DNA of 64,000 nt from Amphiscolops sp. MND2022. Its lineage: Eukaryota. Positions 1-64,000 of this stretch are shown piece after piece; positions within the stretch are counted from its first letter, which is position 1, and each line of letters starts with the position of its first letter. Location of the stretch: positions 33,854,001 to 33,918,000 of the forward strand of contig OZ076409.1 of the NCBI GenBank assembly GCA_964187785.1, in the 5' to 3' direction. Made by a program: the position numbers and the translations under genes. Under the pieces are notes generated by a model. It was not told the DNA's origin. It worked only from the letters and a program-made list of their open reading frames with translations, and searched no databases.

Positions 1-480
1 TATAGACTTTCAAAACGCTAAAAAAATACACAACAGCCTTTGTTCTGCTTTTTTGTTCCAACCATGGTGTTACAGAGATTCAGCGGAATAGATAAAGAAT
101 TTCAAGGGAATAGTGTTGTTGGAAAGACTCATATTTAACAAAAAGTATGTCAGAGAAAGTTCAGCCCTAAGAATGTTAGCGTGTACTAAAAAAACTGCTA
201 AACATTAGCAGTACAATGAAAGCGGACATAGAACAACAAAAGACCAAAGGCTCACTTGCGCACTTCGAACTATCGATTTGAAGAAAGGTGAGGTGTGGTC
301 ATTGGCATAAAAAAGCTAATGGAAATGAGATGATGACGTAAAAGGTTGAAACAACTGCCGGCACACAATTTGTAAAGACTCCTTGTTTCTACAGTTCGAG
401 TAAAGTTGTTGTGAAGTGCAATAATATCCATATCGAAGTATACATTTGAAATACAGTGCAACTAAGACGTCTCTTTGTAG

Positions 481-680
481 GAGATGCCGTGTTTTGGTTC
501 AGTTTGGATACCTGGGGTGAGAGAATACAAAAAGGGCTACATGGCGGATGCCCTATTTTGATTGGTTCAAAGAAGATTGGCAATAAGTGGCTGTGGACCA
601 ATGAACAATTGCTATCTCACCAATGTTTTCAAAATGAGCGTCTTCACAGAATGCCTGATACTTTATGTAAATACATGTGA
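481..680 (+). CDS. P4HA: Terminal coding exon of an upstream prolyl 4-hydroxylase alpha-subunit paralog (rest of gene lies outside the window)
   Basis: Acceptor ctctttgtag|481. Translation GDAVFWFSLDTWGERIQKGLHGGCPILIGSKKIGNKW carries the distal Fe-binding His and 2-oxoglutarate-binding Lys of P4H alpha. Same phase-1 intron position as exon 60696-60892. Stop TGA 678-680. Confidence 0.9.
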
Positions 681-1209
681 TGTTGGTAATGGTTCATCTT
701 TTGCCTATACCATATATACCATATCATACTACAAGTATATTTGTTAATTGTATCATGAAAAAGAACATTTTTACAATGACTTTCAGAGAATCAAATAATA
801 AGTAGTTTTCCAACACTTGGGTGTACTTTAGCTCCTGATTATACCAATTACATCTATTGTTATTGTCTCCCGGGTTTCTCTGATAATCGTTGAACTTGTT
901 TTTGCTAGAAATTGAGGCAAAAAGGCAAATTAGAGGCTACAAGTTGAATCAGATTCAATCAGAAAGTAGCCGTTTGAGTTTTTTGTATCCCTACACCACA
1001 AATTTTCGTTTTGAAAAACCTAGAGAAAATTTTAAAAGCTGATTGCTTACTGATACGGTCCCCAATTCGGAAGCATTCGAGTACTTTCCTTATTGTGATC
1101 CATTCAAGATGTTACAAGCCAGAAGCAAACGTCTTTTCTAGCATGTGGTTCCATTCCCGTGTACAATACAATCAGCAGAGCTCCATGGGCGTCGAAGCGA
1201 TGAATATAA

Positions 1210-1952
1210 TGTAACGGCAAGCTCTAGTACAGCAATATCAACCAACTTTGCAACTTCGACATGTTCAGAAAATTTTGTCAAAAATTCGTTCAAATCTGAC
1301 GTGGCACTCAAACATGCTCAAGACGAAGTACCTGCCAGAAAAAGCACCCCAGAAAAGCAGAAATCGCCGCTCGCGACGAACAAGCACCGGAGACGACTAA
1401 AAAGACGTCCCCGACGTATACAGAACACGGTATTGTGTCAATCTCTAGGAGATATCCAATACTACAGTAAAGGAAACCAGAGTTCCAGATGTTCGCCTGA
1501 GTATCCCTGCGGTATCCTGTGTGGCAACTAGCGCTAGCGCTGGGAACCTGAGGTCAATTTTCATCAAATGACTCTGAACTCTTGATTTCTTGTTGTATTT
1601 TTGATGTGGTAAATTAATATGCTCGAGAGCTGTTGTTTAACATCTGTTTATCCAATTTGGCGATTTTATCAGATTCTCCAATATTATGGTTCAACCTTCA
1701 TCGATTCTCAGCCCAATTTTTAAAGGCTAGTTGAGCAGTGGTCTTGAGTCTTGCAAGACGCCTGTTACTTTTAGCAGTTACAGACTAGGACCAGGCCAGA
1801 GAGCGTCCTACAAGACGGTTCCCCCACCTTGGGACTGGCTCCTTCGGAGGGAAAATGAGCTAGGGCCGCGGAGATCTAAGTCCCAGATTATATTCGCTGT
1901 TCTAGTTCCTCCACTCTACGTTGCGGTTCAAGCGCCAGCGCTTATCGTTACA
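1210..1952 (+). repeat. 5' LTR of element A
   Basis: Direct repeat of 6622-7364 with TGTAAC/GTTACA inverted termini. Confidence 0.95.
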
Positions 1953-1967
1953 TAGAAACTCATTTTT

Positions 1968-1984
1968 TGGCGACCACAGAGGGA
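1968..1984 (+). promoter_or_regulatory. Primer-binding site TGGCGACCACAGAGGGA (tRNA-Arg-like)
   Basis: Begins with TGG (complement of CCA) and is close to the complement of metazoan tRNA-Arg(UCG) 3' ends, recalled from knowledge and not matched to the host tRNA set. Repeated at 14590-14606 (-), 26399-26415 and 62171. Confidence 0.75.
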
Positions 1985-4655
1985 TCGTCTTGGGAAGCTT
2001 TCCCTAGCGGTTTTTAAAAGATCTGGCCCCCTGGTGTTCAGCGCCAAGCCCGTTTTCGACTCTGGACAGAAGAGAAGAGCAGAGTTTTACCTCTTTTTAG
2101 TCGTATTACGTCTTACTGGAACTGGGAGAGGCATTGAACCAGAGAAAATGCCGAAGAAAACGTGTTTTCAGGTGCGAAAATGGCATTTTTGGGCATTTTA
2201 GAAGGAAATCGCTCTTTATGTGTGATGTGTCGTATACCCATCAGCGGGTACTTTTTTGCAGGTGTAGAGGACTGTAGCACGTGGCTACGGGTGTCTAACA
2301 GGTTTTTTGAGCTATTTTCAGCCATTTTATGCCATGCAAGATGGTAACGGATGGATGGTTGACCATACTCCAGCGAGGCGAAGGAGGGGACGAATCTTGT
2401 GTTGCCTACTTCCTATTCCCGTTTCTCGTGGAGACGTCCTAGAGGCATGGTTTTTGGTGGACGGCAAGTGCAACGACAGACGGTGCTAATGGTCCCACCC
2501 GCGTGTTTCTATCTGGTCTAGAAGTGGAGAAATAACGTGGTGAAGATGCACCCCCTAGGACCAGATGAGTCGCTCAGATGGAGTATGGTTGGCGAAAATT
2601 TTGAAAATACACCTCTTTTGATGGAGAATCGTTGGTGCAGGTCAGTGACGTTCTACCATAAATGTAACGACACCCAACGAAGTGCTTTTCTGCGAAAAAG
2701 ATAGCACTTTGAGAAAAAAACCTCATTTTTGCGTTTTTTGGTGTTTTTCTTGATTTCGAGCACTAGTACTGACAGAAGCCAGGAAAGTGTGGTGGAAAGT
2801 TTTGAAAAAGCAGCTGCAAGGCTCGAGAAAGCCGGCACGAGGCACGAAAGGCGAAGTTGAAGCCTTTGATTGTGATAAAAGTGCCAATTTGATGCCGAAA
2901 AATGTGAAAAAAGTGGAAATTTGGCCAAAAAGGCACCCAAAATGTGAACGTACACGAGTGTGGAAGTGTAAAATGACAGTGTACGGCACTATCCCAAGTG
3001 TAGTTGACCCTCAGGATACTAATTGCAACTTTTGTAGCGGACTCAGGCAGCCTGGGGCTGATACAGTGCGAAAAACTTGTGATTTTTGGCATTTCCGAGT
3101 AGAGAAAGTGCATTAACCAAAAACACCCAGAGCAAAGCTTATTCGAAGAGAGCGGGCTCGAGCGCTCTCATTTTTGATTGTAGCAGCAAAAACGACGCAT
3201 TGTGGTGAAAACCGCATGCGAAAATTCCTTTTCAGCGTTGAGAAAAGTTGAAAAACCTTGATTTTTGGCCAGTTTCAGGAGTGCCAGAGTGCATCATTAA
3301 AACCTCTAGGGCACTCAGTGTTTTCGAGACCGGGGAGCCCGCGCGCTCCTATTTTCTGTTTTTATAATACAAACAACGCATCGTGGTGAAAACCGCGTGT
3401 AAAAACTCCCATTCAGTGCTGAGAAAAGTGGAAAAACGCACTGAATTTGATCAATTTTCCACAAAATCGGACTGTCTCTGAGCTAGGGTCGGGTCATTGA
3501 TTTCTGAACCCTAGCCAAAAAGCGGTTGCATCTTCGCAACCACTACAAAAATTAACGTCAGTGCCGAAAATTTGGTGAGCATATCGCTCACCCAAGTTGA
3601 GAAAAGCTCTCTGACGTTTCGACTTCAGAAAAGCACAAAAAGTCGAAAAAATCCAAAACTACCGGACTGTCAGTGCCTTATACCTGACGGGCACAACCAA
3701 TCGAGGGTAAATCCCAGTGCTACGGATAGTGGGGCAACACGCTGGTCCCATTTTGCCTGCCGTATCACTTTCTGAGGTGATCCTCTTGGTCAATTTGTGA
3801 AAAAAGTCGTCAAAAGCAGTGTTTTTTCGTGTACAACCTACATAGTGGGTCGAAACCTCAAATAAGCGCTCGCGCTTCAATTCGACCATATCAGTGGCAT
3901 TGTAGGTGCCCACAGGCATAAATTACCAAGTCTGGTGCCGATCTGTGTGATACTTGTTGAGAAAATAGGAAAAACGTGGCACCCAAAAAGGCGTGCAAAA
4001 AGGCAGTTTTTTCTTAATTTTTCCGAGTAACCCGGGCACCTTAGCCGACGGGTGGGGCTACATTGCAGCCCACCATCGTATCCTGTGCCAATTCCTACGT
4101 TGCTGCAGAGAATTTGAGCTTGCTAGCTTTTTCCAGTGGACCGCAATCTTGAAAAAGACGTGAAAAACAGTGTATTTCGGTACATAATGGTACCGCACGT
4201 CCGTACCTAGGTGAAACTGTGTAGAAGGGGCGCAACTCAAAACTGCGTTCATTTTCGTAAACCTACGTGTACCTAAGATCTGCTGGTCAATTTTGGGCTG
4301 GATACGGCGCTTCCCGTGCACACCCGAGCCTGTGGAAAGTTACCGTGCGAATTTTGAAAAATCCGAAAATTCCTTGAAATCCTTCCTGTGGGCGACTAGA
4401 GACTTTTTGCCCCAAACGAAGTTGATTTTTCAGCCCAGTGTGCTTGTGGAAAGACGTTGTGCAAATTTGAACAGCCTACGAGCTCTAGAACGTGTTACGA
4501 AAAATCTAGAACGTTGAATACCACCAAAATTCTTAAGTGCTCACCGGGACGACCAAGGGATCAGCTTCGAATTGAAGACCCTGGTGCGTTCGGCAACCCA
4601 ATTTGAGTCTTCCGAGTAATCGTGAGCGGTAACTCGATCGCTATCAACAAACGCG

Positions 4656-5987
4656 TTGACCACCGAACCGATGGCGGTGTCCCATACTGGTTCACAATCA
4701 TGGGTCACGATAGAGGGTTCGTGTTTTTCAGACGACATGTCTGATGAAGTCACTATCGAACAACAGCGAAAGGAGGAGTTGGCCGCTATGGTTCCTCCCT
4801 CAGAGAACTCCAGTATTTCTGCAAATTCGCGTCGAACTGAGCAGTGGGTCGACGAAACCTGCCGCGATAGAGCTAATGAAGTGGAAGAGGCCTGGCCTAA
4901 TTCGAACGTGACCGATGAACTGGCGGCCGAGGAAGGGTGCTCGCGCGCACCCACGGCTGGAGAAAGGCAACTTGGCTCACAAACTGACATGGAGCAGGAC
5001 CTCACTTATGTGGGAGGCATGAGTTACGCGCGACAGCGGGGACTCGGGACCACTCGAGGACCTACCCGGGTCTGTGCCTACGGGAAGCACAAAAAGGCAC
5101 GACCACCTCTACTACAGGTAGGCGAGCCACGTCAAGAGGCATCCCGTGTCAGGAGTATGACAGGCTCATTGGCCTCATCGCAACGGTCCTCAGTATACAA
5201 GGCAGCGTTATTGGATGCCCTAGCCGAAACCGAACGGGCTCTAGCAGGTCTGGCCAGCACTCGTTCTGAATGCAATGAGCAACATCTTGCTATCGTAGAG
5301 AACATTAAAGTGATGCAAGCGACGATGCGTGAAGGCCTGCAGGTCAGTGATCAATTGCGCACCGCGCAGAATGTGCAAAATGCTCGAGTGGACACATTGG
5401 GTCACCGGATAGGAGAGATGAATGACACGTTGATGTCTCGTGAGCTGCGCGTGGAAACGCAGATCAACGATTTAAGCAATCAGATGCACACGGTACTCAA
5501 TGCCATTGATGTCATGAGGCGTGAGAGGTCACTCCCGCGGCAGCCCAATGCAAGTGGAGGCGTGCGGAATGGAGGTACAGTCCGTGTCTCGGAGCCGACG
5601 TGCCCGAGCCAGGTAGTGAAGTCGGAACTGCCGAGCGCGCTAAAGCCTAGCACTTCCAGGCCGGCGGTGCCTGCGCCCCGGAAAGAGGAAGGAGTAGCCG
5701 GAAATTTGGTGATGGCCATGCCTGAAGCAGAGTGCAAGCCTGCACGAGTGCAGATGAGGGGGCATCACGACTCAGCAGAATCATTGATGCCTTCTGCAAC
5801 CCAGAGTACCACTCGAGATCAAGGCGTGGACCCGATGTCGACCATCTATCTTGATTCCTCGGTCGAAGTCGACCTATCTAACACCAAAGCAACCCTAGGC
5901 TCTCAAACCGAGGGAGCGACGTTTGCAACTGCCCCTATTTCGATGTCAGGACCAGATTCTTTATACTGGAGCGCAGACTGTTCTTAA
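4656..5987 (+). CDS. 443-aa Gag-position ORF of element A (low-complexity plus coiled coil; no CCHC, no pol)
   Basis: Intact long ORF; the start codon is uncertain. The N-terminal motifs EQQRKEE, EGCSRAP and YVGGMSYA match the gag-position region of element C (29130-29470). Central heptad-rich segment. Confidence 0.75.
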   Translation: MTTEPMAVSHTGSQSWVTIEGSCFSDDMSDEVTIEQQRKEELAAMVPPSENSSISANSRRTEQWVDETCRDRANEVEEAWPNSNVTDELAAEEGCSRAPTAGERQLGSQTDMEQDLTYVGGMSYARQRGLGTTRGPTRVCAYGKHKKARPPLLQVGEPRQEASRVRSMTGSLASSQRSSVYKAALLDALAETERALAGLASTRSECNEQHLAIVENIKVMQATMREGLQVSDQLRTAQNVQNARVDTLGHRIGEMNDTLMSRELRVETQINDLSNQMHTVLNAIDVMRRERSLPRQPNASGGVRNGGTVRVSEPTCPSQVVKSELPSALKPSTSRPAVPAPRKEEGVAGNLVMAMPEAECKPARVQMRGHHDSAESLMPSATQSTTRDQGVDPMSTIYLDSSVEVDLSNTKATLGSQTEGATFATAPISMSGPDSLYWSADCS

Positions 5988-6621
5988 TTATGATTATATA
6001 GTTAGTGTACCATTAGTGTTGCACTGGGTGTACGGCCAATAGAGTACGCCTGCCCCAGTGGCTTGAGTGACCAAGCAGAAAGAAAAGAAAACTATTGTTC
6101 AAAAAACTATCATTTTTGTTGTGCACCGTTCGCGGTGTTTTTGAGTTGTCACAATCAAAAGAAGTCTTATCCCTCTTGATTGCGTTTCTTTCTAGTCTAG
6201 TGTTCTTCATCAATCTGGTTGTTCACCGTAAGAGCCCCCAAGCTCTAAAAAAGTTTTTAATCGCCTGAAATGAAATGAAGACTTGTAGTCTCAAATGGTA
6301 AGGAAAGGAAATTTTAGCTGACTTTGCTCGCAAAAAAGTTTTTACACAAGTTGACTGCCCAAACGAATTTTAAACCGGCTGAAAACTGTAGCTCTCGAGC
6401 TGGTGCTAAAACCTAGTTCATGTTTTGTACGAATAGCTAGGCAGTAAGTTCTTTTTTTTGTGAAAAAACTGCAAAGTCGACCAAAATTGTTGCCGAAAAA
6501 CAAGGACTCATCCTTGTTCTCCGATGTGTGGATGGTGGTTCCCAGCAGTCACTGTGATGCAGTTCCCAGACGATCCAGACGCCGCTTGCCAGGGACGACA
6601 AGCCAGGAGCCTGGGGAGTGA

Positions 6622-7364
6622 TGTAACGGCAAGCTCTAGTACAGCAATATCAACCAACTTTGCAACTTCGACATGTTCAGAAAATTTTGTCAAAAATTCG
6701 TTCAAATCTGACGTGGCACTCAAACATGCTCAAGACGAAGTACCTGCCAGAAAAAGCACCCCAGCAAAGCAGAAATCGCCGCTCGCGACGAACAAGCACC
6801 GGAGACGACTAAAAAGACGTCCCCGACGTATACAGAACACGGTATTGTGTCAATCTCTAGGAGATATCCATTACTACAGTAAAGGAAACCAGTGTTCCAG
6901 ATGTTCGCCTGAGTATCCCTGCGGTATCCTGTGTGGCAACTAGCGCTAGCGCTGGGAACCTGAGGTCAATTTTCATCAAATGACTCTGAACTCTTGATTT
7001 CTTGTTGTATTTTTGATGTGGTAAATTAATATGCTCGAGAGCTGTTGTTTAACATCTGTTTATCCAATTTGGCGATTTTATCAGATTCTCCAATATTATG
7101 GCTCAACCTTCATCGATTCTCAGCCCAATTTTTAAAGGCTAGTTGAGCAGTGGTCTTGAGTCTTGCAAGATGCCTGTTACTTTTAGCAGTTACAGACTAG
7201 GACCAGGCCAGAGAGCGTCCTACAAGACGGTTCCCCCACCTTGGGACTGGCTCCTTCGGAGGGAAAATGAGCTGGGGCCGCGGAGATCTAAGTCCCAGAT
7301 TATATTCGCTGTTCTAGTTCCTCCACTCTACGTTGCGGTTCAAGCGCCAGCGCTTATCGTTACA
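6622..7364 (+). repeat. 3' LTR of element A
   Basis: Direct repeat of 1210-1952, preceded by ggggagtga. Confidence 0.95.
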
Positions 7365-9166
7365 TAACGCGCATTTATATAACTTAGGCTTGTAGGTGAA
7401 TTACTTGGACGAGTTTCATGATTGTAGTGTAACAGCAAGCGCTAAGCGTTTGGGACGAAACATTGGAGTGGAGGAACTGACACTATGGATATGGTCCGGG
7501 ACAAACCACCAGCTCACTTTGTCCTCCTGTGGGAGCCGGTCCCGAGGAGGGGGAACCGTCTTAAAGGATGCTCTCCGGCCTGATCCAGTCTGTAATTGCT
7601 GAGAATAACGGGCATTATGCTTTTTCTCTTCATAACCACCGTCTAGACAGCCTTTAAAAACAATGCCAAGGATAAACAGTGTAAATTTCCAATTCCAGGG
7701 TGAAATTCCAGGGTGACATGTGAATAAGGTCTAAAATGGGTACTAAGATCTAAACTGCGAAAACTAGCGCATAGGCTAGCTAAAACCAGTGAACAAACAT
7801 CCAAACAGGCACGACTATGGCCAACCACACAGCTACAAGCTGGGGCACAGGGACTCCAAGCACCAAAATAGGATAATTCGGCGAAAAGACGCATTTTTCC
7901 GGTTCTTGCTACTTTGGGTAGCATAATGCTGAAAATCGGTAAAAACCGGAGTTAGCACCTCAAAAAGAGTCTATTTATGAGTTTTCTGAGCGCATTGGCT
8001 TCTACACTCCGTGTTCCCGTTCGGTCGTCTCCGCGGGCGGCTTGCTTCGTCTTCTGAACTGCTTTTTGACAGGTACTTTGGCCAAAAACCTGCTCAATTT
8101 GCCACGTCAGATTTGAACGAATATTTGGTCGATTTTTCTGAAAACTCGTTGTATCACAGGTTTCCGTTACATCCACTCACCGGGTCTTATGCATGACATC
8201 CCTGTCATGGGGACAGGCTGGAAACGTCTCCACATCATTGCAATCCGCTGGGAGTTCAATCTGATGTTTTTGCAAGGGTCCAGTGGCACTGTCATCTTTT
8301 TCTGATTGGGCAACCTTGAGGTCTTGCTTCTTGAAATCCAGGAACCTGAATCGTCCACAAACTGTTGAAACAGAGATAGCCCTCGAGTTAGAAATAAGTA
8401 CTCAAAAATGCACCTTGAAATTGATCAAATCCCAAAAAAAGCACCAGTTTGTTAGCATGGTTTTTTTGCACCAAAACTGATTAGGATCTTTCTAGCACAA
8501 AGAATGTTTGGACATCTAAAATTTCTTTCACGGAGCTCTCAAGCTCCAAAACGCACGTGGTTTTCATCAAAAATTTCTTGTCCACGGCAGTAAAAACCCA
8601 GTTTGCTGAAAGTTAAAAGATGTTAAAAGATAAAACTTCTTTTCAGCGGAAAAACCACTGTTTAAAAGGAAAAACAAGCTGTATTTTCAACACTTTTTGT
8701 TCAGTTTCAATTGGTTTGGGCAACACGCACTGATGTGAAGCTCCATACCTGCATAGTGGTCAATTGCATCGGTTAGGCTGCGCATAGGAAGCAAACTACG
8801 AACTGCTCGTAAGTGTAAGCACTGGAATGAAATACGCCAGAATAAACAAAATCCAACAATTCAGACATCTGGAGCGCGCGAGCTCCACAACTTTCGAGTG
8901 TCAAGTTGAAATTTGGAGGAAAAACTGAAAACTTTGGGAAAATTTTACGCAAAACAAAAATAGCACCTTTTGGGCGAAGCAATACATGTTGAGTTTTTAG
9001 AGTTTCTGGGTTACTCATTGAATCAACAGAAGTCTTTGAATTCAAACATCTCAAATAAAACTAAAAACAAAAAAGTCGCGACGTACGTTTACATGACTAC
9101 TAAAATTACGAAATAAAGTTGCAGAAATAACTGCTCCAATTAGAACATCACGCTGCAAGGTGTTTG

Positions 9167-10624
9167 TTACCAAACGTAGTGATATCCTCCGGGCGTTGTC
9201 CAATTGAGTTGAGGAGTGTAGGGGTGTTTTTCCTCAACTGAGGCTCCCCGGGCCTTAGTTGACTCCCCGGGTCTTAGTCGTTGAGCACAGTCGTTGAGCA
9301 CCCTCCTTGATATGAGGATAGGAATTAGACAAAAATAATGTCCAATACCCAAAATGCAGAACGATAAATTGGGTCTTGAACACGATCTTGGATAATTATT
9401 TGGCGGGCGGCCACGCCTATGTCCCTTCGGTCGATATGACCATGACAGTAGAAGGGTTTCCGCAGCTGAGCGTGGTGGACGACCACGACGACGTCCGTCA
9501 TAAAAAGATAGGAGCACTGTTTGCAATGAGTGTTCACCGGAAGTGCGCGGTGGTCGACCACGTCTATGTCCAGCTGGTCGCGTTTTAGCTGAACCACCAG
9601 GCAAGCCTCTGGCGAAGATTGGTGGGTTTGCCAAAATAATATCCTGTAAACCATGTTTAGCACAACGTGGCTCGATAGATTCTTTCAACAAATCCGGCCG
9701 CAACTTCGAAATTGATAATGGGGACTTTGTTCCAGGGACGTTAGAGTCGCAAACCGAATCCATTGGAGTTGTCGATAGGTGATTTTGAAGGAGGTGTGAT
9801 GTTGGTGTTGTTTCAGTTTCCAACATGGCATTGGCATATAGACTTTTCGTTCCCAACTTCACTGCAGAGCAAGAATTTGGAGTTGAGGGTACCCTCTCCC
9901 CCTTCATTGATGAAGTTGAGGGTAAGGTTGTCATCTGTTCATCTTTTGTATCACTGGAGCAGGGATTGCGCTCAAGCAATCCATAATCAGCGGTGTGATA
10001 AATGGGTAGCGTATCAGCCATGCCCATGGTTGTAGTGTCCAGAAACACTGGGTCTACCACCATTTCTTTTGTAGGCGGTGTCATTGCTTCTGTGTCGACG
10101 TCGTTTGGAATAGGGATAGTGGCACAATCGAAGTGTACTGCTGTACTTATCGATTGCGATTGTGCTAGCGCTCGAGCTAGCAATTTTTCTCTGCGTAGAT
10201 CGCTTTGTGCCAAAAAGACTGATATTTCATCCATCTGCTGCTCCAGGGTCTCTACCTTTTGGTTCAGTGTCTGATAAGTCTGAATACTGGTTTCATAGAG
10301 AGAGCATTGTCTCGATGACGATACTGAACTAGGACTGGAAGCCCTTATAATCCTCCCTGGCTCGGTAATGCGCGAGTTGCCAGGCATTGAGTCTAGAAAG
10401 TCAGCTACAAAATTGAACCTGTTCTCCAAAGGCCAGTCTTCGACGTTCAGATCATCCACTTTCGTTGATCGGTCATGTTTCTCTGCCATTTGCGATTCTC
10501 TTTCTGCTGTCAAGACGGGTTCAGCGATTGGTTGCGCTGCACTGACACCCTCTCCCCCCTTGAAAAAGGAAAGGAGGCGGTGTAGGACCTTCCACAAAGT
10601 CATTTCAGCGTCAGATAGGTTCAA
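9167..10624 (-). CDS. 485-aa ORF of element B: coiled coil, Ser/Thr-rich region and three RRGRPP (AT-hook-like) motifs
   Basis: Intact long ORF in the sense orientation of B. Patchy similarity to the A ORF (SSRQCSLY/SSQRSSVY, VDPVFLDT/VDPMSTIYLDS, IYHTAD/LYWSAD). Confidence 0.7.
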   Translation of the reverse strand: MNLSDAEMTLWKVLHRLLSFFKGGEGVSAAQPIAEPVLTAERESQMAEKHDRSTKVDDLNVEDWPLENRFNFVADFLDSMPGNSRITEPGRIIRASSPSSVSSSRQCSLYETSIQTYQTLNQKVETLEQQMDEISVFLAQSDLRREKLLARALAQSQSISTAVHFDCATIPIPNDVDTEAMTPPTKEMVVDPVFLDTTTMGMADTLPIYHTADYGLLERNPCSSDTKDEQMTTLPSTSSMKGERVPSTPNSCSAVKLGTKSLYANAMLETETTPTSHLLQNHLSTTPMDSVCDSNVPGTKSPLSISKLRPDLLKESIEPRCAKHGLQDIILANPPIFARGLPGGSAKTRPAGHRRGRPPRTSGEHSLQTVLLSFYDGRRRGRPPRSAAETLLLSWSYRPKGHRRGRPPNNYPRSCSRPNLSFCILGIGHYFCLIPILISRRVLNDCAQRLRPGESTKARGASVEEKHPYTPQLNWTTPGGYHYVW

Positions 10625-13600
10625 ACTGCTTGACTAGAACTCTTTTTGTACCCAAAATTAGTCTCAGGGTCAAAGTCAAGAAGAGCTCCAGTGGTCACAG
10701 CGTGCTGAAAAGTGCTCCACGATTTTCACGCAATGCGTTGAGCTGGAAAATTGTGCGCTTGGGCACAACGATGCGGTAGTGTCGGATAGTGTACTCGAAA
10801 CAAACAGTCGAGCTGCCTATTGACCTCTCAACCTAAAGGAATTTGGGTGTGTTGCAATTACCCAAAAGGGTTTTCTGCAGAAGTGACCTGTTATTTGGTG
10901 TTTGTTTTACTACTTGGCATAGCAGAAAAACACCAAATTAGGGCACCAGAGTGGTCAAAAAAGTTTCACACCCGGGCAACTTAGTCAAATTTTCGTCTCT
11001 AGGAGGTGACTCCTCTCAAAATCTCGTGATTTTGGTCAAGTTGGAACCTTCAGAGTATTTTCTGAATGTTCAAAACTCTGTTTGGGGCAACAGCGTAACT
11101 CCTAGAGACGTTCTCGTTGCAAAACGTCAGTCGGAAGTGCGTCGCAGGCACTTAAAACTTCCGATGGGGGCTTTATCAGGAACAAATTTTGAAGTTTCAG
11201 TGGAGTCAAAATTTATGACCTCTGCCGGCAATTTTTTTGAACCGTGGGTTTTGCCTCGTTTGCACCCAGGAAGGCCTACCAGGTCCCTTCGGTTGGAAAA
11301 GGAAGGCTTTTGGTCTCTGCCTTCCGTTCAGAAGGAGTACTAAGCTTTTATGTTTTCGTTTTTCCGACGGTTTTTCGGGATTTTGGCCCAAACGTGTCTC
11401 TGAGCACAGTCAAACTCAATTCTATCAGGCGTACTGGGTGGGAAAATGCACAGCACGTTCGCTCAGTCACACAAATTGCAAAATTGACCTGAGAAAGCTG
11501 ATAAATACCTCCAGGTACAAGCTAGAGACTTTTCAACCAATTTTTTGAAATTTTCAAATTTTTTTGAAAATTACTCGAGTGGCTCGTACTAAAAGTGAAA
11601 ATGTAGGATCGGGCTCAAAAAGTAGCCACGCGATCCATCGTATAACCAGGTGCACTGCAAAAAGCACCGTTGGGGTCTCAGACTATTGGATCAGTTTCAG
11701 ACACAGTACAGGCTTTCCGTATCGACGTGCCTCGACTGATACGATTTTTCAGTGTGCAATCAAGGACTCTCGTCCACGGTGCTGAGCTTTCAAGCTCACT
11801 TTTCCAGAAACGGTGCACCCAATGACACTGACAACAATGGTCCAGAGCAAAGTGGTCCCAACTGTCCGATGAGGTGCGCTGATAACTCTCAAAATTGGTC
11901 CAATTTGTCACAATACACAGGATATCACCACTGTAAGTAACGAAATGCTCTGTCCCAGCAAAGCAGCACAGTCGATACTGGCCACAAATAGCACGTAGAG
12001 CAATGAATTCACGACTAGTAGTTCTGACGAGGAGGTTTTCCGCAGATTTCCAACACGTATGGTTGGGTTTTACCCCTATCTCCCAATTTTCGTCTCGGTG
12101 AAACCTTAAGCAAAATCACGAAATGCACCTCTCAAGTCGGTCGAAATCACTTCTATGGGTCAGAGCGGCCTCAAACTTACTCAGGCAGTTGTTATCAACC
12201 CACAAACCTAGAAAATGAGTTTGGTTCAGAGTTACACGTTCGCTGAGACAAGCACGAAATCAACAGTCGGATCTGGCTCAAAATTGACCAGGGGTTACTA
12301 CACTCACGTAGGTACACGGAATTGGGCGCTGATTTGGGTTCCGAGGCTTGTACACACTTTCACCTGGGTACAGACGTGCGGTACTCCCGTGTATCAGTAG
12401 GGGTCAAAATGCACTCTAATCACACAACTTCTGAGCACTGGTTGCAGTCAGCGGTCTGGTTTTTCCGCTAGCAGTGTGCCAACCGGTACCAGTTACGTCA
12501 GTGAGCGGCAATTTGTTCTCACACTCCGGCTAAGGTGACCGGGTCTTTCCGAAAAAAATTGCAAAAAAGGCCTTTTTGTACCCTTTTTTGAGCGGTACGT
12601 TTCGTGCTATTTCTCGATGACCATCGTACCAATCGACCCAACACTTGGCACGCGTTGCCAGTGGGCACCCACAATGCTGGTTTGATAGTCCAATTGAAGC
12701 GCCTAGGCGTATTTGGGACTTCGACTAGGTACCGACACAATCTTAGAAAAAAACGGTCTTTTTTGACGCTTTTTTCACAAATCGGCTAAGAGGGTCGACA
12801 CTACAAACGTTACGACAGGGTCAGTGGGGTTAACGTGTTGCCCCACTAGTCACAGCACTACCACAAACTTTCAATTAGCCGTGCCCGTTCGGTGTAGGAC
12901 ACTGTCGGTCCTACAGTTTTGGAAAATTTCGGCTGTTTTAGCTCGTTCTGATGTCGAAACGTCAGAGAATTTTTCTCAACTTTGGTTAGCGCTAGGCCCA
13001 CCAAATTTTCGGTGCGAGCGTTTATTTTGATGGTGGTTGCGAAAATGCAACCGCTTTTTGGCTAGGGTTCGAGGATCTATGACCCGACCCTAACAATTGG
13101 ACAGTCCGGTCTTGTGGAAATTTGATCAAATTCAGTGCCTTTTTCCACTTTTCTCAGCACTGAATGGGAGTTTTTGCACGCGGTTTTCACCACTATGCGT
13201 TATTTTTATTGTAAAAACAGAAAATGAGAGCGCATAGGCTCCTAGCTAACAAAAAAAACAGAGTACCATGGGGGTTTTAATTGTGTACTCAGACACTCCT
13301 GAAACTGACTAAAAATCAAGGTTTTTCAACTTTTCTCGGTACTGAAAAGGAATTTTTTGCACGCGGTTTTCACCACAATGCGTTATTTTTAATACAAAAA
13401 CAGAAAATGAGAACCCTCAGGCTCCCAGGACTCGAAAACACTAAGTGCCCCAGAGGTTTTAATTATGCACTCTAGCATTCCTGAAACTGGCCAAAAATCA
13501 AGGTTTTTCGACTGGTGATCACTAAGAAAACGTTACAAACTCTTCTAAATCCTGTTTTCGGTACTGTGGAGTGTGCCCCAAACTAATAGCAGCAAGGAAG

Positions 13601-14621
13601 AGGCAATTGCATCACTATCTGGCACTCTTCCAGTAGCATTTCATGGTGGTTTTTTGCCAATTTCGCCAAAAACCGGGTTTTTTCATAAAAAATGCGTCTC
13701 AAAAAGGACTCCAATAGCCTTTCTGGTGAACATTACATTATGTAGCAGTACCCTAGAGGTTTCGAGCTGCTTTCCATCCGTTTTTGCAACTTCTGTGGTA
13801 AAAATCTAGAGCGCATGGGCTCGTACCAAGAAAAACACTCAGAAATGCCAAAATTGACGTTTTTGCTACTTTTGCACCCAAAATTGGACTTTTCTCACTG
13901 AAAACGGTTGCAAAAGCACACACTAAGTTGCAACAGGGTAAAACTAGCATGAACAAACGATTCCCCATCAAAAATTACACAATCGAAAAAAAATTTCATA
14001 CCATACTCCAAAAAATTGATTCTTCCGGAATGAGGGGTGGTACCTTCGTCGTCTTTTTTCTCAACATCCAGACCAGCTAGAGAAAAACAGTTTAAACCGT
14101 CGGCAACGTCAACACTTGTTCTACCTGTCCACCAAGTCCCATCCTTCGATGACGTCTGTAGTAGAAATGTGAAAGGAGAGTCGGGAACACTCGTTTCAGC
14201 TCATCTATCAGTCAGATGGAATATGGCGCATCCATCAACTGAATACCTCGTACATAGCCAAAAACGCTCAAATGAGCTGTAAAACATCTGTTACAACATG
14301 CGTAACGGCTTTCTAGCGGTTCGCTAGGCCATTACAAAGGTACCCGCTGATGGGAACGTGCAATTTTAGACGATACCTGTCAACAAATACCTGTTATCAA
14401 AACATACCATAGGTATTCGGGAAAATCCGGTGAAAGATTGGAAAAATACCAAAATATAACATCATATTATCTAAAAAACATGGAAAAATCCAGGGTAAAC
14501 GCCTCCTTCCAGAGCCAAATCGTTCTTGGCGTCAAACACCAGAGGGCCGGAACTTTTAATAACCATGAAGGAAAGCTTCCAAAAGACGACCCCTCTGTGG
14601 TCGCCAAAAAATGAAGTCCCA

Positions 14622-15373
14622 TGTAACGGCAAGCGCTAAGCGTTTGGGACGAAACATTGGAGTGGAGGAACTGACACTATGGATATGGTCCTGGACAAAC
14701 CACCATAGCAACAGCTCACTTTGTCCTCCTGTGGGAGCTGGTCCCGAGGAGGGGGAACCGTCTTAAAGGATGCTCTCCGGCCTGATCCAGTCTGTAATTG
14801 CTGAGAATAACGGGCATTATGCTTTTTCTCTTCATAACTACCGTCTAGACAGCCTTTAAAAACAATGTCAAGGATAAACAGTGTAAATTTCCAATTCCAG
14901 GGTGAAATTCCAGGGTGACATGTGAATAAAGTCTAAAATGGGTACTAAGATCTAAACTGCGAAAACTAGCGCATAGGCTAACTAAAACCAGTCAAAAAAC
15001 ATCCAAACAGGCACGAATATGGCCAACCACACAGCTACAAGCTGGGGCGCAGGGACTCCAAGCACCAAAATAGGATAATTAGGCGAAAAGACGCATTTTT
15101 CCGGTTCTTGCTACTTTGGGTAGCATAATGCTGAAAATCGGTAAAAACCGGAGTTAGCACCTCAAAAAGAGTCTATTTATGAGTTTTCTGAGCGCATTGG
15201 CTTCTACACTCCGTGTTCCCGTTCGGTCGTCTCCGCGGGCGGCTTGCTTCCTCTTCTGAACTGCTTTTTGACAGGTACTTTTGCCAAAAACATGCTCAAT
15301 TTGCCACGTCAGATTTGAACGAATTTTTGGTCGATTTTTCTGAAAACTCGTTGTACCACAGGTTTCCGTTACA
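14622..15373 (-). repeat. 5' LTR of element B (3' LTR at 7428-8171)
   Basis: Direct repeat with TGTAAC/GTTACA ends, adjacent to the PBS. Confidence 0.93.
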
Positions 15374-16169
15374 TAGTATCAACTGGTGAAGCTTACATAG
15401 CAATCGGGGTTTGTTTATAAAGAGTCCAACTTTCCCTACGCACACCCGGGATCGGAAAATGTATGCAAACAGCTGAATATCCAATGGGCTATTGGCTCCA
15501 TTTATAATATAACTTATTTCGGTGCGTTGCCGATGGTTCTGTTGGGGGTCGACCTACTGCACTTCCGATGCCAAAATCTCGGGGCCAATGGGTACCGACG
15601 CGGTTCCAACCCTATAAACATGGTACTCCTATTGCTATCGTAAACAAGTGCCAAACTTCATATCTCTGTTAATAGTCTTTGAGAAAACCCAACTCGGAGG
15701 GAGGGTTTTTATATGGTTTTTCTAGTGGCGAGTCAAAAAATATTTTCGCCCAAAATGGGATACCCAGTGAAACTCTCCAAGAGATCGATTTTGTTTCAAA
15801 CAATTCCAACAATAACATCGCTGACGTATTTAGGTAACATATATTGGAAAAATTCTAATGGGTCTTCCGTTACGTACACAATAAATTCATAAGTCTACCT
15901 AAAAGGCAAAAGCGCATCACTCATAGTCAGCCTTTTGGGCCGCCAAAGCTAAAGCAGTGATGCTAGATACGTGAAAATATGGTTTTCTGCCTATAGCCTG
16001 GGCTTCGCGTTTACATCATGGTATATACCATCGCGTATACATGATCATGACCTGTCTCAATTCACACCAAACCTTCAAGATAAACAGATCATTTGACCAT
16101 ATGGATAAAGGATATTGTAAGGATTAAGGACAGAGGATAAAACATAAGGTAAAAGTGAGACCCGAGATG

Positions 16170-16410
16170 ATTTTTTTTAATGCTGATTCATTGAATATGT
16201 TACTGAAAAAGATGTTGTAACTAAAAAGATGTTACAGACCCATTGAACTAGTTTTCACCTAAGCAACACAGCCACACACACTTGTCAGTGAAATTTGTTC
16301 TTCATTCCAGATCAATTGTGAACAAGACGCCCGCTAAGCACCGGGATATTTTCCCACATGCCTACTACTGCCTGAGAGGCGGATGCACTGCCAACTGAAC
16401 CATAGTAACT
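16170..16410 (-). mobile_element. Possible tRNA-derived SINE remnant
   Basis: Minus-strand head TGGTTCAGTTGGCAGTGCATCCGCCTCTCAGGC resembles an A-box plus anticodon arm. A short A-run lies near 16172-16180. The B-box is degenerate. Confidence 0.35.
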
Positions 16411-16545
16411 AAAATAGTCAACTTTCAACTGGACCATGTTAACTATTAAAATAGTCAAGAAAAATAGTCAATGGATGGGAAATATCAATCCACTTGACTA
16501 TCTCCCTTGGAGATAGTCAGGTGGATGGAGATAGTCAAGTGGAGT
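16408..16545. repeat. Short repeat cluster (ATAGTCAA units) with near-perfect hairpin at about 16487-16527
   Basis: atccacttgactatctcc-ctt-ggagatagtcaggtggat, followed by another ggagatagtcaagtgga unit. Confidence 0.6.
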
Positions 16546-16802
16546 TTTGGCAAAATTTGGAAAAAAACCATCACAGATCATGATTTTCTTCCTCCAAATA
16601 CGGTTGTGGGGTCCGAAAAAAATAAACCAGCAACCTTTGGCAAAACATGGTGACTGTGATAATGTTCTCACATTTTTGATAGAAGTTGGCGGGTTGAAAA
16701 ATAGCCAAAAAGGTCATCAGCATCAGCATTATTCGACCATGTTATGCTAATTTATTCATGTTATTCCGTGTTGTTCCATGGAATGCGTTCCATGAGATGC
16801 GC

Positions 16803-18750
16803 TGTAATAGCTAATGGCATGTTTAAAAGAAGCGTGAGAACAAATCAACTTTCCATTCTCTCAGATATCAACTTTCGATTCTCTCAGAACTTAATGGTGG
16901 TCTGTATTATTTTGTCCGTCTGGCAGGTACTCAGTCAATTTTGAATAACTGCTCATTAATCGCAATGCTACTACATTCCTCCGACAGCAATTGAACGGTT
17001 GGTAACTCATGAAATACAGTATTTTGTAATACAACAAGATAAAAATTTTACAGGTTAGGTAGGGTAAGGTAGTAAATGGAAAACTTTACAATGTATCAAA
17101 GTTTCAAAACAATTTTCGTGTTTTTGTTTTCGCTGTTTTCTTCTTCTCTACTCCGCAGATGTCCACGGGTAAGCTGTTTTGGTCAGGTGCCCTTCTGCTC
17201 CTGCTTACTCTTGCTGACCCATTTTTTCCGTCTTCCTTCTCTTTGATAATCTTTTCTTGTTCCGATTCAGCAAACACCTGTGTAGTCTCTTCAGCCTTTC
17301 TTTTTCCGACTTCCGTGAATGCACTCTGTTTCGCTCATGTGTGAGTTCTTTCGTCCGCCTAGTTTTTGGTATGCAGGCAATTTCTCTTTTTGACAATACA
17401 ATTTCATCCGTTCTTCCTTCTGGGGCAAATTTCACCATGTTACCCGTCTCTGCTGTCACTTTTCTTTTTTTCTTGAAAAGCCCATTTAGTTTTTCTTTTC
17501 TTTGTCGTTCTCTGACGAATATCACGCTGTCGTCTCGGGGAATGTTCTGAAGTCTTTCCAGGTCAACTGATTTGTTGTAGTCTAAATAATTCAATCCTTT
17601 ATACAGTTTAACTAGTAAGGATGTTATCGTACTTGGTTTCCTGCCCGTATGCCTCTCGAACGGTGATTTTCCGTCTTTCCACCGCTAGTTCTTAGCGCAC
17701 TTACTAATTGGAAGAACAATTTGAATTTGTTCTGCCTGTCAGCTAATACCTCGGGGTTTGTTCGTAATCTCTCATTGACCGTTCTTATGAGTCTTTCGAC
17801 CTTTCCGTTTTCTCTGTGGTCGTGTGCCGGGCAAATTATATGGGGATCCTAAATTCTTCTCTAAGGTGATCAAATTCGTTTCCCCTAAAAACAGCCGCTT
17901 GATTCGTTCTTACAATTTGTGGGATTCCGTTATCGTTTATAAATTTTCGCAAAAATTTTCTCGACCCCTTCCATGTCAGTGCTTTTTACAAGTTTTAGTG
18001 TAGGGTATGCTGGAAAATGATCTACTGCTTCTAATAAAATTTTTCTGTTTTCAGGGGCTCCAGAAAATGGACCCATAAAGTCTAGTGCAATTCCTTTGTT
18101 AACTTGTTTCGAATTTCTAATGATTTCATTTCCTTTTTGTCGTTCCACAGAATTTTCATTCTTACCTGCTTTTTGACAGTTTGCGCATGTTTTTGCCACG
18201 ACAACAATTTGTTGGTTAATTAGCGGCCACCAGACCTCGTTCACTGCTCCAAACATAGCGTTTCTTCGGTTATGGCCAGTGTGTATGCAGTATATGACAG
18301 CTTGTCTAAAGTCGATTGGGATAATTAATCGGTTTTCGTAATAAACGAGATCCCGGTCTACTCGCAAATCTTTAACAAACATGTCGATACAATTTGTTAT
18401 TTTGACTGAGTAAGTTATTATCTCGCGTCAAGACTGCATCACCAACATTTCGTAATCTAGAGTCCGCTTGGTAGTTGTCCATTAATATTCCGTCTGTAAT
18501 TTCTTTGTAGTTTTCCACCTTCACTAATTCAATTCCAGGATTTATTATTCCCGCCATTGAGCTTTCCTCTACTGAGGATAAGATGGATTGAAGTGGGGAC
18601 GTTTTTAGTTCGAATTCGTTCAATTGTACAAATTGTTTAGGTTTAGAGTTTTCAGATGCTCTAATTAGGTTTCGGGTTGCGTTTCTTTCGAGGCTAATTT
18701 GCAAGCGACTCATTTTAATTTGTTTTCTCTCGCACTCAGAATAACAGAAT
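16803..18750 (-). mobile_element. 5'-truncated, decayed Mag-like Gypsy element: integrase remnant, PPT and ~173-bp 3' LTR (16803-16975)
   Basis: Zinc finger IHTGH...WWPLIN...CANCQ and IALDFMGPF...VDHF in ORF 17930-18382. On the minus strand, purine tract cggaggaa is followed by TGTAGTAGC...GCTATTACA. Confidence 0.8.
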
Positions 18751-19828
18751 TATCACTCGAAAAGATGTTAAACGCTGCTGAACCGACTTGAGAGTTTATG
18801 GAAGGAAGATCGCAAGCAACAGTATCAATTGGAGAAAAGTTTAGCGGTTCTAGAATTTAGATTATCGTCAACCGAACAAAATCCTTCCAGTTAGAGTTAG
18901 AATCTTGGGAAACTCTCTACAACCTTGAAATTTAATCTAGAGCATTTTCTAATGATTTTTCAAAATTAGAGATCACAGTACAATCCATTCTTTTTCCATT
19001 TTCACGACGCGAGATTTGAATTATGGCGCAAAGGATGTGTTGGCATTAAACCATTGACAATCTGACGTTCAGAAACAAGACCGGTCAAAAGACCCACCTC
19101 CTTTCTTTTTTTGTAAATATAACTGGTGAATTTGCCACAGTTGTGAATCTCAATTGGTCTTGGTTACCAAATAGCTCTTGGTTGCAAAGCTTTCAAGCTA
19201 TGGTTGGTCCTTTTCGATGTCCAAGTCCTACAGTTTTTCCTTTAATTCTAAAAAGCAAAACCACTTGAAGCCGAAGTGTCAAGTAACAGTTGTGTACAGT
19301 TAAATAAATAAAATTTTCAATAATTCGTGGCACACTTGATCCGGCTACGTGTAAAAAAAGGCAGACACAGTTTTAAATTGCTCCTAATTCGAAACTAAAA
19401 GTTAAAACGGAATCCTTTTCATTTCCGTTTCACTTTGTGAATTTTTCCGAATGAGTAATGAACTCTGCTTTCGACAACCTTCACCATGTATTTTCTAGTC
19501 ATTCTGACTTTCTGTAGGTTATACTTTTACTTGATACAACCAACTAGGTACTCAGATTAAAAAAATGTTTTTACTGAATTTTTGTGAACAGTCATATTGT
19601 TTCTATGAAAACTTGTAAAGAGTGATGTCAAGATCATTTTTTAAACATGGTTGTATATGTTTCCATTCAGGAACTTTTGATATAGGAAAAATATATGTTG
19701 TAACAGGTTCACCAGAATTGAAATTACAATATATTAAGAATCAACTGATTTTGGATACATGCTGAAGAATGTTGATTTGTTTACTGTGAAAATGAGAAAC
19801 TGAGAATTCACAACTGAGTTAGGAACAT

Positions 19829-20140
19829 AACGAGCCGGCACCGGCCCAAATCGGCTCCATATATAAGGCTCAAAAATAGCAAAAGGACTTCAAAGTGTCA
19901 AAGTATTCTCTTCTACAGCACCCGGAACTTTTTTTTTAAAAAGTCTCACAATGCCGAAAAAAATGAAAGAGGGGCCCTTTGGTCTCGTCCGTTATTGTAT
20001 CTTACGCAGGAAACCTTTTTGGTTCAGTTTCTTGGGCCAACAGGTACAATTTGGCGTCTTCTTAAAGTTTTGTAGAACTTTTGGTAGAGCAATTTTGGCA
20101 ACTTCAAATGTATCGAAAAAAATACTGACGAAAAAAATAG
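19829..20140 (+). mobile_element. Partial copy of an abundant non-autonomous Helentron-like (HINE-type) repeat
   Basis: The head aacgagccggcaccggcccaaatcggc and the cacaatgccgaaaaa and aaaatactgacgaaaa motifs are shared with copies at 23707-24590, 49104-50130 and 59965-60498. Classification is inferred. Confidence 0.55.
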
Positions 20141-20765
20141 GTCTTCTCGAACAACATGAGCCTTAAAAAGTCAAACATCGATGTCTTTCAGTTCTAATGT
20201 CTTGAATGTGAATGGTATATTCGACTGAATTGCCTTGATATGAAAGCATAAACTATTATATTACCATATAGATAACTTGGTCTAATACATAAGGTTAGGT
20301 ATCTTATTAGGTATTATACATTATTAGGTTTATAAATTGACAATATATTATCAATATTAATCAATAATTATTAAAAAGTGCATTTATTGAGCATCACTGT
20401 TTGTAGATTTTAAAATTTTTTGTTTAAGAATTCAGTTTTTAGAAAAACTCTTCAAGTTGTTGGCAAAACGTGGATGTTTTGATTGGTAACGTTTATGCAG
20501 TGAATTATATGTTTTTGAACTTATAAACATTATAATCATTCACACTTGATGACATTCAGTTGATATCGTACGACGTCTTTTAGACTGACAAAACCGAAAA
20601 AATTGTTCGTGTTTTTTCATGAAAACGTAATCTACATCCAAAAATAAACAAGTTAAGACGTTTGGAGGGCTTTTACTACGTTTTTCACTACTTCTGTATA
20701 ACCTCGGCAGTGATTTCGTCCTCAAATGAGGACAGAAATTTTTTTCGCAATCAATAAAAAAAACA

Positions 20766-21046
20766 GTAAAGCGACAATTGGTCCCAAGAGACGATTCGTA
20801 CCAAGCGACAATTCGTCCCAAATTGCAAAACGCGACAATTCGTCTCAAGCGAAAATTCGTCACATTTTGAAAAGGTGACAATTCGTCCCAAATATTAAAA
20901 GCTGCAATTTGTTCAATATTGTTTAATTGATCAGCTAATTAACAACCTTTTGAAAATGGGACGAATTTTCGCTTGGGACGAATTGTCGCTTGGACGAATT
21001 GTCGCTTGGGACGAATTGTCGCTTGGGACGAATTGTCGCTCAGCCA
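20766..21046. repeat. Foldback/MITE-like element made of inverted arrays of 17-bp GCGACAATTCGTCCCAA
   Basis: About six units on the left (20771-20890) face about five reverse-complement units (20958-21040). Confidence 0.75.
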
Positions 21047-21846
21047 CGCAAAAAGAATGTAGGAAAACGAAGCTTGGTCTTTCTTGGCAACAATCTGTTA
21101 GAGTATCTGGGGTGAGTTGTTATAGGTGTCAATATTGCTTTTTTGCTAGCTACAGGCAAAAAAGTAACTGGAAAAAGTGAAATAGCCTTTTCCCAATAAC
21201 TGAGCAAGTGGTTGCGAAGTTACTGTCCCACTCCAATAACACAGCAGGTCACCATTGAAGACGCATTTAGAAGTTTTTTCAATGAAGATTCAATTATGAG
21301 TTTAACCGGCATTTGAAAGGCCAGCCGGAGCAGTGCTCGCGCCGCCGGGATGACGCTCTTACCTCAACAAGTGGCGCCAACTCCCAGCTTAACTAGTGTG
21401 CATTTGAAAGTTTAGTTAAAGGGTTTTCAGGAGCAGAAAACCGATTTGAGCTGCGGTGATTATTCGTGGAGAAATGACGCTTTGAAAAAAAATTACCGAA
21501 TTTTCGTCAATTTTTCTGCTCAGCGCACAGTCGAGGTTAAAACACGTTTTTTCAATCGTCTTTCTTGGTAAAAGACGTCTTTTATCAATCTGTTTTGCAG
21601 TCTGTGATGATCAGTTTCAAGAATCATTGAGGATCGTTATGTGTAGTACCATTTATATTAAAAACCTCGAGTGATTATGTTGAACGGATCATTTTGATGA
21701 AAAGGAATTGTGACAATAATATGGAAATAGTCCAGAAAAAAATACTAAACTGAGGAAAAGAGATTGAATCAAATCTTTGAGGAATTGTTGGCCATTTTAT
21801 TGGAAGACGCATTTCAACAGACGGGAGAAAGGTTTGTTAATCGGAA

Positions 21847-21958
21847 TGGAGGCCTCAGGTTCAACAAATTTGCAGTCTGCGATTTGCAGTCGTTGATGCA
21901 TCGATGCATCAACGACTGCAAATCGCAGACTGCAAATTTGTTGAACCTGAGGCCTCCA
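21847..21958. repeat. Perfect 112-bp spacerless palindrome
   Basis: The arms pair base for base around TC|GA at 21902/21903. Confidence 0.95.
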
Positions 21959-23325
21959 ATCTAACAACGCTCAAGAAAAGGAAGAAAAAGAAGCAAACGA
22001 AGAACAGGGAGAACAAAACGTCGACGTTTCATTTTTTAGATTGATCAAATATAAAAATTTAAAAAAAACATGCTCGTTAGGGGGCAAAATCTGGAAACTA
22101 GTTTCATAACTGAACAAACGTTGCCTGAGTCAGACAAAAGTTTCAAACGATCTTTGTTATCTACTGTATACAGTAAGCTAATTATTTAGACCTTATTTTT
22201 AACTTGAATGCTTGTTTGTTTTTTTTTCAGTTGAAGCACATTATCGAGTTATATGCCCGAGCCAATGTGGTTTCTAGCGCCTTGTCTTTGCGAACTGTTC
22301 GCGTGTGAACTGTGGGTACATTTTTAGCTTTCCGACGTGCCAAAACGGTGTTCTGAGGTTTTCGTTCTAGGTTTTTGTCACTCCATGCGATAACAAATCT
22401 GGTTAGTTTTTTTGGAACTATTCAAATTATTTCATTTTTTTGACTGACTATCGTCTCAAATTCAACACATTTAAATACAACGCTCGTTTTTACTTCAAAC
22501 TCCTTGTGGTTACTTTATTTTTCTCTGATCGTCTGACTCCTAGAAAAAATAATTTCATAAACTTTTCAAGACTCTGCAGTGTGGAGGAAAGCAGTTTTAT
22601 ACAAGAAGCAGTCTTCGCTGCGATCCATTTCCGGAGAAAATTAGGTATCATTTGGGTTGAATTAATTATGATAATAATCGCAGTTTTTTCACCGAGGAAA
22701 CCTAATTTCCTCTTAGTACTTTAGGTGAAACGGTCAAAAATTGTAAATGCGGCGAAATGTCCCAATTTTGCTCAAAATCAGCTAATCGTATTTCACAACT
22801 TTGTCTTAAAGATTTTAAAAACGTACTAATGTGTCCTAATGTGAGCGATGATATTTCAACAAACTTTTATTTCTAATGTCTTTCAAACTTTTCAACAGAT
22901 TTCTTGAAAATTGAGCCTAAAATCGCACAGGGGATGATTCATAATCACAATACTGTATAGTGTTGTAGATAATGTACTTATTATTCCGAACAAATACAAT
23001 ATAAATCACAGAGAAAAATTAGCCATTTTTCCTTTGACTCGAAAACGTACTCAAGCTCCAATTGTTACTCGGAGACGATCTTGGAGCTCGAAAATATCTG
23101 CACACATTTTTTGTTATCATTACAATGACGTTTCACAATTTTCATCTCTAACATATGGTGTCAAAAATGATGATTCGTTGTTCATGCCACGATCAGTAGT
23201 GCCATTTCTCCACTTGCATCTAGTCTACTTACATCAATACAATTGGCACTGATTGTAAACCTTTTATACCTCCAGTTAGCGCCATCTTCCCATTTATTCC
23301 CATTTATTCTGCAGATAATCAAAAT

Positions 23326-23549
23326 ATGATGAACTTTTACTTGGGAAAATTTGCTCTCTTGTTTTTTGTACTTTTGTGTTTGGACTACACTGTCAGAAGT
23401 GCGTATTACAACAATAACGTGGCCATAACATACCTTTATGTTCAAGATGCTGAGTTAACGAATGAGTTCACGAACACGGTCAATCGCCAGCCAGTAGTGA
23501 AGGAAATGATCTCGCCTTATCCTTTCTTGAAGTATATATATGACTGGGG
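23326..23549 (+). CDS. P4HA: P4HA-like gene, coding exon 1 (signal peptide)
   Basis: MMNFYLGKFALLFFVLLCLDYTVRSA is a hydrophobic signal peptide. Donor GG|gtaag (phase 2) joins in frame to the exon at 40762. An acceptor-like ttctgcag ends at 23314. Confidence 0.7.
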
Positions 23550-23706
23550 GTAAGACAGTTTTCATAAGGTTTCATCAGAAGTCATATAAAATATTCTTCT
23601 ATGATTTGGACGATTTTCTTCTGGACTCTGAAAAAATGAATGGGCTTCGGATAATTCCTAACTTCTTCGAGGAAGACAAAGGTAAACTGTAACGCAAAAA
23701 TGGGCC

Positions 23707-24590
23707 TTTTTAATGGGCGCTTTCCGTTAGAAAAGAGCAACTATAGTCATGCTTTTTCGTCAGTTTTTTTCCGATACATCTGATCTGTCCAAAAGAGTTC
23801 TATCAAAAGTTCTTCAACTTTGCAAAGTAGTCAGTAACTTGGCCTAGTGGTTAACGCGGATTTCCCGCGGTCTAAGAAGCTGGGGTATGTGGGTTTGAGT
23901 CTCGCACTGAACCAAAAAAATATGTTTGGAAAATTATGGGAGACCAAAGGGTCCTTGTTAAAGTTTTTTCGGCACTATGCAACTTTTTCTTGATTTTTTC
24001 CCAAACCTAAACTCCCTCCCTCGATTTTCAGCAGAAACAATTGCGTTTTGCGAGCATAAATTGCCACTTCTAGTTTTTTCGGCACTATGCGACTTACCAA
24101 AGTAAAAATGGGAATTTTTTCACAGTTTTTGGTTTTTTGAGGCTTTCTGTGGAGGAAACAGAGTCTTGAGGGTGACCTCGCTGTTGATTTTTGATCCTAT
24201 GGAACTGATGACTTTTCTTAACGATTTTGGAAAGTACCCTTTGTCAGCCTTTTTTTCGGCTCTGTGCGTCGTTTTTCTTCTGAAACTTTCATGTAGTCAG
24301 AGGGGTACCCCCCTCGCTTTCATAGCTAATTTCCGCTTGAGAAAAAGTAGTTTTGGGAGCTGAAACTTTTTTCGGCACTATTAGATTTTCCGGAAACAAA
24401 CTGACAAGACATCAATTTTCAGAAATGGATTAATTGTGTTTCCAGTCAGGCAAGAAGTGATTTTCGGATCTTAGGCGTATCCTTTGGGGCAATTTCGACA
24501 CTAGTAAATGGGTTTAAGTTTGAAAATAGTGTCGTTTGTATATTGAAGAAACTTGAGTGGGGCGCCGACTTGGGTCAAGCCCGGTTCATT
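23707..24590 (-). mobile_element. Helentron-like non-autonomous repeat with an internal tRNA-like segment (about 23836-23915)
   Basis: ggcgccgacttggg head at about 24562-24576, degenerate 3' end at 23707-23770, internal ttttcggcactatgc repeats. Confidence 0.55.
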
Positions 24591-25619
24591 ATCTATTGTG
24601 TTTTAAACGTAACTTGTTGCTTTTTTATATGAGCTGGAGTTGTAAACATTACGAGATTGGTTTATTGGTTCCAGGATTTTTCTAGGGCTCTCCTTCCTTT
24701 GCTTTTTTTGACGACCGTGTGACTTGATGGCGGTACGCAGAAGTTTGGCGATGACTTTGTTGTCACTACACAACTATGGCAAACAAAGAATTTAACCTTC
24801 CTCTGAAAAGATTGCTTAGCTCTCATTCGCACTCGAAAAGTCATTTCCCCTAAAAATACTGTAGCAATTTCTCATTGAAGACAAAAAAAGTGAAACTATT
24901 TCAGTGCTTGTTTTATGCTAGAAGCAAATGCGTACTTATCTACAGGTTAGAAAACGTGAGATTCCGAAGTTTAATAAACACCACTCATGTCACAAATTTT
25001 AGGCCGGAAAAAAATAATCGGCCAAAAGACAGCTGGAGGACAATACAAGGTCTTCTCCTCAACACCTGACTGGAACTTCTGCTTTATAAAGTTTCTTCTA
25101 AGTTTCAACCTCCATGAAAATATAATCAATTCGAACGCAACCTTAATGAAAAAAACACCTACCGGTGCACTACATCAATTATCGCATTTATTACTTTGTC
25201 AACGACGTATTTTTAGCCTCAATTGTGGACATCAAAAACCCATGTCAACGAAGAACCCATGTTATCAAAAAAATTTTGCCAACCAGAACAATTGCTTTTT
25301 GCAGAAAGAGATAAAATCTTATTTTCAAGTCTTACATCGCGTTCCGAATTACTACGCAAGTTTCAATTTTCTAGAAAGTACAACTATCAAAGATCACAAG
25401 AGTACTTTTATTCTAATAGCCTTTTTCTGAGCACCGACAAGGAATTATTGCAAATAAAATGTACCTTTACTACACAAAATAACAAGAAAGAGCAGAATAT
25501 CCAATTTGCAAATGTTTTACTTCCAGGTAAATTCTATAGAAGCAACAGAATTTAGTTTTAACGGCAAGAGGTTTGATCTAACAATCTATGTTTGATCCTA
25601 AGTATTGTAACAATCGGCT

Positions 25620-26298
25620 TATCCATTGATTCCGTGCGGTTTTGAATAGTGTGTGTTTCAATTTTGAACAACCCGTTTTGACAGAATCCTAGAAATTATT
25701 TTTATTAGTCTACGGCTTTCCACCTTCACATAGTTTTGCTTTTTCAAATGGCGCAACTGTCGTTATTGATTTGGGGTCCGGGGAGTTCGCTGGCCACTCC
25801 ATCAGACGTTTTCTCGCCCAATCAAAAGATGCGTAGAAACACTCTAGTCACCAGAGAATCGTGGTAAAAAGCATTGTCATGCATGAATACAAATTCCCCT
25901 GGTTCTGGAGGATGTATTTCGTGAGGCAAATTTTTTTACAAGATCTCGGTGTCATTTTCATGTCATGAAAGGGCTCATGAGTTTGGAGCCAAATGTAGCT
26001 GCCCAAAACATGACCTCCATTTTGCTGTCGTCTTAGTCTTACTGGGATATCCAATTTCTCCTTCACCCAGCCGCTTGAGAGTCCATTCGAATAGTCGAAG
26101 TTTGCTCGACACCCGTCAGAAAACATGATGTTAACAGATTTTTGTTTCATGTACCTAACTGCAACTTAAATTCTCCTTTTTAAGCGCTGATTTCATTTCA
26201 CCCAAGACTTCACAGCCAAGGATTTTTCTCAAGCGGCTAGTACTAGAGTCCACCTAAAAATTGCTTACATTGAAACACTTTTGAGACGTCGTAGGTGA
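25620..26298 (-). pseudogene. Tc1-like DD34E transposase remnant, C-terminal part (N-terminal part at about 39190-39400, split by element C)
   Basis: Minus-strand motifs IMFSDG, FMHDNA and WPANSPDPKSI with frameshifts. Beyond element C, RYHRTIKNFLRK resembles a Tc1 N-terminal helix-turn-helix. Confidence 0.75.
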
Positions 26299-29039
26299 TA
26301 TAACGTCATCTTGTGATGAACGAAATTTTGGCTATTTTTCCATTCCAATGTCACGACACAATCGCTTAGCGCTTGCTGTTACATGGAACATCATTTTTTG
26401 GCGACGACAGAGGGATCGTCTTTGGGAAGCTTTCCTTCATGGTTATTAAAAATCTGGCCCACCGGTGTTCAGCGCCTTGACAGTTTCGACTCTGTGGGAG
26501 AAGCCAGCACTTCGCCTCTTTTTAACGACTGCATGTATTCTTGGAAGTTGGAACGAGAAGGATCCTGAAAAACCCGAAAAAAAAACACGTTTTCAGGTGT
26601 GATTTTGGCTTTTTGAAGGAGAAAAATCAGTGAATGCATGTTTTGTGATGTTGTAATGTGTTAACTCATCAACGGGTATGTGTTTTGCAGGTAGTAGTTA
26701 CCGTAGCACGTGGCTACAGGTGTTTAACAGGTGTTTCTAGCTTTTTTCAGCTTTTTGAGCAATGCTGATGGAAGAAAAGCCATACTCCAACAGAGCGACG
26801 GGGGTACGATATGGAGTAATGTCGTTCGTTGTTTTCCGTTTCTCGAGGAGACGTCAAGATATGGATAGCGAGTGCTAGTGCTGACAGTGCTAACGGCCCA
26901 AACCGAAAGGCTCTAGCTTGTCTGGGTGTGGAGAAATTGCGTGGCGGATGGGTCATGATTCGCGAAATATTTTAATTTGCACCTTTTTTGTGGGGGATCT
27001 ATGGTGCAGGTCGGTGACATTGTTTGCAAAATGACGACATCCTATGGAACGCTTTTAAGCGAAGAAAACAACGATTTTTTGCAAAAGTAGCAATTTTTCG
27101 TGTTTTTTGGTGTTTTCCTTGATTGGAGCACGAGTGCTCCGTAAGTCCAACGTAGTCTTGCAAAAAGTGGGGCAAAAGTAGCCTCGAGCCCCGAAGGAGT
27201 CGGGAAATATAAAGGTTAACCGTTCTTAAATTTCATCAAGGGAAAAAGGATGTGTTTTGTTGTGAAAGTGCAAAAACTGGAAAAACGGGCGAAAAGTCAC
27301 CTAATACAACTGGTGTAGTCAGGTGTAGAAGCCTGGGGAATCGTTGTAAAGTGATTTCTCGAGCAAACCACAACTCCAGGGCACCAGAATCAAAATTTTT
27401 AGTGAGTTTAGCCGCTCCTGAAACCACGGATAAGCAAAAACTATATAATTTTGGCTCCTGTGGGCTATGTAGAGCACATAGTAAAAAATACTCCAGAGCC
27501 AACCCTAGATTGCACGAGAGAGCTTTCGCGCTCTCATTTTCTGTTTTTAAAGTAAAAACAACGTGTGGTGGTGTAAATCACTTGTAAAAACTCCCATTCA
27601 GTGCTGATAAAAGTGGAAAAACGCACTGAATATAACCAAATTTCCACAAAGTCGGACTGTCTAATTGTTAGGGTCGGGTCATTGATACCCGAACCATAGC
27701 TAAACAGTGGTTGCATTTTCGTAACCACCACCAAAATAAACGTTAGTGCCGAACTTTTGGTGAGCCTAGCGCTAACCAAAGTCGAGACAAGCTTTCTAAC
27801 GTTTTGACCTCAGAAAGTACTAAAACAGCTCAAAATAGCCGAAACTGTAGGACCGACAGTGTCTTATACCTAACGGGCACGACTAATTGAAGGTTTGTGG
27901 TAGTGCTGTGACTAGTGGGACAACACGTTGACACCATTTTGCCTGCAGTAACATTTGTAGTATCGACCCTCTTAGTCAATTTGTGAAAAAAGTGTCAAAA
28001 AAGACTGTGTTCGCTAAAATGGTGTCTGTACCCAGTCGGAAATCCTGGAAAGCTCTCGGGCTTCCATCAAATCCTTGAACCCGAATTGGGTGCCCACTGG
28101 CAACGCCTACCAAGTTTCGTGCCGATCGGTGCAGTGTTTGTTGAGAAATTGACGAAAACGTACTGCACAAAAAGAGGTGCAAAAAAAAACAAATTTTTCG
28201 AAAATTTTTGGAAGAGCTTGAACACCTTATCCGAAAAGTAGGGGGGTAAAGTGCAGCCCACTGGCGTAATTCGTGCTAATGGGTGCACTACTAGGGAGGA
28301 AACCGAACCGCTAACTGAACCTGGTGCTTAGAAATTGCATGATAAGCGTGCATTTTGACCCCTCCTGATACATAGGTGTACCGCACGTTTGTACCGAGGC
28401 GAAACAAGCCTCAGAGCCTGAATTGGCGTTCACCACCGTGTACCTACGTGTGTGTAGGATCCCCTGGCTAATTTTGAGCCGGACCCAACCCTTCAGTGAC
28501 GAATACGAGTTACTTGTGTTTTTTTCGTACTATCCGATGAAATTCAAAAATTGTAGTAGGTGTCTCGTGCTCGTTCCAACGAACATGTAACCCCTAACCG
28601 AGAATAGTTTCCAAATTTGAGGGTTGGAAACTAATGCTGGGGCAAATTTGAGCTGGCTACAACCACTAGAAGCGATTTTGATTTTTTTCAAGCGTGCTAA
28701 GACTGGGTTTTGGTTGAGTCCTCACCGGAAGGACCAGCGGTCGCGCACTCTCCAAGGACCCATAGGTACAAATTCTGTGATCTCTGAGTATACGTGGTTG
28801 TTTGGTAAGTCGAGCAGAGCGACGCGCAGTCTTTTACCTGCGAGCGTGATTATTTGGGCCTCGCTGATATCCCAGTGGTGCATTCGTTGATAGTTCATAC
28901 GTACCTTCGTGAACTTCCTCACGTAACAAGCAATCGCTACACCATGTTTTGGGCTGGTGCGCTGGCTATTGTCATACTACTTACGCGCCATTCAACAACC
29001 GCACCCAAAAAGAGCGAATCTTGTGCTTCCGGAGTCATC

Positions 29040-32000
29040 GGGACGGGTGAGATTCAGGAAACTAGCTCAACCCAACGCGAGAGTTCTGGAAGTGATAGTA
29101 ACTTGAGCATACGGGAATGGCCCACTGTTAAACCTTTAGTGACCAATTCCTCTTTTTCAGAAGCAATGTCTGATATAGTAAATATCGATCAACAGCGAAA
29201 GGAAGAGCAAAACGCTATGGCTCATGACCGAGATAATTTACCAGTTTAGGAGGAACTCCTCCGCACCGGACAATGGATACAGGACACCAGGAGCGGGTTA
29301 TTGTCACTTCAAACGGGTGGATTTTGGCCCAACTCAAAAAACCGGCTGTTGATACGACTCCTTTGCGCGAAGGGTGCTCGAGGGCACCAAATGAAGGTAG
29401 CAGCCCTGGCAGCAAAGACACTGATGCTATCCTTGAGAGCAAGACGTAGGTGGGTGGCATGAATTATGCCAAGTGTCGCTTGAAGGCCAGTCGTACGAAG
29501 GGCTCCGAAAACAGAAGAAGGTGCGTCTTCCGACATTGTGTATGCAGGATGAATGGGACCGTGACAATGCACAGTCAATTCGCGACGGTACCACCTCTAT
29601 CGCCACAACGGGTCATTTTGCCCGAGACTGTCCTACCCGAGATCAGGCTCACAAACCCGCCGTAGTCCCAGAGCCCGAAGCTGTGAAAATCACCATTGAA
29701 AACGTCGTATAGTGCATCGCGGAGAATTGTGGTCTGGTGGATCATGTGGCTTCACAATGTGTGGAAAACGCTGTGAGTGACGACTTCGCTCACAGCCGAT
29801 CGGCGGAAGTCGAGGCGGCTGGTGCTGCTGCCCATATTGTGCCATTAGAGGATGACCGTTTGTTGACTCTCCACTCCGTGAAACATCCAGCCTTCTACAC
29901 ACCCCTCACCATATATTGTGATGCCAAGCAATTGCAAACGCACTTGGAGCCAACAACCTTCGACCCCAAGGGCGTACGCTTATATCCAATCATTTGATGT
30001 TGGCTGCAGTGCAGTTGCGTCGCCCGACATTAACTCTAGCCAAAATTTGGACTAAACAATCTATCTTGTACAAGCGAGTGAAACTCCCCACACCCAAAGG
30101 AGTGGTATGTCCCCTGAGACTCGGACAAATTGACCACGTATTCTCCAGTGCCCATTTGTGCCACGATGGACGGCGTGGACGTGAAGTTTGAAGCCTGCGT
30201 TGTAGTTGACGTGTCCCCTCCCAACATATGCCTGGGACCTCAAGAGCTCAAATGCTACAACATCAGTTGCCAGGAACTCACCGGCGAAGAACGAATAGAC
30301 GAGCGTGCGTCGCTCGTCGTATCCTTCATAGTGCCCCATGCGGCACCGGGGTGGTGCTGGAGGCCTATCTGAACAACTTATACACCGCCATTGGCAAAAC
30401 TATCGAAACATTTGGAATGGCGGAGCGTGTGCGCTTCCAATTAGGAGGCTAAGAGTTAGAGACGAATTTCGTTGTGGTGGACGATGCAATGGGAGTCGAG
30501 GGCATCTTGCTAGGCCGCAACTTCCTTCGAGTTTATCAGGTCCCTGTTGATCTGACATCAATGAGGATCGTGGTTCGTGCGCCTGTTCAACCAGTCTGGC
30601 ACCACGCCCACACCCAGGTAGGTGACTTCACTTTAGCAGTTCCCGTCCCTTTAGACAGCGACCTAGTGCTGCAACCCTTCGAACGTACGGTTGTGGAAGC
30701 CAAAGTAGTCACTGCCACCCTAGAGCCGCTAGTGTTTCAAAACGTTGTGTTGAACGCCGCCCTTGCGGACGTGTCACTACAGAATGTTGTGTTTTTAGAG
30801 GACTGCGGTGTCACTGTCAGTGAGACAGGCCATGTGTTCATCAGCGTGATGAACCTCACGAGCAACCCACAACGTATTCGTGAAAACACCCACCTGGGAA
30901 CAGTGGTACCCGTAACCCTTGTGTACCGAGCTGTATCCCAACAAGTGGATAGTCCAAAACTAAAAACTGACTTTGATTAAAACCACGTCGATTTTGTTCA
31001 TAAAGTTTATGAGGAAATTATTCTCAGTACTAACTCCCAATTAACGTCTTCGTCAGAGTTCGAGTTTTTGTCGTCAACAGATCCTACTGAGGAAGGCCTT
31101 TCAGACCGCGAAAAGCGGAAACACACGGATCCTGACCTAATGGCTTCATGCCTGACCAGAGTCGCGGCTACAGGAAGTGAAGGACCTGTGAGGTTCTGAA
31201 GCAAGCACCTCTTTAGAAAACATTTTACCCGAGTTTGATGACTTGTTGACGAAACATAAGGCTGACATTGGTCGATGCACAATAGCCAAAAATCTATTAG
31301 ATGTAGAACCAGGTGCCGTGCCGCACCGTGGGGTTGCCAGGCGTATGTCCCCTGGAAAAGCAGCACGTGCCAACCAAGAGGTGTGTCAACCGCTTGCGCG
31401 TAGAATGATCCAACCCTCACTGTCCCTTTGGGTCAGCGGCATCGTCATGATCAATGCACCAATGGCAAGCTCCCCCATGAGACAGACGCCTCCGACCTAT
31501 TGTCTATGGCAGCAAGAAATTGATCGCTACTCAGGCAAAGTACAGAGCTCGTAAGTTGGAAATGTACGCCGCCTACCACTTCGGAAATGTACGCCGCCTA
31601 CAACTTCATCGTCAAGAACCACAACAACTTGTGCGCGCGAAAGTTGACTTTGAGAGTAGACAACCAAGCACTGTCGTGGTTAAACACCTATTCAACCGAT
31701 CAGACTGGCATTGGTCGATGGATAATAGCTCTCGCGAAGTACCACTTCCGCGTGGAACAATGACCACGGACACAACATTGCAATGCCGATGGTTTGTCTA
31801 AACGGAATATTGACTATCGATGGCGATAACAACAGCTAGAAAAACATCCCCCAGTAGCTGAACGCTGGAACTTCTTGTCTCAAGATGAGTATGAAATATT
31901 GCCCACTGCATCATGGTTTGACGTGCAAGGCCGAATCATACCTAACCAACCTGATCTGCCATCGCTCCTGCGAAAAGTGCAACCCACCCCTCTTGATTTG

Positions 32001-33700
32001 GTTCAGCGCATTATTTGTCGCACACAACGGAACAAACGACAGGAAAAGCAAAAAGAAGCTTGGACGGCACCACTGCCGCCGCCTCACCCACCCGTGTTGC
32101 ACGCTCACGAAGACTTTTATCCTGACTATCCTGAAGACTGGATAGATGTAACCAAGGAAGCAAGCAACCGTTTACTTACTGCCCACCCACGAGGCCAGCG
32201 TATCAGTGTTACAGAATGCTCCCAATATTATCAAGAAGGCGGAGTGGAAATACTATTCGAAGTCTCAGCACTGATCTTCACAAGCTTGCCCACACTGTCC
32301 ATGGCATCAAAGTTCTAGTGTTAGCCCAGAACCGAGACGTTCATGTCTTGGCACTCAAAAAACTGGTCAACAACGAAAAAATTGACCAAGACATCTTTCA
32401 GGAGGATGTGCGTGCTGTTGCCTGCAACTATTTCAAACAAAAAAAAGGAACTGCTATTTTTGAACTCCAACGGAGTTCTTTGTGCGAAGTATCCTCTGTC
32501 ACAGCGACTGTTGCATGAACGGCCCCGCATGATTGTGATGCCCCAATTTACCAGCATGAGATTCTCTTTCGTGCGCACGATGCAATGGGTCACCAGGGCA
32601 TCAGCAGAGTTGTCGCGCGCTTACAAGAACGCCATACTTTGCCTGGGATTCGTCGCACTCTAGGGCAATACGTCAGTCAATGCCTTACTTGCCAACAAGT
32701 ACGAGATGAACCTGGCGACGTCCGCTTTCACCTCAACAACATCCGGAGTGGGTACTTTAACGAGCTGGTCCAGTATGAAGCTTTACCCCTCCAATGATGG
32801 CAACACGGGAATTTTGGTCATCATTGACCACTTCTCCAAATTTGCTGAAGCTGTACCTTGCAGTCACGATAGTATGACGCCATCACCACGTCTTGTTTAG
32901 TGCTTCAAAAATGGTTTGCCCGACAAGGCGCGCCCACGCGCATCCAATCTGACAACGCTCCCAATTTGCCCGCTGAGGTCTCGAACGAGTTCATGAAGGC
33001 CTCGCAAGTCACCAAGAGGTCACCTCTACCGCTGGTCACCCGCGTACCCAAGTATTGGTGGAGCATCAGAATCGCACACTCTCACTTTGCTGCGAGTATT
33101 TTGTTACCGCTGGATGCGCGACTGGGATAGGCACCTAGATGAAGTGCTTGGTGCATACAATTCTACCCGACACGCTACATCAGGGCATTTGCCCTACAAG
33201 TTGACGCGTGGTACTGAGGAAGCGATACCGCTCACGTACTTCTACCCTGAGTTTTCGACTCAGTCATTCGCGACGCATGACGCATATGTAGAAAATGTGT
33301 TGGCCCGCAAACAAGAAACTGGTGAACTGGTGCGTCGCAACACCCACCAAGCTCAATTGCATCAAAATCTTAAGGACGACCGCACCATACGGGCCAAGGC
33401 GTACAAGCAAGGTGATCTCGTATGGGTTTTTTGCCGATACGTCCCGCAAAAATGTTCGACCAAGTTGATGCGCGCCTAGCGTGGTCCGCTACGTGTAGTT
33501 CATGTTTTTCAGGAGGGACGTGTCTACATCCTAGACACTGGGCAAAAAGTGTACTTTGAACATCTTAAACCGCATCACAATGGCCCCACGGAATATGCCA
33601 CAACCCTTGACACTGGCAAAATCGCCGTCATCATGAATCCGGAGCCCGAGCGCTCCATTGAACCCATAAATGATCTATTCCAGCCTCCTTACAAGTCTGA
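29040..33700 (+). pseudogene. Decayed gag-pol of element C with the RT core deleted
   Basis: Zinc-knuckle remnants GHFARDC and CGLVDHVASQC. Protease C-terminus ILLGRNFL. The RT start (IQPSLSLWVSGIVM) runs almost directly into RNase H (PIVYGSKKL..QAKY...LEMYA) at about 31450. Integrase motifs HDAMGH...CLTC, IDHFSKF, IQSDNA, AYNSTRH. Many stops and frameshifts. Confidence 0.9.
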
Positions 33701-33979
33701 ACACTCATTTTCCGAAGCTTCGAATGTATAATTGCCTTCACGCCGACAACATTGGATGAATACGCGACTGCGCACCAAACTCCGTGTTGGAGAGTCTCAA
33801 GTGCATTATCAGCAATTCGATTATTTAACAACGGACACGAACGATGAATTTTCTGAAGCAAAGCTCCCCATTCCCACCTATCCCCAAGACCTGGAGCAAC
33901 CCATAACGCCTCCGGACTCATCCCCTGAGTATGATACCTCTTTTCATGACTGCCTCCCTTAATTGTTTTCTGACCACGA

Positions 33980-36900
33980 GCTCGCGCGCTCACCGTCACG
34001 CCAGAAAGAGGACAAAACGAGGACTTAGTTCCCGGCATTGTTGTACGAGCGGAGAAGACCTTTGCTGGTGTAGAAAGAACTGACAATCACTCAGCCGAAA
34101 TAAATCTACAACAAATCGCAGTGCCAGGTGTCGCGAAAGTGCCATATCCCCAATTCAAAGAGTGGACGAGCGATAGCAAAGGCCTTGAAATCACGCTAGC
34201 AACGATGGTTCCCCCAGTTCTCCCCAATATTGTGTTTGGTCCGTTCAACGTTGAGCGAGAAACAGTGCAAATGGCCAGGTACAATACTGCTGACATGCCA
34301 CTCGACCGATACGGGGTAGAAGTTGAGCCGGGTGGCGTCTACAATCCCGTCCCGTACTGATGGTTATTGGTGATTGCTCCACGCGTCGACACGCAAGTGA
34401 ATCCACAGTTTTTGCTGCTATGCTTGGAAAGTCTGAGGAAGATTTAATCTTATGCTTCCACCTCATCGATTGGTATCAAGGTAAAGTAAAGTTTCGCTGG
34501 TGGTAAGACTTGATCATCACGTGTTTTGTTAACTACGATCATCACGTGTTTTGTTGCAGTCTTCCTGGCCTGCAAACATGGCTAGATGCACTTTTGCAGC
34601 CCGATGGCTGCATGTCGACAAGGACTAGTCAAGATCCTAGACCCAGCACCGCAACACAGCGTGCGCTATCTCCGATTCCAGGGCTATTGCCCGTCTCAGA
34701 CCAAGAACACGGACGTAAGAGGGTCTCGTCCCATGACCTGACTGGATCGGCAAGCACAAGTGACAGCTCGACCAGTCGTCTCCCCCCTGACAAACGGAAC
34801 AATGTACCACGTTCGGTAGTGATCTCAGAGCCCCCCAAAGTGGGTTATCAAGGATTTTCCTCAGCCCCAGCTATCGATGAGTGAGGTGATGGAACGTTAC
34901 GCACCCAGTCCTTCTTCTGTGCTCGAGGGCACAGCAAACACAGCGTCATCTAGTTCTGCTTAATCGGCAAGGAGAACACCCAAGGTCCCGCCATACTATC
35001 TACCTTCAAAGGATGTGGCTGGTTCCTTGGTGACCAGGGATGCCAATCAAATCTGGCAGGTAGCATCACGGCGATCAGAAAGGCAATTCAGAGATCGCCA
35101 GCGTGTTCCTCCCTCAAGTGCTGACAAGGCGTAATTGAGAAATCTATCAAAAGTAGCTCACTTGTCGAGGACACTTCGCGCCTTTGACGTCGACATTGGT
35201 GAGCAGGCATGGGACCAGCGCGTCGTAGTGCGACTGGCGCTCGCCCATGTCAACTATCTACAACCAATGCAGAACAACTTGCATGAACTGTTTAACGCTA
35301 GGTACACCTTGCAAGCCGGCGACACCTGTGAGACCCACAGTGTGTATCCGCGGAGTCTAGAGTCATTGAAGCCTATTCCCAAGAACTTGATACAACGTAC
35401 GCGATTTTGCGTGATGAAGAGGGTTTCAGCAGTTTGTGTACATGCTAACCGAGGTCTGCATAGCGAAGACATTGAATTTTATGTGTGCTCCTAACCTGCG
35501 CGTCGGACAGGATGATTTGCGCCCAGCAGCACTGTCAGTCCACGTATTATTGGCGGCAATATTCCGTCTGCTGCATGCACTGGAAAAAAACGGCAACGCA
35601 CAGTTGACGTGGGATGACACCATTAATTACGACCATGTGCGACCATTATTACAACCACGAATGCGTCTGTGTTGTCTGATGTTTCATGAGGAAGGCAACC
35701 GCCTTCACGATGCTACTTTGGCGGAGCGAAAACAAGCGCCTATACAACTGGTTGGTCCGTAAGGCCCATCCCACCGCGGTAAAGGCAGACTTGGCCGCAG
35801 TGTGGGAACAAATTGGCAGTTGGCCGGCAAATCGGGAGGTGTAACGCACTACAAGTCCACTTTGCTGAGAATACGGAGATCATCAAGCTACCACTGGGTC
35901 TGCGACACATTGTAGCCCATGAAGCTGTGACCCTAGAGCGGGCAATAAAAGCCCGTGAAATCACCTACGTGAATGGTACCAAGACCGGCTGGCGACGTTC
36001 ACCCACCCAATGGCAGCTCGAGCGCTGTCTGTTTCCTTCCCGGCCCTCTTGACAAGTTTCGGCCCAGGCTGGAACCTGGATGTTGTAACTGACGAGTTCA
36101 AATTGAGTCGAACGCAAGTGAAAAAACTCACTGACACACCAGAACTCATGACCGTCAATGAGGGGCTAGCTCGCGCGCTATCCTTAGGACCTACTAGATT
36201 TGTGGCTGGTCCTCTAGCCATGATCGTGGACCTAGTAGCAGGCTCGCTTGAGTTCTACACGTACTCAGTACTGGCTCAAGGCAAGATGAACAGACTGATT
36301 GGCTCAAGCGAAGTGTTATTCATACAAGACAAGCAGAACTATACTGAGCCCTTGCTAAAACTTAGAGCCTCCCTACAACATTGGCTGTAGTCGTCGCTGC
36401 TGGTCTTCGCGTCCGTCAAATTCGTGGGTGTGGACCAAGCGCAATCACTCCACTATCCGGACATCAGCTCCCCAATGAAAATGCTGGATTCCCCATCCCG
36501 CAAAAACTTGGGGGATCTCACATTGTCCGAGGTCGAAGACTTGGTTCCAGTTATAGCGCCGATGCTAGTATCCGTCTTTGGACCTTTGGGACTACTGCGG
36601 TATCCAACCAAACCCGTGGCAATGGCTGTGCAAGTGGCCACGGTCTCCATTTTCACGTAATTACAAGGTATTCCTCACATGGACTATGAATACGTCATCA
36701 GAGAACTCCTTAGCAGTGAAGTGCTGCAAGTCGACACCACTATCAAGACGGAACAGCAAGCTGAGGTAAACTTGATGGGTTTCATTAGGGCCCGCACTCG
36801 GAAGGCGACTGTGCTGCCTAGAGAGTTCGTCCCAGTCAACTGGTACAATGCTCTCGTAAACCTGAATGGGCAACCGTTCAGATTTCCATGGCCCACAGAA

Positions 36901-37740
36901 ACATTGCGCAAGATCATTAATGCTAGCTTGAGGGCTAGTCCCAAAGTGCGATCCGATTACATGTTTAGATTCATTCAGATCCCCAACCGATACTGGAAGG
37001 AGCCCGTGGGCTACCACCGCCGGCGTCCTATTGCTCGAAGGCAAGAATATCTGAATCACCGATTGCAACATCTGGACTTTGCACGTGTCCACCTGAGGAT
37101 CGAAGTGGCCGCACAGGTGCGAGGGCGTAATCAGTACTGTCGCTACCTCCCGTGCAGTACGATTCTGCCTGGCACCCACAAGAACGGATGACAATGTCTG
37201 GCGACATGCCTTTGGTGCTACTGGACGTGGTCAATTCCGTCCTGGGCACTGAATTACGAGCTGAATGGGATGAAGAAAGTTTGAACTTGGAGATTAGTAA
37301 CTTCGAAGTATGGAAGAAAGCTTGCGGGCTCTGGAAGCAGGCGGCTCTGGATTTCCAAGCGTGTGGCCCTTGCTTCCACCGGCAGAGCTGAACAGAGCGG
37401 ACACGGGCCTTTGCGCAACCGCCGCAGCCTAATCCAACCCCCACAATGGCAATGTCGTTGTAGCAGCCACTGACTGTGGAAGCAGCTCCGGTAGATGAGG
37501 TCCTGGAAAATGCAGCAATGCCTGTGACACCCGATCAACCCGGCGAACATGCCGCGAAGTTAACGCCGAACGCAGCGTTAGTGGACCCAATCGGAGAACT
37601 CACGATCGACACCGACTCAGAAACAAGAGTACCGTCTTCCACTATACGTGCCTCAGCGAGCGAAGCCTTCTCTACCAACGGAAGTTTCACCCCCTTGCCG
37701 CAACAAATCGGCTACACAATGAACCAACTGCCAATATAAT
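33980..37740 (+). pseudogene. Extra 3' coding region of element C, unidentified and frameshifted
   Basis: A chain of sense-strand, protein-like ORF fragments (34121, 34510, 35135, 35436, 35813, 36010, 36424, 36679, 37152, 37476) lies between the integrase and the 3' UTR. Confidence 0.6.
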
Positions 37741-38493
37741 CGGTGAGTTTGAGGGCTCACCAGCTACGTACGGAGCCCACAAAACTGCCAAAGCTTAGAC
37801 TAACTGTTGTTACCTTTCTTTGGTGCTACCTTAATTTGGTGCAATTTTAGTTTGTTGTTATCTAGTTACTATTATTCGATAGTGTGCTGTGGGTGTATGG
37901 CCTCAGAGTCCGCCTGCACCGCCCCGCGTGCTAAAGCTGAATTAAACAAAGTGCCAAAGAAGCAACCAAGAAAATACTTTTTTCTTCACATCTTACACCT
38001 CGTGCGTTGTCACCAAAAGAAGATCCAGGCCCAAAGGCAAAAAGAGACCTGAAAAGATCTTTTCTGCTGAATTGCTATCCTTTCGTTGAGTCATGTGCAT
38101 TCTATCTACTGTCTTTCCTGTAGCGGAGTTTGCGCGCTCCCAGCAAAAGAAGTTGTAAACAAAAAACTGAAAAAACGGAATTCTAAAAAAACTGGAGAAA
38201 AAATTTTTTAGCTGGCATGAGCCATGAAAAACGTTTTATTTTCCAAAGGTGCTTCAAACTGGCAAAAGCCGCCCAAACAGTCTTAGCTCTCGAGCTGGTG
38301 CGAAAACCATCACGATTGTTTCTTAAAAATACAAAATTTTGAGGTAGTACTTCTTAGAATCCCGGACGGCGCTATTCCAGTAACAGCTGTTTGACAAGGA
38401 TTCGTCGTTATTTCAAGACGTATCCACAGCATGGGCAGCACCCTGTTCCTGCAATCCTTGCCGGGGACGACAAGCCAGAAGCCCGGGGAGTGG

Positions 38494-39187
38494 TGTAACG
38501 TCATCCTGTGATCAACGAAATTTTGAGAATTTTTGAAAAATTCGTTCGAAACTGACGTGACACTTGAACATGGTTTTGGCAAAGTACCTGCCACCAGAAT
38601 TCATAAGGAGACAGCAAGAGAAGTGTCCCGCGAAGAGAGAGTGAAAAAGAACGACTGTACAAGCACAAACTGGTCAAAAAAGAGACAGCAAAAGTGCCTA
38701 TATCCACGGTGTTTGCCTGCTGAATCACAGTTTTGCAGGACTGATCCGGAAAGCAGCATGACGGCTTAATTGCAGTACCCGAGCTCGGGGGTTGTGCCCA
38801 GCTCGAGCGCTGGTGCTATGCCGCCTGGAAGCCCACCCACTTCGCCAAACTGGACTTTATTATAGGAATTGACGTTTTTGCTTGATTAATCATTAGATCG
38901 AGGGCTACTCTTACAATGTGCTTTTACGCAAATTCCCACTGGTGAAATTCAGTTCTAAACTACCTTGTTGTTTTTGAGACATCTACGCGGTGGTTGTGAG
39001 AAGAAAGCATAATTCCTGTGATTTGTAGCAGAGAGCATCCTTAGAGACGGTTCCCCCTCCTCGGGGCCGGCTATTCTTAGGAGGACAACGTGAGCTGATA
39101 TCATGGTGGTTTGTCCCGGACCATATCCATGGTACCAGTTCCTCCACTCCAATGTCAGGATACAATCGTTTAGCGCTTGCCGTTATA
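38494..39187 (+). repeat. 3' LTR of element C
   Basis: Follows ccggggagtgg. Its ends match both ends of the 85-bp 5' LTR remnant, and its 3' part is similar to the B LTR. Confidence 0.9.
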
Positions 39188-40761
39188 TGAATTCCGAGCC
39201 ATTGTGATCTTTAAAACCGTCTTTTCTTTTTCTTGATTATTCTAAAGTTGCACTTTGATCGGCTTTCGCAGAAAATTTTTGATTGTTCGGTGATATCGAA
39301 ATAACATTTCTTCTATTCAAATGGTAACGTTCTGATTAGACAAAAATCTTGCTTCCTGATTCATTGTTGTTAAATTACGCTTTGTCCCCGCAACGTTGCC
39401 TGTAACGATGTTTAAAGTATTTTTAGAACTAATCGAAGAAAAACTAATTCAACACGAAGAAAAACTCACGTTAACCTCCAGGCCAACAAAAAATTATATG
39501 AAGGAATGACGATGCTGAACATCCCGACCAAATTATAGAAGTTATGGTGGAAAGGGGTGAAGCAAAAGAATTTTTTTAAAAATACCCTGGTTAAAACTAA
39601 GACATTCTGTTTCTTAAGAAAACGGGAAAACATTCTTGTCTTTTTTACAATAAAAACATTACGGCTTTTTGCGTAATCAACTTTCGCGGCATATGTATCG
39701 TAATGAATAAGAAAACTGTTGAATAGCATTTATTCGGTCTAGTTCGAATGCAATTTGGACTCTTCTTAGACATTTGACAATATTTCAATTTTGTCTCCAG
39801 GTTTATACACTCCAAACCTAAAAAGTGATCTTTAGAATTCGAAAATTGACTGCAGCAAAACAAGGTTTACGAATCCTGGCTGTAAAGCAAAACTTCCTGC
39901 TTTCCTCATCATCTGTAGTGAGCAAAATGAAAAAGAACGAGTTTCATGTAGCTATGTTGAGTAGTCCTGTGCTACTAGTCCTGTACTAAGCCTTTGTTAA
40001 GCCCAAAATGCCGTGGACACGCGATTCTTCGCCGTCATGTAATCCAGTACAGCCAATTAATGAAACTGGTTTTTTGTTCTTGTTCAAACAATCTTGAAAT
40101 TTTCAAATCTTGAAACTGAACAAGCTGTAGCCACGAACGCCGCGAGCTTGCAGGGGCGAACGGCGGATAAGACTTACGTGATAGGGTTTTAATACGTGAT
40201 AGGGTCCTGGGACAGGGAAATGGTAAATTACCCATTTTCTCTCCAGTAATGTCCCTTGGTGGAAACATAGCCTTCGGAAACAGAGCCAAGTAAAGGGTCA
40301 AATCATAATTGAACATTCAACAATGAGCAACAATTGGACCCCAAAGTTTTTTTTAAAAAATGAAAATAACACCTGCCAAAATGAATCTATGCGCTCCAAA
40401 GTTGTGCCATCTATTTGCGTGTTTTTGCGTTCCTTACCTTCCTATCTGCTCACCATCCTGCTTCCGAAATGTCGACGGCTGCAAATGAACAATCAATCAT
40501 GCTCGACGGCTACGTAGATCATCGACTTCGAATTTTTCATCTTGACTATCATTCATGTCATGTTTATGCCTAAATATGCGCAGTTTTTTAAATTACTTTT
40601 AGTTGCCGAATATTGTAATCAAAGACACTGTTACTTTGCAATGCGCAAAATACTTAACCGAGTTTTCAATTGTCAATGGAAAGGACAAAATGAAGTGTTT
40701 GTAGGTTTGAATCAAAACTCATAGAGGAACACCAATAACTAACCTTCAATTTACTTTTCAG

Positions 40762-41100
40762 GCCATTGCTTCAAACCCATATGCAGACGATAGAAAATGT
40801 TAACAATCCGTTGAACCAGTACTTCATTTTGTGGCGTTTCTACTCTCTTTGGCCAGAAGCTATGGCAGAGATGAAAACATTGGTCAATAGCCCCGATTTC
40901 AAGAAAAAGGCTCAGAAACACGCGATGCTGATGAGGTTTGAGGCCCACATGGAAGATTTTAGGAACAAGATCGCTCTAATTGCGGTCAATGATGAAGAAG
41001 TGAGACGGGGGGCTAAGGGTCTGCTGCGACTACAGGAAGTTTATCATCTGAGACCATTAGATTTGATACTTGGCCAAGTCAAGAATTATCCTGCAGTTCG
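40762..41100 (+). CDS. P4HA: P4HA-like gene, exon 2 (N-terminal dimerisation domain)
   Basis: ttttcag acceptor and CG|gtgagt donor. NNPLNQYFILWRF and GAKGLLRLQEVYHL are P4Ha_N motifs. Confidence 0.9.
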
Positions 41101-41993
41101 GTGAGTGCACTGGAACTTTTGCTGCTGAGCAAACTAAGCAAGAATAAATAATGATGAGATAATGTACAGTACTGTTTTGAACATTTTCTTACTATAGGTA
41201 TTACCATAAAAACAAAACTAAGAAAGTTAATGGAAGAATTGATTTTAAAAGACTGCCAAAAATGAATTTCACTGCAATATTTGCAAAAAAAGTTTCAACT
41301 ACGTTTAAAGCTTCGGTTCGGAAACATCAAGAAATGCTATTTTCCAGCAATATTTGAAAATTTGTTTTCACCGATGCTTCATAAATGCTTTATAGCATCT
41401 TTTCCCAGGCTACAACAATAACAACAGTGCTATGCACCTCTTGATGTCAAATTTGTTTTTTTGTCAATTTGTTTTTCTGCTCCAAGTATAAATTTCACCG
41501 TCAACTGGAAAAGAACTGAAGAATGACCACAAAATTCATTTATGCTACTAACAATTACTTTGTTACTCGTAAGTTTTTAGTCATAAAAAGTCAAGACTAA
41601 AATTGCCCGACTCTTGAAGTCACGGCTTTTATTTTTTTCAATTCAAACACAAATACGACGGACTCGGAAAATGCGGCTGATATGAAAGAATGTTGGCATC
41701 GTCATGCTAGTTCGCCTAGTCGAGGCCAACCAATAAGAGCGTAAGTTTCGGAAGCAGTAGCATGGAGTTCGTATCTCGAATAAAATAGTCTTCGTTTTTT
41801 GAACCGAAATTGAGCTGTTCTTGTTACAGAACTTGTTGTTACTCAGTCTCTAAATGCTGAAAAGTATCAGAACTTTAACGTTTTGTAAAAAAAAGACGGA
41901 GTTCTCTATGAAGCAATATGGAACCCAAAAAAAAGTTTATCATTTTTTTCGGAGTCGTAATTATATAGCGGTGTAAGTCATTCTCATCTGTAG

Positions 41994-42250
41994 GAGATTG
42001 GGAGATGAAGAGGCTATTTGGATTCTTAACTCAGCTTACTCCATTCAAAACACTTGCGGTCTTGTAACGTGGGGAGCAGACATGTTGGAAGCAAACATGA
42101 ATGTGCCTCAATTGTACCTGGATATCATCAGAAGTACATCGAGGGAGGAAACATGTGACAAGTACTATTGCGCGAGAGACTCGTGTGATCCCCACGACAG
42201 TGACTCTAGAAATTACGTCAGACTCTGTAACCATGAAAGTGATTACACAG
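41994..42250 (+). CDS. P4HA: P4HA-like gene, exon 3
   Basis: ctgtag acceptor and G|gtgaat donor. Phases 2 and 1 fit the neighbouring exons. Ends with NYVRLC, equivalent to YEMLC. Confidence 0.75.
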
Positions 42251-42427
42251 GTGAATGTTATAAAGAATCACACATTTTAGTCAATAGCAGTCTTTTTCGC
42301 CATTAATTTGTTCATTTTTTGTTTCTGAGCCAAGGTTTGCAGTTCCTTTGATCTGTTGCAAATTATTTCAAGTCAGTTTTTTTGAATTTGCTATTTTTGA
42401 GCTGGAATTACATTAACCTGTTTGTAG

Positions 42428-42671
42428 AAAAGACCCTCAAATCGAAGTTGAAATGTTACATATACGCACCTCACGAGGCTCTGATATTGCAACCGGTGAA
42501 TGCAGAGATGCTAAACGATAATCCTGTCATTTGGAAGTTCCATAAAATGTTTACATCGCGAGAATGTGACTCATTTTGGGCGACTTCCTTCGACAAACAA
42601 GCCGACAGTGGTGTAGGGGACCAGGCGAACATTAAAGCTGGCACCGAGATCCGTGTTGGCACCAACGCATG
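42428..42671 (+). CDS. P4HA: P4HA-like gene, exon 4
   Basis: KLKCY...LILQPVNAEMLNDNPVIWKFH...RVGTNAW; tttgtag acceptor, TG|gtaagt donor. Confidence 0.9.
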
Positions 42672-43486
42672 GTAAGTCAATAAATACCATTCTTGAAACA
42701 TAGAAGGAAGCCTATGGTAAGCGCAATTCTATGTGATTCGGTGAACGCTCAGTACGACCTATGACTTAGTGCCCAAAATGTTGATTAAGACACTCAAAAA
42801 AGACCCTTTAAAAAGTCTTGTTTTGATCATCATCGGAGCCATTTATCTGGTATCGAATCCATCATCCTACGCCCTTTTTTACACGGAATGCGTTTTACAT
42901 GCTTTTATACAAACATGCGTTTATGTCTTTCCATAAGCAACTTCATACAGTGGAAATCGTACGGAGATCACTTTGATCACTTCTTTCTCAATCTTGTTGC
43001 ATACCCAGCTGCTTGTTGTTCCAAACGTGGGACAGTTTGTTGTTTCAGTGGACCACTCTAGCTTTTCCAATGGGGTCAAACCGTTGAGAAATTATGCTGA
43101 AACGTTTTCGTTGAGTGGTTAAAGATGCTCTGTCCTCAAAATGCTCAAAATGCATTGAAAGTTACCACCGGGTTTCCTAATAATGTTAGGTCGGTTTGGT
43201 CGCAAACTCGGACATAGTTGCTACAACATTCCACTAACTTGAACAACTGTCCTTGCGCTTCCTCTGAATAGCTATAGCATCTTCCTCCGAATAGAAGGAA
43301 GCTACGCAATAGCTCATATGGACAAAACTTCCGGATTGGTGTCTCAACCGTTGTTCGTGCACACGAGCAGTGCGAATTTGGCGCAAGTGAATCGCGAGCA
43401 CAAAAAAGTGACACTGGTACTGAAAAAACCTCTATTGCATTGGATTTTTCCTATTTCCAAAGGAATGGTAAGAACTTTTGGTCTAC

Positions 43487-43672
43487 CCCTGGACATTCGC
43501 CTGCCCTGGACATTCGCCTGCCCTGGACATTCGCCTGCCCTGGACATTCGCCTGCCCTGGACATTCGCCTGCCCTGGACATTCGCCTGCCCTGGACATTC
43601 GCCTGCCCTGAACATTCGCCTGCCCTGGGCATTCGCATGCCCTGGACATTCGCCTGCCCTGAACATTCGCCT
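43487..43672. repeat. Minisatellite, about 11 x 17 bp CCCTGGACATTCGCCTG
   Basis: Direct tandem units visible in the sequence. Confidence 0.95.
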
Positions 43673-44470
43673 TAATATTTGATCGAAGGGCTTTCTTATA
43701 TGTACTACGCGGAATCTCATCTTGATTGCAAGCGTTTTACGAAGCAAATCTGGACCGTGTAACAAACATATCGTTAATCAAACAAACTTTACTGTAATGT
43801 GATGGTGGAAGTTACCTGGTTTGTTCGTGTTTCGTATCTTTGTAATGAAGATACCTTTTTGCATCGAGAATTTCTTGCCGGCTGATTTTACGGATGAAAC
43901 TGCTACTAAATCCTTCTACATTGTAACAAAGTTTCAAGTTAGGGTTTTTTCCAATAGAGCTAAAACACTGTCGAAATGTTTTTGATGACACGGAGGACGT
44001 GATAGTTCTGGAGTTGCTCATTAAAAAAATTATTTTATTTGTTTTAATGTCTACTGCAATTCTGTAAAGTGCAAACTTGGTATACAAAAAGCTTGTATAC
44101 AATAAACTTTGTAACATGCTGTAACAAAACACCTTTTCTGTTTGCGTCGTTTCCAAAGAGATATCCTCATGAAAGAGATTTTCTCTCATGATTTCAAGAT
44201 TTCACATTTGTACATGACAAACAATGTTAAATCGAAATGTTACGCTGGTCACACGAATTGCAGATAATTTATGGATGAACTGAAAATCAACGGCGGTAAA
44301 TTGGGTAAATTGATTATATCATTGCATTTCTTCAGTTTTATCCCTGCTCTGTAAATTGAATGCCAAATTTGAGAGATTTTGTTGAAAAGGTTCCAAAAAC
44401 GAGAGTTGGCGACTCAGTGGCAGTCCTAAAAATTCCAACTACGAATGACAAAAATGCGCGTGAAACCAAC

Positions 44471-45017
44471 GGGGGAAGTAAATAACTTCTAAATAAATAA
44501 CTTCTAATTAATATAGTAAACAACTTCTAAATAAATAAGTTCTAAAATTATTTTAGTAAATAACTTCTAAATTGCAATGGCATCTAGTAAATAACTTCCA
44601 AACAGCTATTTTGACGTATTTATTTCTATAACGTCGTTAGCTATGTTCACATACCCCTAGTGCCCTAAATGCAGGAGCGAAGCGAAGCGGAGCGACGTGC
44701 CATATGGCCATGCCTCAATGTTGCTACTTGGCGAAGGGAGCGAAGCGACGGGACGAGCCATACAACAAATATGCTAATCTTTTCAAATAACAGTTTTCGG
44801 AATAATAGAACGGTAAGTTTATTTTCGGAATAATGGAACGGTTAATTTATTTTCGGAAGAATGAATAGCAATCTTTACTAGAATGATTTCAGAAGTTACC
44901 AGACGCAAATGCATTTTAGAAGTTATTTACTAATATAATTTTAGAACTTATTTATTTAGAAGTTATTTACTAATATAATTTTAGAACTTATTTATTTAGA
45001 AGTTATTTACGTGATCC
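44471..45017. mobile_element. MITE with GG...CC termini, repetitive TIRs and 8-bp TSD (Merlin-like)
   Basis: TSD AAACCAAC at 44463-44470 and 45018-45025. The TIRs are built of GTAAATAACTTCTAAATAAATAA repeats. Superfamily assignment is inferred. Confidence 0.75.
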
Positions 45018-46413
45018 AAACCAACACTGTCAGCATTTTCCAAAGCTCTTCTGAAAAAGAAGTATCAAACAGGTACAACAATATCTTGATGATCAATTGT
45101 CTCAAATAGAAGTACAGACCTTGCTCCAATTGACCTTATTGAAAGCACTCAAGAACAAGATAGATTGACGGTAAATCTTCTCCAAGTTCCGTTGGACGTC
45201 GACAAGCTGAAATTGAAAATTTTGTCACTGAATTCACCAAAGCAGAATCCACTTGCGCCTGACATGGCGATTTACAGCGTAAGCGACGCAGGAGACAACT
45301 ACAATGGGAATACTTCTCGCGCCCAGTTGAAGCAGCAAATCCAGTCATAGTTGTAGACTGGGCATTTTTTCAACTGAAGCAGCCGGAATTTCCTGCTCTT
45401 TCAACAACATCGGGTCAAGTGAACTTACAACGTAAATGAGGATAACACATCAGGCTCAACAGAATTACGTCAACTTTTTGGACAACCAACAGTGTTTGTC
45501 AATGATTTAATAGGCATGTTGATCAATCATCAGCTCGTTCCCAGACGAACTTAGAGCAAGATTGAGTTTCCGGCTTTCATCAATACTTTCGAACATACTC
45601 CCAAAGAACAGGGTTTTATCTCTCACGTTGGTTCAACAGCAAATCGTGAAGCTTGCCTCAAACTGATGCCATCAAGTGGAATCATTTCATCATCAACCGA
45701 TGCATTGATTATAATATATCTCATTTAGAAGACGCTTAACAATTGGTTCAAACCACTTGCACAGGCATTCAAAAGACTATCACAGCCCCTACCCAATAGA
45801 CAACATTGAAACGACACACTTATTCAAAAAAAGAAGTTTGTGTCGTTGAACATTATTCGACAAAAAACTGTTTTGCGGATGCTCTATTGGCGAGAAGATC
45901 AAAATGTGAAACAGCCCCTACCCAATAGACAACATTGAAACGACACACTGAATGTTTTGAATGAGCGATAACACTGGCTCAACAGACACTCGTTCGGAAA
46001 CTGTTGATGTTCGTTGTGTACATCAGCATCAACATAATCAAAACGTTATTGGAAACAGAAACGCTCATCAAAAAAATGAACAACGTTTAGAGTGAATACG
46101 TAATTTTTGAACACAGGATGTGTTAGACCCAAATTATGTCGCTTATCAATTCGTTTTGGAAATGAGAATTCGAATAACTGCAATGACTAATTCGCTCAAT
46201 TTATTCCCGAAAAACTTTTCCCGATCAAAATTACCAGTGTTGAGAGCGAGCGTGAATCAAAAAATAACTTCTTCAATACTTGTAACAAATTGCTAGCTTA
46301 GAAACGCAGAGATGCTTACTCGACTTCATCCCCTTGGTAATGGAGAAATTTTCTTCTTCTTCTAGGTTCTTCTAGCATGAATGGTTTAAATGAATATAGC
46401 ATTGATTGCAGGA

Positions 46414-47520
46414 CAAGGCTGTTCAAATATTAAATGTCATTACATTAATTGACAATACAATAACTGCATTTATTGATTCTGGTTAAAAGTACTAATGCAA
46501 AAAATGAATGCTGGCATTCCAGATAATGTTTCCGTTATTGACTTTTAATGAAATTTGAACCAATCATCTTTTAGCAAAACTGAATACCGCTGAACAACAG
46601 TACAGTTGACTCGCGGTATTAAGTACGCGCAGTGTTACGTATTTCTCAGCTGTGAACACACGAAAACAATTCCCGACTACAGAATCAAGCATATCAAGCA
46701 ATGAAAATTCGGTTATTACGTACCATCGCTATTAAGTTATCCAAAAGGAATTGTTACATTGTTTCAAAGCAGTTACAGCGTACCATCCAACACGTAACAT
46801 GATAGAATAAATTATAAATGAGCTACTAACCGATTGCCAGCTAATGTTCAAATCGGCAAGTTACGCGTGTTTTTACAGTGTAGGGCTCTGAAAATTTGCA
46901 AAACGACATTCAAAATTCCTGAACCAATCAGATGAAAGATTAGATTTTCTGAATAGTCATTCAAAATTCCAAATCGACATTCAATTTTAGCAATTCCTCA
47001 GCAGACCGCTGCTCGCATACCGCTGGTAATTAAGATTGAAAGTTTGCGCAGCATCTTCAAAGAAATTTGAAGTGTTTTTCAAAAAAAAAGTTTGTGTCGT
47101 TGAAAATTATTCGACAAAAAAACAGTTTTGCGGATGCTCTATTGGCGAGAAGATCAAAATGTGAAACATTTGACCTGAAATGGATTCCTCCCACTTCAAA
47201 CAAAGCAGAGCGTCTCTTCAGTCGAGTACGTCATTTTTTCACGGACTACAGAAAAAGCCTTTCTCCTATCAACCTGGAAGCGCAAATATTCCTAAATATC
47301 AACAAGAAAAATTGGAACGTTTTCACAGTTCAAGAAATTATTTCTTCGAATTAAAAACAATAATTGTCATCGTCAATCAATAATTGTCAATAAAAAACAA
47401 TAATTGATGTGTTTTTTTTTGTGTGTGTGTGATTCATTTATTGGTTGTTTCGGTTTTGTATATGGCATTAATTGATTGTTTTGATCAATAGTATTGTCAT
47501 TACAATAATGAACAGCCTTG
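46414..47520 (+). mobile_element. Non-autonomous hAT element, 1107 bp, with a transposase C-terminal remnant
   Basis: 12-bp TIR CAAGGCTGTTCA/TGAACAGCCTTG. 8-bp TSD TTGCAGGA at 46406-46413 and 47521-47528. hAT dimerisation motif IPPTSNKAERLFS...RKSLSPINLEAQIFL at 47067-47354. Confidence 0.92.
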
Positions 47521-47526
47521 TTGCAG

Positions 47527-47620
47527 GATGACAGATGACTATTCGGAAATTATCCAAAGATTCAGCAACAGAGTTCACCAAGTGACGGGTTTACTTGTCG
47601 AAGGTCAAGAACAATGGCAG
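47527..47620 (+). CDS. P4HA: P4HA-like gene, exon 5
   Basis: ttgcag acceptor; WMTDDYSEIIQRFSNRVHQVTGLLVEGQEQWQ; CAG|gtttgt donor, phase 0. Confidence 0.9.
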
Positions 47621-48100
47621 GTTTGTTATTCGCTTGACATTCACACCTCTTTTAGATCACAGAAGTTCAATGGGATATTTAAGCTTGTCCATTTGCTCCG
47701 AAGCAAAGGTTGCAATGCGAACATCTCGCAGACATTTCTCAAAGAATGGAAATCTATAATTTCACTGCTATAAAAACAAATTTGGCTGACGTGTGACGTG
47801 GTGAAACTTAAGCACACTTTAGTGGAGCAAAAGACATTTTGGGTAAAAATTGGCCGGGAATACTAAAAATCTGCTGGGAATCAGATCGTTTTTGGCCGTT
47901 GCATAAAAGTGATTCCAGTAATACTACTATATAAGTCTTTTGAAACATTTTGCATTACTTGCAAGGTGGACGGAAAAGTCCTGTAATTTCATTGCTTGCT
48001 GAGTATACTGTCAGGATCTACTTGTATTACTTCCGAAATATGTGTTAATTAAGTACAGCTTTTTATACTGGTTAATTCATCAAGAGATTTTTAATTTCAG

Positions 48101-48284
48101 GTGGCTTCTTATGGAATTGGAGGTCACTACTGGATCCACCACGATGACTTCGAGAATGGAACTGCGGAGGCATCAGGTGATCAGGGTAACAGAATGGCCA
48201 CACTCATGGTATACCTCTCGGAGGTGCAACAGGGGGGAGCTACGGCGTTCCCCAGGGCTGAGACCGTCTCATTTCCCGGAAAAG
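48101..48284 (+). CDS. P4HA: P4HA-like gene, exon 6 (HxD catalytic motif)
   Basis: VASYGIGGHYWIHHD...GNRMATLMVYLSEVQQGGATAFP; tttcag acceptor, G|gtattg donor. Confidence 0.95.
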
Positions 48285-49103
48285 GTATTGTTATTGAATA
48301 AGTATCAATAATGATATCTTCAGCTTCGTTATTCGTTGAAACTAGGAACTATGAAAGCAACAGATCCATTCAAAAACTAACCTTTTCCTACACAAGCGAA
48401 AGAAAAATAAGCCTTCGATGAACTAACTATGGTAAGCAATGTCATGTCAATTTGAGCCTCAGATTATTAATTTGAGGTAATGAAAAGAATTTGAAACAAA
48501 TGAAGTAAACAATGAAGTAAACAATGAAGTAAACAAAGGAAAGAAAAGAACCAGCCAACACGTGAAATATTTCGCGATTTTTGTACGTCTTTGATGTGGC
48601 TCACAAAACCGACCAAGATTTGTACGAACATACAGAAAAACATCAGCATTTGCCAGCTAGACAAGACAGTTATTAGACAAGACAGGCAGCAAAGTGAATA
48701 ATAGAACAATTTGATGCTTTCTAAACCCAAGGACTACCTTTACAAATTATCCTTTATTGTTATAACCTATTACATTGTTAACTGTTATTACCTTCAAAAC
48801 CTATACACCATTGAATAGACTATACACTTGTAAGGTTTTGGGAATTTATTAGAATATTGAAAAACTTTGAACTAGCATTTTATTCCTGTAGTTGTGGAAT
48901 GCCAGAGAGCCCTACTTCTCGACCAAAAATTTCACAAATGCCAGGTGTTGGCAAACATTTTTCAACACCCCACTTCATGTTCAAGTTCATTTCTGAAAAT
49001 GCTTTTGCTACAAGTTGCATTATCTCAGCTCTTTCATCGTCAACTCATCAACTTCATCACAATTTTTTCCGGAATTCGTTAAATCGTAGGAAACCAGAGA
49101 TTG

Positions 49104-50130
49104 TTTTTAGTTGGCGCTTTCCTAATTAAAAGTGCCCAACTATTACAGTGGCTATTTTTTAGTCGGCGCTTTTCTAGTGAAAAGAGCCCGACTATTACAG
49201 TGACTAGTTTTTTTCTTTTTTTTCGTCAGACTACAATCCTCACCCTGATTGGTCCACTTTTCTTACAACAGAAACTACTAAAATACTAAGGCCTAAGGCC
49301 AAGTCGGGCCTGAGGAAACTTTGTGCAAAGGGTCCCCCCTTTTATTTTTAACTTTTTCAAGGAAACCTACCAAACCGGACGTGCCTAAAGGGTCCCCCTT
49401 TGGATTTTTTTGGCACTGTGCGACTTTTTTCGAAATTTATGTCACCAAAGGGTCCCCCCTTTCACTATTTACTTCTTTAACGTAACATACAAAACCGGAC
49501 GAGACTAAATGGTCAACCCTTTCGATTTATTTCGGCACCCTGAGCCTCTTTTCCCAAAATTTACTAATGTCTCCAAAGGGTCCCCCTTCAATTTTTTTTG
49601 TCTTGTTTCTTCTCTTTTCGTCAGACCACAGACCTCACTCTGTATGTGCCAATTTTTGTGCACTGTGCACTTTTACTACAAGTACTCAGTACTTGATTTT
49701 GAACGCAACCAAAGCCTCGAAAAACCATTCCAAAGCAGACGTACCCCCCCCCCCTTTTCCAAATTTTTCGGAACTAGGAGACTTTCCCCGCCCGTTTTCA
49801 GCTTTGTGAGACTTTTTTGGAAAATGTTTTTGTCCCCAAAGGGTCTCCCTTTCATTTTTTTGATACTTTGCAACTGAATGGATGTTGAAAAAGCCCGAAG
49901 GGTCCCCCTTTTACGTTTTCGGTACTACGAGACTGTTGAAAATTCTCGTTTATCGTTTTTTATTCGAAACTTTTCGAATATGTCCAAAGGGTCCCCCTTC
50001 AGTTTTTTCCATATTTTGCAACGTACTGGATTTTCCAGAAGCCCAATAGGTCCCCCTTTTACAATTTTGAAAACTTTGCGCTTTCCCAGTTTTCGATATA
50101 GCGCCGACTTCAGACGTTGCCGTCTTGTTC
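49104..50130 (-). mobile_element. Helentron-like non-autonomous repeat with a duplicated 3' end and internal AAGGGTCCCCC repeats
   Basis: Subterminal inverted repeat AGTCGGCGC (about 49161) / GCGCCGACT (50101). The hairpin-bearing end is present twice (49104-49155, 49156-49207). Confidence 0.6.
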
Positions 50131-53100
50131 AAATTGACATTTGCTCTCTAACATAAAAATGTGAAAACGTGTTTTTTCAATGGTTTCATTGTTTTACTTA
50201 ATTAATCAAGCTCTGATTAAAACATCCGGGACCAGTTCAAGTTGGCACCCCGTTCAAGTTTCGAAAAACCTAGTTTCTTAATTATGCAAAGGACATTATT
50301 GCTAAGCTGTTGTCAATTTCTCAGTGCCCAAGATAACTCCAAGGGAAACGCAACAGACTCGAAAGCTACGTTTTCCCCAAACAGAAACACAAAAAAATTA
50401 AAAATACTTTTTAGGAGTCGGGAAAGGTTTTCAACCACTAATGCACTTGTACCTTTTTCTTCCGACCTTTTAATAGAAAACTCAAAATCTCAAAAACGGT
50501 CCGTACTATTTTTATCAAACTTTGCACTGTCATTCTACACCTGAAGGTGCTCCTCCCTTGGTGCAATTGCATCAAAATTGCGTGACTGGGAGCTCAGAAA
50601 CATGCCCTAGTCGAGCTTGCTTGAAATTTTACATGCTGCATGGGAACATGCAGACAATTTTTTTGCTACAAAGCATGGATAATTCGAGGAGCATACCTGT
50701 ATAAATTTTGTAGGAATATTACTCTGCTTCCACTATTTCAAAAAAAACTGGAAACACTTCCACATCTTCACCGTTGTTTTCACGCTCAAGTTTCTAACGT
50801 AAGTACTTCATGTAGTCACCATTATTAAAATAGCACGCTGAATATGACGCTACTTTGAAACAAAATATGATTAAAGGTTGTTTAGATTGAAATTGCCGTA
50901 ACCTTGATATAGTATCAGAGGCCTTAAAAGTTAGAATAGCAAATTATTGAAACCTGCAAAACTTCGCAGCTCGGAATTGCTGTCGAATTTTAGATGCACC
51001 TATTATTCAATCTGGTAGTACTAACTTGAATCAGTGAAGTTTTATTGCAGGGACGTTTCATTGAGAATTTTATACAATCACGAAAAGACATAGTTGCAAT
51101 TGCCATTGCGCGACGGTTCCGAGCAGACGATCTCTTCGAAGCTTCAAATTATTCAGCAAGGAAAATTAGAATCCAGCTCGTGTCCAGGGATCATATGATT
51201 TTTCATTGTACTATGTCAAAGAGCTTTGGCTAGGTCACTTGTACGAGACGATGTGATTAACAATGATTACGTACCAAATTCACACGTTCGAACTTTGCAG
51301 ATACTCTAATATTGCTAACTTAAAGAAAAACATGAGGTAATTTATTGGAGGAAAAGTTGCCAACACGAAGTCCGAATGAAGAGTCGAAAATTCAGTTTTG
51401 AAGGCCGACTTTCGCAACCTTATTGAACTTTTAAAAAAAGCTGAGTCAGTAAAGGAGATGAGAGTTAATTTTGCGATCAGATTTTAAAATTAGTAGTTTT
51501 ACTGCCCCAACAAGAAAGTAATCCATTCAACACCTTCATTCACAGTTTTTTCGTAGACACACCATGCAAAAATGAACAAAAACCTCCTGATATACAATAA
51601 TGAAACAGATTATGCTATCAAGACATTACAAAACTGAAGAACTGAAGGTTACTTTTTGGTTTTCCATAAAGCTAATTCGGCATCTATCCATAACTTTATC
51701 GACCAGTCGCAAACTAATAGAAGCCCCAATCGATAGAGGCCGCGAAAGTTGATGATAGAAAAATCGGGAAGGTAAAAACATTACAAGTTTCTCATTGTCG
51801 GTCGACAATCGCCACCTAAGAAAACACGTAACGTTCTGGAACGAAATTGCTTGAAAAACGACGAAGCTTTGAGATGCTGATACCATTTGGAATAGTCATT
51901 TTGCCTAAGATTCTATTTGGATATTCCGAATGAATCTTACGAGGGGAAGAAAATTAAGCAATAAACATTACGCAGTAAAAAAGCATCAAATAAAAAAGAG
52001 GCACTCGTCCAAAGTTTTCATAAAAAGAACAGTCAAAGAATCCGTTTACCATATATGGTCAACCTTATGCGTAATACTTTGAACATATTCATGGAAAACG
52101 ATATCGTCGACGAGCCAGACGCAAAACCGAACCACGAATAAAGGCTGAAAACCGATGTTTTCGCCTTACACAGCATCCCTCCTGCAGCACTCTACGACTT
52201 TCAGTTCGAAGTATAATGAACAATCAATAAAAAAATAATGCTGAAACCTAAAATACGATAACGTCGACGAACCAAATTTGGCATTGCCACGCTCAAAAGT
52301 AATCATTAATTCCATCATGAAAACATAACCTGTGCAGCATAAATTTCTCGAGGTCTTTCATATACGCCGACATATCGTGGTAGGTATTGGCACCCATCCC
52401 TTCCGAAACCAAATCAACAAATTTCAATTCAATGACTACTGAACAAAACTCAACCATAACTATAAACGTACATTTTTTAGCAATACAAAACTATACTGCA
52501 AGTTTATTATTTTGATCAATTAACATTTTGTTGTGTGGAGAAAATGAAAAGCAGCGTTTAAATTAAACAAAATCTTGAAAAATTTTTATCCTTAACCAAG
52601 GCCGACTGAACTTCGAGCCCCAACCATGCAGTGAAAATGAAAAAAAAGGTTTGAAGTAGTTTTTTCGTGTTCTGCAGGCTCAATAGAAAAGAAATGCTGA
52701 AACAACGAAAATCTATAATACTTCTCGAAAGAGCTGACCATGGAACAAACCAAAATGGAAATGATAGTTGGGAACGTAGAAAATCTCACAAACCGGTTTT
52801 CTTGTTTCACTATGCCTCGCGAAATAGTAGGCCCACACCTTAAACGACCTGTGAGTGGTTTTCTCGTTTTCCTGATCTCGGAACGAGGTTTACTCGGAAA
52901 GATGCAGAAGGCCCGCACCACGAACGAACTTAAGTTATTTAATTAGATGATTTTCCTTCACGTAAATTTGTAAGTGGTTTAAATGAAAGCATTCAACGAA
53001 TAGCAGCATGGAAAAGAGGTTTGGGATATTCAGAAGTTGGATTCCGACAAATTTTACACGTAATTTTCCAATTTTTTCTTCCTGTACCTTTCCTTTAAAA

Positions 53101-53319
53101 ACGTGGGGACACTTCGTAAACCGAAATTTTGCAGCTACACAAACGAATTGTCAAGCCCAAATATGAAAAGATGCTATTGACACTATTACCATTTGAAAGT
53201 AGGGAAAAACAACAAACTTACAATTGATCAAAAATATTGAGAACCGAAAAGTTCTTGGTATATATCTTTCTCATCAAAATGTTGAGACGTTTGAATTTTC
53301 AAATTTGGACCTCCATTCA

Positions 53320-54690
53320 GGAGTGATATCAGGTGGGAATACCGCTGATACGTCAGAAGTGACAAGCGAGAACACGCTCAGGATTTTTTTTTAAAACCCT
53401 AAAAATTTCCGATTTTCAACAACCATTTTCGCAATGACGATTAATCTTAGAAACTTTCACCAGATTGAATATAACATCCGTCAGTGCCAGTTGCTCCTTA
53501 TATTGGGCCGGTTTGATGTGGCTCAAGTGGTGAATATAGCAAAATCAACGAAAACCGTAAAGTAATTGGAAAAATCATCCTAAGCTAATAAAATTGCGCG
53601 GAAAGAAATTTTCCGTAGGTTTTACATCGTCAGAGAAGTAATCAATGGTAGTAGTTTGTTCGGATAATTCGGATAGCTTCGGAGCTATGATTTGTCGGAA
53701 AATGGTCCAAGCATATACAAACAGGAATGTCAAAATACGCAAAAACACCCAAAAAAAATCCAATTTTAATCGCCATTTTTCAACGCTCAGTAAAAAAACG
53801 TTAAACTATTGAAATGAGAGTTCCTGATACGTCAGCTGACACCTATGTTTGGCCGGTTTGATGTGGTTTATCAACCGAAAATAGGCAAAATTGGCGTGAA
53901 CTTTTAAATTTATCAGAAATTTCGCGTTTCCGAAGCTTAAAAGATCGCGCCGGCCTAAGGATCTCGGAAAATCTCCGAGGAAACCCAGGAGTATTGGGTA
54001 CTACGGAAGTGCGCCCAAGCACCCCTAATTGCATGGGTTACGTCAAAATACACTTTTTTCGCAAAAACACCGATTTTTTTTGCAAGAAACCAAAAATTTT
54101 TTTTCGCCATTTTCTCAACGACCAATGATCGTAGGATAATGGAATTTCCATGACCTGAGAGAAGACACCCTCTTGCGTCGATGAGCCGGTTCGAGGTCAA
54201 TGAGCCGGTTCGATGTCGTTTAAGTAGTAAAATTGAGCAAATTCTACATTTAGAAAGTTTGTTCGCCAAAAACCCCAAGACATTTTCAATTGTTTTGCCA
54301 TTTTTTCAACGCCCAATAACTGTAAGATAATGAAACTTTCACAACCTTAAAGAAGACATCATCTTGCGTCAAATGGTACCTATTTTGAGACGATTCGATA
54401 TGATTCAAGTGGTAAAATTACGCAAAATCGGAAAAAACCATGAAAAAGTTCGCAAAATTGTGTTTTCGAAGCTAATAAAATCGTCCAGGCAAAAAATTTT
54501 CCAAACTTTCTTACATGGCCAAAAAGGAACTTCAGTTGCAGTTCTGTTTTTAGAGTTTTGAATTGTCTAGAAGAAATAGGCTTGGAAAAAATAGTCGAAA
54601 ATTATACTAATGCTCAGGGATGTCACAATTTGGCCAAAAAAAACGACAAAAACAATAAGGCATCTCGCTTCGCTCGTCGCCTTAAAAAGC
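53320..54690 (-). repeat. Hairpin-ended interspersed repeat with degenerate internal repeats (ggccggtttgatgtgg)
   Basis: End hairpins AGGC...GCTTCGC...GCCT (about 54658-54682) and TATCAG...CTGATA (about 53326-53350). The internal motif recurs near 53505, 53850, 54205 and 54390. Confidence 0.45.
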
Positions 54691-54908
54691 ATGGTAACTT
54701 GCAAAAACTTGTAAAACGTTCACGCAGTTCCCACCAGGGTACCCAAAAGTAATTCTACACTCCATAAGGGCCCTACTAGTGAAAGCAATGACATCAAAAT
54801 TGTAAATCTGGGATGAGAAACATAGCCATAACTAGTTCAAAAGTCAATTCTGAAGCGAATCGCAAAACGCTTTGTAAAGCCGAGCATGTTTTCAATGTGT
54901 AGGGTTGT

Positions 54909-57900
54909 TCTTGTAGAGATCACCACCTTGTTTGTAAATACATATCTGAATTAATGTCAACACTGAATAAATACCTGCCCAAAGAACTCAGCAAAAAGAA
55001 TCAGTTTAAAGAACTGAATTAACTCCCGAACAAGTACTGCAAACAATAGTTAACCTTCATTGTTTTCAAATGAGCTTCGTAGCAATCAATCTACAACAAA
55101 GCGGTGCGAGCTGAAAATGTACTTTCGTCATCGACGATTCAATTCTCTTCGTTATCTCATCTTGTGAGATTGCCAGTCTTCTGGTATGATGCCAACTCCA
55201 GCCCATTGATGGAATGGAACAAGTGGATGGATCTTTTACATGTTGCTGTAATGGCAAAATATTCGGTCTCTCTCATGGAAATGACAAGAGAGACATCCGA
55301 GCACAATCCGAAGGTACGCGCAGTTATGGGGGATTTGGATGAAGTGCCTGCTAACAAAAAGGTGGTAAGTGTTATGTATTTATCACTTGATGAGGCTGCT
55401 AGAAAGCAGTTCACAGAAAAATCCCCAATATCACGTGGGCGTTAAGAGTGAATGAGCTGACCAAAATGTGCAACGAGTGTTTTTGGAAGAAAAGAAGTAG
55501 AACTCTTGACAGGCACCAATTTCTTTACAGGATGCAACAGCCCAGAGACACGCTTTACCAATTCTGGCATGCGCTGTGCGGGTTGGCAGCCACATACGAC
55601 TTCGGAGAGGTTACTACGACATTGGTTCTGGATATGTTCATTTTACATATGACGAACAAAAAAGTTCGAGAAAAATTATGCATCAAAACAAAAGAATCGG
55701 ATCAAGCCTCGGAGAGGAAAGTGACGGAACGCAAAAAGCTGATACATCAAAAACGTCTGTGAAGAACGAACCGGTATTTGCAGTGGAGAGGACTCACCAG
55801 AGGGAGTGCTTCAGATCTGGGGAGCCAAACTTCACAATGGACCGCGTAAAGAACTGCAAAGCTGCCAGCTACAAATGTAAATTTTGTAAACTAGTGGGGC
55901 AAATGACAATTTGTAATGAAAAAATTCCCCAAAGACATAAAGAAATGATGCGAAGGTTCAAAGCCAGGATAATCATATGCGCAGGGTTAACTACATCGAC
56001 GCTGAAAACTCAGGAGAAAAAAATTCCGATTAAGAAGAGCAATTAGTGTCATGTATGGATGGAAAGAGACACAAGCCTTTCTACCTGGAACGAATAATGT
56101 GTGGAAAACACTTTAAAGCTATAGTCGATACAGTATCACCCGTTTCGTTATATACAAAGAAAGAACTTCAGCAGATCATTGGCGAAAGAAAAGTAGTGGT
56201 GCAAGACATGGTTGAATACGAATAATACGTAGACTACAACAAACGACCATTGAAACTGCTGAGTATTAATTTGTTCGGTGAGAAGTTGCAGGGGTGACAG
56301 TATCAAAAACAAGTGTACTTGTAGCTCCAAAGTCCGACAAGTCAATGGTGTGACGCAATTGGCTGATTGCTCTTCGTTACCAAATCAAACAGCAAATAGA
56401 AAAAGGTTAGTGCCAACGAACTAAGCGAGCGGTATATTGTGATCGATCTGTAAACATTGTAAATCCGGGAGAAAACGGAAGTCGCGAGGTTCAGCAATTT
56501 ATTGGGGAATTTCTTAGTTTTTAAGGGCGGTATAAAAAACTACGAAATCAATGCGAAAAGATTTTTGATTAAACACACAAAATTGTCGAAGAGTACCGAT
56601 TCAACTACAGTATCAAGTGGATATTCATTTTGAAATTACTGAAAAAAGGCTATATTGAACGCGTAGAAAAAATTCGAGACGGTCTGTTCATTCACCAACG
56701 GTTATAATGGTTAAAAAAGGAGAAGATTGGTTTATATGCGCTAGCATTGAACGAGTCGATATCCAAAAACAAGTAGCAAATGCCCAATCTAGAAAATTTA
56801 TTGGATACCATAGCTGAGAAACTAAACAAAGAAAAAGGTGAGACGTGGCATTCGTCAGTGGATATGACGTATCCATACGAACAACTACCGTTGCACGAGC
56901 TAACTAAGAAACTAAGTAATTTTCTAATCGTCGGGGAAAGTCTGCACGAACGTATCGTTTTACAACAAGATAATAGGGCCTTGCGGTATTGCCTACAGAT
57001 TTTGGTATATCGATGGACCTCACTTTTTTAATTACAAGTAGTGTATTTGTATAAAGAGGTGACATTTTAGTTGTGACAAAAGGAACTAAGTTTGAACATA
57101 TAAATAAGTGAGGCAAGTCAGGAAAGTGCTGGACGAAGATGATTTGCAATTGAAGGCAGAAAAGTATGTGTTAGCTCGAGACATTATTGAATAGCTAGGC
57201 TAATAATTAACCAGAACTAGAATTTTCTCAGTAAATGCAAAAGCCCAGAAACTTACCGAAAGATTGAGGCCAACAAGTTTGAAGCAGTTGCGTTCATTCT
57301 TAGGTGCCGTTAACCAATTTAATAAGTTCATTCCAAGTTTAGCAGCAATGGGTTTTCTGTTTTGAAAGGTATTGAAGAAACATGCGGAATGGATAAGGGA
57401 AGAAGAACAAGAAAAAGCACACAACGAAATCAACAAGGAAGTTAGAAAAGTTGCTGAATTGTGCATTTCAAAAATAACAGTGAAACTAAAATAATTTGTA
57501 ATGCCAGCAAGAGCGAGCTAGGGGTGGTTTTACAGCGAAGACAAAAAGACGGTAAATTGAGACAAATAAGCTTTAACAGACTTTAAAATGAAGTATTCAA
57601 ATAATGAATTAGAACTTCTAGTTTGGGCAATTGAACATTTTAAACAACTTAAAAATTTGTATACGGAGTACAGTTTAAAGTAGTATGCAACCAGAAAGCT
57701 TTAATGTCAGTTCTTAAACCAAATAGAGGAAATAAAAGATTTTCTAGCAGGTTAACAGGATGGATGGGTAGATTACTGCCATTTGATATTGAAGTAGTTC
57801 AAGTACCTGGACGAACTCTAGGTATGGCAGACTATTTATCGAGACACACGAGCGAACTAGAAGGAGCGAGTATCAAAGCAGACATGCAATGGAACGAATG

Positions 57901-59948
57901 GTTCACTGTGAATAGTGTAAACAGTTTGAATAATGTTTCAGATGGCAGTGTGAAAGTGAGCGGAAGAAACATGGCCGCAGAAAGGAACAATGAGAAAACT
58001 AGCCTCAATCAAGTCAATGAAGAGACCAATCAAATCGCATGGACAGCATAATCCGCGGGAAAGAAATAAGAATAGTCTTGAAAGCCAGAATGAGCCAATG
58101 TCCGCCAATTCGTTCGTTAAATGGAAATGTGTTACCTGCCAGCTATGCGGCAAACAAGATGATTCAGAAACATTTAGCGCTAGTAAAAAAACTACAATAG
58201 AACAGCAGTAGGCCGGCTCTCTTCTCCATGGCGAGAAAAAATTGTTTTCCCTAGTCGAAAGAGACGTCTAATACATGGATAATCGCCTGGTTGTTCCACA
58301 AGCGATGCAAGCAATGACTATGTGCTCTTTACATTATGCACATCCAGGACGCAATGCTATGCTAGGTATGGTATTCGACATTTGAAGGCCAGATTATGCG
58401 AACAGCGCTTACAAGCAAGTAAGAATTCGAAATGTAGTTTGAAGCAGAACCTGGTAGGGAAAATATCGGAAGTACAAGAAACGAATGAAGAAATAGCAAT
58501 GAACTTCACGGGGTCATTTCAAAGCGCGAAGCAAGGAAAACATTTCTCCTAGTACCCGTAGATCTTTGTTCGGGGTGGCCCGATGCGAAACTTTTACATA
58601 TCCTGACAAACAAGTTGTTTGAAGTGTTATATTTCTCGTTACGGGGTTCCGAAAATGATCAGGACTGACCCAGGAACATAGTTGTCTCAATTTTGCAAAC
58701 AGTTCCGAATAAAGCATATAACGTGCACGGTCCAAGACCTAGGAAAATGGAAAAACAGAACAACTAATTCGCACAATAAACGAAAGATTACGCGCAAATA
58801 AACAAATAATGGTAACGAAAGACAAGTCTGGGTTATCTGAATTTTTATATGCGCTCAGAATAAGCAAGACATGAATGGGAAGTCACCGTTCGAGAAACAG
58901 TGAAAGTTGTGGATGTTTTAGAAAACGACCCTTAGCTGGATTTTCAATCTGGTTTCCTAGAGGATCTAGAATCAACGGTGCTAGTCTGTGAGCGAGCGAG
59001 GGGATTGAAACTCTAAAGCCTAATCGACCGCAAAGCAGCCCGGGTTATTAAAGAGTCGGCCCACACCATTACGAATTTGCCAGAAACTTCTGAGAAACCC
59101 AAGTTGTACTCAAAGAGAGTTGTCGCTAATTCCTCTACGGAACAGAACAGAGTGATCAGTAAAGCTGTAAAGAAGAAAAGGAGGTCAGTGATCCAGTACT
59201 CATCAAGTTCGGAAGAAAGGGAAGAGATGATGAGGAAACAAATAAGGAAGACGACAAAAATACACTGGCTCGAAATGGCAATGGAAGTCGAGGAAGTAGA
59301 TGCCCTCAAATCATCTATAAAGCAGATGTAGCATCTAGCAGCGCAAACAGTGAGATGCAAACAGCACCTGAGAAGGTGTTGAAAGATGAGGACTCACAGA
59401 AGAAAGTGCAATACCCTGCTACTCGACCAATTAAAGGGATAAGCGCAATAATTGAGAAGGCACCAAACCGAGTTCTGGACAGGAAGCGGATAGCCACACA
59501 AAGATATGGCATCGATGTGATGCAAGTGGACAATGAAGCAGATGTTCACCAAACAGAAAACTTTCAAAAACATTTATGTCTTAAAACATAACAGCCCCTA
59601 GTAAGCTGATGACGTTTTAATTTTGTTACATTTACATTTATACATTGAAATATTATCCGTTACATTTAATACATTGTGTGATAAGGTTGATATTACCCTT
59701 GTTGATTGAATGCTGTATTGGTACTAATTGACCCTTTCCATTAAAAGGGGAGACGTTGTAAAGATCACCACCTTGTTTGTAAAGACAGAACTGAATTATT
59801 GTCGACAATATCAAATACCTGCCTAAAGATCTCAGCGAAAAGAATCAGTGTAAAAGGACTGAAACAACTCCAGAATACGAACTGCATCGATTCAATAGTT
59901 CAACCTTCCTCGTTTCCAACTGAGCTTCGTTTCAGCCAATCTACAACA
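54909..59948 (+). mobile_element. Old full-length Mag-like Gypsy LTR retrotransposon E in P4HA intron 6, all ORFs disrupted
   Basis: Diverged ~190-bp LTRs at 54909-55098 and 59754-59948, PPT aaaaggggaga. Gag Cys motifs, protease IVDTVSPVS, RT MPNLENLLD/VDMTYPYEQLPL, RNase H RLTGWMGRLLPFD...ADYLSR and integrase remnants. TSD not resolved. Confidence 0.9.
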
Positions 59949-59964
59949 GGTCAACTTTGACCAA

Positions 59965-60498
59965 TTAAATATTTTTTCAGAAGTCGCACAGTGCCGAAAA
60001 TACCATAAGTCATATCCAAAATTCTTGAGGAAACTTTCAACCGTTTCACAGGGCCAAAGAACGATCCGAAAAGTGTTATCTCAAAAAACTTTCCTACCTT
60101 TATTTCAAATATTTGGTGGTAAATAGCATTGTGCCGAAAAAATCGAACGTGACCCTGCATACTTGCAAATTGCTTTGTTCCTGCTGAAAATGAAATCACT
60201 TCGATTGAGGAAATTTTTGAAAAGTAATTAAGTGCCAAAAAGGTTGTAAAGGGGCGCTCTTTTTCTCACCCCTATTTTCGCAAACATGAGAAACTTGGTT
60301 TACTGTGAGACTCGAATCTTTTTACTCCCGCCACTAGGACAGAAATCCGTGTTAAACACTAGGTCAAGTGGCAGTTAGAAGTTACCAACTCTGCCATTGA
60401 AAAACTTGTAGAACTAAATCGGCTACTTTAAGTGTGTCGAAAAAATACTGACTAAAAGCCATGACAATAGTCGACTAGAGAAAAGCACCGACTAAAAA
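59965..60498 (+). mobile_element. 3' part of a Helentron-like repeat with an antisense tRNA-like segment (about 60297-60372)
   Basis: cacagtgccgaaaa motifs and terminal hairpin AGTCG...CGACTAAAAA, as in the other copies. Confidence 0.55.
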
Positions 60499-60695
60499 TG
60501 TAGAGCAGTTTCATTTTTATCAGCTGATGGATCTCGTCAACAGATTCCATCTGTCTGTTGTCATGATACACAGCCAGAACTCATTGCTTTTTTTCCAAAA
60601 GCTTCGATATCTCCACTCGCTTTGATCGGAGCTTTTGCAGGCAGTTGCATGAAACAGCAGACAACAAACTGGTCATGGACTGAGCTATGTTTTAG

Positions 60696-60892
60696 GTGAT
60701 GCAGTGTTTTGGTTCAGTTTGGACACGTGGGAAGACCGAGTGACTGGTGGGTTGCACGGAGGCTGTCCTGTGCTGATTGGATCTAAAAAAATTGGTAACA
60801 AATGGATCAGATTCAGAGATCAGTACAAAACACACAAGTGCTACCAGAATCGCCTCCACAAAATGCCATCATCAAAAGTCAGATACAGTTGA
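60696..60892 (+). CDS. P4HA: P4HA-like gene, terminal exon 7 (spliced CDS 1539 nt, 512 aa)
   Basis: ttttag acceptor, phase 1. GDAVFWFSLD...GLHGGCPVLIGSKKIGNKW, stop TGA. All seven exon phases are compatible. Confidence 0.92.
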
Positions 60893-61428
60893 GGGGAGCA
60901 GTATTTAACTAGCAATGTTTTGCTTCTTTTGTTGACTAATTGTAATACTTTTGGGTGTATATATTTGGGTCCATGTTTCTTGCAAATTGAGAAAGTATTT
61001 CTCAGATTCTGAGTGATAAAAAAGATTAAAATTCTGGTAAGCTGCTTACCTGTACTTTTAGCAGGTTTAGAAGAGACATCTAAAACTAAGAAGGGTGACA
61101 AGCTGAAAGAATGGAAACAAGCAAAACATTGAGACGGGGTTTAAAAGGTAATTGAGACGGGCAAGCTCTCGCTGCAAGAAAAAATCAAAAAGCCGTGAAC
61201 AGCATAAGTTGGCGCCCCGCTTAAGACTCAAAAAGAGCCAAAGCAGTTCAAAACGTACCCGAACTCTTCCACAGTACCCGAAAAACCCAAAGGGGGACCA
61301 AAAAACACAAAGTTTAAGTCAATTAGGTCTTTCAATTTGATTTCTAAACTGCTATTCTGGGGGCCCGCGCTAGGTTTTTTGCGCGAAGTCCTCCGCTTCG
61401 TCCTTTGCTGAAAGTCACTTAAAAGTGA

Positions 61429-64000
61429 TGTAACGGCAAGCTCTGGTACAGCAATATCAACCGACGTGTTTAGAAAATTTTGTCAAAAATTCGTTCAAAT
61501 TTGACGTGGCACTCAAACATGCTCAAGACGAAGTACCTGCCAGAAAAAGCACCCCAGAAAAGCAGAAATCGCCGCTCGCGACGAACAAGCACCGGAGACG
61601 ACTAAAAGACGTCCCCAACGCATACAGAACACGGTATGTGTCCATCTCTAGGAGATATCCATTACTACAGTAAAGGAAACCGGTGTTCCAGATGTTCGCC
61701 TGAGTATCCCTGCGGTATCCTGTGTGGCAACTAGCGCTAGCGCTGGGAAGCTGAGGTCAATTTTCATCAAATGACTCTGAACTCTTGATCTCTTGTTGTA
61801 TTTTTGATGTGGTAAATTAATATGCTCGAGAGCTGTTGTTTAACATCTGTTTATCCAATTTGGCGATTTTATCAGATTCTCCAATATTACGGTTCAACCG
61901 TCATCAATTTTCAGCCCGATTTTTAAAGGCTAGTCGAGCAGTGGTCTTGAGTCTTGCAAGGTGCCTGTTACTTTTAGCAGTTACAGACTAGGACCAGGCC
62001 AGAGAGTATAATACAAGACGGTTCCCCCACCTTGGGACTGGCTCCTTCGGAGGGAAAATGAGCTAGAGCCGCGGAGATCTGGGTCCCAGATTATATTCGC
62101 TGTTCTGGTTCCTCCACCCTACGTTGCGGTTCAAGCGCCAGCGCTTATCGTTACATTGAAACTCATTTTTTGGCGACCACAGAGGGCTTTCCCTAGCGGT
62201 TTTTAAAAGATCTGGCCCCCTGGTGATCAGCGCCAAGCCCGTTTTCGACTCTGGACAGGAGAGAAGCAGAGTTTTACCTCTTTTTAGTCGTATTACGTCT
62301 TACTGGAACTGGGAGAGGCGTTGAACCAGAGAAAATGCCGAAGAAAACGTGTTTTCAGGTGTGAAAATGGTATTTTTGGGCATTTTAGAAGGAAATCGCT
62401 CCTTAGGTGTGATGTGTTGTGTACCCATCAGCGGGTACCTTTTTGCAGGTGTAGAGGACCGTAGCACGTGGCTACGGGTGTCTAACAGGTTTTTTGAGCT
62501 ATTTTCAGCCATTTTATGCCATGCAAGAGGGTAACGGATGGATGGTTTACCATACTCCAGCGAGGCGAAGGAAGGGACGAATCTTGTGTTGCCTACTTCC
62601 TATTCCCATTTCTCGTGGAGACGTCCTAGAGGCATGGTTTTTGGTGGACAGCAAGTGCAACGACAGACGGTGCTAATGGTCCCACCCGCGTGTTTCTGTC
62701 TGGTCTAGATGTGGAGAAATAACGTGGTGAAGATGCATCCCTTGTGACCAGATGTGTCGCTCAGATGGAGTATGGTTGGCGAAAATTTCGAAAATACACC
62801 TCTTTCGATGGAGAATCGTTGGTGCAGGTCAGTGACGTTCTACTATAAATGTAACGACACCCTACGAAGTGCTTTTCTGCGAAAAAGATAGCACTTGGAG
62901 AAAAAACCTCATTTTTGCGTTTTTTTGGTGTTTTTCTTGGTTTCGAGCACTAGTGCTCACAGAAGCCAGGAAAGTTTAGTAGAAAGTTTTGAAAAAGCAG
63001 CTGCAAGGCTCGAGAAAGCCGGCACGAGGCACGAAAGGTGAAGTTGAAGCCTTTGATTGTGATAAAAGTGCCAATTTGATGCCGAAAAATGTGAAAAAAG
63101 TGGAAATTTGGCCAAAAAGGCACCCAAAATGTGAACGTACACGAGTGTGGAAGTGTAAAATGACAGTGTACGGCACTGCCCCAAGTGTGGTTGACCCTCA
63201 GGATAGTAATTGCAACTTTTGTAGCGGACTCAGGCAGCCTGGGGCTGATACAGTGTGAAAGACTTGTGATTTTTTGCATTTTCGAGCAGAGAAAGTGCAT
63301 TAACCGAAAACACCCAGACCGAAGTTTATTCGAAGAGAGCGGGCTCGAGCGCTCTCATTTTCGATGTTAGCAGCAAAAACGACGCATCGTGGTGAAAACC
63401 GCGTGCAAAAATTCCTTTTCAGTGCTGAGAAAAGTGGAAAAACGCACTGAATTTGATCAATTGTCCACAAAACTGGACTGTCGCTGAGCTAGGGTCGGGT
63501 CATCGATTCCTGAACCCTAGCCAAAAAGTGGTTGCATTTTCGTAACTACCACAAACATTAACGTTAGTGCCGAAAATTTGGTGAGCGTGTCGCTCACCAA
63601 AGTCGAGAAAAGCTCTCTGACGTTTCGACTTCAGAAAAGCATAAAAAAGCCGAAAATAACCATAACTGCAGGATTGTCAGTGCCCTATACCTAAAGGCAC
63701 AACCAATTGAGGGTTTATCCCAGTGCTACGGATAGTGGGGCAACATGTTGGTCCCATTTTGCCTGCCGTATCACTTTCTGAGGTGATCCTCTTGATCAAT
63801 TTGTGAAAAAAGTCGTCAAAAAAAGTGTTTTTTGGTGTACAACGTACATAGTGGGTCGAAACCTCAAATAAGCGTTCGCGCTTTAATTCGACCATCTTAG
63901 TGGCATTGTAGGTGCCCATTGGCGTAAACTACTAAGTTTGGTGCCGATCCGTGTGATACTTGTCGAGAAAATAGAAAAAACGTGGAGCCCAAAAAGGTGT
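61429..64000 (+). mobile_element. LTR retrotransposon D, same subfamily as A, cut off by the window end (5' LTR 61429-62155, PBS 62171, leader)
   Basis: Closely colinear with 1210-~3995 apart from small indels. Preceded by TGA. Confidence 0.93.

Follow-up and report, generated by a model that had tools for sequence, protein, structure and literature searches.

Four related elements in the window

The window, a stretch of 64,000 nucleotides from the genome of Amphiscolops sp. MND2022, contains three LTR-bounded elements designated A, B and C and the 5' part of a fourth element, D, which belongs to the A family (Table 1). Elements A, B and C are each flanked by an exact 3-bp target-site duplication (TSD) without any match of 4-6 bp, as described in an earlier note on this sequence. 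The same note regarded the three copies as complete, but none of them represents a complete element: A is missing about 12.7 kb of its interior, C is frameshifted, is devoid of the RT core and begins with a remnant LTR, and the interior of B gave no match to the three proteins tested (two Gag-Pol proteins and one ORF2 protein). The open reading frame of B specifies a protein with neither a Pfam match nor similarity among the compared proteins. The defective copies A, B and C may have been moved by, or may have decayed from, full-length relatives. With respect to element D, the TGA noted upstream is present, but the triplet downstream of the 3' LTR matches it at two of three bases only.

Table 1. 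Positions of the elements A to D and their features in the window
Feature	Position	Strand	Remarks
Element A	1210..7364	+	TAA/TGT ... ACA/TAA
A left TSD	1207..1209	+	TAA
A 5' LTR	1210..1952	+	743 bp; TGTAAC...GTTACA; 6 mismatches to own 3' LTR
A spacer	1953..1967	+	15 nt, LTR end to primer-binding site
A primer-binding site	1968..1985	+	18 nt complementary to 3' end (plus CCA) of host tRNA-Arg(TCG)
A long leader	1986..4625	+	~2.7 kb, no long sense ORF
A N-terminal Gag-Pol fragment	4626..5987	+	453 aa; stops at internal deletion, junction near 5979
A putative PPT	6610..6621	+	short purine tract plus TGA, upstream of 3' LTR
A 3' LTR	6622..7364	+	
A right TSD	7365..7367	+	TAA
Element B	7428..15373	-	TAG/TGT ... 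ACA/TAG on plus strand
B TSD	7425..7427	-	TAG on plus strand, CTA on element strand
B 3' LTR	7428..8171	-	744 bp
B ORF	9167..10633	-	488 aa; element non-autonomous
B primer-binding site	14589..14606	-	17/18 match to tRNA-Arg, 15 nt from LTR
B 5' LTR	14622..15373	-	752 bp
B TSD	15374..15376	-	TAG on plus strand
Element C	26299..39187	+	TGA/TAT ... ATA/TGA
C left TSD	26296..26298	+	TGA
C 5' LTR remnant	26299..26383	+	85 bp, internally deleted; TAT start, ACA end
C primer-binding site	26399..26416	+	17/18, 15 nt from LTR
C broken gag-pol	28809..34536	+	partial Gag, protease, RT core deleted, partial RNase H, integrase, C-terminal extension
C integrase	~32500-33600	+	several frames
C broken ORF2	34561..37661	+	
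C 3' LTR	38494..39187	+	694 bp; TGT start, ATA end
C right TSD	39188..39190	+	TGA
Element D (A family), flank and 5' LTR	61426..62155	+	TGA flank; 5' LTR 61429-62155; 3' LTR beyond window, then TGG

Target-site duplications across the genome

Genome-wide, an exact 3-bp TSD was detected in 75 of 83 scored insertions from five related LTR families. The remaining eight insertions comprise one with 4 bp (L092), one with 6 bp (L259/L260) and six that are tandem, damaged or mismatched. Among insertions of the A, B and C types, the longest flank match was exactly 3 bp in 49 of 56 cases, or in 50 of 56 after one boundary had been corrected, and it was likewise 3 bp in all insertions of the families E and F (10/10) and in 14 of 15 additional insertions of family E. 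Among elements of a different Gypsy lineage in this genome, which served as control, 14 of 15 displayed a 5-bp TSD; the control stretches L249-L252 and L255, which contained neither clean LTR ends nor an RT match, were left unscored. The tabulation of genomic copies and solo LTRs proposed in the earlier note thus revealed neither duplications of 4-6 bp as the genome-wide pattern nor random flanks. Several large families of jumping genes that spread recently in this genome leave a 3-base duplication of host DNA rather than the usual 4-6 bases. The rule is not absolute, as is evident from the 4-bp and 6-bp cases as well as from the TGA/TGG near-matches (two of three bases) at L090 and element D.

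Such matches might also result from misplaced LTR ends or from a self-repeating target motif, and indeed all three triplets of the window start with T, and TGA additionally occurs just inside the 3' LTR of the A family. This explanation is refuted, its probability being practically nil: both LTRs, together with 35 solo LTRs, define where the ends lie, 29 distinct triplets were found among 58 sites, and flanks paired at random share 3 bp at a rate of 3.4%. Moreover, two uninterrupted copies of the host repeat that was the target of one insertion, being paralogous repeats and not true alleles, hold the triplet once, with no bases lost. A TAA/TAG/TGA motif was ruled out by the 29 triplets in 58 sites, and the T-purine-purine appearance of the three window triplets therefore does not reflect a genome-wide motif.

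Full-length elements, encoded proteins and phylogenetic placement

Full-length copies measure 15-19 kb and consist of interiors of 13-17.5 kb between LTRs of about 700-750 bp, which in the families A, B, C, E and F end in TGTAAC..GTTACA (TG..CA). The offset primer-binding site (PBS) and the long leader recognized previously were both borne out: the PBS for tRNA-Arg is located 15-16 nt inside the LTR end, whereas it adjoins the LTR in the Gypsy controls of the same genome, and the leader of element A comprises about 2.7 kb. The extra reading frame that had been assigned to the lineage, ORF2 of about 1,440 aa, is present in some of the families.

The Gag-Pol protein of about 3,000 aa is encoded between direct LTRs in the order Gag-PR-RT-RH-IN and shows a YIDD motif, a DD35E triad, a GPY/F-type motif and a macrodomain-like tail. 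Pfam matches were obtained for RVT_1, RT_RNaseH, Integrase_H2C2, rve, zf-CCHC and the protease, along with a weak match to a PNMA-like Gag. The RT motif reads YIDD or YVDD across the whole clade, and the Gag knuckle detected as zf-CCHC has the form CX2CX4HX4C. The integrase is of the HHCC-DD35E type, its WRGP (GPY/F-type) motif aligns with YVGPF of Ty3, and its best match in the PDB is the Ty3 Gag-Pol (7q5b) with an E-value of 4e-28. Throughout the clade of 28 rows, the loop following the first catalytic Asp is shortened and has lost Gly-Pro; the A/E/F branch additionally has an insertion of 2 residues behind strand 3. A Pfam Macro domain terminates Pol in the relatives P0139, P0151, L165 and L175; the A-family tail lacks a Pfam hit of its own and matches the Macro region of P0139 with an E-value of 2e-7.

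The ORF2 protein has 65 homologues, all of them unnamed, and yielded no match in Pfam or in the Atlas and no detectable similarity to the ORF2 proteins of L165 and L175. A structure model from the single sequence reached a pLDDT of 41, too low for use, and a model built from an alignment (pLDDT 49) matched alpha/beta structures no more than weakly, among them SGNH proteins (best Z 7.0, Foldseek E > 0.005). For P0095, one of the related proteins, a Lipase_GDSL_2 hit is precomputed. In family E, about 1.3 kb separate the end of Pol from the 3' LTR, leaving no space for ORF2, and the TSDs still comprise 3 bp. The 3-bp duplications are not caused in cis by ORF2, which is an accessory gene.

In both RT-RH and IN trees, the families form one supported clade beside Gypsy-type proteins with YXDD motifs. 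The RT-RH tree, which was midpoint-rooted and computed without Troyka, BEL, retrovirus or named-clade references, places them among Gypsy-type proteins that include named YLDD proteins of fish and frog. Relatives of the lineage are present in other hosts; among the loci of at least 5 kb that were scanned (from 79 metagenome and 2 viral-collection loci), no locus of the clade contained both LTRs from which a TSD could be read.

Comparison with known systems and proposed mechanism

The premise that LTR-retroelement integrases generate TSDs of 4-6 bp describes the usual case, but 3-bp TSDs have been published for Troyka elements (Kuafuorterviruses; PMC12440569, PMC11673190), so the trait itself is not new. 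According to the available sections of these two reports, the Troyka elements also share with the present ones a single Gag-Pol, the order RP-RT-RH-IN and the absence of a visible env. Membership in Troyka was rejected on six hallmarks: termini (CG..CG, CGCCA..TGGCG, versus TG..CA here), RT motif (IADD/VADD/LADD versus YIDD or YVDD), the lack of a GPF/Y motif in the integrase (WRGP here), knuckle (CX2CX8-10HX4C versus CX2CX4HX4C), LTR length (100-400 bp versus about 700-750 bp) and interior (1.6-7.7 kb versus coding elements of 15-19 kb, the Troyka range being reached by none but the non-autonomous copies of A and B) (PMC12440569, PMC11673190). The macro-like tail and ORF2 are further differences. 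A derived Troyka element that kept an ancestral 3-bp stagger while its termini changed and its size grew would account for the shared TSD length and domain order (PMC12440569) and is compatible with trees that contain no Troyka sequence; it is nevertheless very unlikely in view of the hallmarks above, including the interiors of 13-17.5 kb, and of the grouping with fish and frog proteins. Since neither Troyka nor named Gypsy clades are represented in the trees, the case for an independent origin rests on these features and not on the tree.

The elements resemble Ty3/Gypsy (Metaviridae) in domain order, YXDD motif, HHCC-DD35E integrase with GPY/F-type motif, TG..CA ends, tRNA PBS and PPT. They differ in the offset PBS, the loop without Gly-Pro, the long tail behind the integrase and the 3-bp TSD, the 4-6 bp of Ty3/Gypsy being a typical trait and not a taxonomic criterion (PMC12440569). 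Oversized polyproteins or extra ORFs are also known from Gypsy-like elements of invertebrates, namely Burro of planarians (PMC6431247) and Vesta/Juno of bdelloids, which possess an ORF3 of the GDSL/SGNH type (PMC5408684). The Burro domains and env, as far as specified in the available text, were not found here by Pfam, and the terms 'TSD' and 'target site' are absent from the available main texts on Burro (PMC6431247) and Vesta/Juno (PMC5408684). A literature comparison, which judged some papers by their listing alone and did not extend to Repbase, GyDB or most subscription papers, revealed no Gypsy element with 3-bp TSDs besides Troyka and no printed report of such TSDs in a Gypsy-type lineage with TG..CA ends, GPY/F and YXDD. 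Because the trees lack Troyka and named-clade references and the literature comparison lacks Repbase, the novelty of the lineage is probable and not proven.

We consider it very likely (roughly 85%) that these are Ty3/Gypsy-type elements generating a 3-bp TSD at nearly every insertion by means of a DD35E integrase that joins the ends 3 bp apart, probably independently of Troyka. The narrow stagger proposed earlier is thus the best explanation of the systematic duplications (75/83, with controls at 5 bp). Reverse transcription would be primed by tRNA-Arg, and with the offset PBS the cDNA would therefore carry a tail of 15-16 nt at the U5 end that has to be removed before joining. A symmetric intasome would then transfer the two TG..CA ends, one to each strand of the target, at points no more than 3 bp from each other, and host gap repair would presumably fill 3 nt on each side. 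The shortened loop might, speculatively, contribute to the narrow stagger.

Alternatively, the stagger could be an ordinary 4-5 bp, with host repair or an element-encoded activity trimming the gaps until 3 bp stay duplicated. In the flanks, a 5-bp stagger that is trimmed by 1 nt on either side looks the same as a 3-bp stagger, and the macro-like tail and ORF2 are extra domains of unassigned function. This is improbable, however, as host repair leaves 5-bp TSDs in 14 of 15 control elements, 3-bp TSDs also arise in family E, where ORF2 does not fit, and the base to be lost is, by the established chemistry of strand transfer, covalently joined to the element 3' end (PMC9410886).

The narrow integrase stagger can be embedded in a broader reading, the chances of which we hold to be balanced: a deep, undescribed Gypsy clade of giant elements (15-20+ kb) in several hosts, whose 3-bp stagger evolved apart from Troyka, whose integrase removes a U5 tail of 15-16 nt instead of a dinucleotide, and whose Pol ends in a macrodomain. 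If so, no known GPY/F integrase would cut more narrowly, and since it shares a genome with 5-bp relatives the two would lend themselves naturally to a comparison of the determinants of the stagger.

The IS3-family transposases belong to bacterial DNA transposons without RT or LTR and combine a retroviral-integrase-like DDE core and TG..CA ends with 3-4-bp duplications. This likeness may suggest that the fold can adopt a 3-bp stagger.

The 3-bp TSD loses value as a marker of Troyka. Where annotation rules require TSDs of 4-6 bp, the boundaries could be misplaced in a family of which this genome contains at least 272 near-identical 3' ends. It is doubtful whether standard LTR finders would overlook such elements, as asserted earlier, since LTRharvest with default settings recovered complete Troyka/Kuafu elements (PMC11673190).

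TSD length is a readout of the spacing between the two active sites of the intasome, and for retroviral integrases a distance of 4-6 bp between the cuts is described, the DNA being bent more sharply at narrower staggers (PMC4422553). A conventional Ty3-like GPY/F integrase that cuts 3 bp apart widens this range and is directly comparable with the 5-bp Gypsy integrases of the same genome. The same source reports that YR-step enrichment increases with shorter TSDs; here a central enrichment is not clear, the two central dinucleotide steps being YR in 15 and 16 of the 58 sites against a background of 23%. The target preference suspected in the earlier note is reduced to a weak symmetric preference for A/T without a specific motif. 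Of the 58 sites, 49 have A/T at position -3, 51 have it at the centre and 55 at +3 (background 63%), yielding the pattern W-N-N-[N-W-N]-N-N-W centred on the middle base of the TSD, and the same symmetry is seen in family E at 93/100 and 92/100 listed ends, as counted by eye.

Target-site duplications in the window and in the genome

The window (G000:C1:33854001-33918000) belongs to a eukaryote assembly of 1.07 Gb, and four related LTR elements were recognised in it by self-comparison and inspection. Rereading of the flanks agreed with the earlier note that the elements A, B and C are framed by exact 3-bp duplications without a 4-6-bp match. Not one of these elements, which had been regarded as complete copies, is complete: about 12.7 kb of the interior of A is missing, the interior of B yielded no match to any of the three proteins tested, and C retains an 85-bp remnant of the 5' LTR, has no RT core and contains reading frames that are broken many times. 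The element D, a member of the A family, is indeed preceded by TGA, but its right flank does not match. The outer ends of C are symmetrically changed from TGT to TAT and from ACA to ATA, with the inner ends intact.

LTR elements and other features of the window
Feature	Position	Strand	Flanks or remark
Element A	1210-7364	+	TAA/TAA
Element B	7428-15373	-	TAG/TAG
ORF of family B	9167-10633	-	488 aa
Integrase region (unrelated Gypsy lineage)	17200-18750	-	decayed
Element C	26299-39187	+	TGA/TGA
Element D	from 61429		TGA on the left; 3' LTR in the neighbouring stretch, followed by TGG

The genome was searched with each of the three LTRs and the best 40 candidates were scored per search; 40 matches of type A, 30 of type B and 30 of type C were examined. 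Exclusion of unpaired ends left 21 LTR pairs plus 35 solo LTRs, in total 56 scorable insertions, and the longest flank match was exactly 3 bp in 49 of them, or in 50 after a boundary correction at L071. The six exceptions comprise two tandem junctions without host flank, a 4-bp match at L092, where the adjoining end is mutated, a TGA/TGG mismatch (L090) and the damaged ends of L088 and L103; L084 and L100 are probably one event, judged by their common flanks. The sister families E (14.8 kb; integrase about 66% identical to that of A) and F (about 19 kb), located via their integrase, showed 3-bp duplications in 10/10 insertions. Among the family E ends listed (100 of 229 5' ends and 100 of 272 3' ends), 16 insertions were paired by coordinate, and 15 of these had not been counted before; their duplications measured 3 bp in 14 cases and 6 bp in one. 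Including C and D, an exact 3-bp duplication thus flanks 75 of 83 insertions, compared with 3.4% expected from random pairing of flanks. Wrongly drawn element ends were excluded as an explanation and are assigned virtually no probability. At the family E insertion L259/L260 (G000:C5:47712476-47727259), the fetched DNA showed a clean duplication of 6 bp, exactly double the normal length, and tandem elements with one common LTR and internal sequence on both its sides were seen at L028/L044 and L073/L057.

The comparison with empty sites agreed with a gain of 3 bp for one insertion, although with repeat copies rather than alleles: the A-family insertion L050/L048 lies inside a host repeat, and two uninterrupted copies of this repeat (L054 and L077) contain the triplet once, with nothing missing. 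The site of a second candidate, L006/L014 versus L073, was too diverged for scoring. As a control, 20 stretches were fetched by their match to the decayed integrase fragment of the unrelated Gypsy lineage. LTR pairs and RT were present in 15 of them, and the duplications measured 5 bp in 14/15, with none in the remaining one. Accordingly, the length of 3 bp tracks the lineage and not the host, and it is a real, lineage-specific trait. Young relatives of the decayed fragment possess LTRs of 170-215 bp, a primer-binding site (PBS) touching the LTR and 5-bp duplications.

The possible target preference was borne out in part. A TAA/TAG/TGA motif was ruled out, since 58 target sites carry 29 different triplets, whereas A/T is favoured symmetrically over the 63% background three bases left of the duplication (49/58, p 3e-4), at its centre (51/58, p 2e-5) and three bases to its right (55/58, p 2e-8). 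Family E displayed the same preference (93/100 and 92/100 among the ends listed, counted by eye and including a few duplicates and internal junctions). Symmetry about the middle base would be the expected trace of an intasome that has two-fold symmetry and whose stagger is odd. Central YR steps were not clearly enriched (15/58 and 16/58 versus 23% background), contrary to the trend reported in PMC4422553, by which this enrichment increases with shorter duplications.

Anatomy of the full-length elements

The offset PBS, long leader and extra ORF of the earlier note are all present in the five A copies of full length, each about 18.8 kb, from which the layout was read. LTRs of 743 bp (TGTAAC..GTTACA) are followed by a 15-nt spacer, an 18-nt PBS complementary to a host tRNA-Arg(TCG), a leader of about 2.7 kb, two coding regions (Gag-Pol with about 3,100 codons and ORF2 with about 1,440) and a short purine tract upstream of the 3' LTR; both coding regions are interrupted, at differing places, in all five copies. 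Pfam domains of Gag-Pol include a weak PNMA-like Gag, a CCHC knuckle, protease, RT with the motif YIDD, RNase H and an HHCC-rve integrase with DD35E and WRGP; the closest PDB match is Ty3 Gag-Pol, and the Pol tail resembles a region scored as Pfam Macro domain in relatives. The homologues of ORF2 are all without names, and fold comparison gave no clear match. Since family E has too little space for ORF2, this ORF is not required in cis for the 3-bp duplication. Family E is very young (L131-L142; LTR pairs 100% identical in 6/6 copies), with an open frame of about 3,000 codons in many copies, and its PBS is unlike the Arg type and may match tRNA-Lys.

Genes for tRNA-Arg, repeated in tandem with a period of about 173 bp, form an array that starts at G000:C9:57537789 (L152-L154) and encodes a primer tRNA that fits families A-D; the tRNA-Arg 3'-end pattern has 255 genome matches, and 99/100 among the matches listed fall in this array. 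The 488-aa ORF of the non-autonomous family B contains three RRRGRPP repeats, which we take to be AT-hook-like, and is matchless in Pfam and among the proteins compared.

Integration and comparison with Troyka

The narrow strand-transfer stagger proposed by the earlier note is the favoured reading, with a probability of roughly 85%. Priming by tRNA-Arg would yield a cDNA with its U5 end 15-16 nt beyond the CA, as suggested by the PBS position; the integrase would then expose the CA-3' ends and join them to opposite target strands with a spacing of 3 bp, after which the gaps on both sides would be filled by host repair. We infer the joining and the gap repair from the duplications, their symmetry and the established integrase chemistry described in PMC9410886. 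A wider stagger that is subsequently trimmed down is improbable, being disfavoured by this chemistry and by the same-genome controls.

A derived Troyka origin has an even slimmer chance. According to PMC12440569, Troyka elements make 3-bp duplications and have CG..CG ends, with 4-6 bp in other LTR retrotransposons, and PMC11673190 assigns an IADD-type RT motif to this group. The present lineage shares the 3-bp footprint with Troyka but differs in termini, RT motif, knuckle, GPY/F motif, LTR length and interior length, and by these six features it is not a Troyka. Structurally it conforms to Ty3/Gypsy. The literature searched contained no 3-bp LTR lineage besides Troyka; both novelty and placement may still shift in the light of Repbase, GyDB, the data files of Troyka and subscription papers.

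Relatives of the lineage

The RT search matched unnamed proteins (53-98% identity) as well as four named ones from fish or frog, at about 40%. The P0107 and P0096 groups come from other hosts, because their identity to this genome is only 57-59% and about 50%, respectively. A FastTree analysis of integrases (93 rows, limited to hits that span most of the domain) yielded a 28-row clade with a local support of 99, and the RT-RNase H tree (45 rows) an 11-row clade (support 100) that is nested among YXDD Gypsy-type proteins and stands far from the 5-bp control lineage. Behind the first catalytic Asp, 7/8 outside rows carry a Gly-Pro that is absent from all 17 aligned clade rows, in which this segment is shorter by one residue at that point. 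From the alignment this short segment is only a candidate determinant of the 3-bp duplication, since the duplication length is known just for the families of this genome.

The metagenome contigs L165 and L175, which are distantly related (integrase 37-38% identical), share this layout: a long Gag-Pol that ends in a Pfam Macro domain is followed by an ORF of 1,840-1,900 aa with a weak IBR match. The clade members P0181 and P0190 were deposited under the name 'transposase' in a Planctomycetaceae MAG and probably represent eukaryotic contamination of the bin. The related Pol protein P0095 has a precomputed Lipase_GDSL_2 (SGNH) match, which may reflect a fusion with a downstream ORF, since P0095 is broken after the integrase start.

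Follow-up and report, generated by a model that had tools for sequence, protein, structure and literature searches.

A 15–16-nt spacer between LTR and tRNA primer-binding site accompanies 3-bp target-site duplications in a Ty3/Gypsy lineage of Amphiscolops sp.

Four LTR elements with a displaced primer-binding site

The 64,000-nt stretch of DNA analysed here (referred to as the window) holds four copies, A to D, of a single lineage of LTR retrotransposons, the features of which are listed below by window position (LTR stands for long terminal repeat, PBS for primer-binding site, PPT for polypurine tract and TSD for target-site duplication).

Element A
1207–1209 and 7365–7367, + strand: left and right copies of the 3-bp TSD (TAA)
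1210–1952, + strand: 5′ LTR of 743 bp (TGTAACG...CGTTACA), 99.2% identical to its own 3′ LTR
1953–1967, + strand: 15-nt spacer from the LTR-terminal CA to the PBS; putative right-end extension of the cDNA
1968–1985, + strand: 18-nt PBS, 18/18 to the 3′ end plus CCA of host tRNA-Arg(UCG)
4626–5987, + strand: remnant of a gag-region frame, no Pfam match
6613–6621, + strand: purine-rich tract adjoining the 3′ LTR; putative PPT plus 2-nt left-end extension (GA is seen in junctions)
6622–7364, + strand: 3′ LTR, directly followed by the TSD with no spacer
Element B
7425–7427 and 15374–15376: copies of the 3-bp TSD (CTA)
7428–8171, − strand: 3′ LTR
14589–14606, − strand: PBS, 17/18 to tRNA-Arg(UCG)
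14607–14621, − strand: 15-nt spacer
14622–15373, − strand: 5′ LTR
Element C
26299–26383, + strand: internally deleted 5′ LTR remnant of 85 nt
26384–26398, + strand: 15-nt spacer
26399–26416, + strand: PBS, 17/18 to tRNA-Arg(UCG)
31303–34527, + strand: broken pol with pieces of RT, RNase H, integrase and C-terminal extension, interrupted by stops and frameshifts
38494–39187, + strand: 3′ LTR
Element D
61429–62155, + strand: 5′ LTR; the element leaves the window and continues to G000:C1:33933845
62156–62170, + strand: 15-nt spacer
62171–62188, + strand: PBS, 17/18 to tRNA-Arg(UCG), with a short deletion after it

Elements A (1210–7364, + strand) and B (15373–7428, − strand) are both internally deleted, with LTR pairs that are 99% and 98% identical, respectively, and A is non-autonomous. 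Element C, with its broken pol and 5′ LTR remnant, is an old copy, while the flanks of element D (TGA and TGG) form no exact target duplication. In all four copies the spacer between CGTTACA or TGTTACA and the TGG of the PBS measured 15 nt, as had been written in an earlier note on this DNA. The same note had described the LTRs of A, B and C as diverged, and their identity over aligned columns was indeed 67% (A–B), 66% (A–C) and 72% (B–C), whereas D was 96% identical to A, so that the four copies represent three independent LTR types. Exact matches to TCATTTTTTGG were found four times in the window, i.e., at the four spacer places and no others, and allowing up to one mismatch yielded 13 matches vs. 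5.5 expected.

The LTR end is correctly placed: in both A and B, the 3′ LTR stops at the same CA and is then followed by unrelated flanking DNA with the 3-bp duplication. The window's four copies do contain a second CA (within TCA) located 5 nt before the PBS, which would make the displacement a boundary artefact if it were the true LTR end. Nevertheless, 3′ and solo LTRs end at the first CA, followed by a 3-bp duplication, and the 16-nt Arg and Lys subfamilies described below have no second CA. The second-CA boundary was rejected, since the 3′ LTR junctions refute it, and we give it practically no chance of being correct.

Full copies of the lineage measure 16–19.5 kb (typically 18–19 kb, with an internal part of about 17 kb) and have LTRs of about 710–780 bp with TG...CA ends, the termini reading TGTA(A/G)CG...CGTTACA. 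Intact copies carry one long Gag-PR-RT-RH-IN frame (Pfam) plus another frame, about 1,400 aa long, that has no Pfam match, and the intact copy inspected has a CX2CX4HX4C knuckle and WRGPH, a GP-H variant of the GPF/Y motif. The second frame lies after pol (L054:3885–8093 and L044:2576–6865), and one stretch of it resembles what we take to be the start motif of SGNH hydrolases. Pol itself ends in a conserved 400-aa domain (L054:2451–3668; 38–42% between subfamilies) that is preceded by AT-hook-like RGRP repeats, and for which a protein atlas offered a lead to macro-domain-like proteins at 0.88–0.89, which is under the reliable level. The lineage is young and abundant, with many copies bearing 99–100% identical LTRs and more than 3,400 primer sites in the genome; about six copies, some with intact frames, lie in tandem at about 14-kb spacing at G000:C1:34.03–34.10 Mb (G000 being the whole genome).

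A number of further features were observed in the window. Elements A and B are arranged tail to tail with 63 bp between them, and their two U5 regions, about 67–80% alike, constitute an inverted repeat (7170–7615). In A, B and D, the untranslated leader (2.5 kb) contains a tandem duplication of about 181–183 bp (3150–3437 and 13140–13513). An unrelated old Gypsy-like element with broken frames and about 190-bp LTRs that are 81% alike occupies 54890–59950. In addition, there is a 118-bp near-perfect palindrome (21844–21961), a 17-bp minisatellite (43487–43673) and a MITE-like inverted repeat (44478–45010). A search of sequencing runs matched one run (share 0.18, contigs), in which no informative junction was found, and no RNA run was among the matches listed; a single contig, from run X1, has a loose end resembling a cDNA-library adapter at about position 280 of the LTR (window 1490).

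The displaced site is a host tRNA complement

When the PBS was matched to the host tRNAs, the site of element A proved to be a true tRNA complement, pairing with tRNA-Arg(UCG) at all 18 positions. One subfamily carries a different PBS, which matches host tRNA-Lys(UUU) 18/18. Genes for tRNA-Arg(UCG) occur in tandem, with 215 pattern matches in the genome and 14 genes in one 3-kb locus; long arrays of tRNA-Arg(UCG) (174-bp period) and tRNA-Lys(UUU) (193-bp period) were seen at G000:C9:57.54–57.59 Mb, C7:5.22–5.25 Mb and C1504. Pairing of the spacer with other parts of the tRNA was rejected, as the best duplexes were weak and the cognate tRNA performed no better.

As one of two options, the earlier note had put forward a 3′-extended (oligo-adenylated) tRNA that pairs with the T run of the spacer. 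DNA synthesis would in that case begin nearer the LTR. Every subfamily seen does have 4–5 T in a row just 5′ of the PBS. Of the first 100 Arg copies among the matches listed, however, 32 have an A directly 5′ of the PBS, as have nearly all of the first 100 Lys copies among the matches listed. Such an A would not pair with an oligo(A) tail and would be overwritten by it, so that many Arg and nearly all listed Lys copies speak against this option. Moreover, one of the junctions described below (L173) has the T run without any PBS, the trailer of the tRNA-Arg gene is itself T-rich, and 10–11 nt of the spacer would still be left unexplained and in need of removal. We therefore regard an extended primer as very improbable.

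Spacer length across the genome

Spacer length was counted for every perfect 16-base Arg PBS found after TTACA in the whole genome (1.07 Gb), for which reversed-pattern controls gave 0 matches. Among the resulting 2,941 spacers, 2,821 were 15–16 nt long, 68 were 14 nt, 11 were 0–13 nt and 41 were 17–40 nt. The 11 short ones, with a minimum of 5 nt, all look like single deletions, and the 41 long ones were mostly 17 nt, three of them being second matches of places already counted. In other words, no PBS abutting the LTR was present among the genome's Arg-PBS matches. A looser search gave 40 spacers of 15 nt and 50 of 16 nt in the first 100 among the matches listed. The Lys-PBS subfamily yielded 501 genome matches, and in the first 100 listed the spacer was 16 nt in 93, 15 nt in six and 11 nt in one.

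The length of exactly 15 nt claimed in the earlier note thus holds for the four copies of the window, whereas across the lineage it is 15 or 16 nt; the survey likewise showed that it does not vary freely. Similarly, the TCATTTTT end that was described as conserved is so in the window, while TAGTTTTTA and ACATTTTA ends occur across subfamilies. Spacer sequence in fact differs among subfamilies: the first T and, close to the end, a run of 4–5 T are its only general features, and TCATTTTT is not one of them. Since the spacer is 16 nt in most of the Lys copies listed and 15–16 nt in Arg copies whose LTR identity falls to about 66%, its length survives both a primer switch and LTR divergence.

Target-site duplications of 3 bp

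Target sites were examined from 90 LTR-end loci of three subfamilies, 58 of which were usable (25 pairs and 8 solo LTRs); the other 32 were left out for one of three reasons: no LTR start could be found, the set of loci did not contain the partner, or the LTR lay within a tandem. Together with A, B and two further pairs, the 25 pairs and 8 solo LTRs made up 37 insertions. An exact 3-bp TSD was found in 34/37, against a shuffled mean of 1.2, and a 4-bp TSD in 0/37; one insertion, inside an AT repeat, also fits 5 bp. The target shows a symmetric bias, with A at –3 in 21/34 and T at the mirror position in 20/34. As the bases beside the triplet vary freely, no shift of the boundary yields a 4- or 5-bp TSD, and this possibility was rejected.

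Three unrelated control LTR elements from the same genome had TSDs of 5, 5 and 4 bp, with 0, 0 and 3 nt before TGG. Moreover, a control family that shares the same last 7 LTR bases had a 5-bp TSD in 9/12 and TGG straight after the CA in 12/12; for its TGG motif, no tRNA was found in the genome with a guessed pattern. Loci L395–L406 represent a non-coding LTR family of about 4.8 kb, with 1.5–1.9-kb LTRs, a 5-bp TSD and a TGG motif that could be matched to no tRNA, the copy checked containing no frame of at least 200 aa.

The 3-bp TSD that accompanies the long spacer is what is new beyond the earlier observation, and both properties co-occur in one lineage of one genome.

Integrated junctions that retain the spacer

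Joined, unprocessed cDNA ends are known to leave junctions in which the ends are preserved, as in retroviral circle junctions. A search for LTR end–LTR start arrangements gave 49 matches vs. 42 in the control, i.e., no enrichment, and three same-orientation junctions of the lineage were found among the 38 loci examined from it. L173 retains 15 of 16 spacer nt followed by GA, while L174 and L175 retain 7 and 4 spacer nt, respectively, and end in GA microhomology with the PPT side. Searches for junctions with a PBS remnant, in which 20 loci were fetched from two patterns, revealed two more: L191, with the whole spacer, exactly the 18-nt PBS and GA, and L192, with the whole spacer, part of the PBS and PPT-side bases. 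These searches also returned one fold-back and one nested insertion. One PBS-remnant pattern had 37 matches vs. 26 in the control, with 0 true junctions among the 8 fetched, and the matches of another were dominated by a different repeat.

Both L173 and L175 have three LTRs and a 3-bp TSD at their borders, and L191 and L192 are damaged at the far end; these four three-LTR elements appear to fix end-to-end junctions of cDNA in the chromosome. In the five integrated junctions, spacer sequence, whole or partial, is retained and joined to a 2-nt left-end extension, so that the cDNA ends seem to carry the spacer. By analogy with retroviral circle junctions, they would be the trace of joined, unprocessed cDNA ends, at five loci and as rare aberrant products. 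Together with the genuine tRNA PBS and the lack of any PBS abutting the LTR among the Arg-PBS matches, they lend support to the other option in the earlier note, namely that the cDNA end bears an extension that is removed in an unusual manner.

A whole 16-nt spacer followed by a non-T base occurred at 17 places, of which 13 are mutated PBSs and four (at three loci) continue in other DNA. Two of these three loci are rearranged and have, at an outer U5 end, all 16 nt of the spacer joined to other DNA. For the A-type spacer, whole and then broken off, 0/5 places continue in other DNA. Because the search pattern itself selected for the break, the outer-spacer loci serve as an illustration and not as an enrichment. 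At G000:C7:28.93–28.97 Mb (L266–L270) and C9:30.06–30.07 Mb (L271–L272), rearranged copies were observed in which each side carries an outward-facing U5 end, one of the two being processed and the other having the whole spacer.

A candidate route for removal of the putative tail

The general view is that integrases of the retroviral type require a CA no more than about two bases from the end of the DNA and produce duplications of 4–6 bp. The data above are probably best explained by a Ty3/Gypsy lineage whose cDNA likely has a right-end tail of 15–16 bp; the element's own integrase probably removes this tail by a nick at the CA and then joins the ends with a stagger of 3 bp. The lineage has an 18-nt PBS for host tRNA-Arg(UCG) or tRNA-Lys(UUU). 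In standard reverse transcription the minus strand begins at the PBS edge, so that the spacer would be copied into the U5 end, extending the right end by 15–16 bp, while the U3 end would gain about 2 nt. Finished insertions have CA ends and 3-bp duplications, implying that the tail is removed. Integrase would make this cut as an internal nick at the CA, and host repair would remove the long 5′ flap. The first half of the spacer may also pair with U5 in the RNA and might help to set the length. An integrase nick is favored given the exact ends and given that no nuclease domain besides RNase H and integrase was found in Pol or ORF2. The tail that integrase likely cuts off would exceed the usual two bases about eightfold.

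This internal nick runs against retroviral precedent, since HIV 3′-processing is inefficient when the CA lies more than 2 nucleotides from the end, although tetrameric HIV integrase can cut the internal CA of an LTR–LTR junction (both from the accessible part of PMC1905944). The same requirement for a CA near the end would speak for a tail shortened before integrase acts, by a host exonuclease, a flap nuclease or a plus-strand stop near the CA, leaving integrase to handle a near-normal end. No special feature was found in the integrase, and the junctions with 7 (L174) and 4 (L175) spacer nt could be trimming intermediates. Both of these, however, end in GA microhomology and are explained by end-joining, while the three other junctions have 15 nt or the whole spacer. 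Finished insertions moreover stop exactly at the CA in the pairs examined, and, as said above, Pol and ORF2 yielded no further nuclease domain. We consider trimming by an outside agent rather improbable.

The integrase of intact copies is of the Ty3 type with D-D-35-E (best PDB match Ty3 Gag-Pol, E 4.5e-31), and the protein atlas matched the lineage to Gypsy integrase clusters at 0.96. A Tyr in the active-site loop was kept in 0/121 lineage matches (at least 55% identity), whereas a sister clade keeps it (14 matches); in HIV and foamy virus integrase this Tyr contacts the DNA end, according to the available parts of PMC2920056 and PMC3185514. Since the Tyr is also absent in Ty3 and in a control element with a 5-bp TSD and no spacer, its loss is a lead only, and was rejected as the cause of the long tail for want of specificity. 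The structure predicted for the integrase (AlphaFold) had a pLDDT of 46, too low for use. An RT-RH tree made from 112 sequences (9 loci plus the matches, out of 120, that cover at least 370 residues, with no named reference elements) placed the lineage beside the unnamed sister clade at 53–58% identity and apart from matches at 36–42%. The sister clade was not found in this genome (best match 55%). A metagenome scan for relatives gave 13 loci at 28–42% identity, none with a usable LTR–PBS junction, and viral scans gave nothing or chance matches.

Alternatively, RNA structure and not an integrase ruler might set spacer length: a U5 hairpin would be closed by the LTR end together with the spacer's first half, the U run would link it to the primer helix and integrase would tolerate the tail. 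In the 16-nt Arg/Lys group (10 sequences), a 14-pair hairpin that includes the first 7–8 spacer nt had 95% of its cells paired and showed 3 pairs with changes on both sides, and 8 of 9 single copies paired spacer bases in the minimum-energy fold. In Tf1-type elements, a comparable duplex beside the PBS has been described (10.1101/2022.12.06.519325). In contrast, the other 11 sequences had no common structure, cognate spacer–U5 pairing was no better than that of swapped pairs (p = 0.25), and z-scores were only –2.1 to +0.3; related sequences can moreover beat shuffles without structure. A universal U5–spacer stem was rejected, being present in one group only. Length control by RNA is, in our view, less likely than not, and it is compatible with the preferred reading of who cuts.

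A more specific form of the nicking proposal is that of an asymmetric, MuA-like integrase, which would trim 2 nt at U3, nick an att site located 15–16 bp inside the U5 end and join with a stagger of 3 bp whose origin would be independent of Troyka (see below); we put it forward tentatively, as a possibility that falls a little short of even. If it is true, pipelines that require a TSD of at least 4 bp and a PBS near the LTR would miss or mis-bound thousands of elements. The minimum TSD in the LTRharvest benchmark, for example, is 4–5 bp (PMC2253517). One young, abundant lineage seems to break the rules of end proximity and TSD length together, offering a natural enzyme and short, defined substrates for asking what sets end proximity and stagger in the intasome.

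Comparison with known systems

The lineage belongs to Ty3/Gypsy (Metaviridae) by domain order and ends. It has a Pol in the order PR-RT-RH-IN with Gypsy-type RT and integrase, and direct TG...CA LTRs, a PBS and a PPT; in common with that group are also the 18-nt tRNA PBS, the position of the PPT at the 3′ LTR, Gag ahead of Pol, the CX2CX4HX4C knuckle, the D-D-35-E integrase and the GP-H variant of the GPF/Y motif. It differs by the PBS lying 15–16 nt from the LTR, its 3-bp TSD, its 18–19 kb, the long Pol extension and the 1,400-aa second ORF. The TSD of 3 bp in 34/37 departs from the 4–6 bp typical of Gypsy elements in the accessible parts of PMC2253517 and PMC12440569, although TSD length is not a taxonomic criterion.

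With regard to the spacer, automated tables list some PBS offsets of 8–17 nt with 0–1 mismatches (at least five rows), for LTR ends that were placed by BLAST and are unverified (PMC13524379, in the part available), and these count against the long spacer being unique. In the literature covered on PBS distance, 3-bp TSDs and end processing (Repbase Reports and most subscription journals lying outside that coverage), no TG...CA Gypsy group with a 3-bp TSD or a fixed 15–16-nt spacer was found. The range of offsets given by one survey of Drosophila is presumably capped by the tool used. In that survey, the median offset is 2 nt and the range 0–5 nt (PMC2790888), while PMC11673190, as far as accessible, adds nothing about element ends.

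MuA and Tn3-type DDE transposases make a single-strand nick at an end that is buried in a longer duplex, the flank being removed later. Any likeness to the lineage would be one of mode of working only, as those are DNA transposons without reverse transcription. In Tf1, the PBS is reportedly offset by 9 nt. The self-priming Tf1/sushi chromoviruses resemble the lineage in that the PBS is offset from the LTR and PBS-adjacent bases pair with LTR sequence (10.1101/2022.12.06.519325, accessible part). Tf1, however, primes with its own RNA and its relatives make 5-bp TSDs, whereas in the lineage the primers are whole host tRNAs, a chromodomain match is lacking and TSDs are of 3 bp. Identity with this group was rejected, since the PBS matches host tRNA-Arg or tRNA-Lys 18/18 and not the element's own 5′ end.

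The closest parallel for the TSD is Troyka (Kojima 2025), which probably corresponds to Kuafuorterviruses and is the sole LTR group with a 3-bp TSD in the available text of PMC12440569, which gives no PBS distance. Troyka and the lineage are alike in their 3-bp TSD, their single Gag-Pol frame in Gypsy order and their animal-type host. In contrast, the same text gives Troyka CG...CG termini (CGCCA...TGGCG) vs. TG...CA in the lineage, LTRs of 100–400 bp and an internal part of 1.6–7.7 kb vs. about 710–780 bp and about 17 kb, and a CX2CX8–10HX4C knuckle without GPF/Y motif vs. CX2CX4HX4C with the GP-H motif. Membership of Troyka was rejected on termini, knuckle, motif and size, the comparison being with the published description, as far as accessible. 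The lineage is apparently a second LTR group with a 3-bp TSD beside Troyka, and independent of it.
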